From the NCBI RefSeq assembly GCF_004010195.1, contig NC_057718.1, forward strand, positions 64,653,123 through 64,717,122: 64,000 bases of DNA, in the 5' to 3' direction. The translations under genes were made by a program, and so were the position numbers. How positions within the stretch are numbered: position 1 is the first letter of the stretch; each line of letters opens with the position of its first letter. Under the pieces are notes generated by a model that ran no database searches, was not told where the DNA came from, and was given only the letters and a program-made list of their open reading frames with translations. This stretch comes from Chiloscyllium plagiosum. Its lineage: Eukaryota. Positions 1 through 64,000 of this stretch are shown here, in pieces.

Positions 1-363
1 CTTTGTTTTGAACTATAGGTTAGTTATTAATTATTGATTGATTTATTTTCTTTGGATTAAATTGGTCTCTCAAATTGTCTCTTACAAGCTCAAAAGGATG
101 GATGATATTAAGTCCCTGCTCTTCAAGAGAACTCAGGCTTTATAACAAGGCTCTGTATCAAATTCTCACTCACCTACGCTTCTCTGACTGGTTGGACTTT
201 CAGGTTTAGCTGGGCTTGATTTGTTAGGTGCTTTCCAGATACTGAAAATTATGACATGAAGCTGGAATCCTAATTTCTGCTGCGAGGGGCAATGGAATTT
301 CTTTTGTTGGGTTTTTAGAGAGTGAGGCTGATATTCTGATTCTTCGGTGGGATTATATTCTTC

Positions 364-570
364 CAGAGCTGGAAATGTGTTGCTGGAAAAGCGCAGCAGG
401 TCAGGCAGCATCCAGGGAACAGGAGAATCGACGTTTCGGGCATAAGCCCTTAAGGGCTTATGCCCGAAACGTCGATTCTCCTGTTCCCTGGATGCTGCCT
501 GACCTGCTGCGCTTTTCCAGCAACACATTTCCAGCTCTGATCTCCAGCATCTGCAGACCTCACTTTCTCC
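364..570. mobile_element. Penelope-terminus palindromic insertion (perfect 176-bp palindrome plus 3' tail)
   Basis: 364-539 is a perfect inverted repeat with no spacer (centre 451/452). TSD TTATATTCTTCCAG at 353-366 and 571-584. Confidence 0.9.
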
Positions 571-1745
571 TTATATTCTTCCAGGGATGTTTTTGGATGG
601 AAAGACGAACAAGAGAGAAAGCTTTGTTCCTACAGTGAGATTCTGACTACTTATTCCAGTTTTAAGCATTAAAAGGTTTAATTGCACATTTTCCCATGAA
701 TTAAGATGACAAATGCAAAATATTTCAGGATTTACAAAGGCAAAATTCTTTCTGATATTGTTCTATTTAAAAATCAGTTCAGGGGTACTCATAAGTGCCT
801 CAAAACATCTGAAACGTGATATTCCTTCTCATTGCCAACGTCAGTCTTTTCACCACATTTAGGAATGCAGAGCTCAATTTTAACCCATTAAAAATCCATC
901 CCTTGTACAGCATCAAAATTGGGGATTGGTCCTACTTTTCCGTTCTACTTTTGTTGTGCCCTTGAGAGTTCTGGGTGTATCTTTGGAATGTTTTGCTCCT
1001 GGAGAGATCATGTCCTTTGATCTTTTTAATTAGAACATCACATTTGATTCTAAAGATTGATATACTTAACTTATAGCTTTTACTGTCTGGGTGGAATCTT
1101 ACCAGGCACTGAAAGACGTGGGCTATAGTGAGATGCGTGGTAGATCACTAAGGTTATTAGTGAGCCCCATCTCAATGTCGAGATCATCACGTTGCATTTT
1201 GCTCATTACTTTTCTCAAGCACCTTGAAGAGACGAGTTCCCAGTTGATGCTCATAATTGTTTATTAAATGTCTCATTAACAGTCCAACTCACTGCGGCTG
1301 CAAACTTACCAAACTCACCAAAGAAACCAACCATCCACATGGAAACAAGACTGTTTCTTAGTCAGTTCATTTTGCTTGCTGTCATAGCACTCACTCACTA
1401 CATTTGCCTTATCTTACCTTTTTGCACTTTGCATCCAGAGGTGCCAGGGTCTTACTACTTTTATCCTGTCTTGATATTTAGTGCGCGCACAACCAGCTTG
1501 ACTCTTTCTGCCCCTTTGGAGGCTGCTTTCTTTCTAGAATGAGACAGATGCATGTACTAAGACAAATTAAAATGGGTGGTACAACTGTCACTTTTGGTGT
1601 ATGTGGAGAAATATCCCTAGCAAATGAGTAAGCAGAGCAGAGGACATGCAGGCTTAGTAGTTTCAGGGGTTTGGGTGGGTGACAGTGAGTGAGGAAAGAT
1701 GTTGCTAGCAATAATGAGAGTGTTGGAGCATGAGCCTTATTGGGA

Positions 1746-2080
1746 GGTGGACCAGTGGCTCATTGGTTAGCACTGCTGCCTCACAGTTGACCTGGGTTCA
1801 ATTCCAGCCTCAAGCAACTATCTGTGTGGAGTTTGCACATTCTCCCCGTGTCTGCGTGGGTTTCCTACCAGTGCTCCAGTCTCCTCCCACAATCCAAAGA
1901 TGCGTAAGTTAGGTGAATTGGCCTTGCTAAGTTGCCCACAGTATTTAGGGATGTGTAGGTTAGGTGCATTAGTCAGGAGTAAATGTAAAGTATAGGGGAA
2001 GGTGAAAGGTTACTCTTCAGAGGATTGGCGTGGCCTTGTTGGGCCAAATGGCCTTTTTTGATACTGTAGAGATTCTATGA
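1746..2080 (+). mobile_element. tRNA-derived HE1/V-SINE-like SINE
   Basis: A-box (tggctcattgg), B-box (ggttcaattcc), central gtgtggagtttgcacattctcccc domain, LINE-derived tail. Confidence 0.85.
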
Positions 2081-2504
2081 TAACAGTAGTAAAGAGAGTT
2101 TAAAGTTTCAGAAGGAAGATGGTTGCATGTATGCTGACAGAGTGGAGAAGCGCATTTACCTTCTTCCTACAGAACTGGATGTTCCTTCAGACCAGCTGAG
2201 ACTGTTGTAACCTGGATGGCGAGATGAGATGTCAGTATAATGGCTTCCACTGCTGGTCCTGTGTGGTTGATAACGTTCCACCTTTGCATCACCCCATCAG
2301 AGCGAGGCATGGGTTTCTGCCATTTTGGCCATATCCAGGGCAAATGTCAGGAACCACACAGGGCTGTTCTAAACTGCCAGTGCTTGTCCAGGAGTACATG
2401 AGCTTTTACATATGATGCCAGTGCCAGGAATTCCGGTCAATTCCAGGATCTCCTGTGAGTAGGTTGCACCAGGAATGGAACGTGGTAAGATGGGGTGGAA
2501 ATCA

Positions 2505-2848
2505 TATCATAAAAGAATCATAGAATCCCTGCGGTGTGGAAACAAGTCATTTGGCCAAACAAGTTCACACTGACCCTCTGAAGAGTAACCCCCCCAGACC
2601 CATTGCTGTATGTTTACTGTTGACTAATGCTCACAACCCTGAACACTATGGGCAATTTAGCATGGCCAATTCACCAGACCTGCACATCTTTGGATTGTGG
2701 AAAGAAACCAGAGCTCCCAGAGGAAACCCACACAGACACGGGGAGAATGTGCAAACTCCACACAGACAGTTGCCCGAGGTTGGAATCAAATCCAGGTCCC
2801 TGGCGCTGTGAGGCAGTAGTGCTAACCGTTAAGCCACCAAGCCGCCCC
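2505..2848 (-). mobile_element. HE1/V-SINE-like SINE
   Basis: Reverse complement of the same SINE family, with a (tctatga)-type tail. Confidence 0.85.
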
Positions 2849-3053
2849 GATGATATTCACCATAAGGGCTGAATTGTCAAATAAAGTAGCGAGTTTGGTA
2901 GGATATGACAATAAGCCACATGGCCTTGAGGCAAACATTACTCCACCAAACTCAACCTAACATGTACTTGACAAAAAAATCTAAGATTCAGCCCCATACA
3001 CTTTATGTTTGAACTTTTTCAATTTAAATAAAAATTGTTTTTCTTTCTTTCAG

Positions 3054-3097
3054 TATCATTGAAGAAGAAGAAATAATTGAATTGAGTATTGAAGATA
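3054..3097 (+). CDS. chs: chitin synthase gene copy A, internal exon (IIEEEEIIELSIED)
   Basis: Pyrimidine tract with tttcag acceptor and GTGAGT donor. 44 nt (1+42+1). Its last A joins AG of the next exon to make a Lys codon in frame. Confidence 0.7.
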
Positions 3098-4087
3098 GTG
3101 AGTATTAATATCATTTTCTTTGGTAGTGTTTTCCAGAAATATATTGCCAATATAATTGTATTTGATATTAGTATTGCAGGACTTTCTTTAGACTTGAGCT
3201 ATTTTCTTCAGATTTTCTGCTCCTTGTAAACACAGAATCATGGCACTTTACTGTTGCAGCCATGGCACATACCTTTCCTTACTGTAGTCAAGTATCTTTC
3301 TGATCTGTCAGCCAAGATATTCAGTAGCTGTAGGCCATCTGACCACATCACTTACAGAATTCAATTCTACATTTACCCTGTGTTCACATGCATACCTGTG
3401 AAGCATGTCAGAGCAGCAATTTGCCATTCAGCACCCTCAGTCCTCCCAGCCATTCAATTGGCTGATAGCTGATCCATATCTTGGCTTGATTTAACTACCA
3501 TGGTTTGATCTTCTAAAACCTTTAGCCAATCAGGATCTCTCAAACTTAGTTTTAGCATTTTCAATTGATCTAGCTTCAAATGCTTCTTGAGAGGGAGAGA
3601 CAGCAAGAGAGAGTGAGAGATTCCTGTTACTTTCATGTAAAAACTCGTTTTCTGACAGCCAGAATGGTTTAGCTAATTTGTAAAATTATATCATTTGTTC
3701 AGGGCTCCCCCATTTTTCTAGGAGGAGAGAAGACAGTTTGACTGACTGGGATCAAGACGTTCCATCTGTTCATTTTAGCATAAAACACAAAAATTCTGGA
3801 AATACACATTTAAAATCTTTCAGAAACAAACTCAGTTACTGGTCTTTCATTTGTATCCTTGATCAGAATGGAAGTTTGCAATTTGAATGGACATTTTAGT
3901 AAGATTGAAAAAAATAAACAAAATTAAAGGAGAGGGGATAGAACCGCAGATGCAGATGGAGCTTTATGTGTGTTAGTGGGTAGCTAATGGAAATGCAAAC
4001 TGTTTTTAAAGAGCAGTTACAGATAAAATACATCAGAAGTGAGGCCACACAATGATGCTGGTTAAGAGACCACCTAATTTGTTGATA

Positions 4088-4262
4088 AAAGCAGAAAGAA
4101 CTGCAGGTGCTGAAAATCAGACACAAAAATAGAAATTGTTGAAAAAGCACAGCAGGTCTGGCAGCATCTGTTGAGAGAAATCAGAGATAACGTTTTGAGT
4201 CAAGTGATCCTTCCTCAGAACTAGTCACTCAAATCAAAATGTTAACTTTGATTTCTCGCCAC
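4088..4262. mobile_element. older Penelope-terminus insertion with degenerate hammerhead
   Basis: TSD AATTTGTTGATA at 4076-4087 and 4263-4274. Minus strand reads agtt-CTGAGGA..AAAA-c-gtt, followed by a short inverted arm. Confidence 0.7.
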
Positions 4263-4322
4263 AATTTGTTGATATATCAGTCTAACGCTTATGTTATTTT
4301 AGAGATTTCTAGGCTGCAAAGT

Positions 4323-4637
4323 GATTAGATTAGGTTACTTACAGTGTGGAAACAGGCCCTTCGGCCCAACAAGTCCACACCGCCCCGCCGAAGCGCAACC
4401 CACCCATACCCCCACACTTACCCCTTACCAAACACTATAGGCAATTTAGCATGGCCAATTCACCTGACCTGCACATCTTTGTGACTGTGGGAGGAAACCG
4501 GAGCACCCGGAGGAAACCCACGCAGACACGGGGAGAACGTGCAAACTCCACACAGTCAGTCGCCTGAGGCGGGAATTGAACCCAGGTCTCTGGCGCTGTG
4601 AGGCAGCAGTGCTAATCACTGTGCCACCGTGCCGCCC
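4323..4637 (-). mobile_element. young HE1/V-SINE-like SINE
   Basis: Head GGGCGGCACGGTGGCACAGTG on the minus strand, CpG-rich, (taatc)n tail. Confidence 0.9.
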
Positions 4638-5035
4638 TGCACTGGGAGAATAAAAGATACCTGGATTAACTGTAAAATATGCTTGGTGGTTCCACTGGTT
4701 CAACAATTTGTGGTTTTTGAACCCCAATTCAGCCTGACTCCATTGTAGTATTGAGGGTGCGCTATATATTCTGGGGTAGCACCGTTAAACTAAAGAGTCC
4801 ATTGCCCCTTTCAAGTTAATATGAAAGATCTTATGAGACTATTCAAGATAAACAGGGAGTCCTTGCTGCTGTAATCGCTTTTAATCACCTTCGATTAAGA
4901 TCTGATTATTTCACTACTTGTTCCATTTTTGTTTATAAGACTTTGTTGTGCATATATTGACAACTGTTTCTCTGTCCAATACAACCATTCAAAAAACTGT
5001 GTTTTGTTTCTCTTTCTTGTGTTTCCCTTGTATAG

Positions 5036-5100
5036 AGTGGATAAGCAACTTGCAAGAGCAGTCATTCCATATGATGCTTGTTGTAGAAGAACTTGATGAA
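5036..5100 (+). CDS. chs: chitin synthase copy A exon (K-WISNLQEQSFHMMLVVEELDE)
   Basis: Long pyrimidine tract with tatag acceptor and GTGAGT donor. 65 nt (2+63), phase-compatible with both neighbouring exons. Confidence 0.85.
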
Positions 5101-5804
5101 GTGAGTTGCTTTGAATGACATTTGTCATTATTTCCTTGTATATTCATCTCAGTGAGTCGTATGAACTCCATTCTGTTTCATGCAGTTACTAACCTCTAAT
5201 GTACTGTAATATAGACATTTGGAACATAATTTCCCAAGCGAGTTTTGAGAAGATTTGTAATTCACGTTGGGGTTCTTATGCATAATTGCCCAAATTGTGC
5301 AGTCTAAAGCTCATCGGAGTTTTGACATACAACAAAAGATGTGCAAAGAGATGCTGGGGAAAGTCATGATGCATGGCCCTATGTGAAAATGGACTAGGAA
5401 ATTTCAACCTGCAATGGATAATTTCCATGCACTTCAGAATCCTCTGTGAACTGAAGAGTTGTAATGTGAATCCTCACCCAGGAAATACTACACAAAAAAA
5501 ACAAGTCCAACTCCTAGGGAACCACAAAACCAACCCCACAATCAGCAATACTAACCTCTGACTACCTCCCTGACCGTCCTGACTACCATCTGACAGCACC
5601 CTCTCACTGACTACTCCTTTCAGTTCAGATATCACCCACCCACAAATACCTATTGAAACTCCCAGAACCGCTTGACACTCTGGTTACTCCTGATTTTCTG
5701 ATTATCTTCCTCACTCCAACTGACTATCCCCTGAATCTGCGACTACCACAAGTATCCCTTATCAAGCGAATACTTACAGTTTTGACTATCATCCCACCTA
5801 GCTG

Positions 5805-6625
5805 CTTCACATGGAGGTGTGTATGGGCCTTGGCTAGTGAGGAGGGAGGAAGAAAATGGGCAGGTGTTACACCTCCTGCGATTGCATGGGAAGGTCCTAT
5901 GGTGTTTTGAGAGCTGGTGAGTGTGGAGAAAGACTGGACCAAGGTGTTCCCAGAGGGAATAGTCCTTGTGGAATGCTGAACTGGGAGCGGAGGGCAATAT
6001 GTGTCTAGGGATGGCATTCTGCTAGAGATTGTGGAAATGGTGGCTCAGATCATTTGGATGTGGATGCTGGCAGATTGGTAAGTGAGGATCAGGGGTTAGA
6101 AGCAAAGGGGTGAGGGCCGAAGTGCGGGAGATGAATCAGGCACAACTGAGGGTCCTGTTAAACATGAGGGAAATCTCAGTTGAGGAAGAAGGTGGACATT
6201 TTGGAGACCCCTTTGTAGAAAGAATTATCATCAGAACAGATGTGATGGAGATGGAGAAACTGGGAGAAAGGAATAGAGTCTTTATAGGACACAGAGTATG
6301 AGGACGTATAGTCAAGGTAACCATGGGAGTGTTTGCGTTTGTAATGGATGTTGGAGGCCAGCCTATCACCAAAAATGGAAACAAATGTCATGAATGGAAA
6401 CAGAGGAGTCAGAGATGGACCAAGTGAAGGTGAGAGTGGGGTGGTAATTGGAAGCGAAATAGATAAATTTCTCCAATTCCAGAAGATAGAGGGAAGCACC
6501 ACTGATGATGTCATCGATGTACTGGAGAAAAAGTTGAGGTGGAGACCGGAGTAGGACTGGAACAAAAAATGTTTCATGTACCCCACAAAGGGACAGGCAT
6601 AACCATTCAAGTGGAGCAGGTATGC
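5805..6625 (-). mobile_element. Penelope-like (Neptune-type) retroelement fragment, RT plus Cys linker
   Basis: Frameshifted ORFs encode YACPFVGY, QYIDDI, YLDYTSSY..KDSIPFSQFL and TFPCNRRRCNTC. Lies in a chitin synthase intron. Confidence 0.85.
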
Positions 6626-6703
6626 AACTATGGTAGTGTCTCCTCAGAAGAGCTGGGCCAGTATTTTTATTGACCTTATTGTTCTTATATTTCTTATATG
6701 TAG

Positions 6704-6814
6704 GAAGAAATCCCATTCTGGAATGATCTCATTGAATTGTACCTTAAACCAATTGAAGAAGATAAAGCAAAACAGGCAGAGATAGCAAAGGAACTGAAAT
6801 CTCTCAGAAACAAG
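6704..6814 (+). CDS. chs: chitin synthase copy A exon, coiled-coil region (EEIPFWNDLIELYLKPIEEDKAKQAEIAKELKSLRNK)
   Basis: tgtag acceptor and AAG|GTAAGT donor, 111 nt, phase 0-0. Matches the FW..LI..YL.PI.ED...Q..IA.EL..LRN motif of metazoan chitin synthases. Confidence 0.92.
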
Positions 6815-7381
6815 GTAAGTACAACTTACAAGTGGTTGTTCTGACTCGATCACTTGTTCAAGCCCAGAGGGGAAAACAGTGCTGCATTATTTTTGGTTGT
6901 TGGAGGACAAAACAATGGAGGTGCATAAGGCACTGAAAAAGTTAGTCAGCCTCATGCTTCTAACATGGTTTACCAACCTATCTCCTGATTTGTTCAATTT
7001 TCTGAACCTAACAGACCAGCTGTAATTTCTACTCTTGCTTGGTACTAAATGCCTCCTCATTGAAAGAATGCAAAATGTGTATGATAATGGACTAAAGGGT
7101 AAATTTTGTGTTGGTTTATTTGCAGAGTCAAATTTCACTTAGTAAGACAGAGAATTGGAGAATCACTTTGAGTGTTGGTTAGCACACCCAGTAGGTACAA
7201 TTCCTCTTTTTCCAGTGATTAAAATAAATCAGGAACTCCTATTGTACAGCTGCACTCATTAATCAGGCTGATTTTTGTTGTTACATGTACAAGTCTACAA
7301 GAATCATACTGCAGATGTATATTGTACTTGGGTAGCATTTATAATGTTGTCATTATGAATAAACCTTTACATTCTTTGCAG

Positions 7382-7599
7382 GCCACTTTTCTCTTCTTCA
7401 TTATTAATACTCTGTGGATTGTTTCAACGTTTTTTCTGCAAGCAATTGGTTCAGAGATACACATCAAGATCCCCAAAATCCTTCCAAATGGTACTTTTTC
7501 AAAAAGTGAAATTCTAACCATCGAACCACTCAGTTTTATGTTCTTGCTATCGTTTGCTGGGCTGTTGGGAATTCAGTTCCTCACCATGTTGTACCACAG
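7382..7599 (+). CDS. chs: chitin synthase copy A exon with C-terminal TM helices (ATFLFFIINTLW...EPLSFMFLLSFAGLLGIQFLTMLYHR)
   Basis: ttgcag acceptor and AG|GTATT donor, 218 nt, inside ORF 7322..7606. EP..FL..F..LL.IQF..ML.HR is a chitin synthase signature. Confidence 0.93.
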
Positions 7600-7938
7600 G
7601 TATTAATTCAAATATATTTTGTTTTCTAAATAATTAGGTCCAGGGTCACATTCTTGGATTGGATGCTTGGGTTTGGGAGCAATCCTGGCTCTGCAACCCC
7701 AACTTTTAAAAATAGCTGCCCACACTTGCCATGTTTGATCCCATGTACTACCCTATACTCAACCACTCATCTCAATGGCCTCTCTTATGCCTACACCTCT
7801 AATCATCTCAATAACTCATCATAGCCCTTGTGCCAACATATGCTAACTCATGTACCCTCACCCTGCCTTCCATAACAATTCATCTAATATCCATCATGGG
7901 CACACCTCAGGAGTCATGTTAATAGACGGTGGTACAGT

Positions 7939-8248
7939 GGGCAGCACAGTGGCACAGAGGTTAACACTGCTGCCTCACAGCGCCAGAGACCCAGGTTCAA
8001 TTCCCACCTCAGGCGACTGACTGTGTGGAGTTTGCACATTCTCCCTGTGCCTGCGTGGGTGTGCTCTGGTTTCCTCCCACAGTCCAAAAATGTGCAGGTT
8101 AGGTGAATTGGCCATGCTAAATTGCCCGTAGTGTTAGGTAAAGGGGTAAATGTAGGGGAGTGGGTATGGGTGGGTTGCGCTTCGGCGGGTCAGTGTGGAC
8201 TTATTGGGCCGAAGGGTCTGTTTTCACACTGTAAGTAATCTAATCTAA
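7939..8248 (+). mobile_element. HE1/V-SINE-like SINE
   Basis: A and B boxes, central domain and gtaagtaatctaatctaa tail. Confidence 0.9.
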
Positions 8249-8839
8249 ATATTCACAGATGATTTTCTTTTGAAAAACATACATTTTGATCAAAACAAAA
8301 AAAACTATTCAATACATTGAAATTCTTTCAACTAATCCCTTAGGTAGACAAACGTTTCATTTAAGTACTCAATCCCTTATGAAAGTATCCCGTAGATAAA
8401 CAAATACTTCTATAATCAGTTGGAGCTGTCCTTCAAAATGCTAACTAGATAGGTACCCTATCGTGAAAATCATAGTTTGGGAATTCAATCAAAGAGCACA
8501 AATCCTATAATGGCTTTTGTCGACAGGAATGTTAAAATACCTAGCACAGTTTCTGTTTCAATTCACACATTTTTTTGTCAGTTCCTTGACAACTTTAACA
8601 GATTTGGCAGTCCCAAACATCATCCCAGTCATCCACAAAGTGGTACAATGGGGTGTTGACAATGATATCAAGTAGCATTTGCTGTGCAATAACCTGCTCA
8701 CTGAGACCGAGGTTTGGTTGCACTAGGGCCAATTAATTCCTCACAACTTAGTCTAAACATAGCCAAAAAAAGCAGAATTCCAGAGGTGAGGGGAGAGTGA
8801 CTGCAAGGTTATATTTGACTGAATCTGGCACCGAGGAGC

Positions 8840-9860
8840 TCTTGACATACCTGGCACAAAAGACAATAGTTGTGGTTGTTGGAGGTTAATTAACTCAGTC
8901 CCAGGGCATCAGTATAAGCATTCCTCAAGGTTGTGTCCTCAGCCGAACCATCCTTAGCTGCTTCATCAATGTCCATCTTTCCATCATATGGTCAAAAGTG
9001 GGCATGTTCACTGATGATTACACAACGTTCAATACTATTCACACCTCTACCAATACTGAATCACCTCTTGTCCATATGGAGCAAGTCTTAGTCAAATTAG
9101 GACTAAACTGATAAATGGAAAATAACATTAGTGACAAACAAATGCCAGGCAATTACCATCTCCAAGAGAGAATCAAACCGCATCCCCTGCCACTCAATGG
9201 TATTACCATCACTAAAACCATCAATATCAACATCCTTGAGTTACCATTAACCACCCTTATAAATACTCTGGCTATAAGAGTGGGTCAAACACTAGGAATT
9301 CAATGAAAAGTAACTCACCTCCTTACTTTTCAAAGTGTTTCCGTTCTCGACAGAGCATAAGTCAGGTGCTTGATGAACGTATTCCCACTTTCCTGAACCG
9401 GTTCTATTCCAAAAACACTCAAGAACCTTGACAGCACCCAGGAAAGGCAGTCTGTTTGATCAACACCCCACATACTGTCTTCAGTATTCATTCCTCTTAC
9501 CACCAATGCATGACCGCAGCACTATGTACTAACTACAATATGGAGTGCAATAAGTTACCAAGGCCCATTTGACAGCACCTTCTAAATACGTGACCATTAC
9601 CACCTAGAAGGACATCAGGCACATGGGAACACCATCATCTACAAGATCCTTTTTCCAAAACATACATCATCCTGACATGGAACAATACCACTGAGCCTTC
9701 GATGTCACTCAGTCAAAATCCTGGAACTCACTGCCAAACAGCACTGTGGGTGTCGTTACACTACAGTAACTGCTGCAGTTCAAGAAGGCAGATCACCCCC
9801 AACTTCGCCAGGACATTGAGGGATGGACTGTGTTGTTGGCCCAAGCAATAATACCCACAT
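8840..9860 (+). mobile_element. degenerate CR1/L2-group LINE 3' fragment
   Basis: RT remnants (PQGCVL, MFTDD). 3' end cagttcaagaaggcagatcacc is shared with copies near 17.1-17.4, 19.6-19.9, 37.1-37.8 and 59.1-59.9 kb. Confidence 0.7.
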
Positions 9861-10418
9861 TCTATGAATGTGTTAGTAAAATGAGTTCAGGAACTTCTTA
9901 GACACCAGCATGTCGACATTTCACAGTCCCAAAGGGGGCCTTTTGCCTTACTTCCACTAAAAGGCAACTAACTCCCCCACCATCACCTGTCCATCTCCCT
10001 CAACAAAGGCACCGTGGGATCAGATCCCAAGATGTGCCTTACCACATGAAAAGGGTACACTAACTATCCAAAAGGAATGCATGTTCAACAGACCTGGTTG
10101 ATTCCTGGTTTACCTGGTTTATTTGCCACACCCTGGATTCCACACTCCAAGACTCCAAAATCCTATTTTATTGAAGCCAGCTTGTCATTAAAATGGCTAG
10201 CCATTTTCAGAGACCATTGTAGCCTATGAATTGTAGCCTATCCCAATCCCTCTCCCCATCCCCCACAAAATATGAGGGATGCTAGTTTCTGGAGTGCGAC
10301 TTGGTTTTCTCTCTATCTTTTAGCATTTTCACCACAGCAGAGACACACCATTGTCTCAAAATTCTAGGCGTTAATGCAATGTTCTGGAAGTGGTAACAAT
10401 TTGTTAACTTCATTCTAG

Positions 10419-10500
10419 GATTACAACACTCACCCATTTTATTGCATATAAAGGAACTGAAATAAAACCTCAACAGAAAGTTGGAAAGTATCACCAAATG
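10419..10500 (+). CDS. chs: chitin synthase copy A exon (R-ITTLTHFIAYKGTEIKPQQKVGKYHQM)
   Basis: ttctag acceptor and ATG|GTAAGA donor, 82 nt (1+81). Completes the Arg codon and continues the HR..TL.H motif. Confidence 0.88.
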
Positions 10501-12471
10501 GTAAGACAAATAAATTTCATTATGCATTTGCTGACAAGAATCAAATTTTCAGAAATATATTAAAATGTATCCAGTTTAATATTTGCACTTTGGTCACACT
10601 GCCCTTGTGTCATGCTTCAGCCATTATATTTTATCATTTCACAGAAAATCAGCAAGTGTCGAAGGTGTGAGGGGTTTCTAGAGAACCATGAGTCATACCT
10701 TTACATCGTGCATCACCATGGCTTAATACTCAAAATGCTTTTTAATAATGAGATATTGTCCTTGCATTGTCAAGTATACAACCTTGCAAGAGGTTTTTGT
10801 GACACAGTAGTAGTGCGCCTACTTCTGGGCCAAAAGGTTTGGGTTCAAGTTCCATCTGGCCCAGACATATGTCATAGTATGTCCCAGCAGGCTAAATAAA
10901 AGAACTACAACTTCTCTGATCCAGAAAGAGAAAAACTCCAACTGTAGAAGTGGACTTCTACAAGTGATAAATTATTTGAAGAAATTTTTAAAATATGAAA
11001 TTTTATTTTTTTTTCCTTTTTTAACTCAATACAATATTTTCTTAACTCTTTTTATATAATCTTTCTGATCATTGATTCAACTTTAATTTGCCATATTTCC
11101 AATATGCTTCTGTTTCCTTTTTATTCCTTAAAATATTCTTGCTTCAGAACAGAGACTATTGGTTCCAACAAGATTAAAGATGCCTTCTTCTCCGCCCACT
11201 CTTTCAGTTACTTAGTCTTTTGAGCTAAAGGATGTTTTGTTCTGGAAAAATCTGAGCTGTTGTAAAATGTTATATCCTCAAATTCACCATGAAGAACACA
11301 GGTTTAGTGTTTAATTATAGCTTTAGTTTATATTGTTCTACCTGGTCAGATAAGCATTTTATTTACATTTTCTAAAATAATACTTTCTTGATGATTGGAT
11401 AGTAAATGGTTATCCCAGGAACAGGAAATTTTCTCGCCATAGCAAACTAATTATAATATGTCTTTTGTCTTCATGGTGTTGTAGGACTGAGAGAGAGCAG
11501 TGGCATTTCATAAATCATTAGCAACTATTTGCATGCCAGAGCAGATTTTATTCTGCGAGGTGACTGTCATAGGAAGAATTAGTTTTCCTTAATTTCCTGT
11601 AAGTTAAAGATAGGACTAATCACACTCACCTATTACTGTGAAAATGCCACAGTAATGTCATGTCAGGGCTTGGTTAATTACAGAAATCTAGATGTTAGTG
11701 TCCAAGATGTATCTCATTATCTGTCTCTTTCTGCCTCACTCCTAAATTGCACAGAGAAATGTGCAGTTCCTGTACTTGCACTGTGAGTAAAAAGAAAGTT
11801 AGAGCTGGTCTGAATTGATGTACGGTGTCTGTTTTATCTCATTTAATATCCAACAATTTATTAAAGTCTGGTTTAGCTGTCAGAGATTATTTTCATGGTA
11901 TTCTCATTGTTAATTACTTACAATGAATTTCTCTGGCACTGAATAGCAACTGTTACAAATATGGAGTCTCATTCCTTTAAATTTTAACTGCTGTTGGCGT
12001 TTTAATACATGCAAGTTTAAATCTATTTTAATTTACTGTTCTATCCCTCATTTTTGTCTCCATTTCAATCCAAGCTTTATTTTCTTCCTCATTAGCATTT
12101 CTCTTTCTGTACCTGATTTGGCTAAGAACGTCACAAATATATTTTAGTTTTGTATCCGAGTCCTTGCAGTGAGCATCTCAAAGTCCTGTAATTTAAATTA
12201 TTAAGTTGACACACAGTTGCTTATCTGTTCACCCAGTTCCTATTGCTGCAAAGTTATAGCCTTGTGATCTTAGCAATTTACATAATAAATTATTGTGAAA
12301 ATTTTAAAAAGACAAGTTTAACTAAAGGACACCCTGTTAGTTTCACTTCAACAGTAAATTTTGCTACAATGTATTTTGAGTTTTACTTTTAATCTAAGTA
12401 AATGCAATTTTGTATTCCAGGTACAAATACAGAATTAAAATTTAATATTATTTAACTTTCTCCTTTTCTAG

Positions 12472-12492
12472 TATAAAGATCATGAGGTTTGA
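12472..12492 (+). CDS. candidate terminal coding exon of chitin synthase copy A (YKDHEV*); alternative candidate 11148-11177 (NRDYWFQQD*)
   Basis: Strong acceptor (tttaactttctccttttctag), phase 0, early stop. No conserved motif allows a choice between the candidates. Confidence 0.3.
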   Translation, partial: YKDHEV

Positions 12493-13434
12493 CAATATAC
12501 AGAAGAAAAATAACTGGTGGTTGAGAAAAATCGAGCAACATCTCACCAGTGTCACAAATATATTACCATGAGCTTTATGTGTGAAACACAACTTGACAAC
12601 TACTCAGGGACATCGCAGCGAAATCTGTGGCTCGTGTTACAAATCAGAAAAATATACAATGGGAGAGTTATTTTCGAGTACATCAACAATAGCTGAGAAA
12701 TTTGTTGGTATTACATCCATTTTTAAAGAGGCATATAAGTGCCCTGTTCATCTCACTTCCTGTCTCACTCTTGACTGTGCTGACCAACTAGATTCATATC
12801 TAAACAAGCTATTCCTCATTTTTCCCTAAACTTGTGAGCTACCTTGAAGCCATGACTGGGACTCAGAACTCTATTTTTGGGAATAAGTACAATTGACTGG
12901 CTTAGATTTTGACTCGGGTACATGAGGCCAATTTTTGATAATTCTGCTACCACTTCCATTTGGCACAAGCAATTTGTGCCGCACCAGGATGATAGCCTGA
13001 TTTGAGAGGTATCCAATTATTAGCTTATAAAATTAAATATATATTTCAAGAGAGGAAACCTTTTGGAAATCTGTTGATCCTTGGTATTATCAGATTTAAT
13101 TAATGCTCCCTACCTCTGAACTTAATTCAACGTGCAGAGAATGATTTTTATAACATAAACATCTCCACAAATTAGCTCAGACAACTCAGGGAAGAATAAG
13201 TTCTGATCAGTCTCGAGATTGTAAATATTTACCAAGATACATGGCAATCCACTATTTAATGTACTTATGACAGTTACTAAATTGAAGAATTGGGAAGATA
13301 ATTTTGTCCATGTTTCCAGATTGCAAAACTGCATCTATGTTTTTTATAAGAATTTTACAATTTTATTACACATTGACCACAAAGGAAATTTTTCTGAAGA
13401 AAGCATGCAGAGGTCCAGATAAGTCTTCATTCAT

Positions 13435-14500
13435 AGAAATTAAGAGCAGAAGTAGTCCATTCAACATTGACCCTGCTGGAACATTCAAGATGAGGATGGC
13501 TGATCCTCGATCTCATTGTCATATTTCTGCTTTCTCCTAACACCTCTTGATGCCTTTAAAATTTAAACATTTATGTATCTCTTTCCTGAATATGTTCAAT
13601 AACTTGACCTCCACAGCCTTGTATGGTCAAGAATTTAAGTGGTTCACTACTATCCAAGTGAAGAAATCTTTCTTCATCTCAGTCCTAAATGATCTAGTCC
13701 ATATCCTGAGATTGTGTCATTGGTTCTATACTGCACAACTTAGGAAAACATCATCTCTGCATCTAATTTTTCCAGACCTGTTAGTATTTTACATGTTTTA
13801 ATCAGATTCCCTCTCATTCTTCTGAACTCTAGTGAAAACAGGCTTTTCATAGGGCTGGAAATGTGTTGCTGGAGAAGCGCAGCAGGTCAGGCAGCATCTA
13901 GGGAACAGGAGAATCGACGTTTCGGGCATTAGCCCTTCTTCAGCCCTTCCCTAGATGCTGCCTGACCTGCTGCGCTTCTCCAGCAACACATTTCCATCTC
14001 TGATCTCCAGCATCTGCAGACCTCATTTTCTCTTCTCATAGGGCTGTCCTGCTAACCCCAGTATCAGCCTCCACTGCTCTCCCTCTATGGCAAGTGCCTC
14101 CTTGCTTAAGTAGGGAGACCAAAACTGTATTTAGTACTCTAGCTGTGGTTTCACCGAGGCTCTATATAACTACAGCGAGACATCCCCACTTCTGAACTAA
14201 AATCTTCTAGCAATGAAGACCAATTTACCATTTTCCATCCTAATTGCTTGCTGCACTTTTATATCTATTCCATTGACTGGTGTACTAGGACACAGAGATC
14301 CCTTATACATCCACGCTTCTCATATCACAATTTATTTTTCTATTTTCCATACTGAAGTGTATAACTGTATATTTAGCGGTATTGTACTGGATCTGCCCTG
14401 TGTTTGTCCACTCCCTCGAGTCGTCTCAATCATCTTGAAGCCTCATTGCATCCTCATTACAGCTCAGATTCCCAACCAATTTTGTGTCATCAGCGAACGT
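13435..14500 (-). mobile_element. CR1 LINE 3' fragment (interrupted by the palindromic element at 13854)
   Basis: CR1 RT C-terminal and 3' UTR motifs on the minus strand. Confidence 0.75.
13854..14035. mobile_element. Penelope-terminus palindromic insertion with intact hammerhead core on the minus strand
   Basis: TSD TCATAGGGCTG at 13847-13857 and 14036-14046. Minus strand CTGAAGA-a-gggc-taat-gccc-GAAA-c-GTC at 13943-13916. Confidence 0.88.
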
Positions 14501-15879
14501 CCTCCTGAACTGTTCCCCTTTCTGTTCATATCTGAGCCACATGTTCCATGCTGGATATCTGTTGAAGACAGGACTTTACATTAGACCTTAGATTTCTCTT
14601 ATGCTAAATGATTTTATTCAAGTCTTAAAAGTGATCAAAATTTGCCTATAATCATGACTTTAAAAATTATCAATAGATATAAAACGGGATTATACAGTAT
14701 TGTATTTCTTTGTGTGTGCAATGTCTATGAACTGATGCATATAACTGATCATATGCAAAAGGAAATTAAGATGATTTTGTATCCAAATACATGTGCACAA
14801 GACACACACTAGGTGCATCATACCAAGCATAAGGAATTATTAATGTGCAATTAAGATGCTTCACAATTGATCATGAATTGATTAATATACATATAATTTT
14901 GCACAAAATGGTCAATTGTTCCAGTCTCTTGTTTACAAAAATCTGGTAGATGCAAAATGTTAAATGCAAATATAAATGTTAATTTATAAAACAATGAAAT
15001 TACTTATTAAATGTATAATCTATCAAAAGACACCTATTACTTATTTACATTTAAACTGCAACTGTGATAAGTTTTTGTCTGCACTTTTCCTATTATAAAA
15101 TGCAGTTGACTCTGTAGACATGTATGCTTGATTTACACAGTTAAGATTGAAACTTAGAACTGCCACATGTCAAACCTGCCTTTTTCACTCTGCAGAATTT
15201 TAAACCATTAAACATGTTTTGTTTTTTTGAATGCATAAATTTCCCAAGCCAAACAAAAAAAATGCTATAATCACAAGATATTCTTGATGAACCTTTTCTA
15301 ATGTTCCATGCACAGGTTAATGTCCATTGAATTTTAGCTGAGGATAAGCAGGACATTTTAGAAACAATGGATTTGATTTTATATAATATATATACTTTCT
15401 TGTGTTTATTTTTGAATTTTTGATTGATTTACTAAATCAATTTCTAAATGGTCTGTGTTACACAATTTAAAATTAGACTGGACTTGTGTATAATTTATTG
15501 GGAAGCTCAACCGAAGGTGACCAGAGTCTACATACTGCTTTTTAATAACTGGTAACCTGGTTAATATGATCCTTTAACTGAGCTGTCATTTTTGTTCCAT
15601 ATTTACTGATAGCAAATGACTACTATTTTAGGTGGATAGCCTGCACAAATAATTATATTCATAAATTTCCATTACTACATATAACGAAGTGAATGTTTAG
15701 CCAAATTTTTAAGATGCCAATCATTGATGTGTGATGCCTTTGCTGACTTAATAAACTAGTTAAATTTAATATTTCTATCTGATTAGTTTGAATAAAGATC
15801 AGTTTGAATAAAGAGTGTCTCAGTATTGTTGTAAATGTATACACAGTAATGTCAAGATTACAGATGTCTGCTATAGAAG

Positions 15880-16560
15880 GGTTAAGTGTGATCTTATGAA
15901 AGCGTTTTAAAACCAACGTAAGACAACCAAATAAATAATAAAGGGACAGAAAATAAGTTTGAAGAAAATTGCAAGTAATATCAAGATTGACAGCAAGAGC
16001 TTCTTTAAATATATAAAAAGAAAGAAAGAAGTCAAAGTGAACATATGTTCCTGAGAAAACAAAGTTGAGGAACATTGGGGTTCTGCAAAGTGATCTCAGG
16101 TATGGAGGATCTATTTTATGAGAAGTTGAATAGATTAGACCTGTACTCATTGAAATTAGAAGAATAAAAGGCTACCTTAATGAAATATAGAAGATTCTTA
16201 TGGGAATTGGCAGGCTGTACGTGCAAATGTTGTTTCCCTCTGTGAGAGAGTCGAGAATTAGAGGAGATAATGTCAGATTAAGGAGTTGCTCATTTAAAAC
16301 AGAGATAAGGTGGAATTTCCTCTTTCAAAGGGTAGTGAATCTGTAATTCTTTACTGCGGAAGGCTGTTAAGGTTGGATTGTTAAGTATATGCAAGGCTGA
16401 GATAGACAGATTTTTAATCAATAAGAGAATCAAAGGTTATGGAAAAACAGCAGGAAAGTGGATTTTTGGATTTTCAGGTTAGCCATGACCTCATTGAATT
16501 GTGGAACACACTCAATTGGCTGAATGGCCCATTTCTAGTCTGATGTTTTAGGGTCTTAAG
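15880..16560 (+). mobile_element. CR1 LINE fragment
   Basis: RLDLYSL..RRIKGYL..E.YKIL and typical CR1 3' UTR. Confidence 0.75.
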
Positions 16561-17559
16561 TTGCACAAGCTCCAGGCGCTCAGCCTTTCTGCCATGCCCA
16601 AGAAGCCTGTGAGTTTTGCGAACATCTCACTTGCATTGTTCACGGCAGGTTCCTGTGCTGCCTCTCATAATTTTCAGCAACTCCCTTAATTTTGGAGGTT
16701 GCATGTAAGTTGCCCTTTACTGACAAGTTAATGGTTATTATGAATGTGTGTTAATTGATCAATCAATGTTGTTGACTCATTCGGTGGGTTTGAACATTGT
16801 ACTTTAGAACTCAGAATGTCAGAAGTGAGATGTGGGTTCACTCACCTGCAGTTTCCATTCCAACATCGCGGCATGAAGTACCACTCTGATGTCTACATTT
16901 TAACTATGCACCAAAAGACCTCACTCTTTGCCATTGATCTTTCCACTGAGGGAAGCACACTTAGTAGATCACTCTATTATGAGATATTTAAATGCTATCC
17001 TAGCATGCAACTCGATAACATTCACTGTCACTGTCTTAGTCACCAAAATTGGAAACTAATAAACTGGTTAGGGCCTATTATTTACCAAGATCCTTGTACA
17101 GCTTCTTCTAAACACATGAACACTTACATCTAGAAGGACAAGGGCAGCAGTTACATGGCAACACCCACCACCTGCAAGCCACGCACCATGCTGACTTGGA
17201 AATATATCACCTTTTCTTCAGTGTCACTAGGTCAAAATCCTGGAATTGGCTCTCTAACAACATTGTGAGGCACATGTATAGCACATGGACTGCAGCAGTT
17301 CAAGAAGGGAACTCACCACCATCACATTCTTAAAGGCAACTAGGGAAAAGCAATAAAAATGCCCACATACCACAAATTAATTTTTATAAAATTTCATGTC
17401 ATGATATCCCCCATCAAAGTCTCAAAGAGTGTCCCTATGTCTAACATAAAAGAGACATTTAATAATTGAGAATTCATTTCCTACCCTGTTTTTAAAGATT
17501 TCAGATCTTTAGATTAAGTGATCGGAATGTGAGAATGACAAAACATTGGTGTGTCTAAC

Positions 17560-18115
17560 TGCCAGACTGGAAAGAACAGGTAGTCTCACGGGGTGGGGGA
17601 GGGGAGAGAGGGTGACAGAGAATGTGACAAGGAAAGCTAAAAGAAAGGGAAAGAATGTGTTCACAGTTTGAAAGCGTTGAACTCAATATTGAGCCCAAAG
17701 GTTGTAAACTGCCTCGCTTGAAGATGAGATGTTGCTCCTCCAGTCTGTGCAGTGATTTGCTGCAGCATTGCAACATGTCAAGGACAAACAAGTGGGCATG
17801 TAAGCAAGACACTGTTAAAATGATCAATTACGGGAAGGTCAAGGTCATGCTTGTGCACATACCAGAGGTGTTCTGCAAAGCGGTCACCCAGTCTGTGTTT
17901 AGTTTCTCCAATCTTGTACTTAATCTGAACTATCAACATCCTTTGTCCCCCAGCACTCCAACATCCCCCCCTCCCCCCACTCCACACTACTGCATAAATG
18001 CTGCCCCCTCCATGCTTCACTTCAGCTCTGATAAAGAGTCATCTAGACTCAAAACTTTAACTTGCTTTCTCTCCGTGGATGCTGTCTGTGATTGTCAGCA
18101 TTTTTTGTTTTCAGT
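17560..18115. mobile_element. Penelope 3' fragment: GIY-YIG end on the minus strand joined to an inverted terminal repeat
   Basis: Minus strand encodes IGETKHRLGDRFAEHL and LEEQHLIFKRGSLQPLG. A plus-strand terminus with degenerate hammerhead lies at ~18025. Confidence 0.8.
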
Positions 18116-18799
18116 TAATGTTTCTTTCTTAACATTAATAAGCCAGTTAATAACTTCTCCAACTTCTTTTTATTTTCATTGATCTCTTGCACCCTTTGTG
18201 GAATTTCTTAATGTTCCTTAAACCACACCAAAAAAAATTACAAATTGACAGAAAAACTCTAGCCTTACCTCTCTGCCTTTATAGTTTTACTGATGCTGAT
18301 CTGTCGTTTTAATTGGAAACCTGAGTGCGGAACAAATGACAGCTTCTTCCTCAGGCCAAGCCTGTCATAAGCTCAATCTTGGGAAGGTGGAACCACAAAC
18401 CACCAAGGTCCTCAGCCATGAGAAGTAGCAGAACTTCACAGATTTCTACTCGGAAACATTATAACTCTGTTGACCTGGGCTTTCCTCTCTGTCTTTCTAT
18501 CCCCATCCCCCAATCAGTTGACTGCTGGAGATCCCTGACTGCAGCCACCTGTCTCCCACGTTTCATTTCTTTCCATCTACATAACCGTTATCATTAGGTT
18601 CAAATGGACGTTGGAGCCTTGTAGTCCTCATCCTGGCCCTCAAATGAAAGGATCCTGCTTCACAATGAAATCTGGATAGTGTTCATTCCATTTGCTTTTC
18701 TTATGTTTCAAAACTATCTATGTGAAGTGCATTACCTATTCCTGGAAGCCACGAGGCCATGTGACTTATAGGCAGTGATAGCAGGCCATTCCCTGAATT

Positions 18800-19012
18800 C
18801 AGCCTCCTTTCTCCCCAACACTCCAACCAACACTCTTCCCCCTCCACTATTGCATAAAGGCTGCCCCCTGCACACTTCATTTCAACTCTGATAAAAGGTC
18901 ATCTGGACCTGAAATGTTAGCTAGCTTGCATCCATGGATGCTGCCTGACCTGCTGTGGTCTCCAGCATTTTTTTTGTTTTCAGTTCAGATTCTAGCATCT
19001 GTAATAATTTGT
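18800..19012 (+). mobile_element. Penelope terminal repeat with degenerate hammerhead
   Basis: CTGATAA..aggtc/gacct stem..GAAA-t-gtt starting at 18888; homologous to 17940-18115. Confidence 0.7.
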
Positions 19013-20976
19013 TCCTAATGAAAAATTAACAATATGTTTGGTTTGAACAACAGTATGAAGCAAAATCTCATCTTACAGGTGAGATAGGAAGGATCAGGAA
19101 CTATTTGCAAGTCACTAGTGCCAGTCATATTAGAATTGCCAATTCTCAAAAATGTCAACTCTCATACATGGAAATACAAATCAAACTTATCCAACATGTC
19201 TTACCTTCAATCCTTTAAGGTGTTGTACTATGTTAGAGAATGTATTCTACAAGTAGCCAATGCCCAATATATCTACCTTGTAATTTTATTATTCAGTACT
19301 GCATGCAGTTCTCCAAATGGGTTCTGATCAAGACTTCGTGGTCGTAGAATTCAGCAGCTTTGTGGACTAGTGCTATGAAGACTTAATTGGAGCCACCTTC
19401 AGTTTTGTTAAGCCTTGGTCTCCCAGTTAGAACATGTACAGTTGGTGCCCTTTTAGTTGCATATTTAGAATGGACAGTTAGAAACGTGAGAACTAGAAGA
19501 ACGTGTAAGCCTTTTGGTATCTCAAGTCTACTCCGTCATTCTATTGCCTCTACTCCTTTATCCTTCATTCCCTTTTCAAACAAAAAGTGGAGAGTATTCC
19601 ATCACACTCCTGACATGCATCTTTAAGATGATGGACAGGTTTTGGAAGGTCAAGAGGTGAATTACTTGCCACAGGATTCCGAGCTTCTTTTGTGCTCTGT
19701 AACCACAGTATGAATATGTCTGATCCAATTTAGTTTCTGTTATTGACTGGCATCTGTGGGGCACAAATGTTATTTGCCACTTTTCAGTCCAAACCTAGAT
19801 ATTATCCTGAACAATGTGCAAACAACAGCAATCACCCCTGCTTCTGACCTTATGGAGGGAAGGTCATTATGAACCAACTGAAGTTGGTTGGGCCTAGGAC
19901 ACTACCCTGAGGAACATCTACAGAAATGTGCTGGAGCTGAGATGTAGAAACACAGGAAATTGGAGCAAAAGTAAATCATTCAGACCATTAAGCCTGCACC
20001 ACTATTCAACCAGATCATGGCTGATCTTCTACCTCAAAGTTCCCATACTATCCTCATATCCCTTGATATCATAAATACCTGGAAATCACTGAATGGGAAA
20101 GTGGGTTTTAACTGGTACACACATCTAACATGCAGTGAAACAACATGTTTCAAAATGACTGTCATTCACACTAGAAGGGCAGTCATGCGATGAATGTGGT
20201 TCACAAGTGAGCAATTAGAATGATTTAGAGAATTTAATTCTTGACAAGTGACTCAAAAACTGAACTGATTTTCATGGCAGAAAGAAATAATGGAAGATGC
20301 GAGTGAAATTTAAGTTGAAAATCAGATGACAATGACAAAACCAAAGAAAAACTAGAGTTTGGAAGAAATGACAGTATCTGTCCTTTCCTTCCAAAATGCT
20401 GTGAACAAGACATGATTTGGTAAAAATATGCTGGGAGAGAAAAACGCAAATTTCAAGGTGGGAATAGAGATGGTTCAGAAAAATAAACATTCTCATCATG
20501 AGCCCAGATGGGACTTAAAAATTCAAAACTTCCCTCGATTCATCAGGATGCATTCTGAGTAGGACAAGACAAAAAAAAAAGCTTTGGTAGATATCAGGTA
20601 CAGAATGCTGCAGAAATCCTGCAGGAGGATGGAAAGTGCATGGAATATATCAAGTACTTCCAACCTAAATTTAAGGAGACTGAGTAAGAAGTTTGTAGAC
20701 GAAACAAAAATTGACCACATGGTTAAGGAAGAGAACTGCAGAGTGCAGGAAAATATCAATGGACTGATCAGGTGGCCAAATAGAGCTTGAAACTAATTTT
20801 TGGGGAGGTGGTGGTGGGGGAGGAGAGGGGGGATATTCAGTTGTGTAGAAAGTTAGGAAATCAAAGGTAAAGGAGAAGTTAGGAATGCAGCTTAGTGATG
20901 AGGCTGATTGTTACCAAAAAATAGCAGGAAAAAACTGCACTAAGGAATCAAAAGACTATCGGGAAATTTGGGAATA

Positions 20977-21253
20977 ATTGTAACATGACCTGCCAACTCA
21001 TGTACTCAATACCCCATGCATGACATAAAAGCATGCCAGATGCCTTCTTGACCACTCTATCGACCTGCGTTGCCACTTTCAGGGTCTCTCTGTCCATCAA
21101 TTTTCCCCAGCGCTTTTCCATTTGCCATATAGTTTGCTTTAGAATTGGGGATCTTCCAAAATGCATCACCTCACATTTGCCCAGATTGAACTACATCTGC
21201 TATTTCTCTGCTCAACTCTCTAATCTATCTATATTCTGCTGCATTCTCTGACA
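20977..21253 (-). repeat. local duplicate of CR1 segment 22363-22663
   Basis: Near-identical to 22363-22663 apart from an internal deletion. Confidence 0.75.
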
Positions 21254-21624
21254 GCAGCTTTGTATCTGAATACATGAACCATTTAGAATGGAATGAATAT
21301 GTTTATAGTGTAAATCGAGACAAATGGGTATGATTTGATGGCAATTACTGAGACATGATTCCAGGTAGACCAAGGGTGCCCCCTCAAATGGGGCACCCTC
21401 AAAGGAGTCTTATTTCTATGAGATGGATTGACCATGCAATCTGCATTCAGTGTCTCTAAAGCCTGTAATTTTAGTCAGTTTCAAATCATTCAAATTAACC
21501 TGTACTTATTTGCAGAGGAAGAAATGTTACACAAATGCCACAGCATTTAGTTTGGTTAATGTTGCAGACTAATGATTTAAAAACTAAGATTTTGTTCTAT
21601 ACACAGTTCAAGCAGCTGGAACAG

Positions 21625-24530
21625 AAGAACAAAGAACAAAGAAAATTACAGCACTCGGACAGGCCCTTCGGACTTCCAAGCCTGCGCTGACCCAGATCCT
21701 CTACCTAAACCTGTTGCCAATTTCCAAGGATCTGTATCCCTCTGCTCCCTGCCCATTCATGTATCTGCCTAGATACATCTTCAATGATGCTATCGTGATT
21801 GCCTCTACCACCTCCGCTGGCAACGCATTCCAGGTACCCACCACCCTGTGCGTAAAGAACTTGCCATTTATATTTCCCTTAAACTTTTCCCCTCTCACCT
21901 TGAACTCGCGATCTCTAGCAATTGAGTCCCCCAGTCTGGAAAAAAGCTTCTTGCTATCCACCCTGTCCAAATCTCTCATGATTTTATAGACTTCAATCAG
22001 GACCTCCTCATCCTCCGTCTTTCTAATGAAAATAATCCTAATCAACCTTTCTTCATAGCTCCATACCAGGTAATATCCTGGTGAACCTCCTCTGCTTGCC
22101 ATTTATATTTCCCTTAAACTTTTCCCCTCTCACCTTGAACTCGCGATCTCTAGCAATTGAGTCCCCCAGTCTGGAAAAAAGCTTCTTGCGTCTTTCTAAT
22201 GAAAATAATCCTAATCAACCTTTCTTCATAGCTCCCTCCATACCAGGTAATATCCTGGTGAACCTCCTCTGCACCTTCACCAAAGTATCCGCATCCTTCT
22301 GATAATGTGGTGACCAGAACTGTATGCAGTGTTCCAAATGTGGCCGAACTAAATTCTTATACAATTGTAACATGACCTGCCAACTCATGTACTCAATACC
22401 CCATGCGATGACGTAAAAGCATGCCAGATGCCTCCTTGACCACTCTATTGACCTGCGTTGCCACCTTCAGGGTACAATGGAACTGAACACACAGATCTCT
22501 CTGTACATCAATTTTCCCCAGGGCTTTTCCATTTACCGCATAGTTCGCTCTGGAATTGAGATTCTTCCAAAATGCATCTCCTCACATTTGCCCAGATTGA
22601 ACTACATCTGCCATTTCCCTGCCCAACTCTCCCATCTATTCATATTCTGCTACATTCTCTGACAGTCCCCTTCACTATCTGCTACTCCACCAATCTTAGT
22701 GTCATCTGCTAATCAGACGACTTACGCCTTCCTCCAAATCACTTATGTATATCACAAACAACAGTGGTCCTAGCATGGATCCCTGTGGAACACCACTGGT
22801 TACAGTTCTCCATTTTGAGAAACTCCCTTCTACTACTACTCTCTGTCTCCTGTTGCCCAGCCACTTTTATATCCATCTAGCTAGCACACCCTGGACCCCA
22901 TGTGACTTCACTATCTCCATCAGCCTACCAAGGGGAACCTTATCAAATGCCTTACTGAAGTCCATATATGTGACATCTCCAGCCCTTCCCTCATCAATCA
23001 ACTTTGTCACTTCCTCAAAGACTTCTATTAAGTTGGTAAGACATGACCTTCCCTGTACAAAACCATGCTGTCTATCACTAATAAGTCAATTGTCTTCCAA
23101 ATGAAAATACATCCGATCCCTCAGTATCTTCTCCAGCAGCTTCCCTACCACTGATGTCAGGCTCACCGGTCTTTAATTACGTGGATTATCCTTGCTATCC
23201 TTCTTAAACAATGGGAGAATATTAGCAATTCTCCAGTCCTCCAGGACCTCACCTGTGTTCAAGGATGCTGCAAAGATATCTGTTAAGGCCCCAGCTTTCC
23301 TCTCTCACTTCCCTCAGTAATCTGGGATAGATCCCATCCGGACATGAGGACTTGTTCACCTTGATGCCTTTTACAATATCCAACACTTTCTCCCTCCCTA
23401 TGCCGACTTGACCGAGAGTAATCAAACATCTATCCCTAACCTCAACATCCATCGTGTCTCTCGGTGAATACTGATGCAAAGTACTCATTAAGAATCTCAT
23501 CCATTATCTCTAACTCCACAAATAACTTTCCTCCTTTGTTCTTGAGTGGGCCAACCATTTCTCTGGCTACCTCTTGCTCGTTATATACAAATAAAAGACT
23601 TTGGGATTTTCCTTAACCCTGTTTGCTAAAGATATCTTGTGACCCCTTTTAGCCCTCTTAATTCCTCGTTTCAGACTGGTCTACTTTTCCGATATTCTTC
23701 CAAAGCTTTGTCTTTTTTCAGCCACCTAGACCTTATGTATGCTTCCTTTTACCTCTTAGCTAGTCTCACAATTTCACCTGCCATCCATGGTTTCCTAATC
23801 TTGCCATTTCTATCCCTCATTTTCACAGGGACATGCCTGTCCTGCACTCTAATCAACCTCTCTTAAAAGCCTCCTACATATCAAATGTGCATTATTCCTC
23901 AAACAGCTGCTGCCAATCCACATTCCACAGCTCCTGCCAAATTTTGCTTTAGTTGGCCTTCCCCCAATTTAGCACTGTTCCTTTAGGACCACTCTCATCT
24001 TTGTCCATGAGTATTCTAAAACTTATGGAATTGTGATCACTATTGCCAAAGTTATCCCCTACTGAAACTTCAACCACCTGGCTGAGCTTATTCCCCAACA
24101 CCAGGTCCAGTATGGCCCCTTCCCGAGTCGGGCTATTTACATACTGCTCTATAAAACTCTCCTGGAGGCTCCTTACAAATTCTGCTCCAACTAAACCTTT
24201 AACACTAAGTGAATCCCATTCAACGTTGGGAAATTAAAATCTCCCATCACCACCACCCTGTTGCTACTATATTGTTCCATAAACTGTCTACATATTTGTA
24301 CCTCTATCTCACGCTCACTGTTGGGAGGCCTGTAGTATAACCCCAACATTGTTACCGCACCCTTTCTATTTCTGAGCTCTGCCCATATTGCCTCACTGCT
24401 CGAGTCCTCCATAGGGCCCACCTTCAGCACAGCTGTGATATCCTCTCTGACCAGTGATAGAACTCATCCACCCCTTTTACCTCCCTCTCTATCCCGCCTG
24501 AAACGTCTATATCCTGGGGTATTTATTTGA
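21625..24530 (-). mobile_element. long CR1 LINE (endonuclease plus RT fragments, 3' tail)
   Basis: Minus strand encodes LGLYYRPPNS, VVVMGDFNFP, GPD-like and PQGS motifs, and a (ttctttg)-type tail at ~21625-21645. Frameshifted. Confidence 0.9.
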
Positions 24531-25696
24531 CCTCCTATAATGCTTGTATTTGCTTTTGTTTTGAATAAATCTCTCAATTGTTGAAAGGAACATTTGGTGC
24601 CAAAATAATCAATACTGTGCCATCAAGATATATTTTTTCTCACTCCACAAAGTCAAATGAAAGACAATGAGGAATAATTATGATTGTGGTGCTGAGATCC
24701 AACTCTCATTTTTAAAACAAAAGACTGGTAGTAATTAGTTGCTTTAAGATCTCTGTTATCAAACATAAACAATTCGAAAAGAAGTTCAAGCAGAAATGTG
24801 ATAAAACTATAAGATTGTATTATAAGCAGCATTGATGTTCTCAGCTTCAAATCTGTTCAGAACATAATGGACGTGAATTCTTCTGCCCTTGAGTCTACTC
24901 ACCTTTCAGTGAGATCATGGATGATCTGCAACCGTACTCTATCCAGCTGTGTTGGCTTCAATTTTCCCGAATAAGGAAGTGGTGTTGGAGTTGAAAATGT
25001 TAAGAGATATCCGATCCTCCTTAGAAAACATACGCAACGAACAGCACATTGCGGGTTCAGCACATAGGACTCAGCAAATGAGCTCAGCACATAGGACTCA
25101 TGACTCTTTCACCTTTCTCCATGCAATCATTCAGTACTGGACTTTACTACTTTTCGAGTAGTTAGGAATCAGGCTTTTCTTTTACCTACCTGCTTTATCA
25201 TTGTATTGTTCACCATCTCCATCTGATCAATATTAAATCTTACTGAAGGATCATGTGTCACACATAGCAGAGCTCCCATTGGTGTAAGTCAGGGAGCCAC
25301 TCTCGTCACTGTAGGAGAAAAGGATAGGGTATCCATATAGATTGCTGATTTCAGATGTTTACTTCCAATCAGTCTATAGGTGTCTTTAAACATGCCACAG
25401 TCATGGACAGTGGAACAACGGGAGGAGACATGCCTAATCTTGTTTCAAATTGGACACTGGCAAGTTGGAGAAGACCTAAAGAAGAAAATGTGTTTCTTCT
25501 CTCATCAAGTGTGGGACAATTTTCAGTGAATATGATGATGGCATTAGGTATTGTGACTAAAAATGATCATCCAGCAAAGATTCCTCATTGCCAGATGCCA
25601 TCGATCACTGGGAGGAAGTCCAGGATCACCTACAGAAGTCTTTACGACAAGGTGTCATCCAAGAGTCACCAATTTTGTACGCCTCCTCCACTTATT

Positions 25697-27270
25697 CTGA
25701 AAGTGGATAAATCACTGGACCAGATGGACTACATCCCAGAGTTCAAAAGAGGATAGCTGAAAAGATAGTGGAGGCATTAGAGTGATCCTTCAGGAATCGC
25801 TAGAATCAGGGAGGGTCCTGGAAAATCGCTAACATAGCACCCCTATTTAATAAGTGAGTAAGGCAAATGACAGAAAATTACAGGCCAATTAGCCCAACTT
25901 CGATCGTAGGTAAGATTTTGGAGTCTATTGTAAAGGATGAGATTTCTGAATACTTAGAAGCGTATGGTAAAATAAGGCAAAGTCAGCATGGTTTCATCAA
26001 GGGAAGGTCATGCCTGACAAATCTATTAGAATCCTTTGGGGAGGTAATGAGCAAGTTAGAGCAAGGAGAGCCAATGGGTGTTATCTACCCAGACTTCAAG
26101 ATGGCCTTTGACAAGGTGCTGCACAGGAGGCTAATGAGTAAGATAAGGGCCCATGATGTCAGAGGCAAAGTGCGAGCATGGATAGAAGATTGGCCTTCTG
26201 GCAGAAAGCAGAGAATGGGGATAAAAGGGTCTTTCTCAGGATGGCAACCGGTGACAAGTGGTGTTCCACAAGGGTCAGTGTTAGGACCACAACTTTTCAC
26301 TTTTTAGAGATTAAAGATCTAGATGAAGGAACTGAGGGCAGTTTAGCTAAGTTTGCAGAGAGACAGGTAGGCTTTACCATTGAGGAGGCAGTGAGGCTGC
26401 AGAAGGATTTGGAAAAGTTAGGAGAGTGGCAAAGAAGTGGCAGCTGGAGTACAATGTGGGAAGCTGTGAGGCCATGCACTTTGGTAAGAATAAAAGCATG
26501 AACTATTTTCTTAGTGGGGAGAAAACTTAGAAGTCTGAAGTGCAAGGAGACTTGGGAGTTCTAGTCCAGGATTCTCTCAAGTAACCTTGCAAGTTGAGTC
26601 AGTAGTTAGGAAGGCAAATGCAATAATGGCATTTAATTTGAGAGAACTAGAATATAAAAGCAAGGATGTACTTCTGAGGCTCTATAAGACTCTTGTCAGA
26701 CCATATTTAGAGTATTGTGTCCAGTTTTGGGCCCCATATCACAGTAAGGATATACTGGCCCTGGAGCGGGTTCAGGATTGGTTCACAAGAATGGTCCCAG
26801 GAATGAAAAGATTAACATATCAGGGAATCTAATCTAATCTAATATCAGGAACGTTGAGGACTCTGGGACTATACTCGATGGAGATTAGAAGGTTGAGGAA
26901 TACCCGATAAAACTTATAGGATATTGATTGGCCTGGACAAAGTGAATGTTGAAAAGATATTTCCATTAGTAGGAGAGACTAGGACACAGCCTTAGAGTAA
27001 AAGGAAGATGTTTTAGAACGGAGATAAGGACAAATGTCTTCAGTCAGTGGTAAATCTATGGAATTCACGGCCACAGAAGTCTGTGGAGACCAGACCATTG
27101 AATATATTTAAGACTGAGATAAATAGGTTCTTGATTGTCAAAGGGATCAAGGGTTATGGAGAGAAAGCTGGAGAATGGGGTTGAAAAACCTATCAGTCAT
27201 GATTGCATGGTGGAGAAGACTTGATGGGCTGAATGGCCTAATTTCTGCTCCCATGTCTTATGGTCTTACA
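25697..27270 (+). mobile_element. CR1 LINE RT fragment with 3' UTR
   Basis: [46 protein letters not shown]. Confidence 0.92.
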
Positions 27271-27289
27271 TCATTGTGAGGAAGAAAAA

Positions 27290-28500
27290 CTAAACACAAA
27301 GAATCTGTGGTGATTACTGGATAGTCAACACCAAGACTACAAAGACTCATAAACATTAATCTTTACCTAGGATTGAGGAAACATTGCAAGTTGTCAAAGG
27401 TGCAAAATATTTCTGCAGTTTTGATTTGACCTAATTTTACAATGGCCAATAGCCCAGCTACTCATTGCTCAATAATATATTGAAAAGAGGGTATTCTGAA
27501 GAGGCCATGAGGGACTTTAAAATACATAAGAAGGCCATTTGAGCTCTTCAGTGTCCCTTCCACTCTCATGCATGTGATGGACAAAGCTTTTGCTGATCTT
27601 AGTTTCCAATTTCCGGGTGTATCTGGACATGTGGGTAGGCCTTTGCAAGACGGACACCACCTTAGCCGAAATAATATCAAAACATTTCCTACGTTGAAAA
27701 TTTTAAATAAAAACAATAAGTGCTGGTTTTTCAGATGAGAAGAAGCCATTCTAGCCTCAAAACTGAAACTTTATTACAGTTTAACTTCAATGGCAAACCA
27801 GAGAATGGCTAACTTTTCGAGATAAAAGTACGTAACTTGAAGCACCTTGTTACCAAGGAAGGTATTCTCCTGATGATGAGAAAATCTGAGTAGTGAAGAA
27901 ATGGGCCTGGCCTAAGAGGAAGAGGGAACTGCATAGGTTCCTTGGTCTAGCTTCTTATTATGGAGGGTTTGTATGATGTTATGCACAGTTGGCTGCTGCA
28001 CACCAGAATGTGCTGAGGAACTCAGAGATTGCTGCAGGAATGGTTGGGGATGGATATAGAAGTGTGATACAACATACAGGGAGTTGGACCTCAGCACATA
28101 AAGAATCCTCTTGCATCCTCAAGCTGAAGCTTATCTCATTATCTGTCCTTGGCTTCACAGATTTCCAGCTCCCTTTCAGTTTGAAAACCGGTGCCAGTTT
28201 CCTTGGCCCACGAACCGTCCTGTCAAAGGTTCAAAAGGAGACTCAAGCCAAATGAGAGGAAGATGAAGTATTTCACCAGGATAAAACTGAAACTGCAAGC
28301 TCTGAGGGCTATTTCTCAGAAGTTCAGAAACACTCGGATTGGGATGAAGTTTGAAGCATTTACTACCCACTAAGCTATTTTCAAATATTCGCCAAGTTGT
28401 GAACAGCAGAGATGTATGGGCTGTTGAACTCACCCAGTTGCAATTTGCAGATTCAGTACAAGTCAGGCCAATGTGACATGAATTATGGCCACAGGAAGGA
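27290..28500 (+). mobile_element. degenerate Gypsy-like pol (RT/RNase H) remnant
   Basis: AKYFCSFDL; LKLKLISLSVLGFTDFQLPFSLKTGAS.LG..VLS; KLKLQAL.AISQKFR. Confidence 0.65.
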
Positions 28501-28547
28501 ACCTATGCCCACCTGGCCACAGGGTGCATGACTGAAGCCATGCTCAT

Positions 28548-29177
28548 TGTTATGGACCAGGCCCGGCTCCTCAAAACATTTCAAGGAAGTAGCCCAGACC
28601 CTAGCATTGCTGGTTGTTTTAAGCATGTATGAAGTGGATATTCCAGGAGAGAATCAGCTGGTCAAACCACTTAGGTTTACACAGTTCAGAATTTATTTAC
28701 AAGATTGCTGAATGAAACACAAACAATAGAAAACAGAATACCAAATAATTTAACCCCCTTGAAAACCCAACAAATCATCCCAACTTAATGATACTGTTCC
28801 AAATACTTGAAACAATCCCCATAAACACCCCTTGGCACAAAAAGTAAAACCAAACACAGGTTCTTACAAGATTGAAGTCAGAGCGAGAGTACCAGCCTGG
28901 ACCTGCTTCTTTGAGTCCAGCAGCTTGTTTCCACACAGCTTTAAAAACCAAACCAGAGAAAAGCTGAGCTGGGATAACTGGCCACTCCCCTTTCATTGTA
29001 CAAGCTTTTTTATTTAAAACCTGAAAGAATTCTCCGTCAGGCAGTATCTGTTAACTATTATCAAATCGGCCCTAAAGCCCTTCACCTCCAGACTTTTCAG
29101 AGTCTGTGTTGTTTACAACCTCTTTGATAAAAAGGCCAAGGACAGCATAACCTTGCTAAAGGAGCAGCACCGTCACA
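28548..29177. mobile_element. solo LTR (630 bp, TG...CA)
   Basis: TGTTAT...GTCACA termini, flanks TCAT/CCAT (4-bp TSD, 1 mismatch). Homologous to LTR 54545-55138. Confidence 0.85.
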
Positions 29178-29277
29178 CCATGTTCTAAGTCAAAGGCAGC
29201 ATTCTGTGCCTGATGCCGCATGACATTCAAAATAAATTGCAGCGAAGTGTCAATGATGTACTTCTGAAAGAGACCCA

Positions 29278-29477
29278 AACCAGACTCAAGACAGGTAGGC
29301 AGGAGGCTGGAAGAACACAGCAAGCCAGGTAGCATCAGGAGGTTTAGAAGTCAATGTTTTGGATGTAACCCTTCTTCAGGACTGGTGTTGGGTGTAGGGG
29401 GAGCTGCAGATAAAGGGAGAGGTGGGGGTAGTTTGGTGAAGAGGGGATAGGTGAAGACAGGTGGAGGGTATGACCTG
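29278..29477 (-). mobile_element. Penelope terminal repeat variant with degenerate hammerhead
   Basis: Minus strand agtc-CTGAAGA-a-gggt-tac-atcc-AAAA-c-att-gact at 29383-29349. Confidence 0.7.
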
Positions 29478-29654
29478 CCAGGCGTGTTTTCATCTTTACT
29501 AACAATCTTGAAAGAGGACCACGTAGTGCTTCACCTGTTTGATGATAACATCAATTGTCTGCAATATTACTTGAAAACCCAACATTCATCAACAACACCA
29601 GCAGTTGAAAGATTCTAAAGCTATGAAGAAACTGCTGATGGACTAGAAGATCAG

Positions 29655-30210
29655 GGTGGAATAGTTTGTCCAGTTCTGGTTGCCCAGTTTTAGGAAGGAT
29701 ATTACCAAGTTGGAGAGGATTCAGAAGAGATTTACCAGGACATTGCTAGATATGGAAGCTTTTGAGTTATAAAGAAAGAATGAATAGGCTGGGACTTGTT
29801 TCACTGGAGTGTAGGAGATTGAGAGGTGACCTGATAGAAGTTTACAAAATAATGAGAGGTATAGATAGAGTTGATGGTAGGCATTTGTTTTCCCTAAGAT
29901 GGGGAATTTCAAGACTTGGGAGAGGGGTGGGGGACACATTTTTAAGGTGAGAGGAGAGAAATTTAAAAAAGATATCAAAGGCAAATGTTTTATACAAAGG
30001 CTGGTTCACATGTAGAATGAATCTCCTGAGGAGGTGGTGGATGTGAGTACAACGACAACCTTTAAAAGGCATTTGGATGGATACATGAATAGGAAAGGTT
30101 TGGAGGGATATGGGCCGGGACCAAGCAGGCGGGACTAGTTTAGTTTGGGATTATGTTCAGCATGAACTGGTTGGACCGAAGGGTCTGTTTCCATGCTGTA
30201 TGGCTCTGTC
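29655..30210 (+). mobile_element. CR1 LINE 3' end
   Basis: LERIQKRFTR, RLRGDLIEVYKIMRG and 3' UTR. Confidence 0.88.
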
Positions 30211-30274
30211 AGAAAGGTGAAGCAAGTCATCCTTCTTGACAGCCTCAGGTGGTGGTAGCTGCTCAGAATAATTA

Positions 30275-30672
30275 GGAGGAGAAAGTGAGGTCTGCAGATG
30301 CTGGAGATCAGAGCTGAAAATGTGTCGCTGGAAAAGCGCAGCAGGTCAGGCAGCATCCAGGGAACAGGAGAATCGACGTTTCGGGCATAAGCCCTTCTTC
30401 AGGAATGAGGAAACCACCTTCCTAACCTGCAATCTTCTTCCTGACCTCTCTGCCCCCACCCCAGTCTGACCTATCACCCTCACCTTGACCTCCTTCCACC
30501 TATCGCATTTCCAACGCCCCTCCCCCAAGTCCCTCCTCCCTACCTTTTATCTTAGCCTGCTGGGCACACTTTCCTCATTCCTGAAGAAGGGCTTATGCCC
30601 GAAACGTCAATTCTCCTGTTCCCTGGATGCTGCCTGACCTGCTGCGCTTTTCCAGCGACACATTTTCAGCTC
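30275..30672. mobile_element. Penelope inverted terminal-repeat insertion with two opposed hammerhead cores
   Basis: TSD GCTCA(G/C)AATAATTA at 30261-30274 and 30669-30682. Hammerhead cores at 30581-30608 (+) and 30402-30375 (-). Confidence 0.9.
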
Positions 30673-31339
30673 ACAATAATTACCCTGACTAGAGAAGGAC
30701 GGTACTGGCTCAACTTAGCTGCTGATATTGTCGATTGCTGTTGCAATCGTGAGAAGTGTACTTTGGCCAAAGCAAGGAAGTGACTTCACTCCAGCGGGGA
30801 ATCTCTCATCATCAAGAGACCTCGAGAGATTCTTGTCACAGATTTTACAGTTCTTAATCTCTGTAGTAACAGAACTGAGCACATTCTCATACTCACAGAT
30901 ATTTTCACCAAGTTCAAGCCGGTCATTCCTACCTGAGACCTAAAGGCCTCAACTCTCAGCCAGAGTGTGAGTGCATGACTGATTTGTTTGTTTCTGTGTT
31001 CCATGTTGGATTTGCAGTGATCAGGAAAGCAAGCTTGAGAGCAAGGAACTTTGTAAAGCCTGTGACATTGCTAAAAGCCCATATCCACGATCATAATGGA
31101 CAATGTGAATGATTCAACCATATTCTGCATGACTGCCTGGGCAACTTGCCTCTCTACAGTGAATGAAAGTGGCCTGAGTACCTTCCAGAACTGGTTTATG
31201 TTTATAATAAAACCCTCACACTCATACACAAGCTATTCTCCACTCTTATTTGTGGTGAGACCAATCATTCCTGTGGACCATTTCCTTGGGCTCACCATGT
31301 CTTCTGATAGGGTGTGACCAGGTCTGTTTTTAAAATTAA

Positions 31340-31630
31340 ATTATGGGATAAGGGGGTCACTGGCTAGGCCAGCATTTATTGCCTATCTCTTATCTGCCCA
31401 GAGGGCAGTTCAGAGTCAACCGCATTGCTGTGGGTCAGGAGTCACATGTAAGATGGTAATTTTCTTTCCTGAAGGACAATAGTAAACCACCTGGATTTTT
31501 CTGACAATCATCAGACTTTTAATCCCAGATATTTATTGAATCACATTTCACCATCTGCCATGGCAGGATTCGAACTGAGGTCCCCGGAATACTACCTGGG
31601 TCTTTGATTTAACAGTCCAGTGATAATACC
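31340..31630 (-). mobile_element. SINE, SacSINE1/DeuSINE-like
   Basis: tRNA-like head on the minus strand (cagttcgaatcc) and a tail shared with the CR1/L2-group LINE. Related copies at ~40000-40300 and 48265-48570. Confidence 0.55.
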
Positions 31631-32369
31631 ATAACAGCTGAGCATCATATAAAGATAAGCTAAGTATTCAAGATGATGTCCATGAGCACAAACAGAGAGA
31701 TAACCTGAAAAGAGAAAATTTTGATTGATGGATTACAAAGCCGACAGGACTGACAGTTAAATTGGTTCAAGGGTATTTCGCAAAACCTGAATGTCAGGGT
31801 CAGAATCAGACACAGGTTGTATGGGACCCTGAACCCCACCGAATCTTCAAGCAGCTGGATACAGATGCACACCTATTTTGTGAACCAATAGTTTGGGAAA
31901 GCCTCAGAAAACAGTTCACTCAGGGGAGGTGTGAGAAGTCAAGATGATGTTGAGGAAGCACTCACTCAACAGTGTTGTGGAACCTGAAGTGTTAGTGCTT
32001 TGTTCGCCCAGTGTAGTGGAGTCAGATAATGATGTGGAATCCTGGAATAAGCCATATGCTGTGAATCCAAGGGATGGATCTGGACTATCAACCAAGGACT
32101 AACGATTATATAACCTCTGGAATGTGATTGGCTTAGACCCCACTGTGGGTGATCTGCCACAGATCCTGGATCAGTTGGAAGGTAACAGTAGAGATAAGAG
32201 GCTGAGAAGATCTTCTCAAGCAAATAATGGATATCACCCTAACACGTACCATTTGCCCAGACTGACAAGACAAGAAGAGAATACTACCATCACTGTGGAC
32301 TCAAAGCATTCTAGCCATTGTGGTACATTTGAACCTGTGAATCATATAACTGCTTAGCACATAGTTACT

Positions 32370-33690
32370 GTAAAACACTAGGGTCTGTTATAAATGATAG
32401 ATATCAGAGCACTTATAAAATACCAGCAATGGTACATCCAGTCAGTTGGATATATGAATGGGAAGTAATGTTTGCAAAATCTACTGGAGTATTTTGATGA
32501 TGTTAACTAGTAGAATAGATATAGGAGGACCAGTAGAATTAGTGCATTTGGATCTTCATGTTTTTGGTAAAGTCCTACCTAAGACATTAGTGTGCATGAT
32601 TAAAGCATATGGAATTGGGGGTAATGTACTTGCATGGATGGGGAATCGGTTAGCAGATAGAAAACACAGAGTAGGAATAAATTGATTGCAGTGTAGTGAC
32701 CAAGATACCACAGTGATCAGTGCTTTGGCCCTAAGTATTCACAATACATATCAATAATTTAAATGAGGAAGTTAAACGTAAGATTTTCAGTTTTGCTGAT
32801 GGCACAAAACTAAGGTGAATTGTGAAGAAGGAGGCAATAAATAGGTTTCAGGCATTTAGACAAGTTGGGTGAGTGGATAAATATATGGCAGATGCAGTAT
32901 AATGTGGATTAATGTGGATACATATGGAATTGTGGGAGGGAAACAGAATGGCAGAATTCTATTTAAATTGCAATAAATTGAAAAAATGTTAATGTATGAA
33001 ATAACCTGGGTGTCCTTAATCATTGGTCACTGAAAGCCAATTATGTTGGTACAGCGAACAGTTAGGAAAGCAAATGTTGGGCTTCTTTGCAGTAGGATTT
33101 GAGTACAGGAGCAGGGAAGTCATAATGCAGCTGTACATGGCCTTGGTGCGATTGTATCTGGAGTACTGTGCATAGTTTTGCTCCCCTTACCTAAGGAAAG
33201 ATAGACTTGAGAAAGTTCAGCAAAAGTTCACCAGATTAATTCCTGGAATGGCAAGTCTGTCCTAGAAAGAAACACCAGGTAGGCTAGGCCTGTTTTTGCT
33301 GCATTTTGGGAGAATGAGAGGGGACCTCATTGAAACAGATAAAATTCTGACAGCACTGGACTAACTAGATCCAGGAAGGATGCTCCCCTGGCTGGAACAT
33401 CTAGAACAAATGGTCACAGTCTTAGGGTATAGGGTAGACCACTTTGAATTGAGATGCAGACAAATTTCTTCACCCAGAGGTAGTTAAACAGTGGAGTTCT
33501 CTGTCACACAAGGTGGTGGAGGCCCAGTTACTGAGTATTAAGAAAAAAATAGATAAAAGCATCCAGAGATTTGGGGTGAGAATGGGAATATGGAGTTGCA
33601 ATGAAGGATTAATCATGATCATACTGAATGATGGAGCGAGCTTGATGGACCACAAAGCCTACTCCTTGTTCTGTTTTCCATGTTTCTATA
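32370..33690 (+). mobile_element. degenerate CR1 LINE RT plus 3' UTR
   Basis: IKAYGIGGNVLAW, FADGTKL and 3' UTR. Confidence 0.8.
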
Positions 33691-33760
33691 AGATAACCAA
33701 ATCTCAGAACTGCAAATTAATAAAGATTCTTTATTGTAAAACAAATACCATACAAATGTC

Positions 33761-33970
33761 TGAAACAAACCAAAAACAGAAATTGTTGGAGAGACTCAGC
33801 AGGTCTGACAGCTTTTGTGAAGCAGCAGAAACTGCAGTTCTGAAGGGGGGGGGTCATTGAATTTGAAACATTAGCTCTGTCTCCTCTTGACAGATATTGA
33901 AACCTGCGGAGTTTCTCCAGCAATTTCGGTTTTATCTGTTTCAGATCTGCTGTTCTTTGTTTTGTTTTAG
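33761..33970. mobile_element. old palindromic Penelope-terminus insertion
   Basis: TSD CATACAAATGTC at 33749-33760 and 33971-33982; degenerate inverted arms. Confidence 0.75.
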
Positions 33971-34023
33971 CATACAAATGTCAATGAACCATTCCATTTT
34001 ATTTCCAACAATACACATCTTAT

Positions 34024-34256
34024 AAACAAAAATGGAAATTGCTGGAAAAGCTCAGCAGGCCTGGCAGCATCAGTGAACAGACATCAGAACCAACATTTCA
34101 GGTTGAGTGATCCTTCCTCATTCTGAATGAGGGAGGGTCACCTGACCCAAGACATTAACTCTGATTTCTCTCCACAGATGCTGCCAGATCTACTGAGATT
34201 TTCCAGCAACTTCTATTTTGTTTCTGATTTACAGCATCTGCGGTTCTTTCAGTTTT
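34024..34256. mobile_element. old palindromic Penelope-terminus insertion
   Basis: TSD AATA(C/T)ACATCTTAT at 34010-34023 and 34257-34270; inverted arms around ~34120. Confidence 0.78.
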
Positions 34257-35340
34257 AATATACATCTTATGCTGTTTCCTTTAATTTCAAGTTGCAGACA
34301 CTGTTAGCTTTGATTCTATTTAATTTCAAACATTACTCACGTCAGCAATCAGTCAGGAGGATATACATGTATTCCCATCTGTTCAAATCGTCAGATCCTT
34401 CAGCTTTTCACGTGCAAGTTACCAAAGAATGCAAAAATGAGCTCTTCTTGTAATATAAAGATCACTCATGTAATAACAGATTGACACAAACCTACCACTC
34501 CCTACTTTGATCTTGATTTGATCACCACTCATCCAAGGTTAGTGAATAGTGCATTCTCACGCAAGGAAATCTTACTCTGTTTGGTGTTGATCCGTTGGAG
34601 ACCAGAAATCTGCCCAGGCCCATGCAAAGGATGTGCCCCTGTTCTTGGCCAAAAATGACATGGTCAACAGGCAGGGGGACATCACGCAGGCAGGTAGGAA
34701 TGTAAGATGGAGCAGTCCACAATACTCTCACTATTGTGGTGCCTTCAACATGCAAGCACTCACTGTCTACAAAGAAAGGCTACCTTGGTGCTGAAGAATG
34801 TCTGCTGCATATACACCAGACCTGTACTCCATTCCTTTAGCCATGGGAGCACAGCATCAATGGCAAGGTGAAAGGGGAATAACAACTGATTCTTTGTATT
34901 GACTAAATTAATGACCAGCAACATCTGAGAGTGTTGGAAATGAATAAGACACAAGGCAGAAGTCTGGATGCTAACTGGGCAAATGAACTTAAAACTTGCA
35001 AATAGAACTATCCAACCAGCTTGGTAATCCCGGAGACATCCTGCTCTCTGGTTACCTCTGACTTTTTAGGGTCCCTGGACCATTATCCTTCATTCCTCTC
35101 AATGATGCACCTCATGGACCATATCAAGATCATTATCCTCAGAGAATACCTGTCTCTCCTGCATCTCTGCCTCATTTAATGCAGTGCCCCTTTGATGGCT
35201 CAGTTTTGTAGAGTGCACCAAAAACAATAGGGAAACCCTGTCTGGACATCATTATATGGCTCCATCTGACTGGTACAGGCAATATAACTTGATCTTTAGG
35301 AGGCCTGCTCCACAACTTTGTCACACCCTTGTCAAAGTGT

Positions 35341-35455
35341 AAGAGCAAGTGAGGACTGTAGATGCTGGAGAGATGGGCTTATGCCCGAAAGGTCGATTCT
35401 CTTGCTCCTCGGATGCTGCCTCACCTGCTATGCTTTTCCAGCTCCACACTTTTCG
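35341..35455. mobile_element. short Penelope-terminus insertion
   Basis: TSD ACCCTTGTCAAAG(T/C)GT at 35325-35340 and 35456-35471. Confidence 0.75.
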
Positions 35456-37860
35456 ACCCTTGTCAAAGCGTGGACAATGTTGTTGAACACTTGCTCCATG
35501 GCATTCTGACAATTTCTAAGAAACACCATGAGACAGGCTTGGAGGGGATAACCCTTGTCACCCAAAACTGACTGACTCTACCCTCTCCTCATCAGACCTT
35601 TCTTCCATTTGACTTTCACATCACCATTCACTTCAAGGACATTTGTATGGATGCTGGCACATGTTGCACCTCAGACAAAGATGTAACACTGTGCCATTGG
35701 GTAACATGCCCAACCCAGTTAGGATTTAAACATGTGCATTTCACTGTTTCCAACAGCCACAAGCTTCCTGACCCCCCATCTCTCCACAACAAACCAGCAT
35801 TTGTGAGAAATAAACTTCCTACCTGTCCGTCTCTGCTGAAGCAATAGCTAACAGTCAGAACAAGCCGACTGAACTTGTCCTTTAGAGCTTCCTCAAATCT
35901 AAGACCCTTGTCAATAAAAAGGAACCTGATGTTTTGAAACTGATGTATTGTAGTTGCGCAGTTGTGCAAATAGAGGGTTCAGGGAGACCATTGCCATTCA
36001 CCAAGAAGACACTTGTTGCAGTTGAAGCAATAAGTTCTGTGTAAAGCAAAGAAAAGGAAAATGGCCACACAGCCACAGACTCATCCTGACTCACCTCTGA
36101 AGATTAAGCTTGGCAGGTCCAGGCTCTGTTTTTGCCATTTAATTTTTTTAAGTGTTGAGTTTCTCAACTGGGGATAGCTTAATCAGGAAAAGGGATCAAC
36201 CGGGCAAGTACAATTAATCACATGCAAGTATGTGCCAATAGGATTCGCACCACTTTGATCTTGCCATGTAAGAAGGGAAAGTTTAATTACAGATGGCAAG
36301 AATGTGATTTTTGGATCCTGGATCGATTAAATCATCAGCTTTTCCACTATGCTTGCCACAGGAGGGGAAAGTCACATTGTGTGCCTTTGTACAAATAATT
36401 ACCTTTCAACTCATGTTGTTTTAGAAGTTAAGCTGGACGTCTCATTGATTTTTGAAACAAATTGAGATAAGATGATTGTTTAATTTCTTAAAATTTCATT
36501 TACTAAACAGTATAACTTTGAATGTTAGTTTACTTTACGTTAAATATGTTCTTGCTGCAGGGGTGGCTGTATCCTTAGTACACTGTCTTTTGTTTCTATT
36601 AAAAATTGTAATAACTCATAAATGCATTCTGTCCATCTAAATTGAGAATATACTGTGCTTGAGCTGATACATGACTGATATATAAAATCGTAAATTATAG
36701 TTGGCAAAGTAATAGTTCTGTCATGTCCAGTTGAATTTATCAAAACAAATATTTTTATTAGTGTGTAATGTTAAAAAATGATTAATCAGAGGAAATTTGT
36801 AGGTGCAGACTTGAAATGTTTTCTATTTAACTGGGCACATTATTTATATGTTCCAATGTTTGTGCACACTTTAATTCCTTTGCTTTATTTCCATATCCAT
36901 GTGACAACTCTAGCTCAATCCCAGCAGAAATCAATCTCAAGCAGATGGGTGAGGGCAGAAATTCAGCTGGCAGGAGGCCAAAAGCCAGGAGTGTCAATTG
37001 GTGAATATTGACTGAAGCAATGGTTGGGTAAAGGATTATAGGGACAGTTGTGATGGGGCACAAGCCTAGAATGAGGTTTCTAAATGGGGCCTAACGATGC
37101 ATCTTCTGTCCAAAAATCAAATCCAGCTTGATTCAAACGATATCACCATTCCTTCACTGTCACTGGGCAAAATCTTGAAATACTCTCCCTAATGACAATC
37201 TGAGTATCCCTACATCCCAAGGACTCCAGCCCAAATTTTAAGAACATTCCTCCTTGGGCTCTTGCTGCAACAAATCCTTGTGTACCCACTATTTTAAGAT
37301 CAGGGTTGAAATAGTAGTGAGTAACACCCCACTCCTTTATATTTGCACAGTCTTCTACTTTTATTCATTCAATTGATATGGGTGTCACTGGCTAGGCCAG
37401 CATGTATTGCCCATCCCTATTTGCCCTAAAAAAGATGGTTGTCAGCTGCGTTCTTGAATTGTCACAATCCTTGGGAGGTAGGGGATACTCACATTTCCAT
37501 TAGAGAGGGTATTTCAGGATTTGGCCCAGCCGCAATGTAGGGATGGCAATATGGTTTCAGTTCAGGATGGTGTGTGACTTGGGAGATTGTGGTGCTCCAA
37601 CACATCTGCTGCCCTTGTCCTTCTAAGTCGTAGAGGTTATGGATATGTGACATGCTGTCAGGGGAGTCTTAGTAAGTTATTGCAAAGCATTTTGTAGGTG
37701 GTACACACTCCTGATTCTATGCATCAGTGGTGAAGGAGAGAATGCTGAATGTGGTGGCTGGGGTGCCAATCAAGTGGGCTGTTTGGTCTTGGAAGGTATC
37801 ACATTTCTTCAGTATTATTAAAATTGCACTCATTCAAACAAATGGAGAATATGTGTAAAT

Positions 37861-38066
37861 AGCTAAAAATGTGTTGCTGGTAAAGCGCAGCAGGTCAGGC
37901 AGCATCCAAGGAGCAGGAGAATTGATGTTTTGGACATGAGCCCTTCTTCAGGATCATGCCCGAAATGTTGATTCTCCTGCTCCTTGGATGCTGCCTGACC
38001 TGCTGCGCTTTTCCAGCAACACATTTTCAGCTCTGATCTCCAGCATCTGCAGCCCTCACTTTCTCC
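37861..38066. mobile_element. palindromic Penelope-terminus insertion
   Basis: TSD TGTGTAA(A/C)TAGCTA at 37852-37865 and 38067-38080. Confidence 0.85.
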
Positions 38067-38296
38067 TGTGTAACTAGCTAGTGTAGTTTAGTTTCTGGTC
38101 AATGGTAATCTCTAGGATGTTGATATTGAGTGAGTTAGTAATGGCATTGTTACTGAATGGCAAGGGGCTTTGGGTATTTCTGTCTTTTTGGAGTTGGCCA
38201 TTGCCTGACATTTGTATGGAACAAATATTACTTGGCACTTTTTCAACCTAAACCTAGATATTGTCCAGATCATACTACATATGTTCACAGTGTCAA

Positions 38297-39455
38297 GAGT
38301 GTGTTTTTGGGAAAACACAGCAGGTCAGGCAGCATCTAAAGAGCAGGAGAATCAACGTTTCAGGCATAAGCCCTTCAACAGGAATGAGGCTTGTGGGTCG
38401 GGCTGAGAGATAAATGGGAGTGGAGTGGGGTTGGGAAGGTAGCTGAGAAAGCGATAGGTGGATGAAGATGAGGGAGAAGGTGATAGGTCAGAGGGGGGAG
38501 TGATGGACATGTCTGGAGGGTGGTGCCAAGTTGAAGGCTTGGGACTAGGATAATGTGGGGGGAAGGGAAATGAAAGAGCTGTTGAAATCCACATTTTTTC
38601 CGTGTGGTTACCAGGACCCAAGGCGAAATATGAGGCGTTCTTCCTCCAGGCATCGGGTGGTAATGGTTTTGCGGTGGAGGAGGTCCAGGACCTGCATGTC
38701 CTTGATGGAGAGGGAGGGGGAGTTGAAGTGTTCAACCACAGGGCAGTGGGGTTGGTGGCTGAGGGTGTCCCAGAGATGTTTTCTGAAACAATCCACAAGA
38801 AGGCGTCCTGTCTCCCCAATGTAGAGGAGACCACATTGGATGCAACGGATGCAGTAGATGACATTTGTAGAGGTACAGGTAAATTTCTGATGGATGTGGA
38901 AGGATCCCTTGGGGCCTTGGACGGAGCTGAGGGGATTGGTGTTGGCGCAGGTTTTGCACTTCCTTTGGAGGCAGGGAATGGTGCCGGGAGTGGGCTGTGG
39001 GTTGGTGTGGAGTGTGGATCTGATGTGGGAGTTGCGGAGAGAATGGTCTCTCCGGAACGCTAATAGGGGTAGGGAGGGAAATATATCTTTGGTGGTGGGG
39101 TCCGTGTGGAGGTGGCGGAAGTGGGGAGGTAGCGGAGGATTTTGTGCTTTGTGCGGAGGTTGGTGGGGTGGAAGGTGAGGACGGGGGGTTCTGTCCTTGT
39201 TGCGTTGAGTGGCGTTGGGTTCAAGGGCAGTGGTGCATTAAGTGGAGGAGATGTGCTAGAGGGCATTGTCAACCATAAAGGAAGGGAAGTTACGAACATG
39301 GAAGAAGGAGTTCATCTGGAACATTCTGAGGTGGAATTGGTCATCCTAGGAACAGATGCAGTGGTGGCGGAGGATGTGGGAATAAGGGATGGTGTTGTTA
39401 CAGGAGGTAATGTGGGAGGAAGTGTAGTCTAGGCAGCTGTGGGAGTCGGTGGGCT
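38297..39455 (-). mobile_element. Penelope (Neptune-type) 3' fragment with GIY-YIG endonuclease and terminal repeat
   Basis: PVLTFHPTNL, FRKHLWD, VVEHFNSPS, RCLEEERLIFRLG, followed by the terminal repeat. Confidence 0.88.
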
Positions 39456-41687
39456 ACACATATATACATATGGACACAGGCTACTTCAAAAGCAAGCACT
39501 TCCATATTTTGCCTTAATGATAGAGGGGAAAAAATTCCAATTTGGTTTCCACTTGGAATATAGGTTGGATACAGTTAAAATCTAAGCCTGTTTCTTAAAC
39601 TGTCTGTCTGAATTTCAACAAAAGAGAGCATTTCATTTCACTCTTGCAACAGTGCAGTCTGATGTATTGACTTTGCTGAAACCTGATCCCTTCACAGGTT
39701 TGGTTTATTGGAAGCATGGCCTCCAACCGGTGGAATGTTTTCTCCAGATTCCCAGTGATCCTAGTTTTTTTGGGGCTCCTAATGCCACATTCAGTTAAAT
39801 GAGGCCTTGATGTCACTTTCACCTCACCTCCCGGGGTACAGTTCGGTTTTCTCCATGTTTAAACCAGGGTTACAATGAGAGTCGGGCAGTAAGAAAGACA
39901 TGGCAAGGTTTACAGGAACATGTTGTTGTCATTTCTAGTGTCTAGGTCAATGATAGGTGATACATCCAGTTTCATTCCCTGTTATCTTTTTTATTATGGC
40001 TAAATACAACTGAGTGGAATACTAGACCATTTCACAGAGCATTTAAGAGGGAACCACGTTGCTGAGGGACCTGTAGACGAGGTAGGACAGTGGACTCTTT
40101 TTCTGATAGATATTAGAGAACCACATGGGTTTTCTGACAAATTGTCATCCTTACTGACACTAACTTTTTTAATTCCAAATTTATTCATTAATTCAATTTA
40201 AACTGCACCAGCATTTGTGATGGGATTTGAATTCATGTCACGACAGCATTAACCTGGGCCTCCAGTCTGTAAACTGGAATTACAGCTATGCTACCACCAC
40301 CTCCTTTGTTATGTGTATAATCCAACACCTATCCTTGGGGCTGTTTCACTGCAGGGTTTCTGGTAAGATAATGAGTTAGTAATTTAACACATAAAGCTAT
40401 CAATAAATATGCCATACCAGTAGCTCCACGACCTCATGAAACCTCTAAAAGTGCCATAGCCCCATGGGGCTACTCTCTCATTCGAGAGAGAGGGACAGAG
40501 AGAGACAACTGATGCTGGTTTAACCTGAGGGTCATCACACCACAGGTAAGAAATGGGACTGAGGAGGTGAGACCTTCACAGTAACCTCAGCCAGTATAGG
40601 ATGGGATCCACTCTGTTGGTGTCACTGCATTTCAAAATAGCCATCCATGCAACTGAGCTAATGAATCCCCAATGGCCTCGAACACTGAACAGGACAAGGG
40701 TGACAGATGTAAGGAGAATAGTATCGTATGGAAAGAACAAATTTAAATTAATGCAAAAATGAGCAGTAAACCAAATGATTAATAAAGTTTTAAAAGTCAA
40801 CAAAAATGACCAACCAAAAATAAAAGGAGAAAAGAAATAATGAGGATAACCTAGCATATAATAAAAAAGACAGTAAGAGCTTCCTTAAATATATAAAAAT
40901 GTAGAGCGATGCCAAAGGGTACATTGGCCCCTTAGGGTATAAGGCTGGGGAAGCAATATTGTGGAACCAGAAATGGCATAAGAGTTGAATAGACACTTTG
41001 CATCAGTCTTCACAGTAGAAGAAATAAATTGCATCCCAAAAATACTAAATAATCAACGGGTAGATGAAATAGCAATTGGATTAAGAAGTGGGAAAATGTG
41101 AAGATATGCACTTTGACAGGAAGACTAGAGGAGCTGAATATCATTTAAATAGAGACAGACTGCAGAAAGCAATTTAAGAGTCCTCAGGGATGATTAATAA
41201 AAAATAGCATCTGGGTTCAGCAGTTAATAGGCAAGGCAAATTAAATGTTAGGCTTTACTTCAATAGGAATGGAATATAAAAATAGGGATACTGTACTAAA
41301 ACTGTACAAGGCACTAATTAGACCATAAGTGAATATACAAACAAGAAACAAAAGTGGGCCACTCAGCCATTTGACTCTGCTCCACATCACCTCTATATCA
41401 CTGCACATCCCTAATAATCTTACACACCCATGGTAATCAAGAATCTAGCTACACCTACTTTAAATATATTTAAAGATTTTCCATTCACTGCTTTTTGAGG
41501 AAGGGAATTCCAAATACTCACAACCCTATAAGAGAAAAAAAAATTCATTATTTCTGTCTTAAATGTGTGACTTCTTATTTTTAAACAATGACCCCTCATT
41601 CTAGATTCACCCACAAGAAACAGACTTTCTTTATCCACTCAGTCAAGATCCCTCAGAATCTTATATATTTCATTTCAATCACCTCTG

Positions 41688-43624
41688 TGTTACGACACGG
41701 GGTAAACCTCCTCTGCTAATTTAAAGCCCTCAACACAGAAATAATTTATCCCATACAGTAATCTGTGAAACTTCTAGAGGTCAATAACTATTTAAAGTAA
41801 AACAGAGAATGATTAACTAACAATTATTTACAACTCCTTCCTCTAACCTATCTTTTATCTTCCCCTTCTACAATACTAATCTGATAAAACCCCTGATTAA
41901 GATTTACAAAATGAACTCCTTATCTCAACACCAGGCAGCTTTCAGTTTTCTCCGAATCCCTGTCTTCTTTTCTTCTTTTGGGGGATTCTGCTTCTGTTAC
42001 TGATTGATAAAGGTACCTTTAAGAGAGCTATTTGTCAGACAGTCTTTACAGGCTGGCAGCTTGACAGTTCTCCTCCCAACTGTTCAATTTTCTCTGGACT
42101 TATACCCCCAAAGCATCGGATTGTGTCATTGGCTTTTAAGATTGTCAACATACTAAATTCAACTTGATTGGAGTTTGTTATTTTGGGGGGTACAATTTAA
42201 ACTGATTGGACTAATTTGAATCTGCTTTTGTCTCCAGGCAACCAGCTACCCCAGCTATTCCACTAGCTGGACCAAATGTTACATTGTATCTTTTTTCAGA
42301 ACACTTGGTATTGTCATGTAGTGTTTGCTAGCTTTTAACTCTCTTAAAGGTATAGTACACCCACATCTTCATAACACCTTCCCCCTTAAGAAAAAAGAAA
42401 CCATCATAATTAAAAGATTGCTTCTTTGTCTTCTTTTTTTCAACTCATTACCCTAACATACAGATTACTTTAATATAAGTTTACCTTAACTTCTTCCCAT
42501 ATACCTATATGTATATATAACATTGAATAAATACAAATCTCATCTAAACTCTATCAGTTAAGTCCACGATATCACACCTGCGATTACATTCTTAGGACCC
42601 GCAACATGTATGATTTTTAAATTAAAAGTCTATGTACGAAACAGAACTCACTCACAAATCAGCCTGGGACAAAGCCTTGGAAACAAGAACAATTTATTAC
42701 AGCCTTGCAAGTACCGGACGCTTCTGCAATCAAGCAGAAATGCGTGCGAAAACAAAACATCTAAGCATTCTTATTCAGTTTGCAAGTTGCGGAATCATGC
42801 CTCCCTTTTCCCATCCTATCATAAGCTGATTACCTCACTTGGTTTTTCTCTCTAGTTATTTTCTTATCTGGCCATCCTGCTGTCCTTATCTGCATTCTTT
42901 GTTCCTTGTTTGTTACAGCTTGTTCTTTTATCCAGTTTCTCTTATCATACTATAAGCTTTATTGTGAAATGCCCCTGCTGCTTCTTTTTGTGGTCAGCTA
43001 CAACACTTTAAAGATATTTCCTAGCTTAAAACTATTTTCTTTAAAAGACCCTCAATATTCATTAAAGTCTTAGCCTTAAGTATGCTACACGCTACAAGAA
43101 TTCCACAACTGTTTGTATAATGTCCCACCCCCGCAACACCCCACCCCCCCACCTGCAGAAACTACATTTCTAACCTCCCACAGTCTATAACATAAGACTG
43201 ATGAAGTCGTCTCATTTTCTTGTCTTTAAAGTATTCTAAGAATGTAAGCGGAATGTGATCCGTGTACACAACCGTCTCTGACACATTGTTCGTGCCATGC
43301 ACATTAAAATCTTGTAAGGCCACTATCAAACGCAAGAGTTCCTTTTCAGTTATGGAGTATTTCCTCAGGGGGAGGTTGATTTGCTTCTAAAGTAACCCAC
43401 TAAATTCAAACTGGATTGGAGTTTGGTATTTTTGGGGGTATAATTTAAAGTGATTAGCCTAATTCAAACCTGTTTTGTCATTTCCAGGCAACCAACTACC
43501 CTAGCTGCCCAATAGCTGGAGCACATGTTACAGTGTATCTTTTATAGAACACTTGGTACTGTCAGGTAGTGTTTGCTCGCTTTTAACTCTCTTAAAGGTA
43601 CAGTATATCCACGTCTTCATAATA
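41688..43624 (-). mobile_element. internally deleted Gypsy LTR retrotransposon
   Basis: Full LTR 41688-42376 (TGTTA...TAACA), polypurine tract 42377-42387, RNase H remnants (KYSITEKELL, YTDH, FNLKIIHVAG), partial second LTR ~43403-43624. TSD TCTG at 41684-41687 and 43625-43628. Confidence 0.85.
42633..43182. mobile_element. 550-bp solo LTR of a different family inserted in the Gypsy RNase H
   Basis: TGT...ACA termini, 5-bp TSD GTCTA (42628-42632 and 43183-43187). Removing it restores the RNase H reading. Confidence 0.75.
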
Positions 43625-44829
43625 TCTGACTCTTCTGAACCCTGGAGCTTATAGGCCTAACTTGCTTAGCCTTTCTATGTAAGGCAATGCACTCATTCAA
43701 GGTACTAGTCTAGTAATTCTCAGAAATGCTTCTAATGCATGTTTAGATTACTAAGAACAGTTCCGGTCTCATTATCTAAGGAAAGATATACTGGCATTTG
43801 AGGCAGTGAAGAGAAGGCTCACTAGATTGATTCTGATCACTTGGTATGGAAGGATTTTCTTATGGGGAGGCATTGTGTAGGTTGGGTTTGTAGTCACTGG
43901 AGTTTACAAGAAGGAGAGGAGACCTTATTGAAACATAAAATTCTGAAGGGGCTTGAGAGGATTGATATTGAGAGATTGTTTCCACTACTTGGAGCATCTA
44001 GGACCAGAGGGCATAATCTCAGAAGAAGAGTTCACCCATCTAAGGCAGATATGAAGAGTTTTTTTTATCTCAGAAGGTAATAAAGCTATGGAATTCTTTA
44101 CTGCAGAGAGCTGTCACGGTTGTGTTGTCAAATACAAAAAAGGCTGAGATAGTCAGAAGTTTAATCAGTAAAGGATTAATGTTATATGGGGGCAAGACAG
44201 GAAAGTGGAGTTAAGGATTATCAGATCAGCATTAATCTTATTGAATGTTGAAGCAGATTCATTGGCCAAATAACCCACTTCTGCTCCAATGCCTTATGGA
44301 AACATCATTATTTGCAACTTCGCTTCTGAGCTACACACTATTCTGACTTGGAACTACATTATTGTTTCTTCACTGATATTTGGTCAAAATCCACAAACTC
44401 CCTACATAGCAACACTTGCCTCTAGTAGATAGACATAAAATTGTTCAAGAAGGCAGCTCATCACCATCTTCTGCAGGGCAATTAGGGATGTGCAACAAAT
44501 GCTAAACTATTCAGCAACACACACATCATGTGAAAAGATAACTTTTTAAAAACAGGAAAAACGAGTATGGTTAAGTAGCCTGAGAATATAAGTCTCCAAA
44601 TAAATGAATGTATGTTGAAAACTTACCATAAGCAAAATAATCAGTCTGCTGCACACATTTAAAAGTCTCAGCAAAACAAAGTTACAACATTTAAAATAAA
44701 CACAAAATGCTATAGACTTGGCTATGGGCCAAGTGTGAAAATTGGATTAGAATAAATGGGGTGGTTGTTTTTGACTGACACAGACTCAATGGTCTGGAGG
44801 TCCTTTCTCTGAGGACTACAGGAAGGAAG

Positions 44830-46500
44830 AGCAAACTGACCACTTGGCTTAGGGAGCCATTCAAGTGGGAAGAGGGAATAGAAATGTCATAGTAGTAAGA
44901 AGAAGTACAATTAGGGGAATAAATATTATTCTGTGCAGACATGAGTCAGAATGCCGAAGGCTGTGTTGCCTGCCTGGTGATAGGGTTAAGGACATTCTTC
45001 GGCTGGAGCAGAACTTGAAGTGGGAGGGGAGGAATCCAGTTGTCATTGTCTATATCGATTACAATAATGTTGGTAAGATTAAAAAGGAGATTTTTCTAAA
45101 AGACTTTGAATAGTTAGGAGCTAAATTAAAAAGCAGAATCCCCAAGGAAATAATCTCTGTATTACTACCTGAGCCATGGGCAAACTCGCAAATGGTAAAT
45201 AAAATCAACCAGTCAAAATGCATGACTCAGAATGTGAGGGAAGGGGTTTCAGTTTGCAAGGCACTGATGCCAGTAACTGGGTACTCCACTGGCACGGGCT
45301 TCAATTAAATCACAGGTTATCATTTACCAGTGTTCAGGGCTTTGAACTAATTCAGGGAGAGTGACTGGGAAAGGGGAAATCTGAACTTACAAAGAGGACA
45401 CAGCAGTGTTTCAGGGCAGCTATTTGGATAATGGTACCCAGAGTGAGACAAGAAGGGAAAGATTATACAAACAGAAAAACAGCAGGAATTAGGATTGAAA
45501 AGAGAGAAAATGACAGAAAGGCAAAATTAATGGATCTTGATTCGAATATGCCCAGTATTCAAACAAAATAAATTAATTAATGGTACAAATACAGGCTCAT
45601 GTATGATCTTATAGCCCTTACATGGAAGACACCAAAGCTGTGATCTAAATTTTCATGGGCACACAATGTTTCAAAATTACAGACAAGAAAGAAAATATGG
45701 CGAGATAGCTTTATAGTACAGGATGGGTTAAGGATAATAGCAAGGCACGATCCTGTATCAGAAGATGTAGAATCCATATGACAACAGGTGGTGTTGTAGA
45801 ACAGAGGCACCTAGGGGTGCAGGTACATAATTCTTTGAAGTTTCAATCACATATAGACAGGGTGGTTAAAAAGGCACTTGGCACTGTTGCCTGCATTGCG
45901 CAGTCCTTTGAGGATAGGAGTTGAGAAGTCATGTTGAGGTTGTACACAACATTGGTGAGGGGTCTTCTGGAATACTGTGTCCACTTCTGATTGCCTACTT
46001 ATAGGAAGGATATTGTTAAGCTGGAGAGGGTTCAGAAGAGATTTACCAGGAGGTTGCCAGGTATGGAAAGTTTGAGTTATAAAGAAGGGCTGGATAGGCT
46101 GGACCTTTTTTTCTCTGAAGCATAAGAGGTTGAGAGGTTACCAGATAGGAGTTTATAAAATAATGGCATAGATGGAGTTGATGGTAGTTATCTTTTCCCT
46201 AGGATGGAGGATTTCAAGACTAAACGGCACATTTAAAAGGTGAGAGGAGAAGAGAGAGATTTAACAAGGACATGGGAGGCAATTTTTTTTTTGTTTACAA
46301 GGCAGGTGGTTCTTGTGTGGAATGAATTTCTTGAAGAAGTGGTTGATGTGGGTACAATTGCAACGGTTAAAAGACGTTTGGATAAATACGTGAATAGGAA
46401 AGGTTTGGAAGCATATGGGCCAGGAGCAAGCAGGTGGGACTAGTTTAGTTTGGGATTATGTTTGGCATGGAGTGGTTGGACCGAAGGATCTGTTTCTGTG
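44830..46500 (+). mobile_element. CR1 fragments: ORF1 esterase-like remnant, endonuclease remnant, and 3' end (45810-46500)
   Basis: RRLCCLPGDRVKDILRLEQNLKWEGRNPVVIV; LERVQKRFTR; 3' UTR. Confidence 0.8.
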
Positions 46501-46558
46501 CTGGATCTACTCAATGTATCTGTAAATAGAAGACGACAATAGGAGTAGTTTGTAGGTC

Positions 46559-46781
46559 GAAAAGTTTGGCGTTGGAAAAGCACAGCACGTTAGGCAGCAT
46601 CCAAGGAGAAGGGGAATCAATGTTTCGGGCATAAGCCCTTCATCAGGAATGTGACATTCCTGAAGGGCTTATGCCCAAAATGTCAATTCTCTGGCTCCTC
46701 GGATGCTGCCTGACATGCTGTGCTTTTCCAGCGGCACACTTTTTGACTCTGATCTCTGGCATCTGCAGTCCTCACTTTCTC
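46559..46781. mobile_element. palindromic Penelope-terminus insertion
   Basis: TSD GTAGTT(T/A)GTAGGTC at 46545-46558 and 46782-46795. Minus-strand CTGATGA..GAAA core begins at 46646. Confidence 0.85.
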
Positions 46782-46939
46782 GTAGTTAGTAGGTCCTCAA
46801 ACAGCAGCCATATAGAGTCCCTTATCACTGCTGCTTGCCTACACTTCAACCCTCCCTGTTGTACAACTGTGCCAGTCATGGTACTGCTTCTCTGGCTGCT
46901 ACTGCTTTCCCCTGAGAATCATTCTCCACCAACAGCATC

Positions 46940-47335
46940 CAAAGCTTCAACCCCAGGCCATCAATGTAGACTTCCTCAGTTTCCTCATTTCCCCTTCCCC
47001 AACCTCACCCTAGTTCCAAACCTCCAGCTCAGCACTGTCCCCATGACTTGTCCTAACTGCCTATCTTCTTTTCCACCTATCCACTCCACCCTCCTCCCTG
47101 GCCTATCACCTTCATCCCCTCCTCCACTCACCTATTGTACTCTATGCTACTTTCTCCCACCCCCAACCTCCTCTCATTTATCTCTTCACCCTTCAGGCAC
47201 TCTGCCTCTATTCCTGATGAAGGGCTTTTGCCCGAAGTGTCGATTTTACTGCTCCTTGGATGCTGCCTGAACTGCTGTGCTTTTCTAGCACCTCTAATCC
47301 AGAATCTGGTTTCCAGCATCTGCAGTCATTCTTTT
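46940..47335 (+). mobile_element. Penelope 3' end and terminal repeat
   Basis: C-rich repeat, CTGATGAAGGGCTTTTGCCC at ~47214, ccagcatctgcag tail. Confidence 0.8.
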
Positions 47336-47341
47336 TACAAA

Positions 47342-48175
47342 GCACTATACCTGCTTGATAGGGGAATGATCACAAGGGGCTGTTGCACCACTGTCCACAT
47401 TTACCCAGCTTCCCGGTGGTCATCCTCTGACTGCATAGTCCTTACTGGTGGTGGGCCCAGCTTGCTAAACATGCTATCCATGATCTACTCAGCCTAGTGG
47501 ATGCTCGTTAGTGAGTCTGCCAACAGCTCCAGCGTTCTATGCAGTAAATAAGGAGCTTGCAGCTGAACACACTTCTTGTGTATATGGTCACCACGGACAT
47601 TGGAAGATTCCAGATTTCTCACATATTGCAGGATGACCTCTCCTACCATTTCAAACTTTGTCGACTAAATCAACCTTATCAACTGCAGACAATATTTCAG
47701 GAACTGATTCCACAGCCTTACCCTTTTGTCACAAACGTAGGTCTCTCACTGTTGCTCTCTATTCCCAGCAGGCTATAGCTACAAAAACTAAGTACTTTAT
47801 CTCTCTACTTCTCACCCAGTTTGTAAACCTGGTTCCTGAGCAGTCAAGGTTATGTCACTTTTTGAGTTGTGACTTCACCTCAAGATTCTACATCTAGATT
47901 CAGCTCCACATTCGCTCTGAGTGACCCGGCTCCTCAGATATTTACCCTGCTATTGCTGTTCAATCTCATGCTTGCTCTGACTGACCCTGCTCCTCAGGTA
48001 TTTATCCTGCTGCTGCTATTGATTCCCAGATTCACTCTCCTTTGCACTGTTGCTCCTTGGAGTGACCTCGGTCCAGGCCCTGTTCCTCAGGCATTTATTC
48101 TGCCGTCACTGGTGCTGTTCACCGCCAAGTTTATTCTCCTTTGCTCTGTTGCTATCGCTGTCTGTCCTCAGACTG
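47342..48175 (-). mobile_element. CR1 5' region (ORF1 zinc-finger remnant) with ~60-bp tandem repeats
   Basis: Minus strand SSCNM*EI resembles the CR1 ORF1 CxxC start. 60-bp period repeat starting at 47914 and 47974. Confidence 0.55.
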
Positions 48176-49080
48176 ACTGATATGGCTCGTCCAGTCAGTT
48201 TCTTGTCAATGGTAACCTTTCAGGATATTGATATTGGAGATTTCAGTGATGGTAATGCTATTGAGTTGATGGCCTATGAGTATTATCATTAGACTATTAA
48301 TCCAGAGGCCTAGGTTATATTCTGGGGACCTACGTTCTGCTCTTCGGATGCTGCCTGAACTGCTGTGCTTTTCCAGCATCACTAATCCAGAATTTGGTTT
48401 CCAGCATCTGCAGTCATTGTTTTTACCAAATCCTGTCAGGGTAGATAGTGGAATTTGAATTCAATAAAAATCTAGAATTAAGAGTTTAACGGTGACTTTG
48501 AAAGCATTGCTGATTGTTAGCGAAACTTACCCGATTCAACAACGCTCTTCAAGGAAGGAAACTGCTCCTCTTACCATATCGAAAAGATAGGCAGGTGGGC
48601 AGAGGAGGTGGGGTTGCCTTATTAGTGAGGAACAAAATTAAAGTAATAGTAAAAAATGAATAGGGTCAGGTGGTGTAGAATCTGCATGTGTAGAATTGAG
48701 GAACTGCAAAGGTGAAAAAAACGTAGTTGGAGTTATGTAGTCCTTCAAACAGTAGTCAGGAGCTGGGGCACAAGATACACCAGGAGATAGAAATTGTGTG
48801 CAAGAAAGGCAAAGTTACAGTGATCATGGAGGTTTTCAATATGCAGGTGGACTGGGAAAATCAGGTTGGTGGTGATTCACAAGAAAAGGAATTTGTGGAA
48901 TGTCTACTAGATGGCTTTTTGGAGCAGCTTGTGGCGGGGCCTGTAGGGAACAGGCAGTACTGGATTTAATGCTGTGCAATGAGACAGACATGATAAGGGA
49001 GCTTAAGGAGAAGGAACCCTGAGGAAGTAGTGATCATAATATGAGTGAATTTACTCTGAAATTTGAGAAGGAGAAGATAG

Positions 49081-49383
49081 AGCTGAAACTTTATTGCTGG
49101 AACAGCACAGCAGGTCAGGCAGCATCTAGGGAACAGAAGATTCGACGTTTCGGGCACATGCCCTTCTTCAGGAATGAGCAGAGAGTGTTCAGCAGGAGAA
49201 GATAAAAGGTAGGGAGGAGGGACTTGGAGGAGTGCTGAACACTCTCTGCTCATTCCTGAAGAAGGGCATGTGCCCGAAACGTCGAATCTTCTGTTCCCTA
49301 GATGCTGCCTGACCTGCTGTGCTGTTCCAGCAATAAAGTTTCAGCTTTGATCTCCAGCATCTGCAGACCTCACTTTCTCCTCC
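49081..49383. mobile_element. very young palindromic Penelope-terminus insertion (perfect 114-bp arms, 38-bp spacer)
   Basis: Arms 49081-49194 and 49233-49346 are perfectly complementary. Perfect 14-bp TSD AAGGAGAAGATAGA at 49068-49081 and 49384-49397. Confidence 0.93.
49252..49287 (+). ncRNA. minimal type I hammerhead ribozyme motif (mirror copy at 49175-49140 on the minus strand)
   Basis: ATTC-CTGAAGA-A-GGGCA-TG-TGCCC-GAAA-C-GTC-GAAT: stem I ATTC/GAAT, stem II, palindromic ACGT in place of stem III, GUC cleavage triplet. Confidence 0.85.
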
Positions 49384-50508
49384 AAGGAGAAGATAGAATC
49401 AGAGGTAATGGTATTACAGCAGAATAAAGGCAAGTACAGAGGCATGAAGGAGGAGCTGGGCAGAATTGCAGGAAAGAACAGCAATGGCAGGAGTTACAGC
49501 AGAAATTCATCCCTAGGAAAAAGAAGCATGGCACAGGGTGGATGAGGCAACCATGGCTGACCAGGGAAGTCAGGGACTGCATAAAAGCAAAAGAGACAGC
49601 ATGTAATGTGGTGAAGGGCAGTGGGAAACCAGAAGATTGGGAAGCTTACAAAAGCAAGAGGGCAACAAAAAAAGAAATAAGGAGAGTGAAGATTAAACAT
49701 GCGGGTAAGCTAGCCATCAATATAAATGAAGACTGTAAGAGTTTCTTTTGATATATAAAGGGCAAAAGAAGGCAATATTGGACATTGGACCTTTGGAAAA
49801 TGACGCTGGAGAGATAGTAGTGGGGAACAAGGAAATGGCTGAGGAACTGAATAATTACTTTGCCTCAGTTTTCATGGTGGAAGACACAAATAATATCCCA
49901 AAAATTCAAGAGTCAGGGAGCAAAGCTGAGTATGGTGGCCATCACCAAGGAGAAGGTGGTAGAAAAACTGAATGGCCTGAATGCGGATAAATCAGCTGGA
50001 CCAGATGGACTACATCTAAAGGCGATAGCTGAAGAGATAGTGGAGGCATTAATGGTGACCTTTCATGAATCACTGGATTTGGGAGGGTCCCAGAGGATAC
50101 CTTTTTTTAAAAAGGGAATAAGGCAAAAGACAGAACATTATAGACCCATTTGCTTAATCTTGTTTGTGGAGGTTGCTTTTGAGGTAGATGGAACTTGAAT
50201 GACTGAGGAGATGGATTATTTGGAGGTTTGTGCACTTGCTCCAACCCCTTGACTTCACCTGTCCTCATTACTGACAAAATTGCTTGACACATTCAGTCCT
50301 TTCCGGAAAAAAACCTTTTCCATTTTGGGTAAGTTTCAGGCCAGGGTCTTCTCTGAATCTACTGGTGAGTTTGACTGTTCAGGGATGCTTAAAAGACATC
50401 ACTGAAGGAAACACTATAAAGATGGCTTAACCAGGCCTGGTAATAAAAGGAGCATAAATAATAAGAGAATGATAACAGATCTTCTCAGAATTCTGGCACT
50501 TGGTGTGC

Positions 50509-50928
50509 AAAGTTTGTGAGAAGATTTGTAGCTCGGGTGCTCGTTGTTGTGGTTCTGTTCACCGAGCTGGGAATTTGTGTTGCAGACGTTTCGTCCCCTG
50601 TCTAGGTGACATCCTCAGTGCTTGGGAGCCTCCTGTGAAGCACTTCTGTGATCTTTCCTCCGGCATTTGTAGTGGTTTGTCTCTGCTGCTTCCGGTTGTC
50701 AGTTCCGGTTATCAACAAACACATCGACCTGGACCCAATATACTGGCCACTGCAGTGGACAGCTGGAACTGACAACCGGAAGCGGCAGAGACAAACCACT
50801 ATAAATGCCAGAGGAAACATCACAGAAGTGCATCACAGGAGGCTCCCAAGCACTGAGGATGTCACCTAGACAGGGGACGAAACGTCTGCAACACAAATTC
50901 CCAGCTCGGCGAACAGAACCACAACAAC
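50509..50928. mobile_element. palindromic terminus of a second Penelope family (164-bp arms, 58-bp spacer)
   Basis: Arms 50543-50706 and 50765-50928. TSD ACTTGGTGTGC at 50498-50508 and 50927-50937. Spacer encodes INKHIDLDPIYWPLQ, like a Penelope ORF C-terminus. Confidence 0.88.
50850..50889 (+). ncRNA. minimal hammerhead ribozyme motif (mirror copy in the left arm)
   Basis: GCA-CTGAGGA-T-GTCACCT-AGAC-AGGGGAC-GAAA-C-GTC-TGC. Confidence 0.82.
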
Positions 50929-51220
50929 TTGGTGTGCCCTAGATGCTGTTTCCAGATATTGACCGTTCATTGCTTATGAACCAGTGATTAGAATGATTCC
51001 CAACATTTCCTTTATCAATGCTGAAGAAACATATTACAGGTCATCCATCCAGAAAAACCTCGAGTCACTCACCAAAGCATTCAACCAACTCTGAAAACAT
51101 TTCAGGGGTTTTTGCCTTCTGCACCTTATGACAAAGTTAATGTCATGTTTGATTGCTTATTATGTAAAGAAGTTTCTGCTTTAAATTTGCCTTCTATCTG
51201 TTTGAACTCACAATCCTTGA

Positions 51221-51520
51221 TAGAATCATAGAATCCCTGTATGCGAATAGAGACCTTTCAGCCCATTGAGTTTGCACTGATCCTCTGAAGAGCATCCCAT
51301 CAGCCCCACCTCATCTCCATAACGACATAGTTACCATGGTTAATTCACCTACCTGCATGTCCATGGACATTAGCGGGCAATTTAACATGGCCAATTTAGC
51401 TAACCTGCACATCTTTAGACTGTAGAAGGAAATGAGAACACTTGGCAGGGACACCCACACAGACACAGGGAGAACATGAAAACTCCACAAAGACAGTCAC
51501 CCAAGGCTGGAATCAAACCC
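51221..51520 (-). mobile_element. older HE1/V-SINE-like SINE, head truncated
   Basis: Central domain and tail match the other copies. Confidence 0.75.
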
Positions 51521-51789
51521 TATTCTGAATTCAAACTATCCTGGTTGTTTAGGTCTGTAACGTCAATGACCAATTTTGCTGTTATTCGCTACATTGGGCC
51601 AAATGTTCCCATATTTTGCTTAAATATCAATTTTGGGGACATTCCCTCTGTGAGCCCAATGTATGTCTTTGATGTTGATCTCATTAATTACCGATCCAGC
51701 CTCCATGTGTTGTTTTTGCACTATCTTGCAGTCAGTAAAGGCTGATGTGCTTGCCAGAGCCGGGCTCTTTCATTGTTTACGACATGGGC

Positions 51790-52440
51790 ATTTTATTTAA
51801 AACCCAGCTGTGTTCCATTTTAAATGCTGTGAGCCCTTTACTGTGTTTGGCTGCACCAATCCAAAAGACAGCTAAGAGAGGAACATCAGTACTCCACTTT
51901 GTCAACAGAGACTTGGAGGTCCTACTGGATGGGATGATAGGGAGAAAGGCTGCTTTCTTTCCCCAGGACTGACAAAGGAGATCATAGTACCAATGCCACC
52001 AGCCTGGTCTGAAGTAGGCACCCAGGTCAGTGTAGTGTCCATGTTCTGGAGGAACGTACAGCAATTCTGTCAGCAGATTAATAACTTTCTGCAGTCCATA
52101 GGGTGACTGTCAATCTCCCTTCAATCTTGCACTCACTCTTATTCTGCCACTAAGAAAATCTCCGACTGCACCTCACAGTCTACCACCCTCATTATTACAT
52201 GCAGCATTTTCCATCACCCACTCTCACCAACGTCATTCACCAAACCATTAAGCCTTCCTGCCCTTTACCCTTCCTGCTCACTCATTGGGAACATCTCACC
52301 ACCTTTCCTGTATCACACCACCAATAACATCTTTTCCAACCATTTCCATCTCACTCAAAAACCCTCTTTTTCTTATTGCAGGAGGAAACAATAATGCTGA
52401 AGGGCCATGACAGGTGGCAAGGTGGCTAAGGAGAGTATTC
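51790..52440 (+). mobile_element. possible Myb/SANT-like (Harbinger-associated) gene remnant
   Basis: FVNRDLEVLLDGMIGRKAAFFPQD resembles a Myb-like N-terminus. ttattgcag acceptor at ~52381 is followed by a degenerate TGG-like motif. Confidence 0.4.
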
Positions 52441-52874
52441 TTGAAATTGTAGAGAACTACGGCCACTCATGTGGTGTTGCTGTTATCTTTTATTACAGAA
52501 CTGGAAAGTGAAGAAAGAACAGCAAACATGCTGCATTTGAATTTGGTATGAAATAAGATCTGCTTATCTTTGGATCAGCAACTAATCTATAGTCACCGAG
52601 TGATATGTTTACTCAACTCTAATCTCTAAGAAGTGTGGTGTCGATTGAGTCCTGTCTGGCTTGATGAACTCAAAGTTACATCACTCGATAATGGTGTAAA
52701 TAATGTTCCTTCTGCTGTTTTTCCTCAGAAGACTACTGCTGCTGCCCCAGATCTTCAGCATCCATCACATTCCCTCTTTGTCTGTTTCAGTTATGCAGAG
52801 CACAGCTCCCTAGGATTATTCTGCCCACTCTGTCTGAATTTTACTATGTGGCTTCTCCATATATTCAAGTAAGT

Positions 52875-54047
52875 GAATACTATCTCCGGTAACTGACCCA
52901 ACACAGACATCTATTTCAAACCCACTGACTCACACAGCTACCTTAACTACACCTCCTCCCACCCCCGCCTCATGTTTAAAAAAAAGTGATCACTTACTCC
53001 CAATTCCTCTGCCTCTGCCTCTGCCTCTGCCATATCTGCTCCCAGGTGCAGCAACTCCACTCCAGGACATCCCAGATCATCAATAATGCCCTCCATCACA
53101 TCTCTTCCACTTCCTGCATCTCCATCTCCATCCCCCCAACTGCAACAAGGACACAACACCCCTGGTCCTCACATTCCACCTCAACGCATTATCCTCCACC
53201 ATTTTTGCCAACTACAATCAGACCCCATCACCAAAAACATATTTCCCTCCCCACCCTTATCTGTATTCCGCTAAGACCATTCCTTCTGCGACTCCTTCGT
53301 TCGGTCCAAATTCCTCACCCAGCACCTTGCCCTGCCACCACACAAGGTGCAAAACCTATGCCCACACATCCCCCTTCACCTCCATCCAAGACCATAGAGA
53401 GTCATTTCAACTCTGGCAGAAATTTTCCTGCACATCCTCTCATCTTATTTACTGCATCCGTTGCTCTCAATGTGGTATCCTCTACATCAGCCAACTCATG
53501 GAGCGATTCAGGGAACATCTCTGATCTGCATGCACCAAACAACCCCATCGCCATGTAGCCAACCACTTCAACTCCCCCTCACATTCCCCCAAGGACATGC
53601 AAATCCTGGCCCTCTTCCGCTGCCAATCAGTCACCCACCAAGTGGAGGAAGTATGCCTCATCTTCTGCCTTGGGACCCTTCAACCACTTGGCATCAATAT
53701 TGACTTCACCAGTTTCCAAATCTCCCCACCCCTCATGTCATCCCAGATCCAACCTTCCCACTCAACACCAGCCTCTTGACCTACCCTACCTATCCATCTT
53801 CATTCTAACCTATGCACTCCACCCTCCCCATTGATCTGCCATAATCACCTCCCACTTGCATCCACGTACTGTCATCCCATCTGCCTCCTATTTATCTCTC
53901 AGCCCCCTTCTTCCTTCACATTACTCATGAGGGCTTATGCCCGAAATGTCATATCTCCCGTTCCTCGGATACTGCCAGACCTGTGCTTTTTTCAGTGCCA
54001 CACTTTTTGACCCTGACACTCCAGCATCTGCAGTTATCATTTTCTCC
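52875..54047 (+). mobile_element. Penelope (Neptune-type) fragment: RT end, Cys linker, GIY-YIG, terminal repeat
   Basis: TDIYFKPTDSHSYL, CHHTRCKT, LIYCIRCSQCGILYI, EEVCLIFCLGTLQPLGINIDF. Confidence 0.9.
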
Positions 54048-54544
54048 TACTATCTTTAGGAGGCTTATTATCTACTCCTTGATGGCTCTAATGGAAGAAG
54101 AATGGACTGTACCGTATCTGTGCCTGGCCTCAGTAAAGAGATTACATAACAGAGTCATCAACTATGATTGAAGAGGGTAGCCCTTATCTCCGAGCATCCA
54201 TCTTTGTAACGCATCCAGCTCTTAGAATAAAACAGTAGCCTGAAAATTATCAACATATCGGTATCATGGCTGCTTCCAGACTACCTAGTACAGATTTCGA
54301 AAATGTAATAATGATGATCACAGATCATTTGGACATTGAAAAGGTAGAGGCCTTTTCCATTAATGAGTTCAGTCATATTATGGAATGGTGTTTTTTAATG
54401 TGGCAAGTATACAACCTCATACCTGGGGATATCAGTTATTTTGATAAAAAGCATTGCACTGGTTGCATCACTGATCTTGTCATAGGGAAACAAGATGGAA
54501 TGGTATGATCTGGCACAGATATAATCAATGATAGCTTTCATACA

Positions 54545-55138
54545 TGTTATGGACCAAGCCAGACCCCCTCAAATCATTTCAAGAAGATAGCCCAGATTCT
54601 AACTTTTTTAGTTGTTTTAAGCAGGTGTAGAGTGGATATTCCAGAAGAGATGCAGCTGACCCAACCACTTAGTTTTAAACAAAACAGAATTTATTTGCAA
54701 AGTTACTGAATGAAACACCGATAAAGGTGAACAGAATATAGAATAACTTAACTATTTAAAAACCCAATTAATCCTATTGAAACTTCATGATACTGTTCTA
54801 AATACTTGTAACAGTCCCCATAAATACCCCCTTGGCAAAAAGGTAAAATGTTCTTACATAAGAGATGTCAGTGAGAAAGAGGATCAGCATAGAACTGCTT
54901 CTTTGACCAGCAGCCTCAAAACTGACTGCTTGCTAAAACAAAACTGGAGAAAAGCTGAGCTGGGAGAACTGGCCACTCCCCTTTCATTTTCAAGTTTCTT
55001 TTGTCTGAGACAGTGTCTGTTAGCTATAATCAAATTGGCCCTAAAACCCATACATACTTCGGAACTTCTGTCTTTACGATCCCATTGAAAAACAGACCAA
55101 AGACAACATAACTTTCTTAAAGGAGCAGCATTGTCACA
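54545..55138 (-). mobile_element. LTR of a Gypsy element (same family as 28548-29177)
   Basis: TGTTAT...GTCACA termini, adjacent to the internal pol region. Confidence 0.85.
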
Positions 55139-56900
55139 CCTGCCCACTTAGAAAAGAACCATCAATATATAAAGATGGCTTCATTTAAAAACCCTTAGTG
55201 TTACACTGTTAGTACACTACAACACCCATATACATTACATTGACTATAAACATACAAACATGTGCTACTAGATTCTATTTCAGTCCGTTTACTTCTGCCA
55301 CCGAACACCTTCATTTCTCATCCAGCTGCAATCATGTTTTCTTGTCCTGCCACATGCACAATTTTCAAATTGAATGGCTGTAACAACAAACTCTATCTAG
55401 ACAGTCTGGAATTTTTGTCCTTAAATTTCTCCACAAACATCACTCGGTTATGATCAGTTTATATGATTGTCAGATACATTTCTGGTAACATAAACATTGA
55501 AATATTTTAATGCCAACACCAAGCTCAAAGTCTCCTTCTCAACTGTCAAATATTTCTGCTGATGGATGTTTGATTTCCTGAAGAAATATCCGATGGGTCT
55601 TTCTATCGTCTTCCTGTAAGAGCACAACACCAACAGCCACATCACTTGCACCTTGAGTGGCTTTGCATAATTAGATGTGGCTAACCTTGGGGCAGTGTTT
55701 AACACAGCTTTCAGACTGTCAAATGCCTTCTGACAGTCTGCTGTCCACAGAAAACTCTTGCCTTTCTTTAGTAATTCAGTTAGTGAAACAGCCAGACTGC
55801 TAAAATTTGATATGAATATTTGATAAAACTCACTCAATATCAAAAATCATAATACTGCTCTTTTTTGATGATGGTATAGGAAACTTCCCAAATACCTTTG
55901 TTTTTGCATTCCATGAGGCCATTTGTCAATGTCAAATAACATGGCCCAGGAAGGTGACCTGGACTTTGGCAAATTTACTTTTATCACCAAGCCTGCCTCC
56001 CAAAGTCGATCGAATAATTCTGATAAATGTTGCAAATGTCCCTTCCATGTGTGACTAAAAATCACCAGGTCATCTATCTATATCTATGACAGAATTCGGT
56101 AATCCGGAAATGACTTTATCGGTTAGTCTCTGAATTGTGGCTCGCACCATGTTGAAACCCTCTCTCTTCATGCTTTCAAACCTGGTGAGTTTCTCAAATA
56201 ATTTCTGCTTTTGTTTGTGAAAATAAAATCAAGTTTTAAATTCTAATTTTGCTTTTCTTTTCAACTTTATTTTCTCTCTCAATTGCCTTATTTCTATATT
56301 CAGAAAATAATTGTTTTTTTATTCACTTTCTTTATGTTGTCCATACTCTAACTCACATCAAACCCCAATATCTGAAGTTTGTGGATCTACAATGGCTCCT
56401 GTTTCAGCAAAGCTTTAGTTTTAAAACCCTCATAGTTTACATCCCTCCAGGACCTCACTCTTCCTTATTTCTTTCAATTTTGATATGGCCATATACTACA
56501 AGTTCTGCCTTCTTGACATTTCTGATTGAAATCCTTCCATCATCTGTGTCTTTGGCTGCCTATGTACTAATCTCTAGAATTTGCTCCCTAACTGTCTGTG
56601 CTCCAGTCCCTCTTTTTCATTCTTTACTGGAATAAAACCCTACTGCTTTTAACCAAAAATGTAGTTAACTAGTCTAAACTTCCCTTGTGTGATATCAGTG
56701 ACAAAGGTTGTTTGCTAACGCACATGAGACATTTCAGTACAAATTGTAATCCCACCATACTGTTCTGTAAAATCTTCCTTCCAGTCTGGTTTGACACCAT
56801 CACCTTGATAACTTGTTATGATCTCTCTAACTTAATTAGTTTGTACAGTTTTGGACTACTTGTTACTTTGGTTAGACCCTCCGTATGCAACTCTTATATC
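55139..56900 (-). mobile_element. Gypsy internal region remnant (RT/RNase H)
   Basis: IFSHTWKGHLQHL, WTADCQKAFDSLKAVL, RPIGYF, YLTVEKETLSLVLAL. Confidence 0.85.
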
Positions 56901-57164
56901 TAACATGTTATTTCAGTCGTTGGTTTGTTTCCAATACCATCTTTTTTTTTTAGCTTTTTGTAATTATCTCTTTGCCTCAATTAATCAGATTATGGGCCAT
57001 CCCTACAGATGTTATTCAGCTGTTGATACTTTACTCACACCTTCTGACACTCTTGATCATCTGCAGAAACCTGTTATTTGGCCTGTTGACACCCCACTCA
57101 CACCATTTGTATGATCTTTTCATCTCTCTGATTATAAAGTCTGTGCTTGGATGCTGTCTTCACT

Positions 57165-57201
57165 TCATCTGATGAAGGGGCACCGCTTCGAAAGCTTGTG
57201 A
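57165..57201 (+). ncRNA. minimal hammerhead motif in a third Penelope-terminus variant
   Basis: TCAT-CTGATGA-A-GGGGC-ACC-GCTTC-GAAA-G-CTT-GTGA, with palindromic AAGCTT in place of stem III. Confidence 0.72.
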
Positions 57202-58342
57202 TTTCAAATAAACCTATTGGACTATAATCTGGTGCAATGTTCCTTTTGACCTTGTCCACCCCAATCAAACACTGGCACCTCCACATCACTACAATAACAG
57301 TGTTATCCAAAAGTAAGTTCTTGTCATTGTCCTCTGTTTCTTTGTCAATCCTTAATGCAGAGTCATCTGGACTTGAAATGTTGCCTTGCTTTCTCTCCAT
57401 GAATGCTGCTTGACCTGCTGTGGTCTCCAAGATTTTTGTTTTCAGCTTAAATCTCGTGGGTTAAGGAGTTATCTTGTTAGCCCGTTCAGTCATACTGATG
57501 CAAATGCTGTCATTGTTCTATTATTAGCTTGTGCTTCTAGTGAGAGATTGTCAGAATTACTTTTTAAATTGAAGTGTGCAGGAACATAATCTATCAATGT
57601 GAGATGCTCTGGTACAACTAGATTTGACATATTAATTTGTGAGACAATGGGGTCTGCAGATGCTGGAGAAATCAGAGTTGATGAAGCATAGCGATGGAAA
57701 AGACACAGGTCAAGCAGCATCCGAGGGACAAGAGAGTGAACGTTTCAGGGAGGACCTGCTTCGTTATGGACCCGAGGTTGTGAAATTTACTGCCCTCCTC
57801 CTTTGATATATCAATTTACATCACTGCAAGTAATAGAAGATTCTTACACAAGGATGGCAATGTTTTGATCTCACCATTGTTAAAATGGTACTTGACGACA
57901 AAGCTTTGAGATTATACTTGTAATGTCACTTCCAGTCACTCAATAGGTTTACTGCCTTGTACTTAGTTCCTGGTATTGGCTACCCTTTACAATATACAGT
58001 ACATAAGGAACCAACTTAGACTCAAACCATAAAGCAGAGTACTTTTAACACTCTGGTTTATGCTGGTTTGACCAAGTGATTTGACACACTGATCCTACAA
58101 TAAACAACCTGTTGCTGCCTCATTCCTGCACTTCCATAGTAAAATCCCTGTATGATAGATTCCAAACAATTATGAGAAATACAAATCGCTGGTCCTAATT
58201 AGTTGATTTTTTTAATTGCATTATCCGCATTGGTTAGCAGGCATTTAATTTCAAAGGAAATGTATAGCTTTGATACCAACTATAAAGATCATAGTTTAAC
58301 AACTTTTGACTGGTGTCAAAATGGCTCCGTTTAATTTTACAG

Positions 58343-58429
58343 GCTGACAGGAAAGGTGATGACATACATTTGCACGACAATGTGGCATGAAACTGCGGAA
58401 GAAATGATACAAATATCTTCATTGTTCAG
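58343..58429 (+). CDS. chs: chitin synthase copy B exon (LTGKVMTYICTTMWHETAEEMIQISSLFR); functional status unknown
   Basis: ttttacag acceptor and AG|GTAAGC donor, 87 nt, open. Matches the IY.CATMWHET..EM...S.FR motif at the start of the catalytic domain. Confidence 0.85.
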
Positions 58430-58575
58430 GTAAGCTTATTGGAATATGGGTCTCTAGGAGTTCTACCTATAATAATGTTTATATGGGCAGCTCAGGAATA
58501 AGCCAAAGCAACCACCACTTGCAATATATTTTTAGTTAAAAATCACAAATCTGGTGTTGCGTGATTTGTAACTTT

Positions 58576-58802
58576 GGAGAAAGTGAGGACTGCAGATGCT
58601 GGAGATCAGAATCAAGACTGTGGTGCTGGAAGAGCACAGCAGATCAGGCAGCAGCAGAGGAGCAGGAGAATCGACGTTTTGGTGTCAGCCATTCATCTGG
58701 AACTGTGAATCCCAATGAAAGTCTTATGCCCGAAACGTCGACTCTCCTGCTCCTCAGATATTCCTGACCTGCTGTGCTTTGCCAGCACCCCACTCTCAAC
58801 TC
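58576..58802. mobile_element. palindromic Penelope-terminus insertion (older)
   Basis: TSD TGATTT(G/T)TAACTTT at 58562-58575 and 58803-58816. Confidence 0.8.
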
Positions 58803-59939
58803 TGATTTTTAACTTTGTCCACCCCAGTTCAACACAGGCACCTCCACAACTTATTTTAGTCAAATTAAAGCACTTCAGTTTTTTTTGTTACGAGATAATT
58901 TTTGTAAACGTTTGTTTACTTCTAATCGATTTTAATTCCTTCTTGACCCAGGAGATTAGCGTTTCCTCTCATTTTCTTACCTGCTGTACGAGCCTCTCGG
59001 GTCTGTGCTCAGCAGTGATTTTCAGTGTCAATGTTGTGGTCACCAGCCAATTATAATAACCATAGCTTCAAAACAGCATGCACAGCCATTCGTCTTGCAG
59101 GGAACCTTTGTAGGAGATGGTAATATACTGTTTTCTTTTTAAACTTTATTCATGGATGTGGGGCATTGACAGCAAGATCAGTAATATGTGCCCCATCTTT
59201 AATTATCCTTGAAAAATTGGCAGTGAGTTGCCCCCTTGAACAGCTGCAGGCTATGTGATGAGATAGCTCCGAATGTGCTTCTTGGAAGGGAGCTCTGTAA
59301 TGTGACTCACTGAAAGTGAAGGATCAGCGATACATTTCCAAGTGAGGCTGATGTGTGACTTGGAGAGCAACTTGAACATGGTGGTTTTCTTCCTCCGGGT
59401 TATGAAAATCATGAGGTGCTGCAGAATGAGCCTTGGTGTATCATTACTGTGCACCTTGTGAATGATAACCACTGAAAAGATGCAATGACAATGTTGGATG
59501 ACATGCTAGTTACATGCATTGCTTTCTTCCATACGGTATAGAGTTATATTCATTCAGGCAAGTGTAGCTGTGGGATTGTGCCTTGTAGATTGTGGATAGG
59601 TTTTGGTGAGACAGGAGGTAAGTTACTCGCCACAGAATTCTTGTAACTATTCTAGTTATGTGACTGGTCGGGTTAGGTTGAGTTAATGACAAGCCTCCAG
59701 AAAGATGATAATAGTAGTTTCAGTGACAGAGAGCAATTACATGTCATGAGAAGATCATTCTCCCTTGTTGAAGATGGTATTGTCTTGCATTTGTCTGCTG
59801 ACATTGCTATGTGTATGTAATCATCAGTGAACATCCCGATTTCTGCTCTTATGAGGGAAGAAAAGTCATTGATGAAGCAGCTCATGATGGTTGCTCTGAG
59901 AACACTACCTTGAGGAATTCTTGTAGAGATGGCTTTTGA

Positions 59940-60362
59940 AGGATGTTGTGAAACTTGAAAGGGTTCAGAAAAGTTTTACAAAGATGTTGCCAGGGTTGGA
60001 GGATTTGAGCTATAGAGAGAGGTTGAATAGGCTGGAGTATTGGAGACTGAGGGGTGACCCTCTATGGATAGGATAAATAGACAAGGGGTAGAGGAGTCTA
60101 GAACTAGAGGGGATAGGTTTAGGGTGAGGGGGAAAGATTTAGAAGGGACATAAGGGGCAAAGTTTTCACAGTGGGTGGTGTGTGTATGGAATGAGGTGGA
60201 GGCTGGTATAATTACAGCATAGGAAGAATTTGAACCAAGGATAGAGGGATTATGGGCCAAATTCTGGGAACTGGGATTACATTAATTTAGGATATCTCAT
60301 CAGCATGGATGTGTTTGACAAAGGGTCTGTTTCTGTGCTGTACATCTCTATGACTCTATGAC
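59940..60362 (+). mobile_element. CR1 3' end, internally deleted
   Basis: KLERVQK and a (tctatga)n tail. Confidence 0.8.
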
Positions 60363-62629
60363 TGAGATGATTGACATCAACAACCACAAATCATCTGCCT
60401 TAAGGTTAGATATGACTCTGGCTGGTGGAGAGTTATATCCTGATCTCCATTGATTTCAATTTTACTAGAGTTCTTTGATGTCACATTGCATCAAATACTG
60501 CCACATTATCAAGGACAATCTCTCTCACTTCACATTTGGAATTAGGCTCTTTGGCCTGCGTTTGAACCTAGACTATAATGGGGTCTGGAACAAAGTTGTC
60601 GTGGTTGTACACAAACTCACATTTGGTCTGCAGGTTATTTGATGAGTAAGTGCTATATTAGAAATGATATCTCTCATCACTTATCTGCTGATAAGAGTAG
60701 ATTGATGGGGTTGTAAATAGCTGGATTATATTTAACCTGATTTTTGTGAACAATCTATATTTGTATGCAACTCTACCATGATACTGATGTAACAGTTTTG
60801 GGTGTGACCTGTTCTGGAAGCAACTGCATTACAGATGAGATCCATACATTTTGCTCTATTCATTGCCTTCAATTGCTTTTTGATGTATCATGGAGAAAAT
60901 GAAAATTGCCTAAAGATGGCATCCATGATATTGAGATCTCCGGAAAAGGCTGAGATGGATCATCCATTGACACTTCTGGCTTAATACTGATTCTAACTTT
61001 CCAGTCTTTTGCACTGACATGCTGGTTACAACATAATTTAGTATGGGGATTTTTGTGCAGTTTTATATTGTCCAACATTTTTGACTGGTAGTTATGGTAG
61101 TTCAGTGGAGTTTTGAATTGTTCCATTAGCTATCTAGAGCATGATGCTTCTACTGTTTATCTTGTGTATAGTTGTATGGTTGTAGGCTTGTCAGACATAT
61201 ACCTAATTTTCAGGCTTACCTAGTGCTGTTTAGGACTTGCTGGCCTATATTCAACACTTGAACATTATGGTACAGTTAGGCTTAGGTGATTGATTGTAGT
61301 ATACATAATAAGTCTGATCTCTGCTATTAATGTTACAATATTTATCAAAGCTTATGTGCTTTCAAGCTATTACAACTTTAAAAGAGTCTGGGTTATAATA
61401 ATCAGATAATTTGCTGCTGTGCTGCTGTTTTTAACATAGTGGAATGCTATCCACTATTGATGTTTTCTACAAAAATACATTTTAATGGAGGGAACTTCAT
61501 AAGAACGTTAATTGCTTTTCTACATTGCAAAGTGGGTGAATGAGCATGAGTGACTACAAGGATGAATGTGGGCATAAGTGAGATGGAAAGCATAAGAACT
61601 GAAGGGATGTGAGATAAGACAGCTGCAGACCATTTCTATTTCTAATGACATTGTTCCATAATCTCAAGCACTAAAGAAGGCTTTTTATACAGCCTGTCTT
61701 GCTATCCAGCTACCGATATGGCTTCCACCAAATGCTTTCCAGGTCCTGCCAAGACTATTGCCTATACCCATGCCCAGCACTCAAGACTGTGCCTCCAGAG
61801 CTGGTATTTTCTGAGGCAGGTGCATAAAACTAAGAATTTTCAATCTTTCCACTATCTACCCTGAGGGTGAAATTCTGGTCCCAGATCTTGAAAAGTTCTG
61901 TTTTTTCTGTCTTCTTCTTTCTGAACAGAAAACTGAAACAGGAGAATCCTGCTGTCACAGTTTATTTCCCTACTTTGCACACACAGTAGAGTCTCTTCCT
62001 CTCTCTTGGCCTAGGTCAATCTACATGCCTAGTAGAAATAAAGGCAGTCACCTTTTTTTCTTTATTTCTAGGTAATAAAAAAAAATATCTTGTTTTCAGT
62101 AGGTATTGATCTGAGCCCCTTGTCTCCCTGGTATCCAGATCACAAGGACTTATGGGTATAAATAGTAGAAGGTCACAGTTCCTCTCTGCTAATGCATTTT
62201 ACTGTGATTTAGATGAACCAGTTTAAAGTATAGCCAACTTATACTGCCTTATATTTGTAACAAGTGGTGAAGAAGATATGTGGGAGACATCCAATTATGA
62301 ACTAAGACATAAATGTATGATAGAGATTATGCTAGATGCATGTAAAAGGTATAGAAGGCTAAAGCTGGAGTGTACACAATTCTGGTTATTGCATGACAAA
62401 TAGGATGTGGTTACACTCGAGAGTACAGAGCAGATTTAGAAGGATGTTGCACCAAACTGAAGATTTCAGTGATGAGGAAAGATCAGATAGGTTGGGTTTC
62501 ATTTCTTAGGACAGAGGAAGCCAACTCAACTTAGGTATGAAAAATTATGAAAGGCCCAGTTAGAATTGAGGGAAGAACTATTTCAACTCAATACAGTTTG
62601 ATAGCTAGGAGGCAAAGATTTTAAGTAAT

Positions 62630-63960
62630 TAGAGTCATAGATAGAGTCACTAAGATGTACAGCACAGAAACAGACCCTTCGGTCCAACTTGTCCATGCCG
62701 ACCAGATATCCCAACCCAATCTAGTCCCACCTGCCAGCACCCGGCCCATATCCCTCCAAACCCTTCCTATTCATATATCCACCAAAATGCCTCTTAAATA
62801 TTGCAATTGTACCAGCCTCCACCACTTCCTCTGGCAGTTCATTCCACACATGTACCACCTTCTGCGTGAAAACGTTGCCCCTTAGGTCTCTTTTATATCT
62901 TTTCCCTCTCACCCTAAACCTATGCCCTCTAGCTCTGGACTCCCCCACCCCAGGGAAAAGACTTTGTCTATTTATCCTATCCATGCCCCTCATGATTTTG
63001 TAAACCTTTATAAGGTCATCCCTCAGCCTCTGACACTCCAGGGAAAACAGCCCCAGCCTATTCAACTTCTCCATATAGCTCAAATCCTCCAACCCTGGCA
63101 ACATCCTTCTAAATCTTTTCTGAACCCTTCAAGTTTCTCAACATCTTTCCGATAGGAAGGAGACCAGAATTGCATGCAATATTCCAACAGTGGCCTAACC
63201 ATGTTCTGTACAACCGCAACATGACTTCCTAACTCCTGTACTCAATACTCTGACCAATAAAGGAAAGCATGCCAAACGCCTTCTTCACTATCCTATCTAC
63301 TTGCTACTCCACTTCAAGGAGCTATGAACCTGCACTCCAAGGTCTCTTTGTTCAGCAACACTCCCTAGGACCTTACCATTAAGTGTATGAGTCCTGCTAA
63401 GATTTGCTTTCCCAAAATGTAGCACCTCACAGTTATCTAAATTAAAGTCCATCTGCCACTTCTCAGCCCATTGGCCCATTTGATCAAGATCCTGTTGTAA
63501 TCTGAGATAAACTTCTTCCCTGTCCACTACACCTCCAATTTGGTGTCATCTGCAAACTTACCAACTATATACCTCTTATGTTCACATCCAAATCATTTAT
63601 GTAAATGATGAAAAGTAGTGGACCCAGCACCGATCCTTGTGGGACTCCACTGGTCACAGACTTCCAATCTGAAAAACAACCCTCCACCACCACCCTCTGT
63701 CTTCTATCTTTGAGCCAGTTCTGTATCCAAATGGTTAGTTCTCCCTGTATTCCATGAGATCTAACCTTGCCAACTGGTCTCCCATGGGGAACCTTGTTGA
63801 ATGCCTTATTGAAGTCCACATAGATCATGTCCACCATTCTGCCCTCATCAATCCCGTTACTTCTTCAAAAAACTCAATCAAGTATTGTAGGACATGATTT
63901 CCCACGCACAAAGCCATATTGACTATCCCTAATCAGTCCTTGCCTTTCCTAATACATGTG
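62630..63960 (-). mobile_element. CR1 LINE RT plus 3' UTR
   Basis: [65 protein letters not shown]. Confidence 0.93.
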
Positions 63961-64000
63961 CACCCTCATTATCCTTTTGTCCCTGAATGTATTTGTAAAA

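What the first reader, a model, noticed from the sequence alone, without database searches (positions are those of the whole stretch)
353..58816. Family of fold-back, hammerhead-bearing Penelope-terminus mini-insertions with 11-16 bp TSDs
Seen: eleven short insertions of about 115-420 bp (starting 364, 4088, 13854, 30275, 33761, 34024, 35341, 37861, 46559, 49081, 58576), plus a different family at 50509. Each consists only of a Penelope terminal sequence, mostly as two inverted copies, and is flanked by an 11-16 bp duplication, most often 14 bp. One arm carries an extra ~30-nt tail (ctccagcatctgcag..cactttctcc) and the other stops short. The fold-back point differs between copies. Established: Penelope-like elements form inverted pseudo-LTRs and carry minimal hammerheads. 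Inference: these are either independent abortive integrations with a fold-back step, or a non-autonomous retrozyme/MITE-like family. Different junctions per copy favour independent formation at each insertion. The density, about one per 5-6 kb, is striking.
Basis: partly seen in the sequence, partly recalled or inferred. Interest (0 to 1): 0.75.

Follow-up and report, generated by a model that had tools for sequence, protein, structure and literature searches.

The report
Head-to-head Penelope retroelement stubs, shark
The short hairpin-shaped insertions are real but are cut-off ends of Penelope-like jumping genes in an already described layout; their anatomy fits both broken DNA ends starting a copy, rather than one copy folding back on itself.

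Summary
All 12 insertions are real. Each is two head-to-head arms of a Penelope-like element (PLE) end inside an 11-16 bp duplication (7 of 12 are 14 bp; 2 of 400 random pairs score as well). Longer copies in the window carry RT and GIY-YIG remnants. The layout (inverted pLTR, one-sided 30-40 nt tail, TSD, opposite-strand minimal hammerheads) is published. They are not one family, a MITE or a retrozyme: four subfamilies, 12 different junctions, a strict hammerhead core at only 5 of 12 loci. 'Fold-back' fits poorly: in 6 of 12 the tail-less arm holds element sequence that the tailed arm lacks, and a lone tail-less arm with its own TSD exists (38291-39464). Best mechanism (about 0.6): twin priming. 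Both overhangs of a ~14-nt staggered cut prime reverse transcription at two fixed RNA sites ~35 nt apart, and host end-joining seals the two cDNAs. Sixteen of 24 arms stop at the hammerhead's 5' half, upstream of its cut site, perhaps the RNA's start. Ordinary class, modest mechanistic interest; one window, no genome available.

The parts
353..584 (.). Insertion 364 (young A): TSD 353-366/571-584; tail-less arm 367-451 (-), tailed arm 452-570 (+); arms 100% identical, no spacer, both stop at A9 of the hammerhead so no intact core
4076..4274 (.). Insertion 4088 (family B): TSD 4076-4087/4263-4274; tailed arm 4088-4223 (-), 39-nt second arm 4224-4262 (+) ending far from the usual site
13844..14046 (.). 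Insertion 13854 (young A): 14-bp TSD; tail-less arm 13858-13943 (-) with hammerhead core 13916-13943; 3-nt filler repeating nearby sequence; tailed arm 13947-14032 (+) starting past the cut site
30261..30682 (.). Insertion 30275 (young A): 14-bp TSD; tailed arm 30275-30413 (-), tail-less arm 30414-30668 (+) reaching 156 nt further 5'; cores 30375-30402 (-) and 30581-30608 (+)
33749..33982 (.). Insertion 33761 (family B, decayed): TSD 12 bp exact (15 with one mismatch); tail-less arm 33761-33832 (-), tailed arm 33833-33970 (+)
34010..34270 (.). Insertion 34024 (family B): 14-bp TSD; tail-less arm 34024-34123 (-), tailed arm 34124-34256 (+); both stop at about the same base
35325..35471 (.). Insertion 35341 (older A): 16-bp TSD (13 exact); tail only 35341-35371 (-) joined to tail-less arm 35372-35455 (+), no overlap; same junction in contigs of organism B
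37852..38080 (.). Insertion 37861 (young A): 14-bp TSD; tail-less arm 37866-37953 (-), tailed arm 37954-38066 (+)
38276..39479 (-). Single tail-less arm of 1.17 kb (38291-39464) with 15-bp TSD (2 mismatches), ending at the same site as the tail-less arms; carries a broken RT-thumb/Zn-linker/GIY-YIG remnant
46545..46795 (.). Insertion 46559 (older A): 14-bp TSD; tail-less arm 46559-46653 (-) with core 46619-46646, tailed arm 46654-46781 (+)
46937..47342 (+). Single tailed PLE end with last codons of the ORF; no TSD found
48335..48429 (+). Single tailed stub starting just 3' of the hammerhead cut site; no TSD found
49068..49397 (.). Insertion 49081 (young A): exact 14-bp TSD; tail-less arm 49082-49232 (-), tailed arm 49233-49383 (+), both 151 nt, 100% identical over 113 nt; cores 49144-49171 (-), 49256-49283 (+)
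50498..50937 (.). Insertion 50509 (separate PLE family, 7-bp stem II): 11-bp TSD; tailed arm 50509-50706 (-), 4-nt filler repeating nearby sequence, tail-less arm 50711-50926 (+); cores 50585-50618 (-), 50853-50886 (+)
52879..54048 (+). Single tailed PLE copy of 1.17 kb with broken RT-thumb/EN remnant; no TSD found
57150..57290 (+). Stub of a further hammerhead-bearing family (core 57169-57197); its 3' end is the uninterrupted paralogue of the 58576 target
57641..57762 (-). Single tailed stub, decayed; possible TSD with 2 mismatches
58562..58817 (.). Insertion 58576 (older A): TSD 14-15 bp; tailed arm 58576-58709 (-), tail-less arm 58710-58802 (+); inserted in the 3' end of another repeat

Best explanation
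These are severely 5'-truncated, dead-on-arrival insertions of endonuclease-positive Penelope-like retrotransposons, each built anew at its site (identity about 0.93). Most likely mechanism (about 0.6): twin priming. (1) The GIY-YIG endonuclease nicks both strands about 14 nt apart, leaving two 3' overhangs [TSD shown; nicking inferred]. (2) One overhang primes reverse transcription at the tail end of the RNA with no base-pairing; the other primes at a second fixed site about 35 nt upstream, helped by 2-4 nt of pairing [two fixed ends and the overlap shown; priming inferred from published in vitro data]. (3) Both cDNAs run toward the RNA's 5' end, through the uncleaved hammerhead, and mostly stop at its 5' half [shown], either because the template starts there or because the motif blocks RT [not resolved]. 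(4) Host end-joining links the two free cDNA ends, bluntly or with a short templated filler, giving a head-to-head inverted repeat with a one-sided tail inside a TSD [junctions shown; pathway inferred]. The hammerheads are passengers.
For: Linked coding remnant hits 13 proteins, the top three from cartilaginous fishes; 3 of 3 tested carry RVT_1 plus C-terminal GIY-YIG, some below Pfam's cut-off. Tail-less and tailed arms end at two sharp positions in the family A alignment of 20 arms. The tail-less arm reaches 14-156 nt further 5' in 6 of 12 loci, within 8 nt in 4, and the tailed arm further in 2. 35341 has non-overlapping arms, the classical twin-priming product. A lone tail-less arm of 1.17 kb has its own TSD. 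TSD/template overlap at the tail-less end totals 22 nt over 11 loci against about 8 expected, P=3e-4; at the tailed end 4 nt over 5 loci, P=0.44. Fillers at 13854 and 50509 repeat sequence about 10 nt away; 364 and 49081 are blunt. 16 of 24 arm ends lie at hammerhead positions -11 to +13 (0 of 20,000 geometric simulations; by locus 10 of 12, P=0.001) and 21 of 24 pass the cut site. PMC11167929: a purified PLE protein cleaves and extends both target strands, starts at two RNA sites that bound the tail, and uses uncleaved RNA.
Against: No intermediate was seen; this is anatomy of 12 loci in one window, with junctions placed by hand and uncertain by several bases in old copies (arms 74-82% identical). 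The 6-versus-2 bias alone is not significant, and lopsided central deletion of a palindrome after insertion could produce it. The tailed arm is the longer at 4088 and 33761, and the second arm of 4088 ends about 45 nt from the usual site. PMC11167929 reports priming without homology, whereas I see 2-4 nt at one site. The overlap would also arise if that end were a microhomology-joined junction. No empty-site joint appeared among the 15 of about 12,300 joints shown. Same-end pairing of arms is no more than the general clustering predicts (P=0.35). No TSD was found for the three single tailed copies at 46937, 48335 and 52879.
Confidence: 0.62

Rival explanations
1. Fold-back: one cDNA primed at the tail folds onto itself and copies itself; lopsided centres come from later deletion of the palindrome centre.
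For: The two arms of a young locus share variants (364: 80/80 own versus 75-77/80 in other young copies; 49081: 80/80 versus 63-69). Four of 12 are nearly symmetric. Fold-back inverted duplications are reported at L1 sites (bioRxiv 10.1101/2024.12.14.628481, passages). Palindrome-centre deletion is recalled, from no call.
Against: Does not explain why the second arm always stops about 35 nt short at one site, nor the lone tail-less copy with a TSD. A zero-spacer centre (364) and blunt junctions offer no primer. Needs one-sided deletions in 6 of 12 loci, including 49081 whose arms are still 100% identical. Shared variants are equally expected from one RNA copied twice.
Confidence: 0.17
2. Self-priming on an antisense template, or a hairpin intermediate trimmed by the endonuclease at the tail (Arkhipova et al. 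2013).
For: Proposed for head-to-head PLE palindromes in PMC3846280 (Discussion read). It also lets the tail-less arm be the longer.
Against: Needs a primer match at the junction, which is absent or 0-1 nt where the reference sequence allows a check. The later in vitro work used sense RNA and saw target-primed extension of both strands.
Confidence: 0.1
3. A non-autonomous retrozyme- or MITE-like family that amplifies as a unit.
For: High density; intact cores in young copies; one joint type links a tail end to hammerhead position -4 (5, 23 and 18 contigs), which could be head-to-tail units elsewhere in these genomes; one symmetric joint at -3/-3 recurs in 2, 11 and 14 contigs. Retrozymes are reported as PLE derivatives (bioRxiv 10.64898/2026.07.22.740005).
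Against: 12 of 12 junctions differ; four subfamilies; ends asymmetric; no tandem unit in the window (10 TRF rows, longest period 17); cores lie on opposite strands and 3 of 12 loci have none. Both joints have 'between: not known' and may reflect subfamily divergence.
Confidence: 0.06
4. Assembly artefact (read fold-backs) or later recombination between two nearby copies.
For: Perfect palindromes can arise as long-read chimeras (recalled).
Against: TSDs at 12 of 12, a one-sided tail, arms diverged to 74% in old copies, and the 35341 junction lying inside single contigs of two runs of organism B (records 3 and 19).
Confidence: 0.03

Closest known systems
Insertion units of EN+ Penelope-like elements: inverted 5'-truncated pLTR, one-sided 30-40 bp tail, TSD (PMC3846280; PMC8557442; PMC8969392)
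   Same: Head-to-head inverted arms, tail on one arm, TSD, heavy 5' truncation, palindromic junctions.
   Different: Here the whole insert is only the two end arms; TSDs are 11-16 bp against 8-10 bp in the rotifer examples read; arm ends pile up at the hammerhead.
Poseidon element of Anolis carolinensis in vitro (PMC11167929)
   Same: Two RT start sites bounding the tail, near a stem-loop; uncleaved RNA as template; both target strands extended.
   Different: Reports no homology at priming; the parts I read do not connect two-strand priming to the inverted layout. Family A here has a Neptune/Nematis-type CxxxCxxC linker.
Minimal hammerheads of metazoan PLEs (PMC4209133)
   Same: CUGANGA core, extra base before stem II, G-C first pair, no helix III loop, palindromic 15.2-16.2; pairs 100-700 bp apart on opposite strands are described there.
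   Different: Many arms here are cut inside the motif; stem I is 2-4 bp; cleavage untested.
LINE-1 twin priming and dual priming (PMC2837659, passages)
   Same: Both target 3' ends prime; inverted segments inside a TSD of about 14 bp; 35341 has the non-overlapping layout.
   Different: In L1 the second primer site is variable and the segments do not overlap; here it is fixed about 35 nt from the first and the arms usually overlap fully.
Non-LTR retrozymes of animals (bioRxiv 10.64898/2026.07.22.740005)
   Same: PLE-derived, non-coding, type I hammerhead.
   Different: Defined by head-to-tail tandem units each with a complete hammerhead; not seen in this window.

Membership tests
EN+ Penelope-like element (truncated copies) | Linked to an ORF with RT and C-terminal GIY-YIG endonuclease | tested here: met
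   Family A arm sequence runs into coding remnants at 38518-39465 and 52879-53770 that match RT+GIY-YIG proteins. For family B and 50509 no linked coding match was shown; they are assigned by layout, hammerhead and, for B, similarity to A.
EN+ Penelope-like element (truncated copies) | [quoted passage not shown] | tested here: met
   VIYCIRC...LLYIG in window 38611-39237 (-) (definition in PMC8557442).
EN+ Penelope-like element (truncated copies) | Inverted 5'-truncated copy and one-sided 30-40 bp tail | tested here: met
   12 of 12 head-to-head; tail 32-40 nt in 9 of 11 measurable.
EN+ Penelope-like element (truncated copies) | Target-site duplication | tested here: met
   12 of 12; paralogous empty site for 1 of 13 tried; orthologous empty sites not obtained.
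Neptune/Nematis clades | CX2-5CxxC linker between RT and EN | tested here: met
   CLQRKCKTC in the family A remnant.
Neptune/Nematis clades | RT phylogeny placing it in Neptune | not tested
   No tree built; no named clade references in hand.
Minimal hammerhead of PLEs | Complete core plus stem II | tested here: met
   Strict descriptor: 10 hits versus 0 in 10 shuffles, 8 of them in 5 of the 12 loci; stem II keeps pairing across families, 3 of 4 pairs with a two-sided change in one of 10 sequences. Not met at 364, 35341, 58576.
Minimal hammerhead of PLEs | Self-cleavage | not testable with these tools
   Monomer folds do not form the active shape, z -1.0 to +0.5; 21 of 24 arms were copied through the cut site.
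Non-LTR retrozyme | At least two head-to-tail units each with a complete hammerhead | tested here: not met
   No such tandem in the window.
Non-LTR retrozyme | Circular RNA intermediate | not testable with these tools
   One poly(A) single-cell run, 2% read.
MITE | Uniform length, symmetric terminal repeats, one shared centre, fixed short TSD (definition recalled) | tested here: not met
   115-418 bp, one-sided tail, 12 different junctions, TSD 11-16 bp.
Twin-primed insertion | Each target end joined to its own priming site, inverted segments inside one TSD | tested here: met
   layout only.
Twin-primed insertion | Both cDNAs made from target 3' ends in one event | not testable with these tools
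   Needs in vitro or de novo insertion data.

The most novel reading that the evidence does not exclude
Programmed twin priming is the normal PLE integration route, and these stubs are run-off copies of the mRNA's own 5' end: the protein binds the pLTR-ORF junction, primes at both fixed sites, and both cDNAs fall off a transcription start a few bases upstream of the hammerhead (an initiator-like YYANWYY lies at -4 to -9 in 9 of 11 copies, which are not independent). That would explain in one step the head-to-head repeat, the one-sided tail and the flood of solo hammerheads in animal genomes, and replace the antisense self-priming model. A weaker hint: two loci have arms of equal length (85/86, 151/151; post hoc P=0.03), as if two RTs moved in step.
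Probability: 0.3. Interest if true: 0.6.

Novelty: new member of a known kind. Interest (0 to 1): 0.3.

Why it matters
As a feature it is ordinary and recurs all over this genome. Its value is as material: how PLEs make inverted repeats with a one-sided tail is called undefined in PMC8557442, and a genome with so many TSD-bounded stubs allows a direct count of arm-end offsets, junction types and primer matches that separates twin priming from fold-back. It also warns annotators that these stubs can pass for MITEs, pre-miRNAs (one search gave only sub-threshold miRNA hits) or active ribozymes.

Tried and rejected
No genome is held for this window, so the genome-wide junction count could not be run. 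Laying 4 of the 24 listed runs on 30000-49900 at 88% likeness was swamped by other copies (340,000-410,000 contigs per DNA run); only 15 of about 12,300 joints were shown, none an empty site, and no RNA start or end pile-up was listed. No RNA holder was listed for window 1-3000. A 19-base arm motif gave 48 metagenome, 0 viral and 38 prokaryote loci; of these 86 only one matched over 30 nt or more (44 nt, bacterial), so no related loci. Pfam found nothing in 7 of 7 decayed PLE frames. Rfam found no hammerhead. In-window empty-site search succeeded for 1 of 13 loci. Withdrawn: 'three loci with equal-length arms, P=0.002'; re-placing the 50509 junction left two, P=0.03. The downstream stem-loop near the start sites is conserved in sequence but shows almost no two-sided change (1 of 17 pairs), so it is weak evidence. 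Cleaved RNA as template was considered: no arm of the 24 starts at the cut site (+29); two start at +38 and +39. PDB search with one host exon found nothing relevant. Literature: searches listed no paper that states a twin-priming model for PLEs; I read listings only for most hits, and Arkhipova 2006, Evgen'ev and Arkhipova 2005 and Pyatkov 2004 were not read and may hold one. The supplementary figures of PMC11167929 gave no matching text and may show such a model; bioRxiv supplements were not seen. Dfam and Repbase were not available.

Full report
Setting. The window is from a cartilaginous fish: the exon at 7382-7597 is 99% identical to a Chiloscyllium punctatum chitin synthase and 75-96% to those of other sharks and rays. 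No whole genome was held, so the analysis rests on this window, four public runs and papers.

1. Observation. All 12 sites are as described. A search for the best flanking repeat gave 11-15 bp with 0-1 mismatch at 12 of 12 sites, scores 11-14; 2 of 400 random pairs reached 11. With boundaries set by hand the lengths are 11, 12, 12, 14 (seven times), 14-15 and 16. TSDs are 67% A+T against 59% for the window. For 58576 the target is the 3' end of another repeat, and an uninterrupted paralogue at 57226-57285 aligns gap-free over 60 nt (77%) with one copy of the duplication and needs 14 gaps with two. The same test found no usable paralogue for the other 12 loci tried.

2. Identity. The arm sequence continues into longer copies at 38291-39464, 46937-47342 and 52879-54048. 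[quoted passage not shown] The twelve fall into young A, older A, B and the separate 50509 family. PLE-derived DNA is about 12% of the window, the twelve stubs 4.5%. In one search the arm-bearing bins drew summed contig depths of 10^5-10^6 against 10-30 in unique bins; the tool warns that this is no copy number, so I take it only as 'very abundant'.

3. Hammerheads. A descriptor written from PMC4209133 (parts 1-2 of 4 read) gave 10 hits with a perfect core and at most one stem mismatch, against 0 in 10 shuffles; 8 lie in 5 of the 12 loci. Allowing one core mismatch gave 32 hits against 3-10 in 5 shuffles and reaches 9 of 12 loci. 364 and 35341 are cut inside the core; 58576 is decayed. Rfam has no hit to a hammerhead. 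Paired motifs lie on opposite strands, so one transcript cannot form the dimer these minimal motifs need; that paper already notes opposite-strand pairs 100-700 bp apart. 21 of 24 arms extend past the cleavage site, so the template was uncleaved there, as found in vitro (PMC11167929, parts 1-2 of 4 read).

4. Anatomy that bears on mechanism. (a) Two sharp 3' ends: in 20 aligned family A arms the tail-less arms end within a few bases of one site and the tailed arms about 35 nt further on; tail length is 32-40 nt in 9 of 11 measurable loci. (b) The tail-less arm reaches further 5' by 14, 38, 38, 54, 89 and 156 nt at 37861, 13854, 49081, 50509, 35341 and 30275; the arms end within 8 nt at 364, 34024, 46559 and 58576; the tailed arm reaches further at 4088 (15) and 33761 (44). 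A strand that folds back cannot copy sequence it lacks. (c) 35341 is tail plus tail-less arm with no overlap; the same junction lies inside single contigs of two runs of organism B (records 3 and 19). (d) 38291-39464 is a lone tail-less arm with a 15-bp TSD, so the second site works alone. (e) At the tail-less end the TSD overlaps the template by 22 nt over 11 loci (35341 dropped, no template to compare), P=3e-4; at the tailed end by 4 nt over the 5 loci where the continuation is known, P=0.44. (f) Junctions are all different: blunt at 364 and 49081, short fillers repeating sequence about 10 nt away at 13854 and 50509, which resembles polymerase-theta end-joining (recalled). (g) 16 of 24 arm 5' ends lie between -11 and +13 of the hammerhead's C3 (0 of 20,000 simulations with geometric stopping; by locus 10 of 12, P=0.001). 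The loci were picked for being short, which favours this result. Four head-to-head joints among the 15 shown map to -3/-3, +6/-1, +6/-5 and +10/+38, in line with it but weak, since alignment ends may reflect subfamily divergence. (h) Arms of one young locus are closer to each other than to other loci: one RNA, one source locus, or later conversion.

5. Mechanism. Twin priming accounts for (a)-(f) and (h) with a sense template: each 3' overhang of a roughly 14-nt staggered cut carries its own antisense cDNA, and joining their free ends gives a head-to-head repeat whose asymmetry is the distance between the two start sites. PMC11167929 supplies the biochemistry (both strands cut and extended, two start sites bounding the tail, predicted dimer) but a search of its text for 'inverted', 'palindrom' and 'twin' found no such model. 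The L1 analogue is in PMC2837659 (passages). Results against: the 6-to-2 bias is not significant alone, lopsided deletion of palindrome centres could mimic it, two loci go the other way, the in vitro work saw no priming homology, and three single tailed copies lack a TSD. For (g), the template may start just upstream of the hammerhead or RT may stall there; in Drosophila virilis the start lies within the pLTR (PMC2377424, passages), and one search gave no RNA ends. An earlier count of three equal-length pairs was wrong; two remain.

6. What is known. Inverted truncated copy, one-sided 30-40 bp tail and TSD are standard PLE features (PMC3846280, passages and Discussion; PMC8557442, passages; PMC8969392, passages). 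Penelope is listed for the whale shark (PMC8455134, one passage). Retrozymes need tandem units with complete hammerheads (bioRxiv 10.64898/2026.07.22.740005, part 1 of 5 and passages); none is in the window. Fold-back products at L1 sites are described in bioRxiv 10.1101/2024.12.14.628481 (passages). Earlier notes of this scan report the same stubs and the same pile-up in other windows of this genome; they are unchecked AI notes and were read after my analysis. Searches listed no PLE twin-priming paper, but older key papers were not read.

7. Verdict. Real; new members of a known kind. Interest 0.30. Identity as truncated PLE insertions about 0.93; twin priming about 0.6; the bolder run-off model 0.3, worth 0.6 if true.

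Noticed in passing
window 5032-12770 (+); exons near 5032-5100, 6704-6815, 7382-7597, 10408-10509, 12449-12770: 3' part of a chitin synthase gene (99% to a Chiloscyllium punctatum protein). 4088, and probably 364, lie in its introns.
   Followed up: partly
window 58341-58430 (+): One exon of a second, more diverged chitin-synthase-like gene or fragment (48-60% identity to the middle of the proteins), suggesting a tandem paralogue; insertion 58576 is about 130 bp downstream.
   Followed up: partly
window 58540-58860 and 57150-57290: Insertion 58576 sits in the 3' end of another hammerhead-bearing repeat family.
   Followed up: yes
window 39454-39464: The 5' junction of the lone tail-less copy seems to carry a short filler resembling the adjacent TSD.
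   Followed up: no
window 5824-6604, 17664-18141, 18740-19015, 29277-29473, 57345-57455: Further decayed PLE pieces, one with RT core remnants.
   Followed up: partly
window 21860-21954 and 22095-22189: A 95-bp exact direct duplication 235 bp apart inside a LINE remnant.
   Followed up: no
window 30350-30290 (-) and equivalents: A 9-bp stem closing the region of the two start sites is conserved in sequence across subfamilies, with almost no compensatory change.
   Followed up: partly
window 46781 to 47210 joint: Contigs (5, 23 and 18 in three runs) join a tail end to hammerhead position -4; possibly head-to-tail units elsewhere in these genomes.
   Followed up: no
window 62457-62484 (+): A strict minimal-hammerhead descriptor hit outside any PLE piece I mapped; may be chance.
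   Followed up: no
window 55457-55846 (-), 27977-28252 (+), 25858-26304 (+): LTR-type RT/RNase H remnants and a LINE RT remnant.
   Followed up: no

Follow-up and report, generated by a model that had tools for sequence, protein, structure and literature searches.

Minimal hammerhead ribozymes (min-HHRs) have been described in the pseudo-LTRs (pLTRs) of metazoan Penelope-like elements (PLEs) (Cervera and De la Pena 2014, PMC4209133), and a Poseidon element, PAc, has been studied in Anolis carolinensis (Frangieh et al. 2024, PMC11167929). Inverted pLTR insertions of PLEs were reported by Arkhipova et al. (2013, PMC3846280) and Craig et al. (2021, PMC8557442), and U6/LINE-1 chimeras arising by RtcB ligation by Moldovan et al. 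(2019, PMC6789731). The motif class is already known and finding such motifs alone would be ordinary. Of greater interest is whether cleavage by such weak ribozymes takes place in animals, and what it would serve.

Within the window, that is the whole analyzed stretch of 64,000 nucleotides, the core CUGANGA..GAAA..NUH with pairing stems is present at 49252-49287, 50850-50889 and 57165-57201, and a decayed hammerhead copy lies on the minus strand at 29383-29349, just as a preliminary description of this DNA had stated. The cuts which it predicted after 49283 and 50886 are also positioned correctly. Two mirror copies on the minus strand, with cores starting at 49171 and 50618, had escaped it. 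The conserved core C3 U4 G5 A6 N7 G8 A9 / G12 A13 A14 A15.1 / U16.1 H17 is complete at five window sites, listed here together with the decayed one:

49252..49287, plus strand: minimal hammerhead of subfamily A1, core starting at 49256; stems I and II of 4 bp each, with an ACGT palindrome; cut predicted between 49283 and 49284
49140..49175, minus strand: minimal hammerhead, mirror copy in insertion A, core starting at 49171; predicted cut after 49144
50850..50889, plus strand: minimal hammerhead of subfamily B, core starting at 50853; stem I of 3 bp, stem II of 7 columns, one of them mismatched; cut predicted between 50886 and 50887
50582..50621, minus strand: minimal hammerhead, mirror copy in insertion B, core starting at 50618; predicted cut after 50585
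57165..57201, plus strand: minimal hammerhead of lineage C, core starting at 57169; AGCT palindrome; private decay at 57168, 57183 and 57188; predicted cut between 57197 and 57198
29349..29383, minus strand: decayed minimal hammerhead of subfamily D of lineage A, core at 29379, inside a pLTR fragment at ~29297-29477; G12 and G16.2 are gone, both at CpG sites

These motifs are real minimal type I hammerheads. Helix III is absent and, as in the min-HHR, a palindrome at positions 15.2-16.2 takes its place. A strict descriptor matched five times in the window, compared with a mean of 0.005 and a maximum of 1 in 200 dinucleotide shuffles, and 28 times over 464 kb (the window plus 40 blind 10-kb stretches), compared with none in each of 20 shuffles; it is blind to the 50850 type because of the stem II mismatch. 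Among these 28 matches the palindrome is CG or GC in 24, the other four having CA or TG. The base bulged after A9 is accompanied by a G10.1-C11.1 pair, which is G-C in 11 of 12 subfamily majorities and G-U in B3. An Rfam scan gave 11 matches at E<=10, none of them to a hammerhead family; its miRNA matches proved to be the inverted arms of insertions.

Some structural details of the preliminary description had to be revised. Stem II at 49252, given as GGGCA/TGCCC, does pair but only over 4 bp with a 4-nt loop; a fifth pair would force a 2-nt loop. At 50850 six of the seven columns of GTCACCT/AGGGGAC are paired and an A.G mismatch lies inside. The stem III palindrome at 57165 is not AAGCTT but AGCT (positions 15.1-16.1), equal in size to ACGT. 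The stem changes cited as covariation hold across subfamilies, but some are private decay: at both 57168 and 57188 this copy has T, and most of 31 related copies carry C.

The motifs belong to three lineages, where at least three or four had been counted: Neptune-like A (49252 with 29383), Neptune-like C (57165) and Poseidon-like B (50850). The copy at 29383 had been regarded as unrelated to 49252, but a downstream tail is common to both (72% over 85 nt, E 4e-5). All are carried in pLTRs of 5′-truncated PLEs of a shark-type genome, and the earlier assignment to the minimal type I hammerhead of PLEs is borne out by linked GIY-YIG/RT coding relics, tails and target-site duplications. Two features outside the inverted insertions bear on the affiliation:

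56867..57270, plus strand: old solo pLTR fragment of lineage C, the second Neptune-like lineage, ~83% like its relatives; 56867 is a provisional 5′ limit
38611..39237, minus strand: relic of a GIY-YIG endonuclease that retains a CX4CXXC linker; an A-lineage hammerhead lies downstream of it at 38381, and the relic's Pfam GIY-YIG match (E 0.14) falls short of the cut-off

The relic's position next to this hammerhead connects lineage A with a Neptune-like PLE within the window. Repeats of lineages A and C extend upstream into GIY-YIG frames with a CX2-5CXXC linker, which among decayed copies with an endonuclease motif is found in 6/14 (A) and 1/1 (C). Relatives of lineage B carry RT and GIY-YIG motifs and show a 92% match to shark proteins with RVT_1 and PF26215 domains; the Zn-finger linker is absent in 16 of 17, the single match being a neighbouring A element. 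As in EN+ PLEs, an ORF with RT and C-terminal GIY-YIG lies upstream of the pLTR in these relatives, which are fragments and not full-length copies. Pfam returned no match at E<=0.01 for five ORF fragments, and the GIY-YIG and RVT_1 matches among nine fragments were weak and below the cut-off. Judged by linker and ORF-start features, lineages A and C appear to fit the Neptune clade and B the Penelope/Poseidon clade. The ORF-start ATG overlaps A9 in subfamilies B, B2 and B3; for the subfamily B hammerhead of the window the likely start is the ATG at 50859, overlapping this core position.

Each of the hammerheads at 49252 and 50850 lies in one arm of an inverted insertion that is flanked by a target-site duplication and has a tail on one side only, an arrangement absent from the preliminary description:

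49068..49081, plus strand: left target-site duplication of insertion A, 14 bp, identical to 49384-49397
49081..49232, minus strand: left arm of insertion A, a Neptune-like pLTR fragment extending ~62 nt 5′ of the ribozyme core
49233..49346, plus strand: right arm of insertion A, 5′-truncated 23 nt before the core
49347..49383, plus strand: 37-nt PLE tail, on the right arm of insertion A only
49384..49397, plus strand: right target-site duplication of insertion A
50498..50508, plus strand: left target-site duplication of insertion B, 11 bp, identical to 50927-50937
50510..50542, minus strand: 33-nt PLE tail, on the left arm of insertion B only
50543..50716, minus strand: left arm of insertion B, a Poseidon-like pLTR (inverted repeat I1, 174 nt, 94%)
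50710..50928, plus strand: right arm of insertion B, the C-terminal end of a PLE ORF (INKHIDLDPIY...) followed by pLTR
50927..50937, plus strand: right target-site duplication of insertion B

The inverted repeat of insertion A (I3) is 114 nt long and 100% identical, and the target site of this insertion resembles its own spacer. The 33-nt tail of insertion B is also present as loose RNA-read ends behind 50928. Among 22 inverted-pair rows, which include one A locus counted twice, the tail is one-sided in 21 and a direct repeat of 7-15 bp is found in 19. This is the layout of EN+ PLEs, inverted and 5′-truncated with a one-sided tail of 30-40 bp and a target-site duplication. Since 49252 and 50850 are in inverted pairs on opposite strands, they cannot supply a cis dimer. 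Folding of the whole elements gave a pair probability of 0.0 for stems I and II and hairpin energies of -239 and -344 kcal/mol, and the long hairpin of the inverted arms is predicted to abolish the ribozyme fold.

Selection on RNA structure had been proposed for this DNA, and for the source elements, across subfamilies, it is supported by comparison of the copies. Over the majority sequences of 12 subfamilies, 34 of 36 stem I cells are paired, against 17.6 after shuffling, and 13 two-sided changes occur in nine natural copies, counted over nine rows excluding lineage C and for stem I and the 3-8 pair only. The core pair C3-G8 is swapped to U3-A8, which is the majority state of 37 subfamily F copies. 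Tested within clades, covariation has weak support: p is 0.025 and 0.05 among six subfamilies of lineage A, and 0.17 and 0.67 among three Poseidon subfamilies. The proposal does not extend to the inserted copies, which are unprotected: the C11.1-G12 CpG is intact in 5/26 (D), 11/28 (Cw) and 14/26 (B2) copies, similar to other CpGs. Catalytic G12 thus decays like other CpG sites, which argues for selection on the source elements and not on the window copies. The truncated copies in the window are likely inert.

At ten loci U6 snRNA is joined to these lineages at the predicted cut (offset 0), seven of them A-lineage, one B and two C. From a blind set of 48 Rfam-picked U6 matches, scored out of 453,147 first-look candidates, five loci fuse to a ribozyme arm, all five at the cut; ordinary copies start there in 2 of 112 cases. 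For 49252 the fusions involve its sister subfamilies A0 and A0p, and for 57165 the sister subfamilies Cmain and Cgt; none involves A1 or Cw themselves. The sole lineage B fusion, in which the second arm differs in three of its first four bases, came from the blind set; a pattern search for U6 joined to lineage B gave no exact match. Two further U6 copies join a Neptune ORF internally and ~16 adjoin SINE starts, so other routes to U6 chimeras exist. Junctions at the cut are the pattern expected from RtcB ligation to a 5′-OH, and their presence elsewhere in the genome suggests that such ribozymes likely cut in living cells. These fusions are the strongest indication of activity obtained here and can serve as a genomic read-out of cleavage.

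The 5′ ends of lineage A copies pile up at the 5′ edge of the ribozyme, where 67 of 112 ordinary copies stop. A single sharp transcript start is not supported for lineage A, the peak spanning -12 to +9. An extra G, looked for as a possible cap mark that these counts do not confirm, precedes the 5′ ends in 3/5 cases at position -4 and in 4/15 among non-templated starts. The lineage A catalytic dimer is predicted to be no more stable than two monomers (-14.5 versus 2 x -7.8 kcal/mol), and a stem II homodimer is favoured in prediction (-26.4).

On this evidence we consider it quite probable that three PLE lineages carry these motifs in their pLTRs as minimal type I hammerheads, selected in the source elements and likely cutting a share of the element RNA after NUH, the window copies being likely inert. 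Two steps of the proposed mechanism are observed: each motif sits in a repeat whose upstream part enters a GIY-YIG/RT reading frame and whose end is a PLE tail, and the stems and the 3-8 core pair covary across subfamilies. Lacking helix III, the motif would, judging from the literature and its anatomy, need a second copy or an element protein to fold actively, the second copy being possibly the other pLTR of a tandem transcript. Germ-line cleavage would leave a 5′-OH, to which U6 would now and then be ligated, likely by RtcB, ahead of reverse transcription. The cut lies inside most insertions, and their usual template is therefore probably uncut RNA; the 5′-end peak of lineage A at the ribozyme edge is likely the transcript start. 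For insertions A and B, both head-to-head pairs, the transcript is predicted to fold into a hairpin of 114-174 bp, removing the ribozyme fold.

We tentatively go further, with a slight lean against the proposal as a whole: minimal PLE hammerheads, although they barely cut in vitro, may cut in the shark germ line, the U6 junctions placed precisely on the scissile bond of all three lineages being a DNA record of 5′-OH ends; the Neptune-like ribozyme may begin at the 5′ end of the transcript, where its cleavage would work as a switch for self-decapping; and the 90-130-nt insertions, hundreds of thousands in number, may be run-off copies of the uncut leader made by internal priming.

The fold might instead be kept for a non-catalytic role, such as binding of the element protein, translation or transcript start, with the U6 junctions produced by a host nuclease or by template switching where structure causes a pause, and not by self-cleavage. 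PAc, as described, inserts in vitro independently of cleavage and lacks RNA-seq ends at the cut (PMC11167929). In our RNA reads the depth is flat over both cut sites, with no pile-up of starts or ends at the cuts or at the presumed transcript start, the data being 2% of the reads of one poly(A) single-cell run of a related sample and poorly suited to cut-end detection. The spanning of the cut by most copies and the U.U mismatch in stem I of the abundant A0/A0p subfamilies would also agree with such a role. However, every catalytic core base is kept, the 3-8 pair covaries, the junctions coincide with the scissile bond itself in three lineages with differing flanks, and none of the five blind fusions lies at the 5′-end peak where most ordinary copies stop. 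We therefore regard a non-catalytic role as unlikely.

That the window copies are host-domesticated ribozymes processing a host transcript is highly improbable. The cores at 49252 and 50850 are intact and family reads occur in RNA of the related sample, but the intact cores simply reflect the youth of these copies (arm identity 100% and 94%), G12 in old families decays as fast as CpG sites do, and the fold is predicted to be masked by the inverted arms. Non-CpG core sites vary by 2.0% among copies versus 4.0% for tails; we rejected this gap as proof of selection on copies, because base composition, the mixing of subfamilies and the choice of best hits all confound it. Still less credible are independent, tandem, circle-forming non-LTR retrozymes in place of PLE pLTR fragments: most copies are short and non-coding, and retrozymes derived from PLE pLTRs have been reported in a chondrichthyan (10.64898/2026.07.22.740005), but of 29 pairs of A-lineage neighbours within 500 nt, 23 are arranged head-to-head and five in tandem, longer copies extend into the PLE ORF, helix I is short and the canonical loop is absent.

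Taken as PLE hammerheads selected in their source elements, the subfamilies, which include a naturally occurring U3-A8 core and stems 2 to 4 bp long, form a series suited to comparing dimer and protein-assisted activity. With the min-HHRs described in PMC4209133 they have in common the type I core, a short helix I, an extra base between 9 and 10.1, the G10.1-C11.1 pair, the palindromic 15.2-16.2, the U3-A8 variant, many consensus families per genome with covariation, and opposite-strand pairs 100-700 bp apart. As far as consulted, that paper names no sharks and gives no genomic trace of in vivo cleavage, whereas here there are U6 junctions. As reported for PAc (PMC11167929), the ORF begins at hammerhead stem II with the ATG/A9 overlap seen here in B, B2 and B3, the 3′ end is AC-rich with an optional tail, the main substrate is uncut RNA and RNA-seq ends are absent at the cut. 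From the A of the ATG to the cut the distance is 28 nt here and 26 in PAc, and the arm ends within the ORF at ~70 nt, as read from sequence alone, versus 111-118 in PAc. Like the PLE insertions of PMC3846280 and PMC8557442, ours are head-to-head 5′-truncated copies with a 30-40 bp tail at one end; the target-site duplications are 7-15 bp as against 8-10 bp in those accounts, at 316 and 418 bp the insertions are very short, and the lineage A 5′ ends cluster at the 5′ edge of the ribozyme. Finally, as in the U6/LINE-1 chimeras of PMC6789731, the U6 3′ end with a short T run is joined directly to retroelement RNA, for which a 5′-OH is needed, but the partner here is a PLE and the junction, variable there, is fixed at the ribozyme cut.

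All three plus-strand motifs (49252, 50850 and 57165) and the decayed minus-strand motif at 29383 were confirmed, and their assignment to the minimal hammerheads of Penelope-like elements (PLEs) stands; the motifs are real and belong to an already known class. A strict descriptor matched five times in the window, where 200 shuffles gave 0.005 on average; over 464 kb it matched 28 times, and not once in 20 shuffles. The 15.2-16.2 pair, whose palindromy the descriptor does not require, is palindromic in 24 of these 28. An Rfam scan matched no hammerhead model. Several details of the preliminary description had to be corrected: stem II at 49252 has four base pairs and not five, stem II at 50850 does pair but is not fully complementary (an A·G mismatch lies inside), and the palindrome at 57165 is AGCT rather than AAGCTT. 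Furthermore, 29383 had been regarded as unrelated to 49252, but both have a common tail, and the proposed number of lineages was not upheld.

Judged by their motifs, lineage A (49252, 29383) and lineage C (57165) appear Neptune-like and lineage B (50850) Poseidon-like. Longer copies of every lineage carry a GIY-YIG endonuclease frame upstream, and the CX2-5CXXC linker, associated with Neptune in PMC8557442, is present in A and C and absent from B. Pfam matches on the short fragments were below the cut-off. RT motifs were found in relatives of lineage B. For one such relative, proteins assigned to Chiloscyllium punctatum match at 91-92%, which makes a bamboo shark or a close relation of it the likely host. 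Lineage A has about 109 copies per Mb (counted over 1.26 Mb, the window together with 120 stretches chosen blind), which by rough extrapolation gives about 390,000 copies in the 3.56 Gb genome. The whole window holds about 30 ribozyme-arm relics. Listed below are insertions A and B, additional head-to-head pairs belonging to lineage A or its relatives, and decayed copies from other subfamilies of lineage A whose stems differ.

49081-49383, insertion A (holds 49252), head-to-head pair, 14-bp target-site duplication, tail on one arm
50510-50928, insertion B (holds 50850), head-to-head pair, 11-bp target-site duplication, tail on one arm
364-539, head-to-head pair
13851-14001, head-to-head pair
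30311-30672, head-to-head pair
34029-34219, head-to-head pair
37861-38032, head-to-head pair
46556-46747, head-to-head pair
58624-58787, head-to-head pair
4218, minus, decayed member
18888, plus, decayed member
57350-57422, plus, decayed member
57695-57749, minus, decayed member

The target site of insertion A (49068-49081) has 11 nt in common with the element's own spacer (49194-49204), exactly where the right arm is truncated. This insertion is surrounded by a decayed LINE-like coding relic (48600-50200), which we take to be CR1-like. Two SINEs in inverted orientation lie at 1755-2837; both are of the common shark type derived from tRNA, presumably HE1. The tails of insertions A and B are 33-37 nt long. 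Over all loci (22 inverted-pair rows, one locus being entered twice) the tail is one-sided in 21 and a direct repeat of 7-15 bp is present in 19, and this combination is the PLE signature described in PMC3846280 and PMC8557442.

In a first set, 92 of 166 lineage A copies end near the 5′ edge of the ribozyme; in a second set 67 of 112 ordinary young copies have their start from -12 to +9 relative to the core, and just two of the 112 start at the cut. Nine of ten lineage B copies reach more than 30 nt upstream. The 5′ strand of stem I may resemble a Pol II initiator. Internal promoters in PLEs are described in PMC2377424 and PMC3846280, and it is plausible that the short lineage A copies are run-off copies of the transcript leader. 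The arms of insertion A begin at -62 and -23, unlike this short type. Nearly all members of subfamily F (L201-L222, L116, L134, L148, L170, L186, L188) begin 3-4 nt upstream of the core, and their inverted junctions frequently contain short duplicated core pieces, as if the RT had re-primed at the template end.

Evidence bearing on cleavage came from copies of U6. Rfam-picked U6 matches, 48 in number, formed the set; 30 loci and 16 stretches were examined and only the 48 candidates were scored. In this blind set U6 is fused to a ribozyme arm at five loci (four of lineage A and one of lineage B, the latter sharing the young type of 50850), and in 5/5 the junction lies at the first base past the predicted cut, none falling within the -12 to +9 start peak. 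Directed searches added three lineage A and two lineage C loci outside the blind count. Apart from one substitution, all U6-ribozyme fusions have a run of five T; they look like separate events, since their tails match different sub-subfamilies. At the B locus the second arm is divergent at the junction, and a pattern search for U6 joined to lineage B gave no match. Neither the U6 loci scored nor the directed searches contained fusions for A1, the subfamily of 49252, or for Cw of lineage C themselves. In two further U6 copies of the set (L321, L325) the junction lies within a Neptune-like endonuclease ORF, at a different position in each.

Ligation of U6 by RtcB to a 5′-OH end, a reaction reported in PMC6789731, fits best with junctions at the cut. 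Template switching at the cleaved end is an alternative route, which would likewise imply cleavage. The main weight of the finding lies in this U6-based evidence for cleavage in vivo. Three loci (L358, L363, L365) are head-to-head U6-PLE chimeras with the U6 end on both arms, which suggests that the same RNA, or the same kind of RNA, was the template of both. About 16 U6 copies (L307, L314, L315, L319, L324, L327-L332, L360, L361, L364, L367, L374) have a tRNA-derived SINE start within 40 nt downstream, with variable junctions, and in L310 U6 is followed by tRNA-like sequence.

The covariation proposed across the stems holds in part; the remainder falls away, since the T at 57168 and the T at 57188 are both private (C in the majority of 31 relatives). 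Inner stem I is paired in 34 of 36 cells for 12 subfamily majorities (17.6 after the 3′ strands were redealt), and in lineages A and B nine natural copies show 88.9% of cells paired with 13 two-sided changes (reached by 0/500 shuffles; slid controls 18-44%), both tests being inflated by relatedness. Inside single clades covariation is modest: the six A-lineage subfamilies gave p values of 0.025 for stem I and 0.05 for stem II, and neither the three Poseidon subfamilies nor the two of lineage C reached significance. The most telling single case is the core swap of subfamily F, U3-A8 instead of C3-G8 (6/6 blind copies and the majority of 37), a variant also found in Schistosoma according to PMC4209133. 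In lineage C the palindrome is GC in place of CG. Departures from a perfect pattern are a U·U mismatch in stem I of the A-lineage subfamilies A0 and A0p, and G-U at 10.1-11.1 of the Poseidon-like B3.

RNA structure had been proposed to be under selection here. For source elements this is upheld by the stem covariation; for the copies in the window it is not, as the CpG containing the catalytic G12 decays normally, and selection on source elements and not on inserted copies is supported. This CpG is still intact in 5/26 copies of D (the subfamily of 29383), 11/28 of Cw and 14/26 of the Poseidon-like B2, a decay level similar to that of the remaining CpGs in these alignments; in D, G12 and G16.2 are lost by CpG decay family-wide. 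Non-CpG core sites are less variable than tails (48/2365 vs 319/8081), a comparison confounded by composition, subfamily mixing and best-hit picking. For the whole insertions A and B, arm hairpins of -239 and -344 kcal/mol are predicted, within which the ribozyme stems have a pair probability of 0.0. The two motifs of each inverted pair lie on opposite strands and therefore a cis dimer is impossible. The copies in the window are likely inert.

RNA depth was flat, with no pile-up of ends at the cuts predicted after 49283 and 50886, in the 2% read of one poly(A) single-cell run. In the non-subscription literature searched we found no paper on fusions of U6 at the cut of a PLE ribozyme and none on PLE hammerheads of sharks, although the supplements of PMC4209133 may list shark motifs. 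Three subfamilies of lineage B start their ORF at core position A9, and in starting the ORF at the ribozyme lineage B is like PAc, as presented in PMC11167929. The predicted stability of the catalytic dimer is not above that of two monomers, and this weak dimer agrees with the low in vitro activity given in PMC4209133 and with the protein assistance described in PMC11167929.
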